Part shown: piece after piece, positions 1 through 64,000 of the stretch
Position numbering within the stretch: the first letter of the stretch is position 1
How the letters are laid out: each line of letters starts with the position of its first letter
Assembly: GCF_964355755.1 (NCBI RefSeq)
Contig: NC_092672.1
Span: 31,068,437 to 31,132,436, forward strand
Length of the DNA: 64,000 bases
From: Antedon mediterranea
Taxonomy: Eukaryota; Animalia; Echinodermata
Reading direction: 5' to 3'
Translations under genes and position numbers: made by a program
Notes under the pieces: model-generated
Databases searched by the model: none
Seen by the model: only the letters and a program-made list of their open reading frames with translations
Told to the model about the DNA's origin: nothing

Positions 1-75
1 GTTTCAATAATTGCAGAGTTTCAAGATATTTTCAGTTCGTCTTTCCCATCCACCTAATTGTCTCCCAATCGTATA

Positions 76-212
76 AAGCTCTGTCTACACTATCAAAGTT
101 TATGTGACAAAAAAAAAATGTGATGTGCCACTACTATATTTGGGCATATCACTACCATAATTGGCACATCACACTTTTTGTCACACTAGTTTGATAGTGA
201 AGACAGAGTTTT
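76..212. mobile_element. Short MITE (PIF/Harbinger-like); related copies near 4815-4835 (fragment) and 56320-56480
   Basis: Inverted termini AAAGCTCTGTCTACACTATCAAA ... TTTGATAGTGAAGACAGAGTTTT; the same ends recur elsewhere in the window. Confidence 0.7.
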
Positions 213-877
213 AGAGATGCAAAAATTCATTTCAATAATGTATAAATAGTATTGTTTTAATTTTATTATTGTTTATAGTGAATTATGTTTTAAACTAAGC
301 CCTAGTTTGTTACTAAAAACAAAATGCTTCACATGCCCATTGTTTACTATAGATGCTGATAGCACTAGATTTTATAATAGCACCCTCTATAGTTTAATGT
401 ATCTTAACATTTTTCTCTCTTGTTTACAACATTGCATTTTCTCAAGTTGAGACTCACATACACCATAGAGATATTATAGTGTATCTCTATGCATACACAA
501 AGTTTTGAACTGAAATTCAGAGTAGAAACTAGAAATCCTCCCATCTGAATAAACTTATTTGACCATATCTGTTGAGAGGACACTGCTAAAAGCAATGCAC
601 AATGTCCCTATTTATTTTAATATAATATAAATTATGCTTGGATTTTATCAGTGATAACGATGTATTGTTCCCAAAAAATCCATTGACTATTTGTTGGTTT
701 TAAATACAGTTTGCACTAGGTAAATAATTTGGGTTTTTTTTCGATACAGTTTTTTGTCAAAGCGAATAACTATTGTGACAATAAAATGGCATATTCAACA
801 AACACATTTTTAGTAAATTGTTTTTTGGGGGACAAAATATCCTAATCGGCAATTCCTACTATTATGTACAGTATTAG

Positions 878-1200
878 AGTAAGTGGCCGAGCGGTTAAGA
901 CAGTGGAACCGTAATACGTTGCCATAACATCGGCAAGGGTTCAAGCTCACTCGCTTCGTGGTTCTGGTGATAGAACAGGTCTTCTAGGATATGGACTATA
1001 AACCATAGGTCAAGTGTGCACATCTGGCTCATGTGTACTTTAAAGAACCTAGTACATCTTTCGAGATGAGTTGGGGGTTACCCCAGTGTACTAGTTCACA
1101 CACAGCCACTGTAACAAACTCATCATATATATATATAATATTCTTTAAGGCATCCTGTAATTGGCGATATCGCTGTTGGATGTATGTGAAATAAAATAAA
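878..1200 (+). mobile_element. tRNA-derived SINE
   Basis: A-box TGGCCGAGCGG, B-box-like GGTTCAAGCTC, body resembling conserved SINE core domains (GGACTATAAACC...AAAGAACC), A-rich tail; its tail recurs inverted twice near 30620-30830. Confidence 0.75.
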
Positions 1201-1593
1201 AAAGTTGTACATCTTGGCAAAATTAGGCATGACTTTAATACAGATTACGCTGTGACGGTACTAGTTACACTCTATTTTGTGTGATTAATAGAACGACATA
1301 CTGTAATAGTTAATACATAAACACAGAGAACAATTAGTACTCAGGGTCAATTGCGGGTACGTGAGACCTGTGCACTGTACACAGTACTGTACACTAAATT
1401 GTAACAAGATAGATTAGGAATATTTAAGTAGATGTGTTGTAAATGAAGTACGAATTTAGGTGATATTTTTTTTGTGTCATCGGCAGGGAACAATTATATA
1501 TTAAAAAAACATATTTTTACCATCTTCCTACAGTATGTGCTAAACAACATGTTACTTTATCCACTATATCAGTAATAAAAATGAATTAATCAC

Positions 1594-1720
1594 CTGTGCT
1601 TGAGAACGAATTTAACATTTTTGTAGGCGAAGGCAACAAGCCAGGTACTAATGATTGTGAAGATTCCAAAAATAACTGCAGATTGTACAAGGTCCATCTG
1701 ATAAATTCGCCAGTACACCC
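1594..1720 (-). CDS. SSR3: Translocon-associated protein gamma (TRAP-gamma), coding exon 2; later exons not identified in this window
   Basis: ttttttag acceptor and AG|gtgatt donor; reads (W)[41 protein letters not shown], in phase with exon 1. Confidence 0.93.
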
Positions 1721-1888
1721 CTAAAAAAGTAAAATTAAACAATCCATTTATCATTTTATTTTAATGATTTCATTTTCAGCAATGTTTAGAACCTATATTT
1801 AAAAACATAGTTATATTTATAGTTAGTAGTACTACCTAGGCTACAGTACACTCACAGTCTCCGTGCAAATAAAACTAAACATTAAATA

Positions 1889-2636
1889 AACGCCGTGGTT
1901 AGGATTCCGGCACCGGAACTCAACTGCCCACCGTTAGGAAATCCGACACGCTATTGCGCATGCCCAGAGCTTTGGGAAGTGAATTATAGCTTGTGCCACA
2001 CACCACACTACCACTGCTGAGAGTCGGAGTGTTAGGATTTACTGTAGCCTAGTTAGTCGTTGCGCGAGCGAGAGAGCGATGGATGAAACTTGGCCTAGGC
2101 CATACATGAATTAATAATTAAAATACGACTACGCCACGCGTTAAAATAATTATGATATTAATAAGAATCAGTATCTATCTACCGTAAGAATCGTAATGCT
2201 GTAGTTATGCTGTTGCGACCCCGACTTCCCGAACAGTTTTTTCACTCCACGCCGTGGCTGCCGTCAACAAAATAACTTGTGATTGCATGTACAGATATGA
2301 AATCTTTTATTTTGTACTTGAAAAATCATAAAACTGGTCAACTCATGTAATTATATAATTCATAATTAGGCCCTATATGAAGTTTATATATGAATGAAGC
2401 AACCACTTTTTAATTACAAAATAAATAGGCCCACTGGCACGTCTAGCTGGTAGGCATAGCCTAGTATTTACTAATTATCTACGCTAGTTCGCCGTGGCGG
2501 AGCTATGAACTGATCCATCGCTGTTGATAAAGTATAGAGTCGCCGATTACAGGCGCTGTGGGCATGCGCAATAGCGTGTCGGATTCCCTAACGGTGGGCA
2601 GTTGAGTTCCGGTGCCGGAATCCTAACCACGGCGTT
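1889..2636. mobile_element. MITE with about 76-bp terminal inverted repeats in SSR3 intron 1
   Basis: AACGCCGTGGTTAGGATTCCGGCACCGGAACTC...GCGCATGCCCA at left and its near-perfect reverse complement ending at 2636; no ORF. Confidence 0.85.
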
Positions 2637-2772
2637 AAACAAACGTTATCAAAAGCCAAGTTGACAAAAGTTTAGGGCATTTAAACAAAGTTTTTGTGGA
2701 CAACTAGGCCTAGGTCTAGCCTAGGCCTAGGGTTACATTTTTATACAAATTAAATAACAATCCATCCTATGA

Positions 2773-4220
2773 TAGGTACGAGTCAATTTGTGACGTCACT
2801 CACTTAAATTCGGTTCTGTTTTTTTGATCCCAAAATATCGTGTGGGCGCAACAAGCCCTTTGGGAATTTACATTTTTAAATCAGTTTTCATTGGCTAATT
2901 TAAGGGATTTGATGTCAGACAGGTCATTTAAAGTTCAATCTTGGGTCAGGTAACTTTTTTTTTTCAAACAGTGATCGTCAAATTTTTTGGCAGCGTTTTG
3001 AACATTTGAGTCGAATAAAAGTCGTTTTTTTTAGCATTGCGTAAGTAATAAATTATTATGACGGTAAACAGTAGTTCATGTATTTAGGTATATTTCTGCC
3101 AAATATGAAAGCAATTAGATAATTAACGGTAGAATGTGATCGATCGCCGTGATCCACCTTGTAGCACTGAGGGTGCTCTCTGACGGCGACAGGCTTATTG
3201 GGATAGTCGAAACCGGCTTTCGTAATAGTAATGTAACGACAATATTTTTAGTGTAAATTAACGATATGTGTCCGAATATTCAAAATATAAGATTACTTAA
3301 ATATTATTAAATAATTTTGTGTAGTTTTAATTACAAATAATAAACATATTATAGGTGATTTAAGTGGATTTCTAATATCTGAAAATCCGACGCTTAAACA
3401 GTTTAGAATGAATATCGCATGACGTCATTTAATTGGCTGCTGATTGGCCCATTCATGCATTTGCAGATCACATGATCAAGCCATTTCTAATGGATTTTGT
3501 TTTATTTTTTCAGGTATTTTTACAAACTTTAATTGTATACAATTGGTGAGTAACAATATTCCATTTTAATTTCAATGATAGGTTTACATTTTATCACAGT
3601 GGTGGTAGTATTTTTTTAAGTATATATTTATATTTACTGTTGCCTTTTCACTACCATATTAATATAATATTATAGTACATTAACAGTTTTTTATTTTTTA
3701 AATATTTTCTGTAGTTTGAATATGAGGAAAAAAAAGAAAAGAAAGGTTGAAATAAAACCAGAAAAACATAGGCAGATTTTGAGTGGCTATTCTGAACTTC
3801 CTGATGACGTCGTAGATTTGAAGAATGGACACATCCTTTACATTTATATATACTGAATGTGATTCAACATCAAATGGAACATTATAAATATTGGGGGGGG
3901 GGGGGTAGGGAGGGGATGTTACTAGCATAATGTAAATTTTGCAAGCTTCATTCTGTTAAAAAAAAAAAAATCTATGAAGTAAAAAGATGTACATGTTTTA
4001 TACAAAATATAAAAAATCGATTATAAAAAGGTCACAATTTTATTAGCAATTCCTATACCAAAATTCCGATTAAAATTAAGACTTAAAAAATTAATATAAA
4101 ATCAAGTAGTTGGTCAATTTTAATAAAATTTACATTTTTGAAAATGATGTGTTTTTTCTGATTTTTTGACTTCAATTTTATTTTAAAATATTGACTTTGA
4201 ATTTTTTTGACTCGTACCTA
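2773..4220. mobile_element. Non-autonomous DNA transposon in SSR3 intron 1
   Basis: 14-bp TIR TAGGTACGAGTCAA/TTGACTCGTACCTA flanked on both sides by CCTATGA (7-bp TSD). Confidence 0.75.
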
Positions 4221-4547
4221 CCTATGATTCATTCATAATCATAATAAATTAATCGAGATTTAACATTTTTTAATCTCAAATTTATTTATTAGATTACTGG
4301 CGGCCAGTTTTATTATAATTCGGAAGTTTAAACTACAGGATCACCAAAATATTCGGAAAGAAATCTCCACTCCTTTGGTAAAGCTCATTCATAAATCCAC
4401 CAGCAGAGATCATTTTGTAAACGTGGCAGTAGCCTACACATAGAATAGGACAGGTACCAGCCGCGGTGTGCAAGCCCGATCAAACAGCCAACTAAACTAG
4501 CCTAGCGTTAATCAAGAAGATCGCCCAATAATACTAAGTCTACTTAC

Positions 4548-4674
4548 AAATTGGTATAGCTGATACGATAAATGCGTTTCCATAGAATAGGGCAGATGAT
4601 TTTGTGCTGACATTTCTGCTGAAATCCTGGAGCAAAAGCTCTTCTTCCTTGGTAAGTTTCTTTCCGCCAGCCAT
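4548..4674 (-). CDS. SSR3: Translocon-associated protein gamma (TRAP-gamma), coding exon 1
   Basis: [42 protein letters not shown] is the recognisable SSR3 N-terminus; donor gtaagt follows in phase 1. Confidence 0.95.
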
Positions 4675-5885
4675 ATTGTTGTATATATTTTGAGCAAAAA
4701 GAGAGAAGAAGACAAAATTGCGAGTCTGCAACGCTATTATGAGGGCGCGCTACATTTTTCGTAACCAGAGAGCCGGATAACGAATTTTTTCTTAAAAAAA
4801 AAACGAAATAATTAAAGCTCTGTCTACACTATCAACCTTTATTTTTAAATTGAACATAAATCAATGCCATTGAAATTTAAAATTGTGCGAATACATTTTT
4901 TTTAAAGCCCTCCTTCTATGAAATTCACTCACGTGTGTACTGTATTAATATTTGACCGAATTATATTCGGATGTAATCGTTTCTTTACATAGTTCCCTTT
5001 TTATTTTTTTTAATATACCATTTTAATGTCAGATATAGGTAATATAGTAATCACGTGTCTAATTATTTTATTATAAAACAATAATACATACAATAATATA
5101 TACCATTATATGAATAAAAAATGTCCACCTTTTTGATTTAATAAAAAATAATTAAATAAAAAAACAATTCCTGATAGAATGTCTTTCATCTATTTTATAC
5201 AATATATATGTCTAGGCCTATACAGGAGCCTATAACATTAATTATAAATCTCAATCTCAAAATAGTTAAAAGAAAAGTAAAGCTGAAACGACGTCTGTGT
5301 TCTTTTTCAAGTGCATAACTCATAGGATAATGGGACTGAGTTTATGTCACAAATAACTTCTAGTGATACTAATAATATTAATAATTTAATGATAAACCTA
5401 CTTTCCTGTCACAAAAATATATTTGTCAACAAGTATTTGATCCGTAACAACGAATACATTAATACTAAGAAAGACAAAAACTAAAACGTGTATGACTTTT
5501 TGGGGAGTTAGAATAATCAAGAATCGACATAGGTAGGAAAAAAATCTTTAAATGTGTACAATTTATCCTATGCCTACGAAATGTATCAAATCCTATAGGA
5601 TATAACTTTGGACATTCACTTATAAGTCTATAATAACATTTTTTTTAAATCATTATTTACATTATCATGATTAAAATTCATGAAAAATATGGTGTACTGC
5701 AGAAGGGCCTGATAACATGCAGAAGATCAATGTTCGAATCGCGCGTATCATTATTGTTCCTCGTCCTTTAGATTATAATAGTAGCAGATCTTCATTCCTC
5801 TCTCTCCTCTTGCATCATAAAGAGGGAGAGAAAAAGTGTTTTGTATAATCAGTAAAATTATATTAATAATTGTTCTGCCATAAAT

Positions 5886-6422
5886 TCAATAAACAATATT
5901 GGTAGTACCAATTGATTTTTGTGTATTCGTTTCTTGTATGCCAAATTTAAGAAAATCGGTAAACATGACAGGGCCGTTTTCACCCACCTCCTGAATTGGA
6001 GTACAATAATTGAGGGTATTATCTCCAAAAACCTCTTGTGAAGCAACGTCAATGACTCCACCAGTGCTTCCTACTTCTCGTGATGCTGTAGCGCCAGCGA
6101 CTCCGGTGTTTTCCTCGTTTAGTGATGCTGCAGCGCCAGCGACTCCAGTGAGTTCCTCTTTTTGTGATGCCGAAGCGCCAGCAACTCCAGTGAGTTCCTC
6201 TTTTTGTGATGCCGAAGCGCCAGCAACTCCAGTGTGGTCCTCGTTTAGTGATGCTGCAGCGTCTTGTCCTGTAGCGCCGCCGGGGACATCTTCAGCTTCT
6301 TGTTGTAAAACAGCATCGACGGTATCGTTGTTTGTAACTATGATGGAAACACCACCGCTTCCATTAAGCCGGATCTCAATTCTAATATGTATGTCTTCTT
6401 CTTCTCTTCTTCTTCTTTCCAT
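5886..6422 (-). CDS. Type A family copy A1, main exon; stop-loss adds a short C-terminal extension
   Basis: ttacag|ATG acceptor, MERRRREEEDIHIRIEIRL..., 14-aa repeats, NYCTPIQEVGE and LKFGIQETNTQ; TAA of the paralogs is AAA here; frame also open upstream to ATG 6485. Confidence 0.75.
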   Translation of the reverse strand: MERRRREEEDIHIRIEIRLNGSGGVSIIVTNNDTVDAVLQQEAEDVPGGATGQDAAASLNEDHTGVAGASASQKEELTGVAGASASQKEELTGVAGAAASLNEENTGVAGATASREVGSTGGVIDVASQEVFGDNTLNYCTPIQEVGENGPVMFTDFLKFGIQETNTQKSIGTTNIVY

Positions 6423-6501
6423 CTGTAACGTTATATAAAATATCAAGTACAGTATAATAATAAACACATTCACGATATGAGTCATGGGTATACATTATGT
6501 A

Positions 6502-6945
6502 CACTGTAAACTAGTGTAGTAGTAATAATATTAGATCTTAAACATTATTTTGTATCCACTTTTACACACATTTATAGCTTTTAAACACGTAGTTACATGT
6601 TTAGCGTGTTTAAAACTTAAACGTGTTTAAAGCTACATGTTATTTTCCTCCACTTTGCAGTCAACATGTCACTATTATGTTCAGTCAACATGTAGGTACG
6701 TGTTTAGCGTTGAGACATACGATACGGAGGAAAAAAGATCCATACATGGCAAATTAAACAGGTTTGATACCTAAACGTGTCTTTATATTGCTACACATGT
6801 TTAACATGCAATCAACACAGACGTCACTGATGTGTTGAGTTGGATACAGACTACATGTTCATATCTAAACATGTTTAAGCTAAATGTGTAGAAAAGATGA
6901 GTATACAAAATACATCATTAAGATCAAAACTCTGCTTTTACAGTG
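6502..6945. mobile_element. MITE (CACT...AGTG ends, TA flanks) in the type A intron; also 9100-9544, 11701-12145, 14618-15062 and a truncated copy near 42923-42985
   Basis: TA|CACTGTAAA ... TTTACAGTG|TA, with further imperfect inverted similarity inside. Confidence 0.75.
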
Positions 6946-6963
6946 TATGACTACTTCAATTAC

Positions 6964-7050
6964 CTCTTTTAGTAAATACAGAGGTGAGTATGGTGTTTCG
7001 GTAGGGATTCGCAAGATTATTGACATTTGCAAATAAATTTGGTACGCCAT
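6964..7050 (-). CDS. Type A copy A1, putative first coding exon (29 aa)
   Basis: MAYQIYLQMSIILRIPTETPYSPLYLLKE, 87 nt, then GAG|gtaatt phase-0 donor matching the phase-0 acceptor at 6422; in-frame stop lies upstream of the ATG. Confidence 0.55.
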
Positions 7051-8426
7051 GAGAGAGCCTGTACACTACTTTTCAACTCCGCCGCACCCTTCTGGAGAAG
7101 AGGCTATATTAATTAATATGCATAAATTACTAATTTTATACATACAAATATATAAGAAGAAAACTGTATAAGAAATGTGATCCACTATACCGACTGAAAA
7201 AGTTAAATTCATTTTTCATTTTATTTCTACATTCGCTAGAAATGAGTTACCAGGGATCATCTCAATATAGATGGTTATTGGCCTATCCACTGTGCTGCAG
7301 ATAATATCTGGAGTTTCCTCTGGTGGTAAGATGATCCCTGGATTCGTCACTTTGCACCGTTTGCGGGTTGTGCTATTAATAGTTCATCTTTTTGGTGGGT
7401 AGTAAGCTCCACCTAGCTATCGAGTCGAAAAAATCCTGCATACATTGCATGAATGAACCGTGTTCCTTACAACATTATTCTCATTTATAGGTCCATGCTC
7501 ACACTATGATTTTAACAAGTAGTTTTAGTGTCTACCAAAATTATCAATAAACTGTTATATGATGTGCTCATTATATAAAATAATTGTTTTTTAATTATCG
7601 TATTCGATTATGTAAATTTGTAGTTGAAATGTTATTTTTTTTTTAAATTAATATAAAACTATTCATTGATTTTTCAGATATCTGTTCATTATTTTATCTT
7701 TTAGTAAGATCATGGAGGAATGAATTAATTCCTCTGAGTAGGTGTACTGCAGAAGTTGGTCGAAAAGAGCCGTCGCCGCCTTGCCATTCCTCTAAGAATA
7801 TGGTTTGTGGCATAATATATCCTGGATTTATGAAGCGCCTAATGTTGTGAAACATCAGCTAATTTTGCTGTGTGTGTATGAACATTATCAAGAACCGGCA
7901 TCCGTAGCCTAGTATGTTACTGTAGAGAAACAATAAATCGAGATCAATTCCTGCTCCCTAGTGTATCTTGAAAATTCCTAGATTATCTGCTGTAGGCCTC
8001 AATTAATTCCTTTCAATTTGGCTGCTAAAAGTCACAATGATTTCGTAGTATTTTTCGTATGTGCAAACCCACCAACTACATGCTTCCAATAAAGTACGAA
8101 ATGGACTGTGATCATATTCTAGGTGTGATAACTGTTTAAACAAACATTAATTTAAATATCTAAGTATCGAATATAGTGTGTGATAACACAGTCTTATCTT
8201 TCAAAATTACAATAGGCAAATTCCTAATTCCAAATTTCACAACAAAAAACAAACAAACAAAATACTAAGTTATGAGTTATTTATTACAAGTTGTTTTGTA
8301 AATAGCAAAATTTACTCAAATTGCATCTGCAAAGAGTTTAAAAAAACTTATATATATGTATAATCAGTAAAATTATATTAATAATTGTTCTGCCATAAAT
8401 TCAATAAACAATTGGTAGTACCATGA

Positions 8427-9020
8427 TTATTGTGTATTCGTTTCTTGTATGCCAAATTTAAGAAAATCGGTAAACATGACAGGGCCGTTTTCACCCACCT
8501 CCTGAATTGGAGTACAATAATTGAGGGTATTATCTCCAAAAACCTCTTGTGAAGCAACACCAATAACTCCACTAGTGCGTCCTACTTCTCGTGATGCTGT
8601 AGCGCCAGCGACTCCGGTGTTTTCCACTTTCTGTGATGCTGCAGCGCCAGCGACTCCGACGTGTTCCTCTTTTTGTGATGCAGCAGCGCTAGCGACTCCG
8701 GTGCTTTCCACTTCTTGTGATGCTGCAGAAGCGTCAGCGACTTCGGTATTTTCCCCTTCTTGTGATGCTGCAGCGCCAGCAACTCCAGTGAGTTCCTCTT
8801 TTTGTGATGCCGAAGCGCCAGCAACTCCAGTGTGGTCCTCGTTTAGTGATGCTGCAGCGTCTTGTCCTGTAGCGCCGCCGGGGACATCTTCAGCTTTTTG
8901 TTGTAAAACAGCATCGGCGGTATCGTTGTTTGTAACTATGATGGAAACACCACCGCTTCCATTAAGCCGGATCTCAATTCTAATATGTATGTCTTCTTCT
9001 TCTCTTCTTCTTCTTTCCAT
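8427..9020 (-). CDS. Type A family copy A2, main exon
   Basis: Intact ORF after ttacag acceptor, ends LKFGIQETNTQ-stop; frame open upstream to ATG 9083. Confidence 0.78.
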   Translation of the reverse strand: MERRRREEEDIHIRIEIRLNGSGGVSIIVTNNDTADAVLQQKAEDVPGGATGQDAAASLNEDHTGVAGASASQKEELTGVAGAAASQEGENTEVADASAASQEVESTGVASAAASQKEEHVGVAGAAASQKVENTGVAGATASREVGRTSGVIGVASQEVFGDNTLNYCTPIQEVGENGPVMFTDFLKFGIQETNTQ

Positions 9021-9566
9021 CTGTAAAATAATATAAAATATCAAGTAAAGTATAATAATAAACAAATTCACGAGATGAGTCATGGGTATACATTATGTAC
9101 ACTGTAAACTAGTGTAGTAGTAGTAATATTAGATCTTAAACATTATTTTGTATCCACTTTTAAACACATTTATAGCTTTTAAACACGTAGTTACATGTTT
9201 AGCGTGCTTAAAACCTAAACGTGTTTAAAGCTACATGTTGTTTTCCTCCACTTTGCAGTCAACATGTCACTATTATGTTCAGTCAACATGTTTAGGTACG
9301 TGTTTAGCGTTGGGACATACGATACAGAAAAAAGATTCATACATGGCAAATTAAACAGGTTTAATACCTAAACCTGTCTTTATATTGTTACACATGTTTA
9401 ACATGCAATCAACACAGACGTCACTGATGTGTTGTGTTGGATACAGACTACATGTTCATATCTAAACATGTTTTTAAGCTAAATGTGTAGAAAAGATGAG
9501 TATACAAAATACATGTTTAAGATCTAAACTCTGCTTTTACAGTGTATGACTTATGACTTCAATTAC

Positions 9567-9653
9567 CTCTTTTAGTAAATACAGAGGTGAGTATGGTGTT
9601 TCGGTAGGCATTCGCAAGATTATTGACATTTGCAAATAAATTTGGTGCGCCAT
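9567..9653 (-). CDS. Type A copy A2, putative first coding exon
   Basis: MAHQIYLQMSIILRMPTETPYSPLYLLKE then gtaatt donor, phase 0. Confidence 0.55.
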
Positions 9654-11027
9654 GAGAGAGCCTGTACACTACTTTTCAACTCCGTCGCACCCTTCTGGAG
9701 AAGAGGCTATTAATTAATATGCATAAATTACTAATTTTATACATACAAATATATAAGAAGAAAACTGTATAAGAAATGTGATCCACTACACCGACTGAAA
9801 AAGTTAAATTCATTTTTCATTTTATTTCTACATTCGCTAGAAATGAGTTACCAGGGATCATCTCAATATAGATGGTTATTGGCCTATCCACTGTGCTGCA
9901 GACAATATCTGGAGTTTCCTCTGGTGGTAAGATGATCTCTGGATTCATCACTTTGCACCGTTTGCGGGTTGTGCTATTAATAGTTTATCTTTTTGGTGGG
10001 TAGTAAGCTCCACCTAGCTATCGAGTCGAAAAAATCCTGCATACATTGCATGAATGAACCGTGTTCCTTACAACATTATTCTCATTTATAGGTCCATGCT
10101 CACACTATGATTTTAACAAGTAGTTTTAGTGTCTACCAAAATTATCAATAAACTGTTATATGATGTGCTCATTATATAAAATAATTGTTTTTTAATTATC
10201 GTATTCGATTATGTAAATTTGTAGTTGAAATGTTATTTTTTTTTAAAATTAATATAAAACTATTCATTGATTTTTCAGATATCTGTTCATTATTTTATCT
10301 TTTAGTAAGATCATGGAGGAATGAATTAATTCCTCTGAGTAGGTGTACTGCAGAAGTTGGTCGAAAAGAGCCGTCGCCGCCTTGCCATTCCTCTAAGAAT
10401 ATGGTTTGTGGCATAATATATCCTGGATTTATGAAGCGCCTAATGTTGTGAAACATCAGCTAATTTTGCTGTGTGTGTATGAACATTATCAAGAACCGGC
10501 ATCCGTAGCCTAGTATGTTACTGTAGAGAAACAATAAATCGAGATCAATTCCTGCTCCCTAGTGTATCTTGAAAATTCCTAGATTATTTGCTGTAGGCCT
10601 CAATTAATTCCTTTCAATTTGGCTGCTAAAAGTCACAATGATTTCGTAGTATTTTTCGTATGTGCAAACCCACCAACTACATGCTTCCAATAAAGTACGA
10701 AATGGACTGTGATCATATTCTAGGTGTGATAACTGTTTAAACAAACATTAATTTAAATATCTAAGTATCGAATATAGTGTGTGATAACACAGTCTTATCT
10801 TTCAAAATTACAATAGGCAAATTCCTAATTCCAAATTTCACAACAAAAAACAAACAAACAAAATACTAAATTATGAGTTATTTATTACAAGTTGTTTTGT
10901 AAATATCAAAATTTACTCAAATTGCATCTGCAAAGAGTTTAAAAAAACTTATATATATGTATAATCAGTAAAATTATATTAATAATTGTTCTGCCATAAA
11001 TTCAATAAACAATTGGTAGTACCATGA

Positions 11028-11621
11028 TTATTGTGTATTCGTTTCTTGTATACCAAATTTAAGAAAATCGGTAAACATGACAGGGCCGTTTTCACCCACC
11101 TCCTGAATTGGAGTACAATAATTGAAGGTATTATCTCCAAAAACCTCTTGTGAAGCAACACCAATGACTCCACTAGTGCGTCCTACTTCTCGTGATGCTG
11201 TAGCGCCAGCGACTCCGGTGTTTTCCACTTTCTGTGATGCTGCAGCGCCAGCGACTCAGACGTGTTCCTCTTTTTGTGATGCAGCAGCGCTAGCGACTCC
11301 GGTGCTTTCCACTTCTTGTGATGCTGCAGAAGCGTCAGCGACTTCGGTATTTTCCCCTTCTTGTGATGCTGCAGCGCCAGCAACTCCAGTGAATTCCTTT
11401 TTTTGTGATGCCGAAGCGCCAGCAACTCCAGTGTGGTCCTCGTTTAGTGATGCTGCAGCGTCTTGTCCTGTAGCGCCGCCGGGGACATCTTCAGCTTCTT
11501 GTTGTAAAACAGCATCGGCGGTATCGTTGTTTGTAACTATGATGGAAACACCACCGCTTCCATTAAGCCGGATCTCAATTCTAATATGTATGTCTTCTTC
11601 TTTTCTTCTTCTTCTTTCCAT
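11028..11621 (-). pseudogene. Type A family copy A3, main exon with premature stop
   Basis: GGA of A2/A4 is TGA at 11256-11258, removing both C-terminal motifs; the rest is nearly identical to A2/A4. Confidence 0.75.
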
Positions 11622-12167
11622 CTGTAAAATAATATAAAATATCAAGTAAAGTATAATAATAAACAAATTCACGAGATGAGTCATGGGTATACATTATGTA
11701 CACTGTAAACTAGTGTAGTAGTAGTAATATTAGATCTTAAACATTATTTTGTATCCACTTTTAAACACATTTGTAGCTTTTAAACACGTAGTTACATGTT
11801 TAGCGTGCTTAAAACCTAAACGTGTTTAAAGCTACATGTTGTTTTCCTCCACTTTGCAGTCAACATGTCACTATTATGTTCAGTCAACATGTTTAGGTAC
11901 GTGTTTAGCGTTGGGACATACGATACGGAAAAAAGATCCATACATGGCAAATTAAACAGGTTTAATACCTAAACGTGTCTTTATATTGCTACACATGTTT
12001 AACATGCAATCAACACAGATGTCACTGATGTGTTGTGTTGGATACAGACTACATGTTCATATCTAAACATGTTTTTAAGCTAAATGTGTAGAAAAGATGA
12101 GTATACAAAATACATGTTTAAGATCTAAACTCTGCTTTTACAGTGTATGACTTATGACTTCAATTAC

Positions 12168-12254
12168 CTCTTTTAGTAAATACAGAGGTGAGTATGGTGT
12201 TTCGGTAGGCATTCGCAAGATTATTGACATTTGCAAATAAATTTGGTGCGCCAT
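12168..12254 (-). CDS. Type A copy A3, putative first coding exon
   Basis: Same 87-nt ATG-to-donor exon as in A2. Confidence 0.45.
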
Positions 12255-13944
12255 GAGAGAGCCTGTACACTACTTTTCAACTCCGTCGCACCCTTCTGGA
12301 GAAGAGGCTATATTAATTAATATGCATAAATTACTAATTTTATACATACAAATATATAAGAAGAAAACTGTATAAGAAATGTGATCCACTATACCGACTG
12401 AAAAAGTTAAATTCATTTTTCATTTTATTTCTACATTCGCTAGAAATGAGTTACCAGGGATCATCTCAATATAGATGGTTATTGGCCTATCCACTGTGCT
12501 GCAGATAATATCTGGAGTTTCCTCTGGTGGTAAGATGATCCCTGGATTCGTCACTTTGCACCGTTTGCGGGTTGTGCTATTAATAGTTTATCTTTTTGGT
12601 GGGTAGTAAGCTCCACCTAGCTATCGAGTCGAAAAAATCCTGCATACATTGCATGAATGAACCGTGTTCCTTACAACATTATTCTCATTTATAGGTCCAT
12701 GCTCACACTATGATTTTAACAAGTAGTTTTAGTGTCTACCAAAATTATCAATAAACTGTTATATGATGTGCTCATTATATAAAATAATTGTTTTTTAATT
12801 ATCGTATTCGATTATGTAAATTTGTAGTTGAAATGTTATTTTTTTTTTAAATTAATATAAAACTATTCATTGATTTTTCAGATATCTGTTCATTATTTTA
12901 TCTTTTAGTAAGATCATGGAGGAATGAATTAATTCCTCTGAGTAGGTGTACTGCAGAAGTTGGTCGAAAATAGTTCATCTTTTTGGTGGGTAGTAAGCTC
13001 CACCTAGCTATCGAGTCGAAAAAATCCTGCATACATTGCATGAATGAACCGTGTTCCTTACAACATTATTCTCATTTATAGGTCCATGTTCACACTATGA
13101 TTTTAACAAGTAGTTTTAGTGTCTACCAAAATTATCAATAAACTGTTATATGATGTGCTCATTATATAAAATAATTGTTTTTTTTTATTTTTCAGATATC
13201 TGTTCATTATTTTATCTTTTAGTAAGATCATGGAGGAATGAATTAATTCCTCTGAGTAGGTGTACTGCAGAAGTTGGTCGAAAAGAGCCGTCGCTGCCTT
13301 GCCATTCCTCTAAGAATATGGTTTGTGGCATAATATATCCTGGATTTATGAAGCGCCTAATGTTGTGAAACATCAGCTAATTTTGCTGTGTGTGTATGAA
13401 CATTATCAAGAACCGGCATCCGTAGCCTAGTATGTTACTGTAGAGAAACAATAAATCGAGATCAATTCCTGCTCCCTAGTGTATCTTGAAAATTCCTAGA
13501 TTATCTGCTGTAGGCCTCAATTAATTCCTTTCAATTTGGCTGCTAAAAGTCACAATGATTTCGTAGTATTTTTCGTATGTGCAAACCCACCAACTATATG
13601 CTTCCAATAAAGTACGAAATGGACTGTGATCATATTCTAGGTGTGATAACTGTTTAAACAAACATTAATTTAAATATCTAAGTATCGAATATAGTGTGTG
13701 ATAACACAGTCTTATCTTTCAAAATTACAATAGGCAAATTCCTAATTCCAAATTTCACAACAAAAAACAAACAAACAAAATACTAAATTATGAGTTATTT
13801 ATTACAAGTTGTTTTGTAAATATCAAAATTTACTCAAATTGCATCTGCAAAGAGTTTAAAAAAACTTATATATATGTATAATCAGTAAAATTATATTAAT
13901 AATTGTTCTGCCATAAATTCAATAAACAATTGGTAGTACCATGA

Positions 13945-14538
13945 TTATTGTGTATTCGTTTCTTGTATGCCAAATTTAAGAAAATCGGTAAACATGACAG
14001 GGCCGTTTTCACCCACCTCCTGAATTGGAATACAATAATTGAGGGTATTATCTCCAAAAACCTCTTGTGAAGCAACACCAATGACTCCACTAGTGCGTCC
14101 TACTTCTCGTGATGCTGTAGCGCCAGCGACTCCGGTGTTTTCCACTTTCTGTGATGCTGCAGCGCCAGCGACTCCGACGTGTTCCTCTTTTTGTGATGCA
14201 GCAGCGCTAGCGACTCCGGTGCTTTCCACTTCTTGTGATGCTGCAGAAGCGTCAGCGACTTCGGTATTTTCCCCTTCTTGTGATGCTGCAGCGCCAGCAA
14301 CTCCAGTGAGTTCCTTTTTTTGTGATGCCGAAGCGCCAGCAACTCCAGTGTGGTCCTCGTTTAGTGATGCTGCAGCGTCTTGTCCAGTAGCGCCGCCGGG
14401 GACATCTTCAGCTTTTTGTTGTAAAACAGCATCGGCGGTATCGTTGTTTGTAACTATGATGGAAACACCACCGCTTCCATTAAGGCGGATCTCAATTCTA
14501 ATATGTATGTCTTCTTCTTCTCTTCTTCTTCTTTCCAT
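13945..14538 (-). CDS. Type A family copy A4, main exon
   Basis: Intact ORF with NYCIPIQEVGE and LKFGIQETNTQ-stop; frame open upstream to ATG 14601. Confidence 0.78.
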   Translation of the reverse strand: MERRRREEEDIHIRIEIRLNGSGGVSIIVTNNDTADAVLQQKAEDVPGGATGQDAAASLNEDHTGVAGASASQKKELTGVAGAAASQEGENTEVADASAASQEVESTGVASAAASQKEEHVGVAGAAASQKVENTGVAGATASREVGRTSGVIGVASQEVFGDNTLNYCIPIQEVGENGPVMFTDFLKFGIQETNTQ

Positions 14539-15084
14539 CTGTAAAATAATATAAAATATAAAGTAAAGTATAATAATAAACAAATTCACGAGATGAGTCA
14601 TGGGTATACATTATGTACACTGTAAACTAGTGTAGTAGTAGTAATATTAGATCTTAAACATTATTTTGTATCCACTTTTAAACACATTTGTAGCTTTTAA
14701 ACACGTAGTTACATGTTTAGCGTGCTTAAAACCTAAACGTGTTTAAAGCTACATGTTGTTTTCCTCCACTTTGCAGTCAACATGTCACTATTATGTTCAG
14801 TCAACATGTTTAGGTACGTGTTTAGCGTTGGGACATACGATACGGAAAAAAGATCCATACATGGCAAATTAAACAGGTTTAATACCTAAACGTGTCTTTA
14901 TATTGCTACACATGTTTAACATGCAATCAACACAGACGTCACTGATGTGTTGTGTTGGATACAGACTACATGTTCATATCTAAACATGTTTTTAAGCTAA
15001 ATGTGTAGAAAAGATGAGTATACAAAATACATGTTTAAGATCTAAACTCTGCTTTTACAGTGTATGACTTATGACTTCAATTAC

Positions 15085-15171
15085 CTCTTTTAGTAAATAC
15101 AGAGGTGAGTATGGTGTTTCGGTAGGCATTCGCAAGATTATTGACATTTGCAAATAATTTTGGTGCGCCAT
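15085..15171 (-). CDS. Type A copy A4, putative first coding exon
   Basis: MAHQNYLQMSIILRMPTETPYSPLYLLKE then gtaatt donor. Confidence 0.55.
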
Positions 15172-15946
15172 GAGAGAGCCTGTACACTACTTTTCAACTC
15201 CGCCGCACCCTTCTGGAGAAGAGGCTATATTAATTAATATGCATAAATTACTAATTTTACACATACAAATATATAAGAAGAAAACTGTATAAGAAATGTG
15301 ATCCACTACACCGACTGAAAAAGTTAAATTCATTTTTCATTTTATTTCTACATTCGCTAGAAATGAGTTACCAGGGATCATCTCAATATAGATGGTTATT
15401 GGCCTATCCACTGTGCTGCAGATAATATCTGGAGTTTCCTCTGGTGGTAAGATGATCCCTGGATTCGTCACTTTGCACCGTTTGCGGGTTGTGCTATTAA
15501 TAGTTTATCTTTTTGGTGGGTAGTAAGCTCCACCTAGCTATCGAGTCGAAAAAATCCTGCATACATTGCATGAATGAACCGTGTTCCTTACAACATTATT
15601 CTCATTTATAGGTCCATGTTCACACTATGATTTTAACAAGTAGTTTTAGTGTCTACCAAAATTATCAATAAACTATTATATGATGTGCTCATTATATAAA
15701 ATAATTGTTTTTTAATTATCGTATTCGATTATGTAAATTTGTAGTTGAAATGTTATTTTTGTTTTAATTAATATAAAACTATTCATTGATTTTTCAGATA
15801 TCTGTTCATTATTTTATCTTTTAGTAAGATCATGGAGGAATGAATTAATTCCTCTGAGTAGGTGTACTGCAGAAGTTGGTCGAAAAGAGCCGTCGCCGCC
15901 TTGCCATTCCTCTAAGAATATGGTTTGTGGCATAATATATCCTGGA

Positions 15947-16106
15947 TTTATGAAGCGCCTAATGTTGTGAAACATCAGCTAAGCGCTGTACACTTTAATA
16001 ACGTTAAATAACGATAGTGACACGCAATGCGACAAAGTTGGATTCGAACCCATGACTCGCGATCAGTAGGCCTAGTCCCGAAATCAAACACTGTGTCATT
16101 ACATGG
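15947..16106 (-). mobile_element. Degenerate tRNA-headed SINE with L2-type 3' tail; paralogous copies about 43696-43880 and 43970-44230
   Basis: Minus-strand B-box GGTTCGAATCC near 16040-16050; tail TGTACAGCGCTTAG...GGCGCTTCATAAA resembles the L2 3' stem-loop. Confidence 0.6.
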
Positions 16107-17536
16107 CATAAGTTGTATATAAGATATTGGGTGTGGGTCCTGCTAAGCGTATTTAATTTTACCCTATGCAAACACCACAAAAACATAATTTAATATGGTG
16201 AAATCTTATTATGTCTATATTAAACAAGAAATATTTCTTACAAAAAACGCTGCTCGCTTATTGAAAAATATTTTTTATTTCAAATGTTTTTAAATGTGTC
16301 ATTTTATTGTCACATAATAGATAGTTATTTTACCTGAAAAAATGTAATTTAAAGCAACAAATACTTAAATTGTCTGTCAGACACTGGTTTTTGGGTTTCT
16401 TTTCATTTTTTATATGTGAATAAATATTACTTTTTTGTTACAGAAGTGAATACTCAATTTCTGTCACTTTAGTTAATTTTATTGCTAAGGTCAAATCTGG
16501 GGGTCGCTTCATCACCCTAGATATTTCAATTGTGAAGTATCCTATTACAAACACAAACTTTAATGGACTGTTTCGATAATAATTCAATGAATATCTGACA
16601 CTGACAGTGAATATAGGGATTTGTAATTTTAGCATGGCATGTCCTAATAGACTCTTTCCCAGCCGTTTTTTGGGTCTACTGTAGCAGCTGGAATCAATAA
16701 ATCATAGTGGAGTTTCCATTTTCACAAAACTGTCTGTCCTTAGAACTATAACTGCTGCTTGCTTTAGCTTCTGATTGAGTAGTCCTAATGGGACGTAGCG
16801 GGCTAGAGCAGCAGCGTGAAAAAATATAATAACAACTATAGATTAAACAAGCCTAAATTTATCAAACGATATAATAGACATAGAATCTACCATTTCCGGA
16901 TGATAAGTCTCACTTAATGTGTGCTGTATCCTAAGTCACTGTAATGAGTGCCTAAAAATAACTCAAAACCTATGGATATATCCAAGTATTTTAGATCTGC
17001 TAAAAACTCAAATAAGCCTATCTAAGTTTTTAGATCAAAGTGTTTGGTTATATTGTATACCTAGAAAACCCATGAAAAAGTGGATCATTCCGTCCTAAAT
17101 GACGTGATGTGATTGGATCTGTTTCAACTAGTGTTAAGATATATCAGAAAAAGTCAAGCGGACATATAATTTTTGTTTACAAACCATTATTTCGCGAACG
17201 CCAAATTAAATTTCACTATCGTTTTTATTTATTTATTTATTTCCTTTATTGCATCAAGTAAGCAGTGATGAAGTTGACATAAATATAATAGTAAATATGT
17301 AAACACATAGTATAACACAGTCCAAACAAGTAATACTAAAATATATCATAGTCCACAAATCAGTCTTTCAATGGCCATCATAGTACATCCAGTAACACAA
17401 ACCAATAGAGGTTCACAATTTGCTTATCATAACTCAGCTACTGATCATTCACCAATCATTGAAAACTCCGTGGAAAGCGTTGTGTCCGGACTTTGGGGAG
17501 GGTGAACGATCTAACGCGTCGGAGCTGATGGTTGTG

Positions 17537-18610
17537 GGGTGTCACGAAACCTAAGATCACGAAAGCTCCGACCCCCTAAGACCTAAGATCACGAAAGCTA
17601 AGACCCAACACCTAAGATTACAAATACTAAGATATACTACAGCTTAAAAACAATACTTGTTTATCCATACATAATTTTAAACACAGTAGGTTTCATTTAT
17701 TACCATAATTATAATTTAATACGTCTACCGCAAAACATAGATAAACTCACATTATTTTCGCCCGTTGAGTAAATGTATATTTTTTCTTTACAACAAACAA
17801 ACTTGACGGGTTGTTTGTTGGTATATATTTACTCCATTGTGTTGGTTCAGAGGATGTTTTTCTTACGCACCTGCCTTTCTTGTATTTTGACTCCAAATTT
17901 GTTGACTAACTTTATACTGAACACCACACTTTAAAATTAGGACTTATAAGTACTTTCAGAAGGAGAAACACATAATAACAAATAAATAAATCCTTTAAAT
18001 TGATGATTTTACAGATGTGTTTCTTTGTATACTGTAATGACAATGTAACTCCTCGAGCTCCCCATGCTCAATGTTTTTGTTTCTATGGAGCGCCAAAAGA
18101 GCAACAATAATAGTACAAGTATAAAAACAGAAAGAAAACGAAACAAAAAAAACTTATCATGATTTTTAAATTAAAATTTATTTGCCAGTATTTATTTCTT
18201 CGTACTTGCATGATTATACTATTATCATTACAATTTTAATTTTACATTGTTCCATCCACACTGTAGATGGACTCCACAGAGTTTTCAGCCCTCTATATAA
18301 TTTTTGCTCTTTTGACGTTACATAGAAACAAAAACATTGAACATGGCCCATGGGGTAGGCCTACTGTACTGTAGGCTAGTCATTTTGTGTGCGAGAAAAA
18401 CGTCTGTAAAATCATCAATTTAAAAATGTATTATTCTTTTTCATGAAAGTGCCAATTCTAAGGTGTGGTATTCAGAATAAATGTTGGGAGTTAAAATACA
18501 AGGCAGGTGCGAAAGATAAATATTTGTAATCTTAGGTGTTGGGTCTTAGCTTTCGTGATCTTAGGTCTTAGGGGGTCTTCGCTTTCGTGGTCTTAGGTTT
18601 CGTGACACCC
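17537..18610. mobile_element. Foldback MITE, Mutator-like
   Basis: About 90-bp TIRs starting GGGTGTCACGAAACCTAAGA, internal inverted similarity, 10-bp TSD GATGGTTGTG on both sides. Confidence 0.88.
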
Positions 18611-18967
18611 GATGGTTGTGTGTGGGAGGTTTAGGTAAGAGAGAGTGTAATATGATCTTCTTTTTTCATTTTATCAAAGAATTTTCTTGACAACTTCTCG
18701 CGGCGTTCAGATAGAGTGATGATGTTAAGGTATCTGCAGGTATCAGCATACGAGGTACCATCGGGGCATATTATGTTACACGCTATTCTTTGGACATGTT
18801 CGATTTGGTCAGATTGTGCTTTGGATAAACTCGGGGACCAAACAGCACAGGCATATTCGAGAACTGGTCGTCACTGCTTGATAGTATCGGAGCAGTTCCA
18901 GTCTATCTAAGCCAGACCTCTTGAGTTGCTTGAGAAAAAACAACCTTGGTACAACGCGCTTAGTTAA

Positions 18968-20114
18968 AGCCTGTTTTCCTGTCGACGTTAAGTTACGTTG
19001 AGTTGCGTTGAGTTGACATATTCAACAATTTAACAGGAAAAGGGGGTAAAAATTAACGTTGAAAATCGTTAAAATCTTAAATCGTTAAAGTTGAACTCGG
19101 TTCAACTTTAAAAGCCTGTTTTCCTGTCGACGTTAAGTTACGTTGAGTTGCGTTGAATTGCGTTGAGTTGACATATTCAACGATTTAACAGGAAAAGGGG
19201 GTAAAAATTAACGTTGAAAATCGTTAAAATCTTAAATCGTTAAAGTTGAACTCGGTTCAACTTTAACGATTACGATCGTTACGATCGTTAAAACTGACCA
19301 ATCAAATGGTCCACAAATTACGTCATTGCAGTTTGTGAAAAAATAGGTACGCGCTGACAATTCTTCAATGTTTACAACGCGACGATGTTTTTCACCTTTT
19401 TTACCTTGATTTACCTTGACCTTTAGACTATAAACCTGTTAAGGTTTGTGAGTCCCTCTTTGAACATCTTGGTTATATGGCTCAAACTTTAGGTTGTGGG
19501 TTTTCCAGTGTGTTTCAAGATGGGTTTTAAAATTATTTATAGAGGATGCATTTACTAATATGATATGGCAAACTATTCCAATCATTTACTGCAGATATTG
19601 AAAAGAATTTCTGTCTGTGTTTCGATTTACTATGAACTTTTTTAATTTTAAAATTGTGGCCTCTAGTTACAGTAGATGGTGCTAATTCAAAAAAGACACC
19701 CGGATTAACATTATCATTATTTTTGTACACTTTTAAGGTCTGATATTTAAAAAAAAACAAGTGTAAGTTAAATTAAATTATAATATTAAACCAATTAAAT
19801 TTAATGTTTGTCTTTAGTGTAAGCCTAGATTAAGATATCAACGAAAGCATGTCCTAGGCTGGGTTTAAGAATCAAAACCCGTAACTTTTTCAATTTTCAC
19901 GCGGTCCTGGCTGCGCGTGGCTAGTTTTGCAACACTTCACGTCCGCGTGTCCCAGCAACGCTCGAGAGAACCAAGAAACTATGAACGATCGCGTAAAAAT
20001 TTGTAAAAATTAGCGGTCCGACTCGATCATCGTCATCGCTATTTTATTTTCAACTTTAACGATTTTAAACTCAACGCAACTCAACGTATTTCAACGTCGA
20101 CAGGAAAACAGGCT
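18968..20114. mobile_element. PIF/Harbinger-like MITE with duplicated left end and nested CR1 fragment (about 19400-19745, minus)
   Basis: TAA|AGCCTGTTTTCCTGTCGACGTT ... AACGTCGACAGGAAAACAGGCT|TAA; left end repeated at about 19112; nested TRGHNFKI...RQKFFS...VNDWNSLP. Confidence 0.85.
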
Positions 20115-22024
20115 TAAACAGTCAACATGTGTCTGCCACGACAATTTACGGTCAAGATTGACACCTAGTAACTTTGCATGCTCAACACACTTGACTTCGG
20201 ATCCATTCACAGTGATTAAATATACTGTTCATACTATCTTGAATTTTGCACTCGGAGTTCTTATTATATCTTTGGTAAAAGGTGGTATCGTCCATATTTC
20301 TTCATAAGCGGCAGATCGACCTGGAGGTCATCAATATGAAGGCAACAAACAGGATTGGACCAAGCCATGATCCTTGTGTTGTGGGATTATCGTGAGTTTT
20401 TATGTAGTAAAAACATTTTATACAAAACTAAACGATTAAAAAAAGTGTATGTTCAATTAAAAAATAAATATTTTATTGTTTCTTTACTATAAATTAATAA
20501 ATAAACGACGATATTGTCCATTTTACTGAAATACTCTCCCGCACATAAACCAGGAAGTTGAGATAAACTGTGTAATGAAATACAGTAGTAAATAATCGTA
20601 AGTAGAAAATATCATTGTATTCTTTACTTTTTTTGTGGATATAATTCATTTTTTTAGAAAAAGAACGAACTAGAATATAGTCCATCATTATTATATAAAC
20701 AAAATAATACTAGTTTTGTTAATATAGCCTGGTTCAGTTTTTAGTAAAACTCGCATATTTTGCAACCCTTTTATACATTGTTATTGTTATCGGCGAGAAA
20801 ACGGTTTGGCGATAGGCTTAGAAAGTGCGTTGACGCCCGCGATGACCGTGACGGTAATGTGGGCCTAGAATGAAGCTAGGCCGAAACATAGAAAATTCGT
20901 AATAGTTAAACCTTTAATTACCCTAATCCTAAATGTAATCATTATAACTGTTACCAAATAATTAATGGCATGTGTTTATAATAATAATTATTGCTTTCCT
21001 GGTGCATTTTTAGGCTAGCTGGTGTGACTGAGTGACAGTCACAGCTAGGCTAGGCCTTAATATTAATACATTTGTACAGTATAATAATGGTTTAATATTT
21101 TGGCTATTAGCTCTCTTGTTTGGATTTGTTTGGACACAAAACTGAAGTACTGTAGATTTAAAAATTGATTTATTTTTAAAGGAAAGTACTGTTGCTATTG
21201 TTTTTGTAATCAAGATGACATTAGAACCAACAATGTTCCTCAAGCCTGTAGATATCTCAAGGCCTACAAGTCTTTGTAGACCATGGCAGTGATAAAAAAG
21301 AAGCAAAACAATATCGCACAGCGTTGTTAGGCCATACCTGGTAGAAGTTGAATTAAACAGGGTAGGTAAATAATCATAACCACCTCTTTAGAAAGTTTAA
21401 TACACACTCCAAACAATGAAATGTGTGTTTGTACTTCATAATTATTAAAGAACAATGTTAGTATAAAATAACTGTCGAAACAAACAATTGTTACAGTAAT
21501 TTATAAATATAGGCCTACCTCTTTTCTTTATTAAATATTTCCTCAATCAACTATTTTTCCAGGTGTCAATATGTTATAATATTCAACATGCGACAGGATG
21601 CTGACATCTTGACTGGTAAATTCAAATGTTGTTTCAACTTTACATTGACATTACATAATAACTCAATTGGTCAAGTTGCTTTTTAAACAGTCTTATTATT
21701 ACCTTTAAATTCAAACTTCCTAAGTTCACCTTTCTGACCAATTCTAAAGTCAAAGAAAATCACTTCTTACATCACAAACTTTACTCTTCCTTTAATGATA
21801 CAAGTTAAATTGCATCGGTAAGATGCATTAAAAGAATTGTTGATAGTGTTTAGACATTTACAAATATACAGTACCTCTTTACTATCTTGGAAAGCTCACA
21901 ACAGGTGAATCTTAATTGGTCTGGTAAAGATATAACCTATAGCCTAATTTATAAATTACTGTAACAATTGTTTGTTTCGACAGTTATTTTATACTAACAT
22001 TGTTCTTTAATAATTATGAAGTAC

Positions 22025-23760
22025 AACCCACTTCCAATACTCCATTCCATTAATACTTCATTTGAAAATAAAGAATTCTTATTAAGTACATTTATTGATT
22101 TATCTAAGGCGTTTGATGTTATAAGTCATAAAATATTACTTTCTAAACTTTTTCGTTATGGTATTAGAGGTATATCTCATGACTGGTTCACAAGTTACCT
22201 CAGCGGATAGAAACAATATGTTCAGATTGGTACATTTAAATCATCGACGATGGAGATAAAACAAACATAACCACAGTGTGGAGTACTACAGGGATCTGTT
22301 CTTGGTCCGTTACTGTTCTTGATATACGTTAATGATTTACCTCGCGTTAGTGATACTCTTCATGTTGTTTCCTTCGCCGATGATACTATATTATTTTTTT
22401 TATTTATTCGGTATATAAAAATATATTACAAAACGACAGTCAAGGACTGAAATGAAATGTATTACAAATGACTAAAAATTAGTTAAAATTGCTATAAAAA
22501 TAGAAACATCTTAATAAAATTAGATATCGTACCATACAATTAAAAACATACATGAATAAAAAACCTTAAAACATTCACTTATTACATATCTAAAAAAGAG
22601 CTAGTGGTGCCTATTAATTATATCCACCATGGTGGGAACTGGAGACGACCTAAGTCTGTTGGTTTTACAATGAGGTACTTCTAGAAAGCGGTTGACTCTG
22701 AGAGACCGAGCTGGCTTATGAAGAGGGGGAAGTATTTCTCTAAACAGCTCGGATTTTAATAAGCCTTCCCCGAAAGACAACACAAGTTTGTTTCTTCTCT
22801 CTACAAGGTAAACCAGTAACAGACAATGCATGATCATAGCACAAATAGTTGTTACCTAGCATGATACGCAATGCTCTCTTTTGTACAAATAATAATATTG
22901 TTAATTTGTATAAAAACTTTAATAGCGAATTAACATAGATTTGTGCTTGGTTCACTGCAAATAAGCTTTTGATAAATACTACTAAAACCAATTATATTTT
23001 ATTTAATTCACACCGTATAAAGTCTAAACTTAAACTAAAAAATCTAAATAATTATCTTAATGGCAATATCATCGAACGCAAAATTGAGACTGCTTTTCTT
23101 GGTGCAATTATCCACGAAAATCTAAATTGGTCTAGCCATCAAAAGTATATTTGCAATAAAATATCTAAATACATGGGATTATAAACAAACTGAAGCACTT
23201 TTTTCCTCAACATATTTTGCTTAATTTATATAATTCTTTTATTCTTCCTCATTTGCAATATTGTAACATTATCTGGGCAGCCGACTTTACCATTAATATC
23301 ATGAAAATCTTTAAATTACAGTAAAAGTAGAAGTACCATTTACGAGGCTAAAAAAGACTCAAGTTTTTGTTACAGTATATGGTCCTAAGTTATGGAATGA
23401 ACTGTCTATAGAAACGACTTGCTGTAAAAACCTTAAAATATTTAAAAAACTATAAAAAAAAAACGTTTGTTTCCAAATATAAATAATGTGCCGTAGGCCT
23501 AATTAGATTTGTTATTTGTTAAATGAAAAAAATAAACCATTTATAAATTTTTTTTTAGGATTATAATTTATAGATCTACTATCATTAGCTAATAATTTGT
23601 CATGCAGTTGCTCTTTTGTTGTTTTTGTTTTGGGGTTGGTATTTGACAAGTTCTTTTACTTTTTTTCTGATCCCAGAAACAGTTCTTATTTAATGTTACC
23701 ATTTTAAGTTATTGTAATTAATGTATGCTGTTTTATTTCATGAACTGTTTCTAAATAAAT
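22025..23760 (+). mobile_element. Decayed L2/CR1-type LINE reverse transcriptase with nested minus-strand LINE fragment (about 22395-22880)
   Basis: [29 protein letters not shown] and FADD motifs with stops and frameshifts; the nested piece is absent from the duplicate at 33.7-36.3 kb. Confidence 0.9.
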
Positions 23761-25323
23761 GTTGTTGATTGACACAGTGGTAGGAATTGTACTAAAAGTG
23801 TTGTTTTATGTAGGCCTACTCAAAACGGCGTGAAATCAATACAGATAATTATGATGCACAAATCAGGCCCGTAGGCAGGATTGCTATGGAGTAGTTCGAA
23901 TTAAAGTACCACGATTGTATTAAAAAATCCAAAGATTTACCTGAAGATTAACCGAATGTACAAACAATAATTTATTTAATTCTGAATGTAGTCCACAGTG
24001 TTAAATTGTCTTTGATGTTATCATTGAATTATTGCTTTAAACATTAACAAGTATTTTTCTTTTTAATTAAAATGACTGCATTCCGTAGTGCATACATTAA
24101 ATAGTCTTAAAAAATAGGGTGGGTATTGTTTAAATGTATTTGTTATTTAACATTGGGTACAATACTTGGATAATGTTTAGTGGTTAAATGCACATGTAAT
24201 GATAGGCTATTAGGAAGGGGTGTTGTTAACATTGGAACATCATTGAGATTAAACGTTTTCCGGGAAAAATATGTACAGAAGAAAACAGATTATAAGTGAT
24301 CTTTTAAGATCCATAATAATAATAATAAATGCCATGGAAGTGAGAATAAGCAAAGCCCAAACAGATCTCACTCTATATTACAGTAAACAATTTATCAGTT
24401 TAAATGAATAATTATACATATCAAACTAAAATAATAATGGCTTTAATAGAATTATTTTATATCGTCAAACACAGTGTTTGGTCAGAGAAGCTGTAATATT
24501 GAAATTGTTGTGAAAAAAAGTGAATTCACTTGATATTTGTTCCCATAGTCATGGAATTATAGAATTAATAACAAAAGTAAAAGCATCTGCCATTAATTGT
24601 AATCATTAGTACTGTACTTAAACTATACAGTACTTACAATCTATTAGTCTGGGTTCCAGACGGAGTCTTGTCTTAATTTAGTAAAAAGATAAATATTTTT
24701 GCACATATGGCGTTTCATACGTATACTACTTGGTTTGGATATTTTCAGACAAAAATCGAAATAAAAAGAAATAAAATAAATAAATAGACAATGAATACAG
24801 ACTTGGGGCAAGTCTAGCAATCTATCTGCAATACTTGGATATGTTCTGCGGGTACTCACTGGTGATCAACAATGAGTGTGTTCAACCGCAAAATTACTCT
24901 CATAAAACTATAGTATACAGGAACATATCGTGAATTTGAAGTAGTAGGACTGTTTGCCCAAATTACCCGTCCCGTTTGAAATCTGTACAATTTATACTTA
25001 AACTGAAAATGTGTCAACAACTTTTGTAATAAAATCTCAGAGTACATTGATTCTAATGAGTACCATACGATACAATAATTACTATTACATGATCATCAGT
25101 AATTATTAATCTTCAGAAAAGCATGGTCTACTGGTCTATGGTCTACTTGTGTCCCAAACAGAAGACCATTCAGGTTCGAATCACGCATCATCCTCTCGCA
25201 AAGATGCTCGTTGCTCCAAATTAAAATGTACAAATAAAGTTCTTATACATTCGCTAAATGATGATACGATTGAATTGTTCCATTCCATGAAATACACAAT
25301 AAACAATTGATAGTATCAATTGT

Positions 25324-25611
25324 TTATTGTGTATTTGTTTCTTGTATACCGAATTTAAGATCGTCTTCGCCAACTTCTTGGATAGGAGGGCAATAATTGA
25401 CGGCGGCACCGTTGTCTTCAAAAACTCCATTGCTTCCTGAAGCTGTGCCGGATGCATTATCGTTGTTGTTCTCGTCTTGTGAACCAACATCGTTGTTTCC
25501 AACCTCTTCAATAGAAAAAGCACCGCCTCCAACTCTAAGCCAAAACTTGTCGATGCCGATTTGTATATCTTCCTCTTTAATCCCAGTATTGTTTAGTTCG
25601 TGATCTCCCAT
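25324..25611 (-). CDS. Type B family copy B1 (95 aa from the ATG in the main exon)
   Basis: ttttactttcacag|ccATGG acceptor and strong start context; EEDIQIGI, FSIEEVG, NYCPPIQEVGE, LKFGIQETNTQ-stop shared with type A. Confidence 0.78.
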   Translation of the reverse strand: MGDHELNNTGIKEEDIQIGIDKFWLRVGGGAFSIEEVGNNDVGSQDENNNDNASGTASGSNGVFEDNGAAVNYCPPIQEVGEDDLKFGIQETNTQ

Positions 25612-25909
25612 GGCTGTGAAAGTAAAATATAATTATAATGACATTGATTACTGATTTCTTCACACTTATCATTTATTAATTTACTTATTCACTTCTATAT
25701 CTCTATACAAACCGAGATTAATAATTACTGTATATATTTAAACCATCGTTGCCTCGTCTGTTTTTTTTTTTAACCTCTCGCTACGACCTTGAGTATTATT
25801 GGTAGTAGGACTTTAGTAATAGCAGTATTGTTTTTTATGTTATTGCAAACGGTATACATACTAAAATTTAAGTTTTTGTAGATACCGTACTCATATATTT
25901 ATACCATAC

Positions 25910-26022
25910 CCATGTGATTTGAGACTGAACCTCCCTTGGCAAACATTTCCGACGTACTCGCGTCCTTCGTTGACACCGAAAGTGCACTTGATGGCTTTTA
26001 TTCTAGCTTTTATTAATAAATC
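25910..26022 (-). other. Candidate leader exon of B1
   Basis: G|gtatgg donor at 25910; ATG 25946 gives MFAKGGSVSNHM in phase with the B1 acceptor; similar to segments at 52634-52835 and 54973-55121. Confidence 0.35.
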
Positions 26023-27723
26023 TATTCTCAATATTTAAACACTAACTACAACTTAATTTACAACAAAAATAACACTTTTTTGCCTATTTAATATCAGTGC
26101 GTTGTGCCCAGGATAACACGGTTGGTATAAACAAACATAAGTTTAACAATAGATTTATTTATTTATTTATTTCGTTTTCTTTCTGGTATAAACAAACATA
26201 AGTTTAACAATAGATTTATTTATTTATTTATTTCGTTTTCTTTCAGTAGGGTAGCTCTCTCAGTAATAAAATAAAACTGCTCTTCCGAGGGGCCCTAGAT
26301 AATTATCAACTTTCGAGCATTGTTTACTTAGGTGATGACGAAGCAAAAAGAAAAGGCTAGACACGCGGGGATTGGGATAAAAAAAAAACAACTCGGTTTT
26401 TTATACTCGTATCAAAACACTTTACATTAAGTGAAATGATTTTTTTGAATTACAAATTATAATGTTTGCCACTCGCAAATAATAACAGATACATTCTTAA
26501 TAACTTCCTGAAAATAACTGTTTTTCTGTTATATCCCGCCGTTCGGCGAAATCGCTCGGATTTTTGGGTACATAAAACAAATTGTGCGGATCAATCGAAT
26601 AAATCGACGGCAATCCTGTCATGTGTCAGCGTAATAGATAGTTAGCGTAATAAATAGTTAGCGATAGTTAGCGTAATTAGGCCTAATGCCTTCTGTTGTG
26701 ATCTGAGGGTGCTCACCGCAGCCTTAATATAATAATGCTCATAAGCTCTCACAAGTAAATCTAAACACTCATTGAATTATTGTTTTAAACATTAACAAGT
26801 ATTTTTCTTTTAAATTAAAATGACTGCATTCCGCCTTGTTAGTACATTTGAATAGTCTTTGCTAGGTTTGCGTTAAAATAGGGCAGATTTTGTTTTTAAA
26901 TGGTTGCTAATTTGCATAACAATGTAATGAAGGAAAATGTATTGCATATGGTACTGGTACTGCACCTATGGTAGAGGTGTCATATTTTATTTTCAAAATC
27001 GCCTCTACTCAACTACAACCATGGTGGGGCTAAGTTGGTGTGGACTCTAAAGTTTCTCCCTCCCCACAGCCCCACTCATCCAAAACTCATCCCCGCCGCG
27101 GCTAGTGTAATGGGATGAATTTGTACTTAAAAGTATAAATATGTTATAAATATATTAATTAACTATAATAACTATAATAAAGACCAAACTATAATTTGAT
27201 TAAATCCTAATTTATCAAACGATATGCACAACTTACTGTTATTATTATAGGAACCTGAAAAAGGGTGTCTCAGTGTTACTATGTAGAATATCCACCGAAT
27301 ATCCAATTTAATATTACTGCAGGCCTATTACCTGTACCTGTTTAAAGGTCCAGGTCGCGGATGTATAACATTTCAGTAAGTAGATTTGTTACATATAATG
27401 TGTTCTGTAACCAAGGTACTTAAAATGTCTAAAAATAACTGAAATATTCGATATATCCGAGTGTTTTAGATTCTACATTAAAGTAATTAAGCCTACCTTC
27501 GATATGCAAAGATTACGTATGATATAAGAACAAAACAAGAATGACGTAAACCATCTACTTTTTCAATTTTTCGCCAACTACACTGCCCATAGGCAACTGC
27601 ACGAATACAACGCACTTCTAAATTAGAATAGTATACACTGCTCTGACACACCTTTACTGTCAATCTTTCTATCTAAATAATTTGTTTAGCCAATCGGCAT
27701 TGAATACCAAAACAAATTATTCT

Positions 27724-27911
27724 GTTACAACAAACAGTAGGACTGGGGATCGTCTCTATGTTGATTCACCGTTATTATGGAGAATCTCCCTATTAAATAT
27801 TGTATTAGCCAATCGGCATTGAATACCAAATACAATGTTTAATAGGGAGATTCCCCCATAATAATGGTGAATCAACATATTGAGACGATCCCCAGTTCTG
27901 TTTGTTGTAAC
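27724..27911. mobile_element. Hairpin MITE
   Basis: About 80-bp imperfect inverted arms GTTACAACAAACAG...CTCCCTATTAAATATTGTATT around a short loop. Confidence 0.7.
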
Positions 27912-28759
27912 TAAACTGGCAGGTATTAATATAAGGAGTTTTCATATTCGTAAAGCGTATTCGTGTTTACGAATATCACCAGTCATATTCGTAACTACAA
28001 AACGAGTATAGTATTAGATCTATTTTGCACATTTTGGAAATTTTCTTCTGTCTGAAGAGGTTGTCAATGCTCAGTACATCAATTTCAAGAATAAACTAGA
28101 CAAATTTTGGTCCTTCAAACCATAAAAAAGTACTCATAAAAATAGTTTCCCAATTTTGGCATTCAGATATTAAAGCATCAAATTAATTGTATACAATATA
28201 TTAATCTACGAAATATAACATTAACAATATAAACAAAAATGCCCGTGGTTCCGTAATTTAAAAAAAAAGAAGAACGTTTGGTCTGATAATAAGACTGAAG
28301 TATACATAAGTAGCGATCCCCGATGAACGTGACGTGGGTATATGGCTCCAGGCCTGGAAAGTCTAATACCATTTGTCCAAACCAGTATAAAGTGTAAATT
28401 ATACAAAATAGGATATATTTAGTACTCATTGCATTTTCATCAATAAAATCATATACTTTTAGATCGATTTTGGCATAAAAAAAAGGTTAAATAATCGATT
28501 ATCCTCGATAATGTATAATGCATCAATAACTCTAGGCCTAATTGTGTCAAATATTATGTTTGTCTTGACATTATGATGGCAAAATACAATGTTGACGCGA
28601 TCTAATTGTCGTGATTTTAGTAAGATACAGAGTTGGATGTGGTGAGTGTCTATACCTTAACGCCACCTTCCACTCTCGTAAAGAAGAAGAAGCTATTGAC
28701 TTGTATTTGAATTAAATAAGTCTAAGCCTCCTTTGATATGCAAAAAATACTCACTGTAA

Positions 28760-29110
28760 ACAAAATGATCCACCGACTGAAAACTTTCAATTCAGTCAAC
28801 CGCCTACTTTCAATTAATTAGTTTGTGCCGGCTACTTTTTGCTACTGCTGCCTATTGCAAGTACTTTCAATTTTGCGCCGATAACTATAACAGTTACTGC
28901 CGGTGCACTGTACTCTTGAAGTTAGTGTCCATCATCTGGGGTCACATTTGGGGATCACCTCATCAAATCTGAATCATCTGGTATGGGGAATCCCCGATTA
29001 GGTGAAGTCATGCGTTTGGTCTGATAAATGAGACTACTGATGCATGCGTAATTAATTTGGTTTGTGCTATGTTCTAATAGGGGCGGGGCTATTCCCAATG
29101 ACGTCACAGT
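28760..29110. promoter_or_regulatory. Cluster of NF-kB, IRF, GC-box and CRE-like sites in a diverged homolog of the type A upstream region
   Basis: GGGGAATCCCC 28985-28995; ACTTTCAATT at 28783, 28806, 28863; GGGGCGGGG 29080; TGACGTCA 29099. Confidence 0.45.
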
Positions 29111-30544
29111 TCAGCCAGTCAGTCAGCCTTTATAGACCTTTAATACATTCTATACACACTAATATTTCCTATACCAGGTATAAAAACATTCGTCGACACA
29201 CTGTATTATATTTTGAACTCCAAAATCTTGAAATAAACACATGCAGCTTTTACTATAGGTTGCTTCTGTCTATATATAAAATGAAATAAAAACTGCGCCT
29301 ACTTCGTGATACGCAACTTTTATGAATAAAATACGAACATTATTCTGTAAAAGGTGGTCTCAGTTTCTAATAAAGCATTCTCACTACTCTAAAACAGTGC
29401 GTTACTTCCACGTATACCCCTACCATGAGACACCAGCTGTTTAGTTGTTGTATACCACACCGCCAAATCTAATCCACAGGACTAGTTATATTTATAATGT
29501 ACTGTACCTTAATGTATGTTGTATGTGAGCGTAAACATTTTGGAGAACTTTCCCATGCAGGAGAGCATGTATTTTCCTGTAGGTAAACTATACCATAATA
29601 TGTCCATATTAATAAATATGACTCACAAAGGTGTACAGAATACAAAACTCAATCTCAAACAAAGTAAATAATTCTGATCATTCTACACTCTCTCTACACC
29701 CGCTCTTTTTCATTTATCAATTAGGGTATTATTTCGACGACATTACCTTTGTGAAAACTGGTAACACGTACCTCATAATCACACACAAATATAATTTTAA
29801 TTTCGTCACAGGTTGACACAATAGACATTTCCGATATGCCTGATGAACCACGGTGGATTTTAGAACCAAACCTTTCATTATACATGGACTATTACAACCC
29901 TGTGCATAAGAGTATTAACTATAAATTTACTAGAACCAACTATAATCACTATTTACATTAATCATGAAAGGCATGCCGGTCAAATAGGCTGCACTTGCAT
30001 CCTGAGCAGAAAATCATCCAGGTTCGAATGAGGTATTAATTTCACTCCCTTGTTGTTAAATCATAATGCGAAAGAATGAACGGAGCCGTTTTCCACGTGC
30101 CGAATATGTATCTATATATCAATTTACCTAAATAAGGAAATTAAAAATCTTTAAAATCTTCTGGTCGGGTTAAATTGATAAATATAAACATTTCAACAAT
30201 ATGTCAGCCCTACCGTGGTTGGGGCTGCCAGTGAGAACATTTGTAGGAATATGGACTTATTTTAATGATTTAATTCTAATGAGAGGCGTATCAACTCAAT
30301 AAGTGTGTAACAGTAACGGTCGCGGTGGTGCGGAACCCAATAGAGAGCACGTATTAAAAATGAATTGTACATCTATAGATAAAAATGATAATAATTAAAT
30401 ATTTATTTAGCAAAATGTACAAGTACACTGCCCATAAATCCACCAAAGTGCTCAAGGCGCTTGTTGAACCCCAAAGGAAAACAAAACCGTAAACCTAAAC
30501 AACAGACAAAATCTAGACAAAAATATGTCAATATAAAATTAATG

Positions 30545-30870
30545 TATGAAAAATATGACCACTTTAAATTTTGAAAAAAACCTAAAAACTACCAAATCTA
30601 GAAAAAAAAACTATTGTTATATTTATTGATTTCATACGCATCCAACAGCAAGTAACTCGCCAATTACAGGATGGATAATTAGTCAATACAAATTGTATAC
30701 ACATATAAAATATGACCACTTTATAGAAATTTAAAAAAAAACTAAAAACTACCAAATCTAGAAAAAAAATATTGTTATATTTATTTATTTCATACGCATC
30801 CAACAGCAAGTAACACGCCAATTAATTAGTCAATACAAATGGTATGCATAAAAAATAAGACCACTTTATA
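30545..30870. repeat. Tandem duplication of about 160 bp containing a SINE tail
   Basis: AAAATATGACCACTTTA...CTAAAAACTACCAAATCTAG...CATACGCATCCAACAGCAAGTAAC occurs twice. Confidence 0.8.
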
Positions 30871-33684
30871 AAATAATATAAAGAAATATGATAAAATATT
30901 TATTAGGCCTACTACCGGGTGTCTTGTAGTAGTATAGGACCGTTTAGACCTGCATAAATAGAGGACGGATCTGGTGTGTTAGTATCTTTTTTATAGTGAA
31001 ATCTGTACTTACCAGGCTCTGTCAGAAAAATAAATGTATCTTCAAAAAGACGACAGAAGAAGCGTCGAGGATATATATTTCACGAATTGAATGAAAAAAG
31101 CACATGTTGAACCAGTCGTTTCAATATCCTAGCCCCGCCTCCTTTAAACAACCACTCAGCGCTCTAGGATGTTGTCACTGACTTTAGACGGGAGGGATAA
31201 CACATGCGCAGTCCACCAGCGAGTCATTGCAAAAAAGAATGTAAACAAAGTAGATAGAACTTGACATCATGGACTACGTCCATACAATACAACCTGTTAT
31301 AAACTGTAGATTAAATAAAGTCATGGTTATTGAGTGATATATTGCCATATTATTATAGTTCAGATTAAAGTGTCAAGTTTTTTTAGAGATTTTAAACTAG
31401 CTACCACACAATTGTAGGCCTATATAGCCTACCCATTTACGGAAGCTATAGAGTAATTAGCTACACTTTCTTTCTCAGCGATGACATATCCATCCATATA
31501 GCTTTAGGTATAGATGAATTCACAGAGACCTCTTCACGATTAGTTAGAGAAAAAAAAACTGATATGAAGGTCTTTAAAAAGAGAAATTACCAAATTGAAA
31601 ATATTAACTGGAAAATTAATAGTAATGTAAAGGCGCTTTCAGATTGTTTTTTTTTTTTCAAACATAATCACGAAAACTGGGATAATAGAATTTTGTTTAA
31701 ACTCAAAATATAATGAATCCATGGTCTAATGGTATCTGACATTTAGTGGTGGAATATGTATTATTAAGTTCAATTTCAATTTGTGTGTTTTTTAAACAGG
31801 TAAAACAAAATTGGTAGCATGGTTATAAGACAAAGAGCGGATACAAATTAAAAACATATAAAAAAGATCTAGGCATATAGAAAAACTGACAATATAAAAA
31901 CATACAAATAACATTGAAAAATAGCAACTATAAAATAAAAAGTAAAAAACCTGGAAAACATTCAAATTAGTTGGCATAAAAGTCTGTGTAAGGTTACTGT
32001 AAAAGTGTTTCAATTAAAATTACCTTTTGAATTCAGAATTGTATGTACACTTTGTATGGCATTATGAAAGAATATCTAGTCCTTGTATTGATTCTGATTC
32101 CTCTTATTCGTTATTCTATTTACAGTTAAATACAAATCAGTCTTTCATGACTGTAGATGGTGGTCATCCAGGTTACATAGGCCTACATTGCACCTAATGG
32201 TTCTCCAGCGATTTTCATAATGCGCAGTATTGTCATTTTGTTATACATTGTAAGGTTACTAAACTATAATGACAGTAGTAAAATTTGGGTCAACTTTGGC
32301 CATTGCTTTGCTTTTTTGCAAAGATCGTCAGTATTCGACGTCCATGTAAGCTTACAGTCTGATGTTACCCAAGTATACTTATTTATTAAAAGTCTCAATT
32401 AATATCATCACCATTAAATTCAAACTTTCTAAGTTCACCTTTCTGACCAGTTTTAAATCGAAGAAAATCTAAAAGCGGTGTAAATAAATAACTCCATTTT
32501 CTTGGGAGCAGAAACAGGGCAATTTTGTGGTAACCGGTTAAAAGGCAGCGCCAAATAACCGGTTAAAAACACCCACCATTCAATTCGGTGTTACATCACA
32601 AACATTACTGCCTTTAATGACACTTGACATACCAATTTAAATTGCATCGGCTAAGATGCATTAAAGAATTGAATTTAAAAATATGCAGTACCTCTTTACT
32701 ATCTTGGAAACCTCACAACAGGTGAATATAAAGATATAGGCCTAACCCGATTAATTATGTCGATTGACACAATATATTTACAAAAATAGTACGACTATAA
32801 GAGAGATGTTAAGAATACACATGACAAAGTGATGGTTCCGAAAGGGACATTATTCTTAAATCTACAAAATCAAAGGCGCTATAATAAATAATATTAACAG
32901 GTACTGAATAATACTATTTATCGTTCTTATGGTTTTAAACCAACCTTTTCTAACAACAATATAGCCTATTGACATTAGAACATTTGGTTATACATTGTTA
33001 TTATAAACATAGTTTTGATTATTTTAAAAACACCTGTTGTAGCCTTTGCATGTTATCTCCCAAAAAAATATTTTAAAAATAACAATGGTTACTTTTACCG
33101 ACCACTGGCTGCCCAGTAGAACTTATCAACTTACTTAAAGTTAACTTATGGTCTCGTAAAGCTAGCCACGCTGGCTAAAAAGTCCAATATGAACGTGTCA
33201 CTCAGGTTAACACATGACATTCACTTTGTGTCAATTGTTGTTTTTTAACATCACAGTAAATTGTTATACAACCTGGTAAAACTATAACTGCGTGCAAAAT
33301 AGTGCAAACAATGGTTTAATCATGGACCTATAAATTAGTCGATCTCATGGTTAATTTTCTAAAAAAAAGGCTTTATAGGCCTATATCGGTATCTTTATTT
33401 CCACAAAACAAAATAGTTCAATACAAAAAATATAAGTGCCAGGCAACCAATAATTGAGGGGACTCATTTACAATTAGTAAAATATATAGTGGGCCTATAA
33501 ATATAAAAATAAGAAAAAAAAAATAGCAAGTGACTCGCCTCAAGGGCATTGGCTGTTCTTGCGCTGCTCCATGCGGGGGTGGCTGAAGTCATCTCTCGTT
33601 AATGAAGCACTCAACATTGAGAATAAACTATCAATCTATGGTGCATTATTCCTTGATATGTTTGCGATTAAATCCACAATACTT

Positions 33685-36345
33685 CCACTTCCAATACTCC
33701 ATTCCATTAATACTTCATTTGAAAATAAAGAATTCTTATTAAGTACATTTATTGATTTATCTAAGGCGTTTGATGTTATAAGTCATAAAATATTACTTTC
33801 TAAACTTTTTCGTTATGGTATTAGAGGTATATCTCATGACTGGTTCACAAGTTACCTCAGCGGATAGAAACAATATGTTCAGATTGGTACATTTAAATCA
33901 TCGACGAGGGAGATAAAACAAACATAACCACAGTGTGGAGTACTACAGGGATCTGTTCTTGGTCCGTTACTGTTGTTGATATACGTAAATGATTTACCTC
34001 GCGTTAGTGATACTCTTCATGTTGTTTCCTTCGCCGATGATACTATATTATTCAAATAATAATATTGTTAATTTGTATAAAAACTTTAATAGCGAATTAA
34101 CATAGATTTGTGCTTGGTTCACTGCAAATAAGCTTTTGATAAATACTACTAAAACCAATTATATTTTATTTAACTCACACCGTAGAAAGTCTAAACTTAA
34201 ACTAAAAAATCTAAATATTTATCTTAATGGCAATATCATCGAACGCAAAATTGAGACTGCTTTTCTTGGTGTAATTATCCACGAAAATCTAAATTGGTCT
34301 AGCCATCAAAAGTATATTTGCAATAAAATATCTAAATACATTGGGATTATAAACAAACTGAAGCACTTTTTTCCTCAACATATTTTGCTTAATTTATATA
34401 ATTCTTTTATTCTTCCTCATTTGCAATATTGTCAGTGGCGTAACAGGCGGGGGGGGTAGGGGGGCGGAATACCCCCCTGGCGGATTTTACCGGGTTGAGA
34501 AGCGTTCGATCGGGCTGGGTAACAAGTCAAAAAAATAAAATAAAATACAAAGAAGGGATAGAAGAAAGAAAAAGAAAGAAAATATAAGAATAAAATATAC
34601 GATATATGATATGGCTTCAAATGAGTCACAGTACAGTATGGTATTCAAGTAAGATGATATGAAATACACAAAATCCTGACTGACAACTCGTGGGAAGACG
34701 CACTGCTTATCAGTACATTAACATGCACACAATTGTGACGCTGTGCTGTGCGTGTGAGGCCACCTTAAAAAAATACACTCCTACTAATCGTATGTAACGC
34801 GCTAGCGATCAGCAAAATGAACGTACTTTCGTGGCTGGCTGTCACTCCAATACTCAATCTTTCACAGGCATACTAACACAACACTACGATTGTTTACTAC
34901 AGGCCTAGTCAAGCCTTAATAAATTTAATTAATATAAATCGACATAAGAATATAAAGTTTATTTTAACTAAAATATTAAAACCTAACACTAAATTTACAA
35001 GATAAATTCTATTTGATAACTGCTGAACATCGTGGTTCTGGAGCTAGCCGTACACAGAGCATAGTTGTTTGCTTGACATAAAAGGGTATTCCCCTACACA
35101 GGTCTCTGCGTGCGTGTGACGTGCCCAGCCAGCTGCTTGATAGTATAGAGAGAAAGCATGCAGCTCACGCAAGTGCAAGATGCAATGGTTGAGTGAATTC
35201 AGGGATCATCTTAATTCCATGGTTTGTTACCTAAACACCACATGATGGTGAATATGCCTGTTAAAGTCTCAATGATACGATCCCTTAATGTACCATGTTG
35301 TTGCTAGGAGGCTTAAAAGGAGGAGGGATCTAGCCTAGTTTCGGTCGGCAAGAGAATGCCGTCCTCTGATAATTTAAGGTCGGCAATAAGGTCGGCAATT
35401 GGGTCGGCAATTGAAATTCGTGGGCTGGAAATTTCACCAAATTATATAGTTCATAAACAAAAGAGTTTAGCCGGAAATGCGATTTGCGGCCATACTATAG
35501 GCCTATAGAGAAAAAAAATCCACCCCGCCGTCAAACCTGGTTACGGCCCTGTTTCAGTCTTCTAACCGGAAAAATTACTACCTTTGCCAGGTGCGGATCC
35601 AATGTTATGTTAGATTGGGTTTTCACATGTTCAAATGTTATGTCACCTGAGTTTTTAACGGTGGAAAATGTACGATCATTTTGCTGATTGCTGTGCAATA
35701 AATGGGAGTGTTATTTCCAGGCCAACTACTACTAGGCCTAGTTAGGCGCCATTTATCATGAATTTTATGTGCGAGAGTACCATTTCCGACGATCTAGGGG
35801 TGTCATTTACCAAAATTCGCTTCGCCACAGCCCCCACCATGGGGGGCTGTGGCTCAAGTACTTGGTGTCTGGAAGGATTTGCTCCTCTTTTCCCCCCCCC
35901 TGACAAGACCCCCTTGTTACGCGGCTGAATATTGTAACATTATCTGGGCAGCCGACTTTACCATTAATATCATGAAAATCTTTAAATTACAGTAAAAGTA
36001 ATTTACGAGGCTAAAAAAGACTCAAGTTTTTGGGGTGTCACGAAACCTAAGACCACGAAAGCGAAATAACAAATAACAAATCTTTGTTATTTGTTAAATG
36101 AAAAAAATAAACCATTTATAAATTTTTTTTTTAGGATTATAATTTATAGATCTACTATCATTAGCTAATAATTTGTCATGCAGTTGCTCTTTTGTTGTTT
36201 TTGTTTTGGGGTTGGTATTTGACAAGTTCTTTTACTTTTTTTCTGATCCCAGAAACAGTTCTTATTTAATGTTACCATTTTAAGTTATTGTAATTAATGT
36301 ATGCTGTTTTATTTCATGAACTGTTTCTAAATAAATGTTGTTGAT
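33685..36345 (+). mobile_element. Duplicate of the decayed LINE RT at 22.0-23.8 kb, interrupted by a hAT-like element
   Basis: Near-identical sequence with the same disabling stops and shared downstream flank, so a segmental duplicate and not an independent insertion. Confidence 0.9.
34433..35927. mobile_element. Non-autonomous hAT-like element
   Basis: Termini CAGTGGCGTAACA / TGTTACGCGGCTG, 8-bp TSD AATATTGT; empty site in the paralog near 23256. Confidence 0.88.
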
Positions 36346-36636
36346 TGACACAATGGTAGGAATTGTACTAAAAGTGTTGTTTTATGTAGGCCTACCCAAA
36401 ACGGCGTGAAATCAATACAGATAATTATGATGCACAAATCAGGCCCGTAGGCAGGATTGCTATGGAGTAGTTCGAATTAAAGTACCAACGATTGTATTAA
36501 AAAATCCAAAGATTTACCTGAAGATTAACCGAATGTACAAACAATAATTTATTTAATTCTGAATGTAGTCCACAGTGTTAAATTGTCTTTGATGTTATCA
36601 TTGAATTATTGCTTTAAACATTAACAAGTATTTTTC

Positions 36637-36882
36637 TTTCGTTTTTACTCAAAATACTATACATTTTGTTTTTATTTGTATGGGTTTGTGTTAATTTGAT
36701 ACATTTAAATAACATGTGTGAATTTCTTGAAAATCGAAATTCCATTTCAGGTCCATTTTAAAATGGACCTGAAATGGAATTTCGATTTTCAAGAAATTCA
36801 CACATGTTATTTAAATGTATCAAATTAACACAAACCCATACAAATAAAAACAAAATGTTTAGTATTTTGAGTAAAAACGAAA
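36637..36882. repeat. Spacerless palindrome with 123-bp arms
   Basis: Centre GTCCATTTT|AAAATGGAC at 36759/36760; arms complementary except one mismatch seen. Confidence 0.92.
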
Positions 36883-37888
36883 TTTTAAGATACCATGGTA
36901 AATTAGCGAAAATTACTCACGCCATTGCAATATTCTATTTCAACGGCCGTCGGAAGCCTCTATATTCACGACGTCACATATACACACGATGATATCGAGA
37001 GCGTGTATGCCGCCCGATAGTCAGTGAATGATCGACGGCCTGGAAAGATACGCGAAGCGTTGACACTAATACTAATTTATTCAATATCTAATGTTGTTGA
37101 AATATAGGTCCCTAAAATGTACTTCGTTTGTTCTAAAACCCGAATTTAGAAGGCCTACCTCCCAAACCTTTACTAGGCCTAGGCCCCCAATCCAGTGCGC
37201 GGAATCGATCCACCACCCACATCATGCGGCGAGGCTCCGTTTCATGTGCATCCAAGGACCAAAGCGATATCAACAACTTGCTGCGCTCATTGTCAAGCCA
37301 AAGTAAAATATGAATAAAATTCGTTTTCGAACTGCCTGATTCGTGACAAATAAATTATCATCTCATATTACTAATTTAATTCTGCTAAACTAAAAACTAA
37401 AGAAACTAACACATTTTAGCAGTATAAATTACGAACGATACAAAATACACGAACGGAAAATATGGATACGCATCATTGCGCACGGAGCTGTATCCCGGAC
37501 AACGTTGCCAGGCCAACTTCGGTATTGCCAGAAAAAAACCGTTGATTTTAAGATTTTAAATCGTCATTTACTCGATGAATAACCGTTTATACGGTAATAA
37601 TTTTATCTAACAAAATTCTAAATACGTTTCTGCAAATGCACAAGCATTTTTTAGAAAATACTCCATAGATTTAAAGAGTTATAGCCAAAAAACTGCAAAT
37701 TGTCCATTGGAGGGATAGGAATATATTCGCAAAGTGACGTCACCCGCGAATTTTTTTGATTTTCAAATGGGGCTTTCCCCAAAAGGGCCAATTTATATTT
37801 TGTAACAATATACATTCTAGCAACACCTAATAGCCCCCAAAACATCATTCTAAAATGAAAAAAATCGAAAATCCATTTCAGGTCCATT
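36762..37888. mobile_element. TTAA-flanked non-autonomous DNA transposon (Kolobok-like)
   Basis: TTAA|AATGGACCTGAAATGGA ... TCCATTTCAGGTCCATT|TTAA; empty site in the paralog near 24060. Confidence 0.8.
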
Positions 37889-37889
37889 T

Positions 37890-38743
37890 TAATTAAAATG
37901 ACTGCATTCCGTAGTGCATACATTAAATAGTCTTAAAAAATAGGGTGGGTATTGTTTAAATGTATTTGTTATTTAACATTGGGTACAATACTTGGATAAT
38001 GTTTAGTGGTTAAATGCACATGTAATGATAGGCTATTAGGAAGGGGTGTTGTTAACATTGGAACATCATTGAGATTAAACGTTTTCCGGGAAAAATATGT
38101 ACAGAAGAAAACAGATTATAAGTGATCTTTTAAGATCCATAATAATAATAATAAATGCCATGGAAGTGAGAATAAGCAAAGCCCAAACAGATCTCACTCT
38201 ATATTACAGTAAACAATTTATCAGTTTAAATGAATAATTATACATATCAAACTAAAATAATAATGGCTTTAATAGAATTATTTTATATCGTCAAATACAG
38301 TGTTTGGTCAAAGAAGCTGTAATATTGAAATTGTTGGTGTTGTCATTAATTGTAATCATTCTACTTCAACTATACTATACTTGATGTGCAATACATAATA
38401 ATGTTCTGCGGGTACTTCACGCACCACCACTGTGTGTTCAACCGCAAAACTCTCATAAAACTGTCAATCTCGTGAATTTGCATTTGAAGTAGTTATGTAG
38501 GATCGGAATGTGACCCAAATTACAAATCCCGTTTGAAATCTGTACAATTTATACTCAACTGAAAATGTGTCAATAACTTTTACAGTATAATAAAATCTCA
38601 GAGTACATTAATTTGAATGAGTACCATACAATAAAATAATTACTATTTACATGATCATCAGTAATTAATCTTCATGAAAAGCATGGTCTACTGGTATAGC
38701 ACTTGTGTCCAAAACAGAAGAGGATTCTGGTTCGAATCACGCA
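37890..38743 (-). pseudogene. Relic 3' flank of a third type B copy; coding exon not present
   Basis: Colinear with 24063-25186 and 48960-50106; homology stops at GGTTCGAATCACGCA where a repeat begins. Confidence 0.6.
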
Positions 38744-39471
38744 AACTGTAAATTAAATTAAATTATGTTTAAATTACAAATCACAACTCTAGCCTCTAGT
38801 ACAAAATTAAAGTTTTTTGGACAAGTAGTTCTCGAGAAAATGAAATTTCAGTTTACAATTTGTCAAATCATATCAAAATCTTTATTCGTCAAATCAAATC
38901 TTTATTCGTTCCATATATAAACAAGGCCAACAGCCATTAAGTCGCGTGCTACAATGCATAGTGATACCGGACCGACAGACAGACCGACAGACCGACAGAC
39001 AGACCGACAGAAAGACCGACAGACAGACAGACCGACCGACCGACATAGTGAACTATACTGACCGAAATTACTGAACATGTTTAAAAATGTTGAAATGTTT
39101 AAAAACATTTATATTTTTTTAATTTACACGTGCGTAGCCTGTCACTTTTGACGTGCTCGTATAACGTAATTTCGAGTTGAAAAGTAAGTCAAGAAAACAG
39201 AAATCGGGCAAAAAGAGTGCGCAACAACATTTAACGCGCAGTGCGCGCGCAAAAATATGCGCACTCATGGCAATTTTGTAAACGCTTAAAATTGCCTGAA
39301 ACGTACTCTTATTTCATTGAAAATAAATTTTGAAAATTTTAAGCGCTTCCTGGCCATAAGGAATATACTGTGAAAAATTGACCTAGCTAGATTAAACTGA
39401 TATCAAGATAAGGTCAGAAAGCGATAAAACGCATAGTGATACCGGACCGACAGACCGATAGACAGACAGTC

Positions 39472-39507
<36 letters not shown>

Positions 39508-39560
39508 CGACCAACCAACCGACATAGTGAACTATAGAGTCGCTTCCACGCGACTAAAAA
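38744..39560. mobile_element. Microsatellite-bearing element, Helentron/HINE-like, partly duplicated; related inverted fragment near 57225-57325
   Basis: Two CATAGTGATACCGGACC(GACA/GACC)n-CATAGTGAACTATA blocks and a terminal hairpin AGTCGCTTCCACGCGACT followed by an A run. Confidence 0.6.
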
Positions 39561-40828
39561 TGTACATGGAAAATTGCTTTCCTCGACATTAAAACCATTC
39601 ACAATTACATTATACATAGAACAAAATTACAATTTAAAAACATTTTTTTTTTTAAATGAAAAAAAAAACGACTAAAATTCTGATAACATTCGATTATCGC
39701 GAGCATACGAGAACTAAAGGGTTTTCTTCTTCATATTTCAAAAAGTTGGTGTTTAATTTGAAAGCATAAATCAATGTCGTTGCCATTGAAAATAGATTTT
39801 TAAAAGGCTCCTACTCTGAATATTTACTCATGGGTAGGTCTACTGTATTTATATTTTGGCCAAATTGACGGAAAAGCTGTTTTGTTGTTGAATATGCCAT
39901 TTTAATGTCAGATATTTTATAAAACAATAAATAATATATACCGTCATGTGAATAAAACAATATTCTTGATTTAATTACAAATAACCAAATAAAAACAATT
40001 TCCGGAAGAATGTCTATCTATATCTATCATCTATTTCATTTCATTTATTTATTTATTTGACACAATCGGTCAAGGGGTTGCGAAAACCCCTACAAAATAA
40101 ATTATAACAATACTTAAAACTGCATTTAAAACAAGATGAAATACATGACATGAAGAGAATATTAATATTTATACAAAAATGAATTGAAATAAAATAGTGT
40201 ACTCATCTGATCAGTCTAGTCTTATTTATCTTTTATCGAGTAATCATTTATACAATATATCTATAAACTTATATCTATAAACAAGAAGATAACATTATTA
40301 TATCCTAATTTCAAAATAGTTACAAAAGTAGAAAAGCTTTAAAGGGACACGTTTTATTGTGTTCTTTTACAAATGCACAACTCATTATATTTATAAATTT
40401 AGTATTTCTTTCGCCTCATGTAAAGTATACAAAACCCCAATAATAATATCTGTAAACAGGAAGAACATTATATTATACAACAATGAATTAAAATAAAATA
40501 ATGTAGGCCTACTGATCAGTCTAGTCTTATTTATCACAATGATTTATTTATTAATTATTATTATTATTAATTGATTAAAAAATATATAATATTCTAGCAC
40601 AAAAACTATCTATATTGTTGAAGACACCAGATAGCCTATCTTTATCGAGTAAATATCTATACAATATATCTATAAACTTATATCTATAAATAAACAAGAA
40701 GATAACATTATTATATCTTAATCTCAAAATATTTACAAAAGAAGAAAAGCTTTAGGACACGATTTTTGTGTTCTTTTAAAAATGACCAACTCATTATATT
40801 GATACATTTCGTATTTCTTTCACGTCGT

Positions 40829-41694
40829 GAGGTGGTTTCCCGATTAATCGTACGATGAAAACGGTACTGGGTATGATCAACTAGCGTTCGTGTTCCCACC
40901 TAATCATCCATTCATAGAAGTACTGATGAAGATATCAATCTGTGGCGACAATAGAATGGACCCGAGACCTGGCTATCTTCAACTTTTAAATAATAGAAAG
41001 TTTTAAAATGTTTTTGTTAGGAATGAAATGTACGCTGTATGTATATAGAAAAATGGTTGTAGTTTTCAAAATTACGTTGTACAAGTTGCAATGAGAAAAA
41101 CTGTTATTTGATCGTTGACGCGTACTTATTCGTTAGTAAAACTTTTAATAAGAGTAAACATATAAGGAAGAAAAGCAAAGATATCATGGAGCGGCTGTAC
41201 CAGAAAATACAACACTAAGTATTGTAAAGTTAAAAACTAAAAAAAATTAGGCGATCTTGTCAAAGGTCAAGCGCCTTCAGCCTGCCACGTTTCGATATTC
41301 AATATTGAACTTGACCTGACGTGGTTCCACAATATCTTTATATGTAAAATTGTAGAGTGGATAGAAAACTATAATAAATGGTTAGGCCTATTGTTAAACT
41401 GTTTTTAATATACGTTGTTCGTTTTAATGTTAAACGTGGCAGGCTGAAGGCGCTTGACCTTTGACAAGATCGCCTAAATTTTTTTTTTTAATTTTACTAA
41501 CGAAATTTATTATATTTATATTTCTTTTGCTTTTTGTAGGCTACACGTCAACCATGGAGATAACAGTTTTTCTCATCGCAACTTGTACAACGTAATTTTG
41601 AAAACTACAACCATTTTTCAATATACATACAACGTACATTTCTAGCCTAACAAAAATTGTTGATCGTACGTTTAATCGGGCCGGAAACCACCTC
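40829..41694. mobile_element. Foldback element
   Basis: Termini GAGGTGGTTTCC...CGATTAATCGTACGAT and its complement; internal inverted blocks about 41030-41140/41500-41640 and 41245-41295/41435-41490. Confidence 0.75.
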
Positions 41695-42342
41695 AAAAGT
41701 CCTGCACAATTGTTTTTCCTCATGTACATGAATAGGACTATTATCATATAAAGTGATAATAATAATTGCTCTCTCAAATGCATTTGTCAACAAGTTTATG
41801 ATCCGTAACAACGGATTAACAATAAGTTTATAATTCAATAAGAAAGAAAGTATGACTGCGTACGGGTAGTTTTAAATATAATGAACTCCTATTTTGTGCG
41901 TTGTTATTGTGTATTATGAGTGATTACATTTTTAAAGTATTAAGAATCGATATAGGTAGGCCCTATAGGGAATTTAAACAAATCTATTTATCCTATAAAA
42001 TAAAATGTATCAAATCCTCTGCATTAACTTTGGTCATTCACGCATAGGCTTACTACGACATTTTTAAAATTATTATTTACATTATCATGATTAATGTTCA
42101 TAAAGAAAATGGTATTCTGCTGAAGTGCCTGATAACATGCAGAAGATCAATGTTCGATTCGCACGTATCATTTTTGTTACTAGTCCCTTAGATTATACAG
42201 TAGATTTTCATTCCTTTCTCTCCTCTTGCATCATACGAGGGGAGAGCAGAGAGAACAAGTGTTTTTGTATAATCAGTAAAATTATATTATTTAATAATTG
42301 TTCATGCCATAAATTCAATAAACAATTGGTAGTACCAATTGA

Positions 42343-42843
42343 TTATTGTGTATTCGTTTCTTGTATGCCAAATTTAAGAAAATCGGTAAACATGACATGG
42401 CCGTTTTCACCCACCTCCTGAATAGGAGGACAATAATTGAAGCTATTGCTGTCTTCGAAAACCTCTTGTGAAGCAACGCCAATGACTCCACCAGTGCTTC
42501 CTACTTCTCGTGATGCTGCTCCAGCGCCAGCGACTCCAGTGGTTTCCACTCCATGTGATGCAGCTGCGCTAGCAACTCCGGTGCTTTCCGCTTCTTGTGA
42601 TGCTGCAGAAGCGTCAGCGACTTCGGTGTTTTCCACTTCTTGTGATGCTGCAGCGCCAGTGACTTCGGTGTGTGCTGCAGCGTCTTGTCCTGTAGCGCCG
42701 CCGGGGACATCTTCAGCTTCTTGTTGTAAAACAGCATCGGCGGTATCGTTGTTTGTAACTATGATGGAAACACCACCGCTTCCATTAAGCCGGATCTCAA
42801 TTCTAATATGTATGTGTTCTTCTTCTCTTCTTCTTCTTTCCAT
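42343..42843 (-). CDS. Type A family copy A5 (diverged), main exon
   Basis: Intact ORF with only in-frame indels relative to A1-A4; NYCPPIQEVGE and LKFGIQETNTQ-stop; frame open upstream to ATG 42906. Confidence 0.75.
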   Translation of the reverse strand: MERRRREEEHIHIRIEIRLNGSGGVSIIVTNNDTADAVLQQEAEDVPGGATGQDAAAHTEVTGAAASQEVENTEVADASAASQEAESTGVASAAASHGVETTGVAGAGAASREVGSTGGVIGVASQEVFEDSNSFNYCPPIQEVGENGHVMFTDFLKFGIQETNTQ

Positions 42844-45469
42844 CTGTAAAGTAATATAGAATATCAAGTACAGTATAATAATAAAGAAATTCATGATATG
42901 AGTCATGGGTATACACTATGTACACTGTAAATTAGTGTAGAAGTAGTAATAATATTAGATCTTACACATATATTGTATCCATTTTTCCAAATAAATTTGG
43001 TACGCCATGTACGCTATGTGACCATGTCGTCTGAGTATACACTACTTTCTTCTGGAGAAGAGGCTATTTTTATTAAGTAAGCCTTACATTCTTCATATGC
43101 AGAAATTACTTTTTATGTAAGAAAACAAGAATATAACAAGAAAAATGTATAATAAATTGTATCCACTACACAGACTGAAAACGTTAAATTAATTTTGCAT
43201 TTTATTTCAACATTCGCTAGAAATGATTTATCATGGATCACTCAATTTAGATGATTATTGGCCTATATCCACTTTTCTGTAGATAATTTCAGGAGTTTTA
43301 CCTGGTAAGATGATACCTGAATTCATCAGGTTGCGAGGAATCCCGATTACATGCTTTTAATACCTTTTGTTGGTGAGCCTTGTTACAAAACATACTGTTC
43401 GATTTCCTCACACTTTGATTATAACAAGTAGTTTTAGTGTCTACCAAATTTATAAATATATATTTTTCTAATTATCGTATTCGATTATGTAAATTCGTAG
43501 TGGGTTTTTTTTCAGAATTAACAAAAATGTATTCATTGATTTTTCAGATATCTGTTCACTACCGATATTTTACCTTTTTTAGTAAGATCATGGATGAATG
43601 AATGAAGTAAGTACTGCTAAAGTTTAGTCGAAAAGAACCGCCGCCGCCTTGCAATTCCTCTTACAATATGGTTTGTGGCATAATATATCCTGGATTTATA
43701 TAGCGCCTAATGTTGTGAAACCTCAACTAAGCGCTGTACATTACCCAGTCATTTTTAACGTATGGTAACATACTCCTATAATCCAGTTAGTAATCATTGG
43801 AAAGTTGTGTCTTGACCTTACTGTGTACCCATCTGTACACCCGGGTCGAGAGAGGCAAACGTTAAGTAAGGATAGTAAAGTAGACCTACTGCTAAAGTTT
43901 AGTCGAAAAGAACCGCCGCCGCCTTGCCATTCCTCTTACAATATGGTTTGTGGCATAATATATCCTGGATTTATATAGCGACTAATGTGGTGAGACATCA
44001 GCTAAGCATTTTTTTGCGTCGTGACGTGTATGGAAACATACTCCCATAATCTAGTGTTAGTAATCAGCGCAAAGTTGTGGCTTGACCTTACTGGGTACCT
44101 ATTTGTACACCCGGGTCGAGAGAGAATAGTGAGTAAGTAAGGATAGTGAAACGCAATGCGACGACCGTTGGATTTGAACCCACGATCTCACGATCATTGT
44201 CCCGAAAGTCCGACTGTGTCATTACATGGAGGCAAGAGTATATAAAATATTTGGTGGCGGATCTCGCAAAACGTATTTCATTTATTTATGACAAAAACAT
44301 AACTTAATATGGTAAAATCTTATTATGTCTATATTAAATAAATAATAACAACTAACTATATATAACGATATATAATATGCATAACTTACTGTTATGAGCA
44401 GCAGGAAAAAAAGAAAAAATGATGGCGATGTCCAAGTGTATGCAGAAGAAAATTCACGAGTGACCAATAAATACAAGTTAAAGTTAAAACATTGATGATG
44501 TCCTGGTACGGACGTATGTTTTAATTTTTATAGGAGGTAAGTCGAGTGACTGGATGTGCGTTACGAAACATTAGAATCTACCAAGTCTCACATAATGTGT
44601 GCTGTATCCTAAGTCACTGTATTGAGTGCCTAAAAATAACTGAAAACCCATAGATATATCCAAGTATTTTAGATCTGCTAAAAACTCAAATAAGCCTATC
44701 TAAGTTTTTAGATCAAAGTGTTGGATTATATTGTATACCTGAAAACTCATGAAAAAGTGGATCATTCCGTCCTAAATTACGTCAGGTAAACATGACATTG
44801 TAGGATGTCAATGTCATTGTATGATGTCAATATGAAAAGATGCTTAGAAATAATACTTGCAAAGAATACAGGAAAGTACAAACCCGCCGCAAACAATGAA
44901 TAGATCGCAGAGAAAACAGTCAATGAACACGACTATTCATATAAAGTGATAATAATAATTCAATAATAATTGCTCTCCTGTCACAAATGCATTTGTCAAC
45001 AAGTTATGATCCGTAACAACGGATTAACAAAAAGTTTATAATTCATTATTATGTTTTTAAATTACAAATTATAATGTTTGCCACTCGAAAATAAAAACAG
45101 ATGGCCTACACTTTTAATAACTTCCTGAAAATAACTATTTTTTCTGTTATATCGCGCCGTTCGGCGTAAATCGCTAGGATTTTTGGGTACACTAAAACAA
45201 ATTGTGTAGATCAATCGAATAAATCGACGGCAATCCTGTCGTGTGTGGATAGTTAGTTAGCGTAATAGATAGTTAGCGTAATAGATAGTTAGCGTAATTA
45301 GGCCTAATGCCTTCTGTTGTGATCTAAGCATGGAGGTATAAATTTATGCCTCCATGATCTGAGGGTGCCCACCGCAGCCTTAATATAATAATGATCATAA
45401 GCTCTCATAAGTAAATCTAAACACTCATTGAATTATTGTTTTAAACATTAACAAGTATTTTTCTTTTAA

Positions 45470-45740
45470 ATTTGAGAAATAATATTTAATAAATTGATTA
45501 CAAATATCTATTTTAGATGTAATGGTATTGTCATTTATTGTAAGTTGTTTGGGATAGTTTCGACTTGACTTAGGGGATAAAACAGAATTAATAATGGACC
45601 AGTTTTTTTTAAGATTGCTTTTGACCATGTCAAATTGTAAAGAAAAATAATTCTTTTTTGCAGTGTGCGGCAAAGCTTATTAAACATATTGTTATATTTT
45701 GTGTATGTTAGTTTGCGATTAGGATCTTGTGATAAAATAA
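45470..45740 (-). mobile_element. LINE ORF2 fragment
   Basis: YTKYNNMFNKLCR and KSNLKKNWSIINSVL resemble the pre-RT linker of L2/CR1 elements; frameshifted. Confidence 0.6.
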
Positions 45741-46706
45741 ATTTTTGGAACAGTGCCCATTGAAATCGTAATCCGCCCACATTTTGAGTAAACTTACAAA
45801 GGTATTCTGGTTTCGGAAGGAACATTATTCTTAAATCTACTAATCAAAGGCGCCATAATAAATAATATCAACAGGTACTAAATAATACTATTTATCGTTC
45901 TTTAAACAAACATTTTATAACAACAATGTCTTCGCATGTTATCTCCCAAAAAAATAGGAAAAAAAATAAAGAAATTGGGGCTAGGGTAATTTTTCGGGTC
46001 CAATGGTTACTTTTACCGACCACTGGCTGCACAGTAGAATTTACCATGGTCTCAGTAAAGCTAACCATGCTGGCTAAAAAGTCCAATCTAAACGTGTCAC
46101 TCAGGTTAACACATGACATTCACTTTGTGTCAATTGTTGTTTTTAACATCACAGTAAATTGTTATAAAACCTGGTAAAACTATAACTGCGTGCAAAATAG
46201 TGCAAACAATGGTTTAATCATGGACCTATAAATTAGTAGATCTCATGGTTAATTTTCCCAAGCATATATCGGTATCTTTATTTCCGCAAAACATAACAAT
46301 AGTAGGCTACAATACAACAAAATAAGTGTCAGGCAACCAATAATTGAGGCGCTCATTCACAGTTAAAATATACAGTATAAATATAAAAAGAGCACATAAA
46401 GAAAATTGCAAAGGAAAACAATTTGCAATTGTGACTCGCTCCGACTGTTCTTGCACTGCTCCATGTGTGGTGGTGGCTCACGCGTTAAAGAAGCACTCAA
46501 GATGGAATGCTGACGTCATCACACGTTAATGAAGCACTCAACATTGAGAATAAACTATCAATCTATGGTGCATTATGGTAGGAACATTGTACTAAAAGTG
46601 TTGTTTTATGTAGGCCTACCCAAAACGGCGTGAAATCAATACAGATAATTATGATGCATAAATCTGGCCCGTCGCCAGGATTGCATATGGAGTAGTTCGA
46701 ATTTGG

Positions 46707-48805
46707 GAAAGCCCATTAATGCCATTTTAAGTGTATGTTTTTCGAGCGTTCTAAAGTAGTAATTCGTTTAAACGGATTAATGACAAAATAATTCGTTTAA
46801 CCAGATTAGTAATCCGTTCAAATGGATTACTAATTTGTTCAAACGGATTAGTAATTTGTTCAAACGAATTAATTATTAATTCGTTCAAACAAATTAGTAA
46901 TCCGTTTAAACGAATTAGTAATTCGTTTGAACAGATTATTAATCCGTTGAAACAAATTAGTAATTCGTTTAAACAGATTATTAATCCGTTCAAACAAATT
47001 AGTAATTCGTTTAACCAGATTAGTAATCCGTTCAAACAAATTAGTAATTCGTTTAACCAGATTAGTAATCCGTTCAAATGAATTAATAATTTGTTTAAAA
47101 GAATTATTAATCAGTTCAAATTTATAATTCGTTTGACCGGATTTGATTTGTTTCAACGGATTACTAATCTGTTTGAACAGATTACTAATTCGTTCAAACG
47201 AATTAGCAATCCGTTTAAACAAATTAATAATTCTTTTAAACGGATTACTAATTTGTTCAAACGAATTAGTAATCTGTTTGAACAAATTAGTAATTCGTTT
47301 GAACGAATTAGTAATCCGTTTAAACAAATTATTAATTTGTTTTAACAAATTAGTAATTTGTTTAAACGGATTACTAATTCGTTCAAACGAATTACTAATT
47401 CGTTCAAACAGATTACTAATTCGTTTGAACGAATTAGTAATTCGTTGAAACAAATTAGTAATTCGTTGAAACAAATTAGTAATCCGTTTAAAAAATTAGT
47501 AATCCGTTTAAACAAATTACTAATCCGTTTGGACGGATTCCTAATTCGTTTGAACAGATTATTAATCTGTTTAAAGAAATTAGTAATTCGTTTGAACGGA
47601 TTAGTAATCTGTTCAAACGAATTAGTAATCCGTTCAAACAAATCAGTAATTCGTTTGAACGGATTAGTAATCCGTTCAAACCAATTGCAACATATACAAC
47701 AAGTGCCATTTAAAGTATATGTTGTAATCCGTTCAAACGAATTACAACATATACTTTAAATGGCACTTGTTGTATACTGTATGTTGCAATTCGTTTGAAC
47801 AGATTATTAATCCGTTCAAACGAATTACTAATTCGTTAGAACGGATTACGTTCGAAAAACATATACTTAAAATGGCATTAATGGGCTTTCGTAATATTAT
47901 AATCATGAATCATTCCTGATTCAAATGCAAAATGTGCAAATAGATCAAAAACTATTTTGTTTTTATTGTTTTGTAGTTACGAATATGACTGGTGATATTC
48001 GTCAACACGAATACGCTTTACGAATATGAAATGGGGATCAGCCCAAAGGTTTCACAAATGTATGACGTATCCGTTTTCGTTATCGTATTCGTAAGGTTGC
48101 GAAACGTCCCTATTAATCCGTTTAAACAAATTAGCAATTCGTTTGAACGGATTACTAATCCGTTCAAATGAATTGCGACATATACTTTAAATGGCACTTG
48201 TTGTATATGTTGCAATTCGTTTGAAAGAATTACTAATTCGTTTGAACAGATTATTAGGGAGTTTTCGCAACCTTACGAAACTTTTGAGCTGATCCCCATT
48301 TCATATTCGTAAAGCGTATTCGTGTTGACGAATATTACCAGTAATATTCGTAACTACAAAACGAGTATAGTTTTTGATCTATTTTGCACATTTTGCATTT
48401 GAATCAGGAATGATTCATGACTATAATATAATTATACCTTTATTGAAAGTAATTTACTAAAGTAATTTACTAAAATGCCAGTTCAATTTTGATAAATAGC
48501 AGTTTTTAAAGTCCTCACTCGCTTTGATGTTACGCTAGGCCTAGGCAGCCAAGCAACACGTACCTGCGCTTCGCTCAAATTTACCGCAGTCATATTTTGG
48601 ACGGCGCCCTTAGTATTTCGTTGCCATGCGAAACAGATTTTTACTGGCTTACGAAAAACGAATACGTGTGCGTGGCGTATCCGTTGTCGTTATCGTATTC
48701 GTAAGGTTGCGAAATCTCCCTATTAATCCGTTCAAACGAATTACAAATTCGTTTAAACGGATTACGTTCGAAAAACATATACTTAAAATGGCATAAATGG
48801 CTTTC
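46707..48805. repeat. Composite foldback element with 21-bp minisatellite (ATTAGTAATTCGTTTAAACAG-like) in mixed orientations, plus a nested MITE (48256-48721) and an inverted fragment of it
   Basis: Terminus GAAAGCCCATTAATGCCATTTTAAGT at 46707 with complements ending at 47890 and 48805; absent from paralogous sites near 23900 and 36480. Confidence 0.85.
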
Positions 48806-50239
48806 GTATCCGATTGTATTAAACAAATCCAAAAAGATTTATCTGAAGATTAACCGAATGTACAAACAATTTATTTAATTCTGAATGTAGTCCACAATGT
48901 CTTGTCTTTGAGATTATCATTGAATTATTGCTTTAAACATTAACAAGTATTTTCCTTTTAAATTAAAATGACTGCATTCCGTAGTGCATACATTAAATTG
49001 TCTTAAAAATAGGGTGGGTATTGTTTAAATGTATTTATTATTTAAAATTGGGTACAATACTTGGATAATGTTTAGCGGTTAATGCACATGCAATGATAGC
49101 CTATTAGGAAGGAGTATTGGTAAAATTTGAGATTAAACGTTTTCAGAGAATCGACAAAATATGTACAGAAGAAAACAGATTATAAGTGATCTTTTAAGAT
49201 CCATAATAATAATAATAAATAAAATAATAAATAAATGCCATCGAAGTGAGAATAAGCAAAGCCCAAACAGATCTCACTCTATATTACAGTAAACAATTTA
49301 TCAGTTTAAATGAATAAATATATATTATATCAAACTAAAAAAATAATGGTTTAATACAATTATTTTATATCGTTAAATACAGTGTTTGGTCAGAGAAGCT
49401 GTAATATTGAAATTGTTGGTGACCATTCACTTGATATTAATTGTTCCCATGGTCATGGAATTATAGAATTAATAATAAAAGTAAAAGCATCTGCCATTAA
49501 TTGTAATCATTAGTACTGTACTTAAACTATATATACAGTACTTGCAATCTATTAGTCTGGGTTCCAGACAGAGTTTTGTCAAAATTTAGTAAAAAGATAA
49601 ATATTTTTGCACATATGGCGTTTCATACGTATACTACTTGGTTTGGATATTTTCAGACAAAAATCGAAATAAAAAGAAATAAAATAAATAAATAGACAAT
49701 GAATACAGACTTGGGGCAAGTTTAGCAATCTATCTGCAATACCTGGATATGTTCTGCGGGTACTCACTGGTGATCAACAATGAGTGTGTTCAACCGCAAA
49801 ATTACTCTCATAAAACTATAGTATCTCTAATAATACAGGAACATATCGTGAATTTGAAGTAGTAGGACTGTGGCCCAAATTAAGTCCCGTTTGAAATCTG
49901 TACAATTTATACTTAAACTGAAAATGTGTCAATAACTTTTATAATAAAATCTCAGAGTACATTGATTCTAATGAGTACCATACGATACAATAATTACTAT
50001 TACATGATCATCAGTAGGCCTAATTATTAATCTTCAGAAAAGCATGGTCTACTGGTCTATGGTCTACTTGTGTCCCAAACAGAAGACCATTCAGGTTCGA
50101 ATCACGCATCATCCTCTCGCAAAGATGCTCGTTGCTCCAAAGTAAAATGTACAAATAAAGTTCTTATACACTCTCTAAATGATAATACGATTGTTCCATT
50201 CCATGAAATACACAATAAACAATTGATAGTATCAATTGT

Positions 50240-50632
50240 TTATTGTGTATTTGTTTCTTGTATACCAAACTTAAGATTGTCTTCGCCAACTTCTTGGATA
50301 GGAGGGCAATAATTGACGGCGGCACCATTGTCTTCAAAAACTCCATTGTTTCCTGCTGAAGCTGCGCCGGCGGCGTTGCCGTTGTCTTCAAACACTCCAT
50401 TGCTTCCTAAAGCTGCGCCGGCGGCGGCACCGTTGTCTTCTAAAACTCCATTGCTTCCTGAAGCTGCGCCGGGTGCATTGTCGTTGTTGTTCTCGTCTTG
50501 TGAACCAACATCGTTGTTTCCAACCTCTTCAATAGAAAAAGCACCGCCTCCAACTCTAAGCCAAAACTTGTCGATGCCGATGTTTATATCTTCGTCTTTA
50601 ATCCCAGTATTGTTTAGTTCGTGATCTCCCAT
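50240..50632 (-). CDS. Type B family copy B2 (130 aa)
   Basis: tactttcacag|ccATGG; same domains as B1 with three copies of the GAASGSNGVFEDNG-like unit instead of one. Confidence 0.78.
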   Translation of the reverse strand: MGDHELNNTGIKDEDINIGIDKFWLRVGGGAFSIEEVGNNDVGSQDENNNDNAPGAASGSNGVLEDNGAAAGAALGSNGVFEDNGNAAGAASAGNNGVFEDNGAAVNYCPPIQEVGEDNLKFGIQETNTQ

Positions 50633-50789
50633 GGCTGTGAAAGTATAATTTTGACATTGATTAATTATTTATTTTATTATGTGAAATGGGCCGGAGGCCA
50701 TTGTTTGTTGAAATAAAAGAAAGAAAGATTCACACATATCATTTATTAATTTACTTATTCACTTACATTTATATCTTATACAAACCGAG

Positions 50790-50845
50790 ATTCGAACCCG
50801 GAACATTCTGTATGTTGCAGACGTCCTAACCATTATAGCTTTCGC
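50790..50845 (-). mobile_element. Degenerate tRNA-like SINE head
   Basis: Minus strand GCTATAATGGTTAGGACG...CCGGGTTCGAATCTC has A/B boxes; no convincing anticodon or acceptor stem. Confidence 0.45.
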
Positions 50846-52633
50846 GGTATAATTCAATTGAAATTGAAAATTCCAGGCTGATCAGTATTTCATTTGAACT
50901 TTACAAATAAGGTACCCGTTAGAGTTTAAGTGTAAGATTGAAATTTCAGGGTAACAAACCGGCTACATTCTGATTGTTCAGGTGGGCCCAAGTTAGTTAT
51001 TCTCAAACCCAGTTTTTTAACCCGGCAAATCTAACTTTACATTGGCTGGTGAATCTATTTAAAACTTTATGAACCAAGTATTATCGGTACTGAGACTTTC
51101 AGTGGTATAATACTATTTTTTAATCGGTTTATATACTAAATATATCTGGGTTATACCGTACTCTTTATTTCCTGTATTTCATTTCATTAAAAAAATATTT
51201 ACATTATGAATTAATACAATATTACTTTTAAAGTTATAAAACATATATATCTATTTGTATAAATATCAAAACAGATATCATTTCAACAACAAAAAAGATG
51301 CGAAATACTTTACTTTTTGATTTCTCTATACCTCTCATATACCGATTTCAAGTGATTTATGTGAGATTTTTGTCCGTTAACTTTACAGTTATAAATATAC
51401 AGTTTTTCAATCGGTATCCATGATTATTTTTATGATTTTCAATACCAAAACATCCTTTCTTTACCCAAAGTCACCTTTCTTTTAAATAATACGGTATAAA
51501 TAATACGGTAAATAAATCTATTGTGACAGTTTTTAAGTTTCGTATTGATGGTTACTAAACTCTTGACAGGTCTATGTTTTTTATTGACTATTTACACACT
51601 GGATTATCAAATAATATAATGTTGACTCGGAGAGATATTGTCAAATAATGACTGTTTAGATCAAGTAAAGAATGTTTGTACTGTGTATTGTGATATTTTG
51701 TATAGTTTGTAAGATCATTTTAATCCAGACCTTTTTATTTGAATTGCCCCGAATTTTGAATTGAATTGAATTGAATTTATGAGTATAATAGTAGGCCTAC
51801 AATCTACCTCAATTTAACTAAACATTTAAAAACAATCTCAATGTCATGCAATGTCAACAAAATCTTGGATCCGCCTGAAACAGACAAGTTCTAATTTAAT
51901 CCATTAAAAGATTTTAAAAAATATATTAATGTTTTGTATTTCATTTACCCTCACGCACTCTTTGACCTCCCTCAGGTTTATTTCCAAAAAAATATTTTTG
52001 CCGCTTCACATTTTGTGAGGCAGGAGGGAATGACAACCTAATCACACGAATCCATCCACATGATCCATCGAATATAGTCAATTGAATTGCGTGTACGAAA
52101 ATATGTAGCGTTTTGTTGTGAGAGGTCCGTAAAGCCACACTCTAGATCTACTAGTAACCCCCTTAGTAATCCACCTTATAGGTCAATCTATAATATCACA
52201 TGGGGGTTACGAGTAGAGTCACAAAAACTTATGATGCAGCCGTATTTTGAAAATATGGAGATAATGCAATAATGTTGATCTCGGGAATAGGGAAAAATTG
52301 AGTGTTTTTGAGTTTATAAAATAAAGTTAGAATTCAAACAAATTATTTATTCGTACTGTTTTATTATTTGGCTATAATTTGCTTACCGGAAAAGTTTAGG
52401 GTGAGTTACTATTGTCAGGTGCCTAATTCAAGATTAGTAAAAGTAACCCACTACTCTAATAGTAACCCCCCCCCCCCCTTCTAATAGTAACCCATCCTAA
52501 AAACAATCAAAGAATATTAACCCAGGGTTACAATTAGAAGACTTACGGTACCCATACGTAGTTCAAGAATTTCAAAATTAAATTATAACCAAAAACTTAC
52601 CGGATTAGCTACTGATTAAATTTACAAAATTAC

Positions 52634-52835
52634 CTTTCTCGTCGATGATTAAAACGGCCTCAAATGATGAACGTCGGACCCCTTGGCCGCAGAACAGTCT
52701 AGTTTGTACGTTGAGCACGATTGCACCCGGCTTCTTCCCCACTTTTTCTAGACTGGATCCTCCCCGTATCCTGGGCAACAAATTCCCCGATGGACCCTCG
52801 CTACTCTTGGTTATACTGGGTGTACTCGCTAGAAT
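52634..52835 (-). other. Candidate leader exon of B2; diverged duplicate at 54973-55121
   Basis: gttag acceptor and AAG|gtaatt donor; 202 nt, open and in phase with the B2 acceptor but no ATG in that frame; the duplicate carries several indels. Confidence 0.4.
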
Positions 52836-55800
52836 CTAACTTATTCTCAATATTTAGTCAACTATAACTAGAAATTAAAAACAATCTCAATGCAAGATTC
52901 AAACTTTAACTTCTGAATCGATCATCAAACACCACGCGAAAACACACTTTGCGCTTAATTATCCATCCAAATACAGTAGCCTAAATTAAATTTGAATTGC
53001 GGCGATTCCTCACTGCTTTGGAATACTTATGAATTAATTACATCATAATTTTTGTAAATGGTCGACTCGTCGACTATGAACACACGAATGAGCAACAAGA
53101 ATAGTGTGAATGTACCATTATGTAGGGTAATTAATATACGAAATGTGCGTATCCTAATAAAACAACCTCCTTACAAAATGTCTCAAAACCTCGTTTATAT
53201 CTGAGTTTTCTCTATTATTTAGACAAAATCAGATATATTTCACTCATTAGATCGTAGTTTTCTAGCTTTATTTTAATCTAACAAATTAATTTAGATTACA
53301 AATGGATCGTTCCAATGGAAAGTACCGTCGCAGTGTTTTTCTCCAATTTTATCTTACTGATGGTACGCTCGCTTCGCTCGCGTACCATCTAGGTCGTGCC
53401 CACATGGTTCTCGAATACATAGTAATTTCAGCGTAAAAAAAACTGGCGATTTCAAATGTACGTACCGCAGGACTATAAAACATTTATTTATGTATTTATG
53501 TAGTCAACCAAAATTAGCACCGTGCGAATTACTTCCAAAAGAAAAACTTCTCACAAAATGAGTCCAAATGTTTGATTTAGACTCATTTAAACAAACCCAA
53601 TTTGTGTTTTGTATCTAACATTATTGAGGGTTGGGGGTTTTTTTTAATAGGCCTATAAATAATATAACACTAAATAGAGTAAAACATTTCCGATTTAATA
53701 ACTGTTAAAATTGTCACTGTCATAGTCGATTGAAATAGTAAAGTACATGTAACGATACATCACTACGACGTTTATATTTTTTTGTAATTATTAATTAATA
53801 CAAACGTTGAGAAGCAACTGTCAGTAATAAAGTATTATTATTATTATGTGTTTATAATCTAAAAGTAGGGGCTACCCACACTCACAGTGATAAAGTTTAT
53901 TAGTATATTTGTTTATATTATAATAAACAGTACCAACACACACAGAAATATGCGATTCAAATAATGGCTATCAAAAGTGGTTAATACCTATTTACATTAA
54001 TTGTTTAGCTTTACAATACTACTGTATTTATGTTTATTCTCAAAGGGCCCATAAATTGACCTACTTGTGTTAAATCATGGAGGTATGCAAGCATGGTTAA
54101 ACCAAATAATTTGGAATGTTCCATTCATCGCAAATCAATACATTTGTATAAACGTATATTAAATCTATCAAAATAGTATTTTTTAAAGAAAATCGGCCTG
54201 TCTTCAACATTATGATACTGTACTCGAGCTGTTCAACCGGTTTTCAGCTATTAAAAACAATTATCGTAGGAGGAGATAGGAAAATGCGAAGTATCCTCGT
54301 ATTATGATGTACAGGTATTTTTCATGAGGACATCCATTAGACAGTGTATACCACGATCGAAAAACACCCTAATTGGGGCAAATCGTTGAACCTAAATTCG
54401 TTTTAATTGTCAATAACTAATTATCTAACTAAATCTAATTAGTAAACAGGGTTACATCAGGTGGTTAAAATCAGTACCGAGATTATAACCAACTTTATAT
54501 ACCATCGAGTAAACATTCTAGAAATAACGCGCGATTTACCGAATTTTGCCCTTACGTAAATTTATATATAGATTTCTAAATTAATAGTGTTATGAAATGA
54601 CTTATACTTGCCGCTGAAATAATCCATTTTGTAATCTATAGCCTATTTTAAAGATTTATTTTAATTTGGTGATGGAAACAAAATATGCTTTCGATTTTTT
54701 AAGTGGGGGGTCTGTGGTGTATCCTTATTTTTAAATAGGAGATGGTGGCTTAGACACCAAACATTTGAGATAAAGTCGACTACGACCCGAGTCGCTATTG
54801 TATTTTTGTGAGGGTTCCTAATGATCACTTTTGGTTGGATGGACCACCCTCGTAAAATATTGTTGAAATAAATTAATTATAGCAGCTTAGGTGTATTTTA
54901 TGAAATTTCTAAATCTACGGTTGATCTCCTACTGTATGTGAAATTCGCTACTGATTATATTTACAAAATTACCCTTCTCGTCGTCGATGATTAAAACGCT
55001 AAAATGCTAAGTTCGTGTCTGGAGCACGAATTAGCCCGGCTTCATCCTCACTTTAGACTGGTCACCTGGGCAAATATTCCCCGATGGACTCTCGCCACTC
55101 TTGGTTATACCGGGCTAGAATCTAACTTATTCTCAATATCTAGTCGAACTAACCAGAAATTTAAAAACAATCTCAATGATGACATAATAAATAAACTTAC
55201 CGTGGCCTTAATAATAAAGACAATGTTCTGTAAGCTTTCACTTCAGTAAATTTCATTTAAATAAACAACGCAACAGTAGGCATTGCCTTGCCAGTTGAAA
55301 ATCTACACGGTACATTTTTTTTATTTACACAGAAAATTATGATTGCGTAAAATATTATGCATTAAAATAATATTTAGCCCGATTAGGCGGAATGTCCGCT
55401 TTAATGTTCGGCCTGCTTTGTTGTGAGAGGTATAAAGGCCTACCCATCGTTGTCCAAGAATCTCAAAATGGAATGATAAACAAAAACTTATCGTTATATA
55501 GGCCTTAATAAAAAAAAAATGTTCTATTTAGTAATAATTAGCTATCACTTCAAGTAAACTGCTACACCAAAAAGCAAGCGCGGGTACAGCTCGAATGAAA
55601 GTTATTCAACGTCACGTCTCTCAATGGCCGGATGATGTACCATTATATTTTTAGGGTAACCAATGTACGAAATGTGCGTATCTTATTAAGCCAAAGCCTA
55701 CATACAAAATGTCTGAAACCATCGCAGCCTTGTTTATATTCGAGTTTTCTCTATATTTAGACAAATCAGATATATCTCACTTATTAGATCGTAGTTTTAT

Positions 55801-56779
55801 TATTATAATCAAACAATTTATATTACAAAATGGATCATTCCACTTACCCGGAAGAGAAATGACGTTAATTGTTAATGTTCTATTTATAACTCTACCAAAG
55901 ATCGATATTATAACAACACTACTTTATTGATAAACCACAGAAACGGTAACAACGTTTTTTTCATGGATTTTAAGTGGTGAAAAAAAATAAAAAATAAATA
56001 AACAACCAAACATATTACTGTACCACCACAAATCAAGACATTTACCTGAACAGGAGACTGCAAGAATATTCAACCAGATTCAACTAAGTCACTGTTCTTC
56101 AGTCTTTTGATTCACGAACATTAAAATCATTATAAGATGGTGCTTACTATTTTCACTCCGGAAAATATAATTATTTTTAAAACAAAATTTGCAACCTGTC
56201 CCAGGTAGGTTTATCGAAATTCGATTCATGATTTCTGTTTTAAAATCAACTCATTTCAAATTCAGAGTTCATGAAAATTAATGGAAGAATGAAAGCCATA
56301 CAGTTGCATCTCCGTTCTGAAGCCTTTTCTACACTATCAAACATTATGTGACAAACAAAAAATGGGATGTGCCTACATATGGACACGATGATGTCATATC
56401 ACCATATTCAAGCATATCACTACCATATTTGGGCACATCAGTTTTTTTTTTTACTATTTTTATAGTATAGACAGAGCTTTACGTGCTGTGCACACATTCA
56501 TTAACAAATTATAAAATATTTTTTCATTCATGTTTGTGAAAAAACAATAAATACTGTATTTCAAGAATTATTTTGTTCATTATTTTGAATTAATTTGTTA
56601 AAAAGTGTTATTGCTTGCTACACTGAAAATGTGTAGCAGAAATATTTCTGCATTGGTTAAAATAAAGGTGTCAGCTGTATAGGTGTCAGCTTTACAGATG
56701 TCATATTTACAGGTGTCATTTCAATGCTAGATACATTATTTGAAAATAAGTGTTGCAGACTTCAACAGAGTTTGGATTT

Positions 56780-56940
56780 CTATTCTTTGTCCGGTGTCAT
56801 TTTATGTCGGGAACTTTTTGGAGATTTCATCTTTTTTATTTTCTTTTGGTGGTTAATTTTTACAAGTAGAAATATTGGTTCGAGACGAGTATCTAAAAAG
56901 GCGGGCATTGTCACATCTTCTATCATAATCACATATTCAC
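56780..56940 (-). CDS. Unidentified multi-exon gene, last coding exon
   Basis: ttttttccag acceptor; (G)EYVIMIEDVTMPAFLDTRLEPIFLLVKINHQKKIKKMKSPKSSRHKMTPDKE-stop; phase matches the previous exon. Confidence 0.8.
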
Positions 56941-58829
56941 CTGGAAAAAAAGACAAAGTTTGATAAATATTATAAACAATATTAATTTTACTGTAATGAT
57001 CCTTGGAATTAATGTTATCTTGATTGCTTTTTTAAGATATATTGTCCCCTAAAAAATTTTTTTTTTCTTTTAATTTGTTGTTGAATATGCCATTTAATGG
57101 CACATAATAGTTATTCACTTTGACCAAAAACTGGATCGAAAAAAAATTTTACCTGAAAAAAAATTAACTCAAAGCAAAAAATACTTCAATTGTCTGTCAG
57201 ACAATCGTTTTTTGTTAAACCGTTTTGTTTGTCGACTCTACAGCTCACTATGTCGGTCGGTTGGTCGGTAAACACTAATTCAAATTTGAGCACGAGACTG
57301 CAGCCATGTATATGGCCTTGTTATAAGTGAAATCATTATTTGTTTTGGTTTTTTTTTTACAGAAGTGAATAACTTACAATACATCTTTAAAAGACCCAAT
57401 AATAATGATTCATTTTAACCCTGTATATATATTTGATATTTCTAATACATTCATCAAGTTTGGCCTTGATGACCTTCTCAAGGGCCATTAAATATTCAGT
57501 TTCAACTTTTAGGTTTTATGTGTTAAAAATGTGTGAATAAGATTAAAGATATATTGTCCTGAAAAAATAATTTTTGTATTTTTTTGCTGTTGAATATGCC
57601 ATTTTAATTTCACATATTAGTTATTGACTTCGACCAAAAACTGGATTGAAAAAAAAATGATTTAACTAAAAAATTTGTAATTTAAAGCGAGTTTTTTGGC
57701 TTTTTATAAGTAAAATCATGGCTTTTCCCTCATTGTTTTTCTTATGGAAGTAAATTATTTCATTAAAACTGCAAAATGGTCTATTCCAATATTTATTTTT
57801 TACAATTGATTTTATAATGTGTATTTATCAGTTTTAGTTAGTTTTCCAGTATAGGCTTCAGTTGATGTTATATATTTGTTATAAGATATATTGGTTTTTT
57901 TTTATATATTTTTGAATATGCCATTTTAATGTCACATAATAGTTATCCACTTTGACCAAAAATTGGCTAAAAAAAATTACCTGAAAAAACCTCTAATTTA
58001 AAGCGAAAAATAGTCAAATTGGCTGCCAGTCAATGGGTTTTTGGTTGAATTTAACCGTTTATTTTGTCATTTTATTTATCACATTTTAAGTAAAAAAATC
58101 TTTGCTACAGAAGTGATTAACTTTGTTAAAACTACAAAATGGCCTATTCAAGGTTTGATTATTGTTATTGGTATTATTGTTCTTAATTTTTCATGTTTTT
58201 GGACAATACATAACTGTTATATTTTTGGTAAACTGAGACTCATAATCAGAATTTCAGCGGCTGTTGAACTTTAAGTGTCTTTTCTGAATAAACAAATAAG
58301 GATGCACTCTTTCACCTCTACATGCAAATACACAGGCATAAATTATAGAGGGCGCCATGTCATCATATGTGAATATGTGGAAATGGGTTTTGTCAATGGT
58401 TTTTCTTAATTTTTTCTTTATAATAGTGAGAAAAGATTAGATTCAAGTTAATGGTAATTCTTTAAAATAATGTCTTAATAGTAATATGGAAAATAATGCA
58501 GACAGGAATATATGTAATTTTAGAACAAAATACATAACGTGTAAGCTTGATCAAAATTTAATAGTATGTTATGGTACAACAAAAAAAAACATTTCAAAAG
58601 TATGGGGAAGGTCATGCAGAAGTCAATCTTTGGATAAAAACTGTAAACAATGATGATATAGTTGTAGTAAGTGGAATGACTTATGTCACCATCCAGCTTA
58701 AATTAAAACCATAATCTGTTTTCTTCATGACAAAAACAGGTTGGCATTTACATGACAATAATATGTAGATTAACACCGAAATTGTTTTTTCGGTATACTG
58801 TATTATGTAAGACGTTGCAAACGCTATAC

Positions 58830-58928
58830 CTGGTCTTGCGAATCTCTCGTCTCCGTATCGTCGTTCTCGTTTGACTTGCTGCGTCTTTGGATCAAGTTTA
58901 GCAGTAATCAATGAATCAGGTATTTCAT
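58830..58928 (-). CDS. Unidentified gene, internal exon
   Basis: tttgtag acceptor, CAG|gtatag donor; (D)EIPDSLITAKLDPKTQQVKRERRYGDERFARP, phase 1-1. Confidence 0.8.
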
Positions 58929-60418
58929 CTACAAAGTTTAAAAAATTCAAATAGTAATGGATAATAATAATATCAATTTTTAAATAGGTATTGTTCCAGA
59001 ATCTGAAGTTTATAATGCAGGCAGAAGAATTTATTATGCAAATTTGTGATGCATCAGTGATTTTGACTTTTAGCACAATCAGAATATACAGCTCTGCAGT
59101 ATAGAAAAATATAATACCGAATGCAGTATTGACAAGGAATTCATTTTAAACACAAGGCAACTGTGTCTTCACACCTTGATGTTTAACGCTTGGATTAACA
59201 TACACCTGAAGTTAGATAAGAAACCTCAACACTGCACATCTGAACATGGCATAAATAAAGTAGCAAGTTTAAGTAAATTACATACAAGCTTAGCTTACCC
59301 ACTTAAATCCAGCTTAAAGAAAACATAAACATTATAAACAAAATTGTAATATTAATTTTAGATTAAGCAAAGCAAAATACATAGGTGCTGCGAATGAAAT
59401 AAAACCAGTTTATAAATCTCTTTGAAACCAGATATGATGCTAATAGAGTTACATGTAAAAGAGCATAAACAAGTAGTTTGTTTGCTATCAACATCCATTT
59501 TGTTTTTCTTTTTTTTTAAAGTCCTTTTATTAATTTTTTTTCCCTTTCAAATATGCATTTATTTTAATGAAGACAATTACCAAGATACTTAAACTTAACC
59601 AACTTAGTTCTTTGTCATGCTCTCCACCATAGGTTGTCTGTAAAATCATTTATTGGTCAATAATTGTCTTAAATTGTTTCTTTTCAAAAATATGCATTTC
59701 ATTTAATGAAGACAATAAAAATGCAAAGATAAAATTCTTAAACTTAACCAATTTTTTCATGCCACACCATTTAAAGGTTGTCAGTAATTGTTTTAAATTG
59801 TTTCTCTTCAAAATTGATACCAGATAGCAAACACAACCTTTTTGTAAGTATTAATATGACATTATAACAAGGATGGTACACTATACAACATAGCGCTAGT
59901 GTTAATAGTATTAGCAATAATGGTTTGACTATGAAGCAATGAAGCATATCAAACATCTGCACATGCTCATAAACCTATCGCAGTTGTGATAGCTTCAGTC
60001 TATGCCGAATTAAATTAGGATAGTTTCTAACTTTCACAACATCGACAGTAATAGTATTAGTTTTGAAAAAAAACAATTATTAAAATAATTAAAAACAAAA
60101 AAATAATTTGGAATGTGTATATTTCTCAATAAAAAGTATTAGAATAAAAATAGAAAATAAAATCTGGCTCACAACAGGTAATAATTAGTAAACCCCAAAT
60201 TATTATTCTTCAAATTTGTATAACATCCTTAGCAATTTGATACATGTATGTGGAACAATAGAACTGCAATTGATGTTAATGTGTTAAATTCATAAAATAA
60301 ATTAATAAAACTCAAATTATTAATGAACCTCAAATTATTAATAAACATCAAATTATTATTCATTAAATCATGTTTCTATTTTTGAAAAAAATTGTTTTTC
60401 AACGTGTAATCTTTTCAC

Positions 60419-60572
60419 CTGCATTTTTTCCAAGTTTGGCTCCCAGTCCAAGCTGGCCTGCCAATCGACCAGTTTTCTGATTCCGTAGTTTGTTTCGTGC
60501 CTCCTCATCGAGGATGGCATCCAGAACTTGGAAAGGCCTGTAACCCTGTGGCGCACCTGGTAAGATGACAGA
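60419..60572 (-). CDS. Unidentified gene, internal exon
   Basis: ttcttccag acceptor, CAG|gtgaaa donor; SVILPGAPQGYRPFQVLDAILDEEARNKLRNQKTGRLAGQLGLGAKLGKNA. Confidence 0.75.
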
Positions 60573-62280
60573 CTGGAAGAATGGTGGAAAATTTAGGTAA
60601 ATAACCCCCATTTTTACCTGTATACTAATAAGACGTTACTGGTATCTCAGTTGAACAAATTATTTACGCACCATTTGTGCAATATAGTTTTGTAGTTTTA
60701 GTTTTATCTTTGTCAGAAGGTGTAAATTGTTATTACATTTGGAGGGGGAACCACTAAGGATGTAAATCCCTTTTTGAAGATATGTAGGTCTATCCCTGGT
60801 ACCATACATAGGATATCCTGCATCTCATTTTTGTCTTTTAAATTGAAATTGTATATATTTTTAAATCTTGTTACAAAAATTGTGTATGTTTTTAATGAGA
60901 TGCAAATAAACCAAATACAAAATGATTGCTTTTTTTGTCTGTATTTGTTAACTTTGTATGGTATTGAAATAATCAAATCAAAATGTTAAGACATTTAATC
61001 ACTTAAATAACTGTATAAAAATGATTTCAATTTTGATTACTGTTAGTTATTTGAATTAATATTATGTCTAATATAAACAAAGAGGAGGGGAAACCTTTCA
61101 ACAGCCTGGCATATCTTTATTCAATCTATTTAGTGTTACAGTCCAAATGTATTTTTTTGCATTTCATTTGATTTGTCAAATAGTATGTTAATAGGGATAA
61201 GGAAACTCTATCTAAGAAAAATCTACAAGAAATATAATCCATGTGTTAAGCACAGTTCCTACATTACGCAATGCAAAGATATACACAAGTAACTTGGCCA
61301 ATCACAGTCTGGTTGATTTGTTGCTTGTGATTGGTAAAATTACTTGCATTGCGTGTACATCCTTGTATTGCGTTCTAAGAGAACCAAGCTTTTAGAAAAG
61401 ATGCTAATAATATTTCTGAAATGAAATAAAAACTATAATATGTTAAGAATGTTTCCAAATGCCTATAGTATAAGTTAAATATCACAACAAATATTTCCAT
61501 CAATCTATTTTGAAGTGGAATAAATTTAGAATGAGATAGATATCAGTAGTATAGATGTAATTTAGAAACATACATTCAGTCTATTCAACAAGGAAAGAGT
61601 GAAATTTCACTCTTCTCTGATTGAACTAAAAAACAAAGCATCTATTGCAATATGTTTGTATTGTGATATTTGCATATTCAATGATATAAATCTACAAAAA
61701 AATAAATGTGATTTACGGTGTGCATTGAAAGTATACTGTATGTGAAATAAATACATGATATAAGAAATATAGTACAATCTGACTAGAATAATATGTGATA
61801 TGAAGAATGCATCAAAATGATTAGCAATGATCGATTCACACATACACAAAAATTTACAAATGTAACAAACTCATGCAATTATTCTGGACAGTACAGAGTC
61901 TTCGCACAAGCAAAAAAGTACTGTGAATAGAGTTCTGTGCTTTGCTCTAAGAAACTCATTAGTTATGCATGACTAAGCAACAATCAAAACTGTTCAACGA
62001 ATCAGGTGCAAGCTTATTGTGTTTGTACTGTACATCATTATTATGCACTCTGGGAGGTTTTTGAAATAAAAACGTTTTTGATGTTCAATGTAACGTTCAC
62101 ATGCATGTATTCATAAAACATTTGTTTCGTATGTGTGAATCAGATAACTAGCTTCAGACAAACTATTTTGACTACTGCTGTACAGCTATTTCAAGCTTTG
62201 AATACAAAAGTAATGATGTCTATATAAGTATATATAATTGAAAGATATTATAGGTGATCTATAGGCTACAGGTGCAGCAC

Positions 62281-62464
62281 CTTCTGGTTGAGCCCTGGAG
62301 GATCTCCTCTGCTTTGTCTGTGCACCTTCATAAGGTGCCAGCTGTGGCTTCACCGCTGCCTTCTGCTTGCCTGGAGAACTCATTGCTTTTTGTTTACGGT
62401 CTTCCTCAGCATCCAGGACAATAAAAGGAAGGTAACCTGGTGGATGTCTAGGCAGCACTAGGTT
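62281..62464 (-). CDS. Unidentified gene, internal exon paralogous to the 60.5-kb exon
   Basis: ctgtcag acceptor; NLVLPRHPPGYLPFIVLDAEEDRKQKAMSSPGK...RAQPE; donor AAG|gtgctg is weak, so the 3' boundary is uncertain. Confidence 0.65.
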
Positions 62465-63379
62465 CTGACAGTTTTAGAATGATATTGTAAATTAAATATA
62501 TAATAATAATAATGGTAATCTTATACAGCACCTAATTCAATGTTTCTAAGTGTTTTACACACAAAAATAATCCATAAAATATCCTAAGATAACCAAAAAA
62601 TGAAGAAAACCAAAGAAACCGTTTACAGCGATGTTCTCCAGCACTTTGAAGCTCCCATATAAGAGCTCACTAGAACAGTATTCACAGGAGCTCAAGTGAA
62701 AAAAGCATCTGTCTATCCTATCCTCATGTACCAAAATCTCCTGTATTTAAAATGATTAAAGCTGATGCGGCAGACTTTTACTTAAAAAATTTAGTTTATG
62801 GCAGCTGAACAACACAAAGGAACCTTTAGAGAAATGAAAGTTGTCGTATGTTTCATCCACACCTAAACGTAAAGGTATGCATTATCATCCTCAACATTAA
62901 CTGGAATTCAGGTAGGCTGCATGCATCACACATGGTAATCCCTCACATTTACATACATTATAGGAGATACATATAATTTCTATGGTTGTAGACTAGCAGA
63001 CTATAAGCTAAAGTTCAGTAGCCATTACTGTTCATAAATATATCTGTAGTATTCCATATACAATGATGTAGCCACAAGAAATAGTGGTAGTGGTTCAAGC
63101 CACTTGGTTGTCAAGGCCTCTGTGAAAAAGTGGTCCGGAACTGGTGGCCAGGGCTGTGATGTATTGTAAGATAGTTGTTACTACATATAAATAATACAAA
63201 GTAATAGAATATGTGCATCCGATGCATTGATATTGAGATATTCAAGGAACACCTAAGTCCTAGATACATCCTTAAACGGACATGATCAAGAGGTTTTTTC
63301 CATTTGCCACTTATCACTTTTTCCTTCTCAAAAAGCAAAACAAAATTCTAACACTAGTAAAACTTTCCTAAACTTTTAC

Positions 63380-63495
63380 CTTAAATGAAGCTTTTCCATT
63401 TTCTGTTCTTTGATTATTGACAGGTGGTGGTACAGATGTTTCTAGTATTCCATCCTCATTTGCATATTTTCCAGGTGATGAAATACTGTCTTGAC
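63380..63495 (-). CDS. Unidentified gene, internal exon
   Basis: ttttttag acceptor, AAG|gtaaaa donor; (G)QDSISSPGKYANEDGILETSVPPPVNNQRTENGKASFK, phase 1-0. Confidence 0.7.
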
Positions 63496-63806
63496 CTAAA
63501 AAATTAATAAATTGCAAATTAGGGTAATTTTGAATATATCTACTGTAGCAGATAACCAGTGTTTAGAATACAGGTGTTCATTTGCATGTTTTCCATGTGA
63601 TGAATGCTATCTCCTGACCTAAACAATTTGTGATTTTAAATACTTAATTTAGCAAATTATCAGTGTTTACTTGTGTACAAGTGGCATACAGGTGTTATTA
63701 CCTCCTGATTAAATTATGGTTGTTTTAAATATTTACTTTAGCAGATTGTCAGGGTTTTTAGGTAACTTAATATAATTTTATAAATAATCCATATTTGGTA
63801 ATGTAC

Positions 63807-63938
63807 CTGTTACATCAGTTCCATTTTCATTCAGTACCACCGTTGCCATGGTTTCAGTAGCATCATTCACTGATGTGTCATTAGTTAGATCATTCATTCC
63901 TTCTTTATTGGTAATCTCTATTTTTGGCGGTACATCAA
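63807..63938 (-). CDS. Unidentified gene, internal exon; gene continues beyond the window
   Basis: tgtattag acceptor, CAG|gtacat donor; DVPPKIEITNKEGMNDLTNDTSVNDATETMATVVLNENGTDVT, phase 1-1. Confidence 0.65.
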
Positions 63939-64000
63939 CTAATACAATATAAAACATAAACAAACTTTGAAATAACTATTTTCTTTTCATATATATTTTT

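What the first reader, a model, noticed from the sequence alone, without database searches (positions are those of the whole stretch)
5886..50632. Expanded family of small ectodomain-less proteins with TNF-receptor-like TRAF-binding tails
Seen: seven same-strand copies (A1-A5, B1-B2) share a short hydrophobic motif, an acidic low-complexity linker and the tail NYCxPIQEVGE...LKFGIQETNTQ; type B adds FSIEEVG and the type A linker contains ASQE. Established: the major TRAF2 consensus is (P/S/A/T)x(Q/E)E, e.g. OX40 PIQEE, CD27 PIQED, Fn14 PIEET, CD30 SVEE, CD40 PVQET. PIQE, SIEE and ASQE fit it; GIQET resembles PVQET but lacks the proline. No cysteine-rich, death or TIR domain exon is visible. Inference: a lineage-specific cluster of multivalent TRAF scaffolds, decoys or receptor mimics evolving by birth and death. 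The consensus is short, so chance matches cannot be excluded.
Basis: partly seen in the sequence, partly recalled or inferred. Interest (0 to 1): 0.85.

Follow-up and report, generated by a model that had tools for sequence, protein, structure and literature searches.

The report
Receptor-free TRAF-motif mini-protein cluster
An invertebrate genome carries seven copies of a small orphan coding exon whose 22-residue tail has been kept unchanged by selection and contains a TNF-receptor-type TRAF docking motif, so the intact copies likely encode receptor-free adaptors or decoys of immune signalling, although binding and expression are untested.

Summary
The seven minus-strand ORFs are real (five type A, 166-197 aa; two type B, 95 and 130 aa). 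Their shared tail is under purifying selection: between A5 and B, 9 of 9 differences in 22 codons are synonymous third-position changes (p 5e-5). Each ORF opens with an ATG 0-2 bases behind a splice acceptor; A5 and B1 share a candidate upstream non-coding exon. No cysteine-rich, death or TIR exon was found on this strand, and no homologue in any database searched. Same-species DNA contigs show further, diverged paralogues outside the window. The family is turning over: A1-A4 are one young 2.6-kb tandem array, A3 has an internal stop, A1 lost its stop. PIQE fits the TRAF1/2/3/5 major motif in all seven, but chance gives such a match in 5-10% of shuffled tails; ASQE is a by-product of a 42-bp repeat and GIQET fits no consensus. 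Best reading: disordered, receptor-free TRAF-docking adaptors or decoys (about 40%). Binding and expression remain untested. A real, apparently undescribed orphan family; the TRAF function is a lead, not a result.

The parts
5886..6422 (-). A1 ORF, 178 aa; stop codon lost (TAA read AAA), 10-residue extension
8427..9020 (-). A2 ORF, 197 aa, open
11028..11621 (-). A3 ORF with in-frame TGA at codon 122, ahead of the tail: likely pseudogene
13945..14538 (-). A4 ORF, 197 aa, open
42343..42843 (-). A5 ORF, 166 aa, open; the most complete type A locus
25324..25611 (-). B1 ORF, 95 aa, open; SIEE at 33-36, PIQE at 76-79
50240..50632 (-). B2 ORF, 130 aa, open; 51-bp repeat expansion in the linker; shared upstream block not found
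25327..25398 (-). Conserved tail of B1 (NYC...TNTQ), under purifying selection against type A
42346..42438 (-). Conserved tail of A5, with a 7-residue insertion relative to B
6043..15982 (-). Young tandem array of four 2.6-kb units holding A1-A4, 96-99% identical
42844..42906 (-). In-frame upstream ATG plus 21 hydrophobic codons before the type A start (also 6423-6485, 9021-9083, 11622-11684, 14539-14601): possible membrane-anchored isoform, or just the pyrimidine tract of the intron
44384..44500 (-). Candidate non-coding first exon of A5 ending in a GTAAGT donor at 44389, TATAAAA at 44532 (inferred)
27231..27330 (-). Candidate non-coding first exon of B1 ending in a GTAAGT donor at 27236; 20 of 21 bases around the donor equal to A5
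44583..44782 (-). Conserved non-coding upstream block, 95% identical to 16905-17105 (above A4) and 76% over 111 nt to 27396-27498 (above B1): candidate promoter or enhancer
25290..25336 (-). Perfect hairpin (22-bp stem, 3-base loop) across the stop codon of B1; the same at 50206-50252 in B2; shorter and imperfect in type A

Best explanation
These are coding exons of a lineage-restricted, fast-turning-over gene family whose intact members likely encode small, largely disordered cytosolic proteins that likely dock on TRAF2/3-type adaptors through PIQE (and SIEE in type B) and so would act as receptor-free decoys or scaffolds of TNF-receptor/NF-kB signalling. Shown: seven copies, two deep lineages, purifying selection on the tail, no ectodomain exon on this strand of the window, broken young copies, more paralogues elsewhere. 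Predicted: disorder apart from an N-terminal beta-hairpin. Inferred: a two-exon gene with a non-coding first exon, so that the ATG behind the acceptor is the true start. Inferred and untested: TRAF binding. With at most two consensus sites per chain and no proven membrane anchor, competition with receptor tails (damping) is more likely than activation, which needs clustering of several TRAF trimers (PMC6262405 passages).
For: Tail constraint: 9 of 9 (A5 vs B) and 10 of 11 (A1 vs B) differences synonymous in 22 codons; codons for I, Q, E, V and G of PIQEVG each differ silently between A5 and B. PIQE fits the major motif Px(Q/E)E in 7 of 7 copies (PMC6125299 passages); the narrower form P[IV]QE, as in CD40 PVQETL of that paper, arises in 0.4% of shuffled tails (pattern chosen after the fact). 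A second match, SIEE, lies in the block that outside paralogues share best with B1 (25489-25554). Anatomy of a linear-motif protein: net charge -15 to -19, no membrane helix from the acceptor ATG, AlphaFold2 mean pLDDT 43.8 for B1, linkers built of 42- and 51-bp repeats that change length in frame. No ectodomain, death or TIR family in 260 frames. A5 and B1 share a GTAAGT donor 1.5-1.6 kb upstream (20 of 21 bases; 2 of 500 shuffles score as well). TRAF3 and TRAF6 are reported in an echinoderm (PMC13673367 passages); that this genome is a feather star is an earlier, unchecked note.
Against: The motif is four residues: Px(Q/E)E arises in 4.9% and [PSAT]x[QE]E in 10.3% of shuffled tails. Selection holds all 22 tail residues alike, including LKFGIQETNTQ, which fits no TRAF consensus, so another partner explains the data as well. 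Type A has lost SIEE. Only two independent lineages could be compared; no relative from another species was found to show which residues matter. Within types, constraint is not significant (A vs A5 dN/dS about 0.6, p 0.09-0.13; B1 vs B2 0.38, p 0.14). A high-depth B-like piece in run X1 differs from B1 by 8 replacements and 1 silent change among the 9 of its 12 differences that were listed, so not all family members are constrained. One outside paralogue has an open frame without Met where B starts (translated by hand), which fits a longer protein.
Confidence: 0.4

Rival explanations
1. Real small disordered proteins, but the conserved tail and hairpin bind something other than TRAFs (an unknown domain; less likely a TPR co-chaperone through IEEV/IQEV, dynein light chain through GIQ, or SUMO/calcineurin through the IxIxI strand).
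For: The repeating unit is I(Q/E)E(V/T), two or three times per chain; the whole tail and the FWLR...SIEEVGNND block are conserved, not just the four TRAF positions. Chance match rate of the TRAF consensus is 5-10%.
Against: TPR-clamp ligands are C-terminal EEVD-like ends (PMC11259706 passages); here IEEV/IQEV is internal and followed by G. The dynein-light-chain, SUMO and calcineurin motifs are recalled, fit only partly, and were not tested.
Confidence: 0.33
2. The ORFs are last exons of longer genes: cytoplasmic tails of a TNF-receptor-like membrane protein whose other exons lie far upstream, or alternative last exons of the multi-exon gene at 56.8-64 kb.
For: Every ORF begins behind a splice acceptor. 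The B acceptor is phase 1 and so is the donor of the neighbour's exon at 58831 (my reading of the frames). One outside paralogue is open without Met upstream of the B-like block. The order 'hydrophobic strand, acidic linker, TRAF sites' recalls the last exon of TNFR2, LTbR and RANK (recalled). An earlier unchecked note reports variable exons on a shared exon elsewhere in this genome.
Against: An ATG is the first full codon behind the acceptor in both types, and A (phase 0) and B (phase 1) differ in phase, which suits a non-coding upstream exon. No cysteine-rich or death-domain frame on the strand; only 5 in-phase hydrophobic donor candidates over all upstream ranges, none shared between copies, 3 of them in a 21-bp satellite. 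The neighbour has its own last exon with a stop. A search for longer proteins with this tail found 0 of 4374 candidates (weak evidence by the tool's own note).
Confidence: 0.15
3. A relic family: the tail was constrained in the past, but most or all copies in this window are now silent or neutral duplicates.
For: A3 has an internal stop, A1 lost its stop; the A1-A3 units and B2 lack the conserved upstream block, and A4 lacks the GTAAGT donor; within-type dN/dS 0.4-0.8, not significant; a decayed high-depth piece in run X1.
Against: 5 of 7 frames are intact with their stop; all length changes inside the ORFs keep the frame except at A1's end; A5 and B1 keep upstream elements; A1-A4 carry a degenerate GTAATT copy of the donor.
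Confidence: 0.09
4. RHIM-type amyloid signalling adaptor using the N-terminal IQIG strand.
For: B1 has IQIG at 16-19; the region is a predicted beta-hairpin.
Against: B2 reads INIG, type A has no such core, an outside paralogue reads PYIG, and the xxNxM continuation of RHIMs (recalled) is missing; no Pfam hit.
Confidence: 0.03

Closest known systems
Cytoplasmic tails of non-death-domain TNF receptors (CD40, OX40, CD27, CD30, CD137, Fn14)
   Same: Disordered acidic stretch with one or two Px(Q/E)E-type sites (CD40 PVQETL in PMC6125299, CD137 TTQEE and PEEEE in PMC6262405, passages read; OX40, CD27 and Fn14 motifs recalled). TPIQEVGE of type A resembles the recalled Fn14 and OX40 sites.
   Different: No cysteine-rich ectodomain or signal peptide found; no membrane helix in the ORFs from the acceptor ATG; no detectable sequence homology.
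TANK/I-TRAF and MAVS (cytosolic TRAF-binding adaptors)
   Same: Receptor-independent proteins that dock on TRAFs through a short motif (TANK SVPIQCTDKT, Kd 2.5-11.7 uM, PMC7215387 passages).
   Different: Single-copy conserved genes with further domains (coiled coil, TBK1-binding, CARD; recalled). Here only motifs and a hairpin, in a multi-copy family with no Pfam hit.
Viral receptor mimics LMP1, StpC and Tio
   Same: Small or ectodomain-less proteins with repeats and TRAF sites that work without ligand (LMP1 as TRAF ligand in PMC6125299 passages; Tio-TRAF6 only as a reference title in PMC8354219; StpC anatomy recalled).
   Different: Those are viral, membrane-anchored and oligomeric. These are host exons with splice sites; no viral relative found (0 of 2 pattern matches confirmed); an anchor is only a possibility in type A.

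Membership tests
TNF receptor superfamily | Extracellular cysteine-rich domains | tested here: not met
   One Cys per ORF; 0 of 260 minus-strand frames hit a TNFR family; exons beyond the window or under 24 codons are not excluded
TNF receptor superfamily | Transmembrane helix before the tail | tested here: inconclusive
   None from the acceptor ATG (hydropathy up to 0.91); type A has an in-frame upstream ATG plus hydrophobic stretch (2.5-2.9), but a real acceptor of the neighbour gene gives 2.7 too; absent in B
TNF receptor superfamily | Death domain (one subgroup) | tested here: not met
   No Pfam hit in the ORFs or the frames scanned
TRAF1/2/3/5 ligands | Major motif Px(Q/E)E | tested here: met
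   PIQE in 7 of 7; chance 4.9% per shuffled tail; in A3 it lies behind a stop
TRAF1/2/3/5 ligands | Minor motifs PxQxT or Px(Q/E)xxD | tested here: not met
   No match in 6 of 6 open proteins scanned; GIQET lacks the proline
TRAF1/2/3/5 ligands | Motif-dependent binding to a TRAF MATH domain | not testable with these tools
   Needs a binding assay; the organism's own TRAFs were not available
TRAF6 ligands | PxExx(aromatic/acidic) | tested here: not met
   No strict match; IQEVGE fits only the relaxed form, seen in 16% of shuffled tails
RHIM proteins | Conserved (I/V)Q(I/V/L/C)G core with flanking consensus | tested here: not met
   IQIG in B1 only; INIG in B2; none in type A
EEVD-type TPR-clamp ligands | EEVD-like motif at the free C terminus | tested here: not met
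   IEEV/IQEV are internal; the chains end in TNTQ
Transposon or viral ORF | Transposase, RT or viral family hit | tested here: not met
   No such Pfam hit in 5 family ORFs, no viral relative; LINE RT fragments in the window are separate

The most novel reading that the evidence does not exclude
An animal genome encodes its own LMP1/StpC-like receptor mimics: free-standing TNF-receptor tails in a membrane-tethered form (type A from the upstream ATG: hydrophobic helix, RRRR, hairpin, linker, PIQE tail) and a soluble form (type B), an activator and decoy pair that tunes TRAF signalling without ligand and turns over by tandem duplication.
Probability: 0.1. Interest if true: 0.8.

Novelty: new variant of a known kind. 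Interest (0 to 1): 0.45.

Why it matters
If TRAF binding holds, this would be a host-encoded, multi-copy family of stand-alone 'receptor tails', a design best known from herpesviral mimics, and a direct handle on how invertebrate deuterostomes with large receptor repertoires set the gain of TRAF/NF-kB signalling. If it does not, it is still a constrained orphan family with an unassigned linear motif that gene predictors and domain searches miss. The case rests on a four-residue motif, which caps its present weight.

Tried and rejected
Complex prediction of the B1 tail (41 aa) with a stand-in invertebrate TRAF2-like MATH domain from a metagenome contig (L008; best PDB match human TRAF2, E 1e-68): no answer, score 0.03 against a mark of 0.34, controls not folded, alignments not used; the tool states this is no evidence either way and is untested on peptides. 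Expression: no RNA holder listed among 5 runs; the run guessed to be RNA (X1) covers 30 of 30 bins including introns, so I treat it as DNA; no conclusion on expression. No whole genome is held, so no genome-wide count. Homologue searches: 0 of 1, 0 of 1877 and 0 of 4374 candidates; 3 hits among 1.84 billion representatives, all long repeat proteins of bacterial type (SprB, HYR and similar) matched by summed weak repeats, rejected; ESM Atlas best 0.77, unnamed 31-35 aa clusters; PDB 0; metagenome contigs 0 of 107 and viral contigs 0 of 2 pattern matches confirmed; earlier findings by sequence, none. Rfam 0 hits in the window. A stop-interrupted frame at 6880-7506 in the A unit has no Pfam hit and is frameshifted in A5: rejected as a coding exon. 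A T-rich segment ending at 43112 reads as a membrane helix but is out of phase with the A acceptor and broken in A1/A4: rejected. The open antisense frames over the A exons share third positions with the sense frame and explain fewer changes as silent (7 of 9-10): rejected. Codon-position test of the 21 hydrophobic upstream codons: 6 of 10 variable sites at third positions, inconclusive. The upstream neighbour gene stayed unidentified. Fold searches were not run because both models are of low confidence.
Full report
Setting. The window is 33% GC animal DNA with introns, LINE reverse-transcriptase fragments and satellites. The cluster lies on the minus strand between exons of TRAP-gamma/SSR3 (4543-4749 and 1593-1760, E about 1e-14) and an unidentified multi-exon gene at 56.8-64 kb that has its own last exon and stop. 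Earlier notes on this genome call it a feather star; I did not check that. No whole genome was available.

Observation. A six-frame scan finds PIQE, LKFG and GIQET together at seven minus-strand places; one more PIQE on the plus strand at 5217 has no other feature. The ORFs from the first ATG are A1 5886-6422 (178 aa), A2 8427-9020, A3 11028-11621, A4 13945-14538 (197 codons each), A5 42343-42843 (166 aa), B1 25324-25611 (95 aa), B2 50240-50632 (130 aa). A1-A4 sit in a tandem array of 2.6-kb units that are 96-99% identical. Summed contig depth in run X3 is 646-1181 on the A5 exon and 334 on the B exon, against 124-231 for the unique pieces listed; the tool warns that this is no copy number, but it is in line with several real A copies and two B copies, not with an assembly error. 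A3 has TGA at codon 122 where A2 has GGA, and A1 reads AAA for the stop.

Is it coding? Yes, at least for the tail. In the 22 gap-free codons NYC..GE and LKF..NTQ, A5 differs from B1 and from B2 at 9 sites, all third-position and silent (binomial p 5e-5); A1 differs from B at 11 sites, 10 silent; both shifted sense frames turn every difference into a replacement. The block was picked because it is conserved, but that cannot put the changes at silent sites. The N-terminal block shows weaker constraint (dN/dS about 0.25, p 0.035-0.056, alignment uncertain), and comparisons within a type are not significant (0.21-0.79, p 0.085-0.53).

Gene structure (inferred). Each ATG lies 0 (type A) or 2 (type B) bases behind a YAG acceptor. 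Upstream, A4, A5 and B1 share a non-coding block (16905-17105, 44583-44782, 95%; 27396-27498, 76% over 111 nt), and A5 and B1 share a GTAAGT donor at 44389 and 27236 (20 of 21 bases; 2 of 500 shuffles as good; the 13-base core occurs twice in the window), with TATAAAA at 44532 above the A5 donor. I read this as a non-coding first exon, a 1.5-kb intron and one coding exon. A4 lacks that donor; degenerate GTAATT copies lie at about 7131 in the A units and at 43112; nothing above chance was found upstream of B2 (115 and 77 of 200 shuffles as good). A5 and B1 are therefore the best candidates for complete genes. No ectodomain exon was found: 0 of 147 and 0 of 113 stop-free minus-strand frames hit a TNFR, death or TIR family at E 0.01. 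These scans left out the duplicate units at 7870-15990, the 21-bp satellite, Cys-poor frames under 42 codons, all frames under 24 codons and the plus strand.

Protein anatomy. The chains are acidic (net -15 to -19), have one Cys and no membrane helix. AlphaFold2 gives B1 a mean pLDDT of 43.8. For A5 extended to the upstream ATG it gives a helix at 2-28 (pLDDT 90-96), two strands at 34-40 and 46-52 (about 69), and disorder from 66 on (single sequence). All five A copies have an in-frame ATG 63 bases upstream and 21 hydrophobic codons leading into MERRRR. Of 1360 pyrimidine-rich YAG sites in the window, 8 have such an open hydrophobic frame and 5 also an ATG, and those 5 are the A copies. Against this: one of the other three is the real acceptor of the neighbour's last exon, so intron ends can mimic a helix; type B has nothing like it; and the codon-position test is inconclusive (6 of 10 at third positions). 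I give the anchored isoform about one chance in four.

Family beyond the window. Laying contigs of four runs (two samples) on B1 at 80% likeness showed records of 873, 1240 and 1528-1540 letters that match only 25489-25581, the IGIDKFWLRV...SIEEVGNND block (32 of 55 pieces and 24 of 35 loose ends were shown). Translated by hand, loose ends continue in frame as TADAALLQQE (like type A's TADAVLQQE), begin DQIPYIGID, or run open without Met where B starts. A contig of run X1 matches only KFGIQETNTQ and reads on past it. So intermediates between A and B exist, the SIEE block looks ancestral, and the tail need not be C-terminal. A high-depth B-like piece in X1 looks decayed (8 replacements, 1 silent, among the 9 of 12 differences listed). 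No relative was found in any other organism; the 3 hits are long repeat proteins of bacterial type. These searches are weak for short motifs in low-complexity chains.

The TRAF reading. PIQE fits the major motif in all copies; no minor or strict TRAF6 motif is present. Shuffling the 24-residue tail gives Px(Q/E)E in 4.9%, the wide form in 10.3% and P[IV]QE in 0.4% of 20000 trials; whole type A proteins give at least one wide match in 68-71%, so ASQE, which comes from the 42-bp repeat, carries little weight; two wide matches in type B occur in 2.4%. The match is suggestive, not decisive, and selection does not single out the four TRAF positions. Single peptides bind at 2.5-117 uM and signalling needs clusters of trimers, so a soluble chain with one or two sites would more likely compete than activate; an anchored isoform could do the reverse. 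These steps are inference.

Rivals. Another partner for the same motifs (0.33): TPR-clamp ligands are C-terminal (PMC11259706, passages), which these are not; dynein-light-chain, SUMO and calcineurin motifs are recalled partial fits. Last exons of longer genes (0.15). Relic copies (0.09). RHIM (0.03).

Literature. Searches for TRAF-binding motif with echinoderm and TNFR, PIQE with TRAF and invertebrate, TRAF-binding with missing ectodomain and expansion and amphioxus TNFR motif terms returned 0 papers; the listings showed no such family (titles and abstract starts only). PMC13673367 (passages) reports TRAF3 and TRAF6 in sea cucumbers. PMC8354219 gave only reference titles on StpC and Tio. The library lacks most subscription papers and no supplements were read, so absence from print is not established. 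Motifs of OX40, CD27, Fn14, MAVS, StpC, TNFR2, LTbR and RANK are recalled.

Verdict. [quoted passage not shown] New variant of a known kind; confidence in TRAF docking 0.4; interest 0.45.

Noticed in passing
window 25290-25336 and 50206-50252 (type A: around 42320-42352): A perfect 22-bp hairpin with a 3-base loop spans the stop codon of both B copies (z -6.3 and -5.0, 0 of 200 shuffles as stable). A5 has a shorter stem with a G-C pair where B has A-U. It may be an RNA element or a product of template switching in DNA; no Rfam hit.
   Followed up: partly
window 36661-36858: Perfect palindrome of two 99-base arms with no spacer, at the junction of two duplicated segments.
   Followed up: no
window 56780-63945, minus strand: Multi-exon gene with at least six candidate exons (about 63808-63942, 63380-63496, 62273-62452, 60420-60575, 58831-58929, 56780-56940); no Pfam or Atlas assignment.
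   Followed up: partly
window 4543-4749 and 1593-1760, minus strand: First exons of TRAP-gamma (SSR3), starting about 1.2 kb downstream of A1.
   Followed up: yes
window 46789-47686: Satellite of 43 copies of a self-complementary 21-bp unit that gives long open frames on both strands; summed contig depth far above the unique pieces, so likely a genome-wide repeat.
   Followed up: no
window 33490-33864, 34106-34456, 22028-23264, 45428-45843: Fragments of LINE-type elements (weak RVT_1 hit, E 9e-5, at 33490-33864), some duplicated at 99% within the window.
   Followed up: no
window 23912-25660 and 48811-50673: B1 and B2 lie in a segmental duplication of about 1.8 kb at 91-93% identity that ends some 100-180 bases upstream of the ATG, next to a tRNA-like B-box sequence above B2.
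   Followed up: partly
L001-L117 (metagenome contigs): 48 of 102 in-frame motif matches hold a complete TRAF2/3-type MATH domain in one open frame, all 48 with the RxY site and 40 with the serine triad: the TRAF groove is well kept across the animal hosts in these samples.
   Followed up: partly

What the first reader, a model, noticed from the sequence alone, without database searches (positions are those of the whole stretch)
25324..25400. Synonymous-only divergence of the C-terminal motifs between types A and B
PIQEVGE is CCA ATT CAG GAG GTG GGT GAA in A2 and CCT ATC CAA GAA GTT GGC GAA in B1, so six of seven codons differ and all are silent. LKFGIQETNTQ differs at three silent sites (TTT/TTC, GGC/GGT, ACG/ACA) and the Cys codon differs silently (TGT/TGC). 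The spacer between the motifs differs by an in-frame indel. This is direct evidence of purifying selection on two short linear motifs on the minus strand.
Basis: seen in the sequence. Interest (0 to 1): 0.7.

Follow-up and report, generated by a model that had tools for sequence, protein, structure and literature searches.

The report
Orphan proteins guarding repeated docking motifs
Seven neighbouring copies of a small animal gene with no relative in the databases I searched keep two short protein motifs unchanged while most of their codons drift silently, and these motifs likely serve as docking sites on a floppy protein, possibly for TRAF immune-signalling adaptors, which is untested.

Summary
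Over the 22 motif codons A2 vs B1 shows 10 silent and 1 replacement change, A5 vs B1 9 and 0 (permutation 3 and 2 of 200,000). No other frame fits as well. Constraint also holds without choosing the motifs (whole-ORF omega 0.17-0.23, C-terminal block 0.04). The locus is a seven-copy family of 95-197-aa acidic, low-complexity ORFs beside SSR3, probably in a feather star (earlier unchecked notes). No true relative was found. A shared N-terminal block exists. The motifs look like repeats of one core, xI[QE]E[VT]. A hairpin overlaps the stop codon. Young copies are relaxed or broken, so the selection shown is historical. My best reading is whole small disordered proteins starting at an ATG behind a 5'-UTR intron and carrying several docking motifs. 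PIQE fits the major TRAF1/2/3/5 motif Px(Q/E)E, which suggests cytosolic TRAF decoys or scaffolds (about 0.35). Expression, splicing and binding are untested.

The parts
25324..25611 (-). Copy B1 ORF, 95 aa, acidic and low-complexity
25366..25398 (-). B1 motif 1 NYCPPIQEVGE; PIQE (25375-25386) fits Px(Q/E)E
25327..25359 (-). B1 motif 2 LKFGIQETNTQ, followed by stop 25324-25326
25489..25575 (-). B1 N-terminal block (EEDI...SIEEVGNND), homologous to the A N-terminus and matched by further contigs from the same organism
25290..25336 (.). Perfect inverted repeat (22-bp arms, 3-nt loop) over the last codons, stop and 3' flank; same in B2 (50206-50252), shorter in A5, decayed in the A1 and A2 folds
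25614..25640 (-). Pyrimidine tract and AG, putative splice acceptor 2 nt before the B1 ATG
   Evidence: sequence; splicing not shown
50240..50632 (-). Copy B2 ORF, 130 aa (longer linker)
42343..42843 (-). Copy A5 ORF, 166 aa from the ATG behind the putative acceptor
13945..14538 (-). Copy A4 ORF, 197 aa
11028..11621 (-). Copy A3, broken by an in-frame stop at 11256-11258 upstream of both motifs
8427..9020 (-). Copy A2 ORF, 197 aa
5886..6422 (-). Copy A1 ORF; family stop lost, reads on 10 codons

Best explanation
These seven ORFs show protein-level purifying selection on short motifs and likely encode whole, small, disordered cytosolic proteins whose repeated xI[QE]E[VT]-type motifs would dock on a partner, most likely the receptor-binding groove of TRAF2/3-type adaptors, making them predicted TRAF decoys or scaffolds. 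Shown: the coding constraint, its concentration on the motifs, free change of linker length, and broken or relaxed young copies. Inferred: (a) translation starts at the ATG right behind a splice acceptor (about 0.7), because homologous A and B place it in different phases (0 vs 2 nt after AG), which suits a 5'-UTR intron better than a coding junction; (b) disorder; (c) the partner (about 0.4 given a and b). With no membrane or catalytic domain, such a protein would compete with receptor tails for TRAF, or cross-link TRAF trimers through several motifs. The A and B types would tune this by motif number and spacing.
For: Selection. Acidic Gly/Ala/Ser/Thr/Asn-rich composition (B1: 19 D/E, 4 K/R in 95 aa); AlphaFold mean pLDDT 43.8 with no secondary structure (only 6 sequences). 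PIQE is invariant in 7 of 7 window copies. It matches the major TRAF1/2/3/5 motif Px(Q/E)E (PMC6125299, parts 1-2 of 4 read) and 4 of the 5 residues of PIQEE, the TRAF2/3 site of OX40 and of polyomavirus ALTO (bioRxiv 10.1101/2024.05.24.595774, passages). B carries the core three times (SIEEV, PIQEV, GIQET; 0.01 expected in shuffles, pattern chosen after the fact). The 14-aa A linker repeats carry a similar ASQEV-type core, which MAFFT aligned to the B N-terminal copy. TRAF3 and TRAF6 are reported in a sea cucumber (PMC13673367, passages). One contig from run X1 seems to hold motif 2 with different flanks, no stop and no hairpin (loose ends at 25328 and 25360 read by hand; same contig inferred).
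Against: Px(Q/E)E is a 3-residue pattern: PxQ alone has shuffle P 0.10-0.17; the wider recalled form [PSAT]x[QE]E has P 0.015-0.026 among 12 patterns tried. The P+2 position is Val, where acidic or polar residues are favoured. GIQET lacks the P-2 proline, and the minor motifs PxQxT, PxQxxD and the TRAF6 motif are absent. Conservation spans 11 residues per motif (NYC, LKFG), more than TRAF needs. A B1-like contig in a second sample has PIQE changed to PIQQ plus L85P and D84V, and a high-depth contig there shows 8 replacements and 1 silent change among the 9 listed N-terminal differences. No transcript, splice junction or first exon is shown.
Confidence: 0.35

Rival explanations
1. Same small disordered proteins, but the repeated motif docks on another hub by adding a beta-strand (LC8 dynein light chain, a TPR or J-domain recognising an IEEV-like word, or an SH2 domain at YxxP).
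For: LKFGIQ resembles the GKAP LC8 site LSIGIQVD at positions -5 to 0, and LC8 partners often have two sites under 50 aa apart in disordered linkers (PMC12797016, passages). YxxP is in all copies tested (shuffle P about 0.02). SIEEV/PIQEV resemble the Hsp70 tail (recalled, from no call). The conserved stretch is longer than a TRAF core.
Against: LC8 sites have T or V after the Gln, and replacing the hydrophobic flanks abolishes nNOS binding; here the +1 residue is Glu in both motifs. EEVD recognition needs a free C-terminal Asp (recalled); these words are internal and lack it.
Confidence: 0.33
2. The ORFs are last exons, giving the cytoplasmic tails of longer membrane receptors (TNFR-like) or alternative ends of the multi-exon gene at 56.8-64 kb; or, in type A, the 21 codons upstream form a membrane anchor.
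For: Every copy starts behind a pyrimidine tract and AG. TRAF motifs are typical of receptor tails. The A frames stay open 21 hydrophobic codons upstream, followed by RRRR. A1-A4 units hold a possible in-phase 29-codon upstream exon (9653-9567 in the A2 unit, read by eye).
Against: A and B acceptors differ in phase and both are followed by an ATG. I saw no Cys-rich or transmembrane exon among minus-strand stop-to-stop frames of 38 aa or more, GC at least 0.33, beyond 14.6 kb (by eye; short exons would be missed). A1-A4 units are only about 2.6-2.9 kb. The upstream extension shows 4 replacements and 2 silent changes between A2 and A5 and is absent in B. The candidate exon's donor is missing in A5. 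The search for longer relatives found none, which is weak evidence.
Confidence: 0.17
3. The conserved blocks are beta-strands of a small fold or of a self-stacking (RHIM-like) motif, with the variable repeats looping out.
For: The N-terminal block has alternating hydrophobic residues and a Gly turn; B1 holds IQIG, a RHIM core word (pattern recalled).
Against: IQIG is in 1 of the 4 copies scanned (B2 has INIG). AlphaFold gave no fold (pLDDT 43.8, pTM 0.12), though on a shallow alignment. The motif spacer varies from 2 to 9 residues.
Confidence: 0.1
4. The pattern comes from nucleic-acid constraint (the hairpin), from an antisense frame or from chance, not from a protein.
For: A 22-bp hairpin covers the last codons (z -4.3 in B1) and has one compensated pair between A and B. 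No RNA or protein record supports expression.
Against: All differences lie outside or at the edge of the hairpin, and 10 of 11 (A2-B1) and 9 of 9 (A5-B1) are at third positions. The antisense frame has stops. Whole-ORF omega is below 1. Covariation is no better than shuffles (245 of 500 for pairs with two-sided change).
Confidence: 0.03

Closest known systems
TRAF2/3-binding site PIQEE of OX40 (TNFRSF4) and of Merkel cell polyomavirus ALTO NTAR2 (bioRxiv 10.1101/2024.05.24.595774, passages)
   Same: PIQE identical at P-2 to P+1, in a disordered-looking context with more than one motif per chain.
   Different: P+2 is Val, not Glu; no detectable homology; no shown membrane anchor or ectodomain; binding untested.
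TANK (cytosolic TRAF binder, SVPIQCTDKT; PMC6125299 parts 1-2; PMC11117997 passages)
   Same: Cytosolic, non-receptor protein with a PIQ-centred motif that uses the receptor site on TRAF.
   Different: TANK uses PxQxT/PxQxxD, which is absent here. No Pfam match for 4 of 4 copies scanned, apart from one weak RAP1 hit at E 0.13. Much shorter, multi-copy, several motifs.
Multivalent LC8-binding disordered proteins (GKAP, nNOS, ASCIZ; PMC12797016 passages)
   Same: Disordered chain with two close GIQ/PIQ-type words; LKFGIQ matches LSIGIQ at L, G, I and Q.
   Different: Glu instead of Val/Thr after the anchor Gln; no TQT.

Membership tests
TRAF1/2/3/5-binding proteins | Major motif Px(Q/E)E | tested here: met
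   PIQE in 7 of 7 window copies; changed to PIQQ in one contig of another sample
TRAF1/2/3/5-binding proteins | Acidic or polar residue favoured at P+2 | tested here: not met
   Val in 7 of 7; a preference, not an absolute rule
TRAF1/2/3/5-binding proteins | Physical binding to a TRAF domain | not testable with these tools
TANK/I-TRAF | PxQxT or PxQxxD motif and sequence homology | tested here: not met
TNF receptor superfamily | Cys-rich ectodomain and transmembrane helix upstream of the tail | tested here: inconclusive
   None seen by eye; short or distant exons not excluded; no RNA junctions
TRAF6-binding proteins | PxExx(aromatic/acidic) | tested here: not met
   0 matches in 4 of 4 copies scanned (motif as)
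LC8-binding proteins | TQT or (G)IQV-type anchor with T/V at +1 | tested here: not met
   +1 is Glu in both motifs; the terminal TQ is followed by the stop
RHIM proteins | Conserved (I/V)Q(I/V/L)G core (recalled) | tested here: not met
   1 of 4 copies scanned
Known RNA family (hairpin) | Rfam match at gathering score | tested here: not met
   0 matches in the 64-kb window

The most novel reading that the evidence does not exclude
A lineage-specific, birth-and-death family of tiny soluble proteins built only from repeated TRAF-docking words on linkers of adjustable length. They would act as host-encoded multivalent TRAF sponges or receptor-free activators, like a TNF-receptor tail or viral LMP1/ALTO without a membrane part, and tune NF-kB signalling by motif number and spacing.
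Probability: 0.25. Interest if true: 0.65.

Novelty: new variant of a known kind. Interest (0 to 1): 0.36.

Why it matters
Silent-only divergence of short motifs in a disordered protein is an ordinary signature; here it turns an unannotatable repeat into a real gene family and points at the residues to test. If the motifs bind TRAFs, the family is a minimal, copy-number-variable regulator of innate immune signalling in a little-studied animal group, and one peptide-binding experiment would decide it. If not, it remains an orphan family with an unexplained repeated docking word.

Tried and rejected
Homologue searches: near-length with B1 (none at E 1) and A5 (none at E 10). The longer-protein search with the 6-sequence alignment covered only 346-2000 aa (none; weak evidence). 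The full representative scan gave 3 hits; all 3 are long tandem-repeat proteins, which I rejected as summed low-complexity matches. Pfam: nothing credible. PDB sequences: 0. Exact look-up: 0 of 10. ESM Atlas: nothing usable for B1 or A5. Viral and metagenome contigs: none confirmed among 91 and 107 pattern matches. None of this proves absence, as animal proteomes may be thinly covered.

Expression: no RNA holder listed. Run X1 is only guessed to be RNA and covers all 30 bins of a mostly non-coding 20-kb stretch. One high-depth X1 contig ends at 25614, the putative acceptor, but no joint was listed, so I draw nothing from it. No whole genome is held, so genome-wide copy number is unknown.

AlphaFold model too poor for a fold search. 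kB sites do not cluster at the copies. My first hairpin pairing string was out of register and was redone.

Papers: 0 hits for PIQEVG, FGIQET, PPIQEV, SIEEVG; listings showed no description of this family (titles and abstract starts only; subscription papers and supplements not seen). Earlier scan notes: nothing near or by sequence.

Full report
Setting. The window is AT-rich animal DNA (GC about 0.26-0.44 per kb) with transposon remnants. SSR3/TRAP-gamma exons lie at the left (Pfam PF07074, E 1e-14 and 6e-14) and an unidentified multi-exon gene at the right. Earlier scan notes call the genome a feather star (unchecked, not tested by me). Seven minus-strand ORFs share the C-terminal motifs: A1-A4 in a tandem array of about 2.6-2.9-kb units at 5.9-14.5 kb, B1 at 25.3 kb, A5 at 42.3 kb and B2 at 50.2 kb.

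Observation. Over NYCxPIQEVGE plus LKFGIQETNTQ (22 codons) A2 vs B1 has 10 silent and 1 replacement change and A5 vs B1 has 9 and 0. Binomial P is 1.0e-6 and 5.6e-7. A permutation that keeps substitution types reached so few replacements in 3 and 2 of 200,000 trials. Four other frames turn nearly all changes into replacements; the antisense frame that shares third positions holds 3 stops. Because the motifs were chosen for identity, I fitted a pairwise codon model to all ungapped aligned codons. Omega is 0.23 (A5-B1) and 0.17 (A2-B1), both significantly below 1; it is 0.04 from NYC to the end and 0.25-0.33 upstream (a protein-guided alignment biases these values down). The one replacement in A2 vs B1 is the x position before PIQE (Thr, Pro or Ile).

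Limits of the signal. It reflects one old split. Within types constraint is weak: dN/dS 0.76, 0.79, 0.21, 0.60 and 0.63 for the five A pairs tested and 0.38 for B1-B2, on few changes. A3 has an in-frame stop and A1 has lost the family stop. In a second sample (run X1) a B1-like contig carries E79Q, D84V, L85P and T56A. A high-depth contig there has 8 replacements and 1 silent change among the 9 of its 12 differences listed. This is the picture of a birth-and-death family in which some copies decay.

First, A and B also share an N-terminal block (EEDIxIxI...GG..SI...NND). Several contigs from the DNA runs match only this block and run on into unlike sequence (X2 records 11-16, X3 records 19-23), so further types likely exist outside the window. 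One X1 contig appears to carry motif 2 with different flanks and an open frame beyond it (hand-read loose ends), which argues that motif 2 does not depend on the stop or the hairpin. Second, the motifs look like repeats of one core: B has SIEEV, PIQEV and GIQET, and the A linker is built from about 14-aa repeats with an ASQEV-type core. Third, a perfect 22-bp inverted repeat covers the last codons, stop and 3' flank in B1 and B2 (25290-25336; z -4.3 and -4.6). It is shorter in A5 (z -3.8) and not significant in A1 and A2. It shows one two-sided pair change between A and B, not beyond shuffles, and no Rfam match. Template switching could explain it as well as function (inference).

Gene model. 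Each ORF begins at an ATG right behind a pyrimidine tract and AG: 0 nt after in A, 2 nt after in B. A phase difference between homologues is harmless only if the junction lies in the 5' UTR, so I read these as whole proteins of 95-197 aa. The 21 hydrophobic codons upstream in A look like translated intron tract (4 replacements, 2 silent between A2 and A5; absent in B). No RNA holder was listed, so splicing and expression are untested.

Protein nature. The proteins are acidic and Gly/Ala/Ser/Thr/Asn-rich, with linkers that vary by 30-100 residues. AlphaFold gives no fold (pLDDT 43.8 on 6 sequences). No true relative was found.

Mechanism. Conserved islands in a variable disordered chain point to docking motifs. 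The best named match is the TRAF groove. PIQE fits the major motif Px(Q/E)E (PMC6125299, parts 1-2 of 4 read) and shares four of five residues with PIQEE, the TRAF2/3 site of OX40 and polyomavirus ALTO (bioRxiv 10.1101/2024.05.24.595774, passages). Echinoderms have TRAF3 and TRAF6 (PMC13673367, passages). A soluble protein with several such words and nothing else would compete with receptor tails or cross-link TRAF trimers. Against this: the pattern is short (PxQ shuffle P 0.10-0.17), P+2 is Val, GIQET lacks the proline, the minor and TRAF6 motifs are absent, and the conserved stretches are longer than TRAF needs. I give it 0.35. An LC8-like or other strand-adding hub is the close rival (LKFGIQ vs GKAP LSIGIQVD, but Glu at +1; PMC12797016, passages). 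Receptor tails (0.17), a small fold or stacking motif (0.10) and non-coding causes (0.03) follow.

Novelty and verdict. The evolutionary signature is ordinary and real. The family was not found in the databases above or in paper searches (0 papers with any of four motif words; listings), which miss most subscription journals and supplements. It is not a member of TANK, TNFR, LC8-partner or RHIM families by the features I could test; at best it works like a TRAF-binding tail. Interest 0.36, rising to about 0.65 if it proves to be a multivalent TRAF decoy family.

Noticed in passing
window 4549-4674 and 1594-1720 (-): First two coding exons of SSR3/TRAP-gamma (Pfam PF07074), the left neighbour of the cluster.
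   Followed up: yes
window 56780-63937 (-): Unidentified multi-exon gene (exons near 63.9, 63.4, 62.4, 60.5, 58.9 and 56.9 kb, read by eye). The 62.4-kb and 60.5-kb exons are paralogous (48% over 27 aa, E about 1e-3) and may be alternative or repeated exons. No Pfam match for the three exons scanned.
   Followed up: partly
window 6478, 9076, 11677, 14594, 42899: A perfect AP-1 site (TGACTCA) about 60 nt upstream of the ATG in all five A copies; 5 of the 7 such sites in the window, but inherited from one ancestor and absent in B.
   Followed up: partly
window 24258-24266 and 38084-38092: A perfect STAT/GAS-type site TTCCGGGAA about 1 kb downstream of B1 and in a duplicated copy of that flank; could be chance.
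   Followed up: no
window 38384-38743 (-): A third copy of the B-type 3' flank (78% to 24824-25187) without the ORF, starting behind an acceptor-like AG; a contig resembling it has high depth in run X1.
   Followed up: partly
window 9567-9694 (-), and the matching place in the other A1-A4 units: Possible upstream exon with an ATG and a 29-codon frame in phase with the A ORF; its donor region is missing in A5.
   Followed up: partly
window 36637-36882: Near-perfect 123-bp-arm palindrome with no spacer, at a junction of rearranged duplicated segments.
   Followed up: no
window 22019-22207, 33571-33864 (+); 46707-48430: Reverse-transcriptase remnants (Pfam RVT_1, below cut-off) and a self-complementary short-period satellite.
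   Followed up: no
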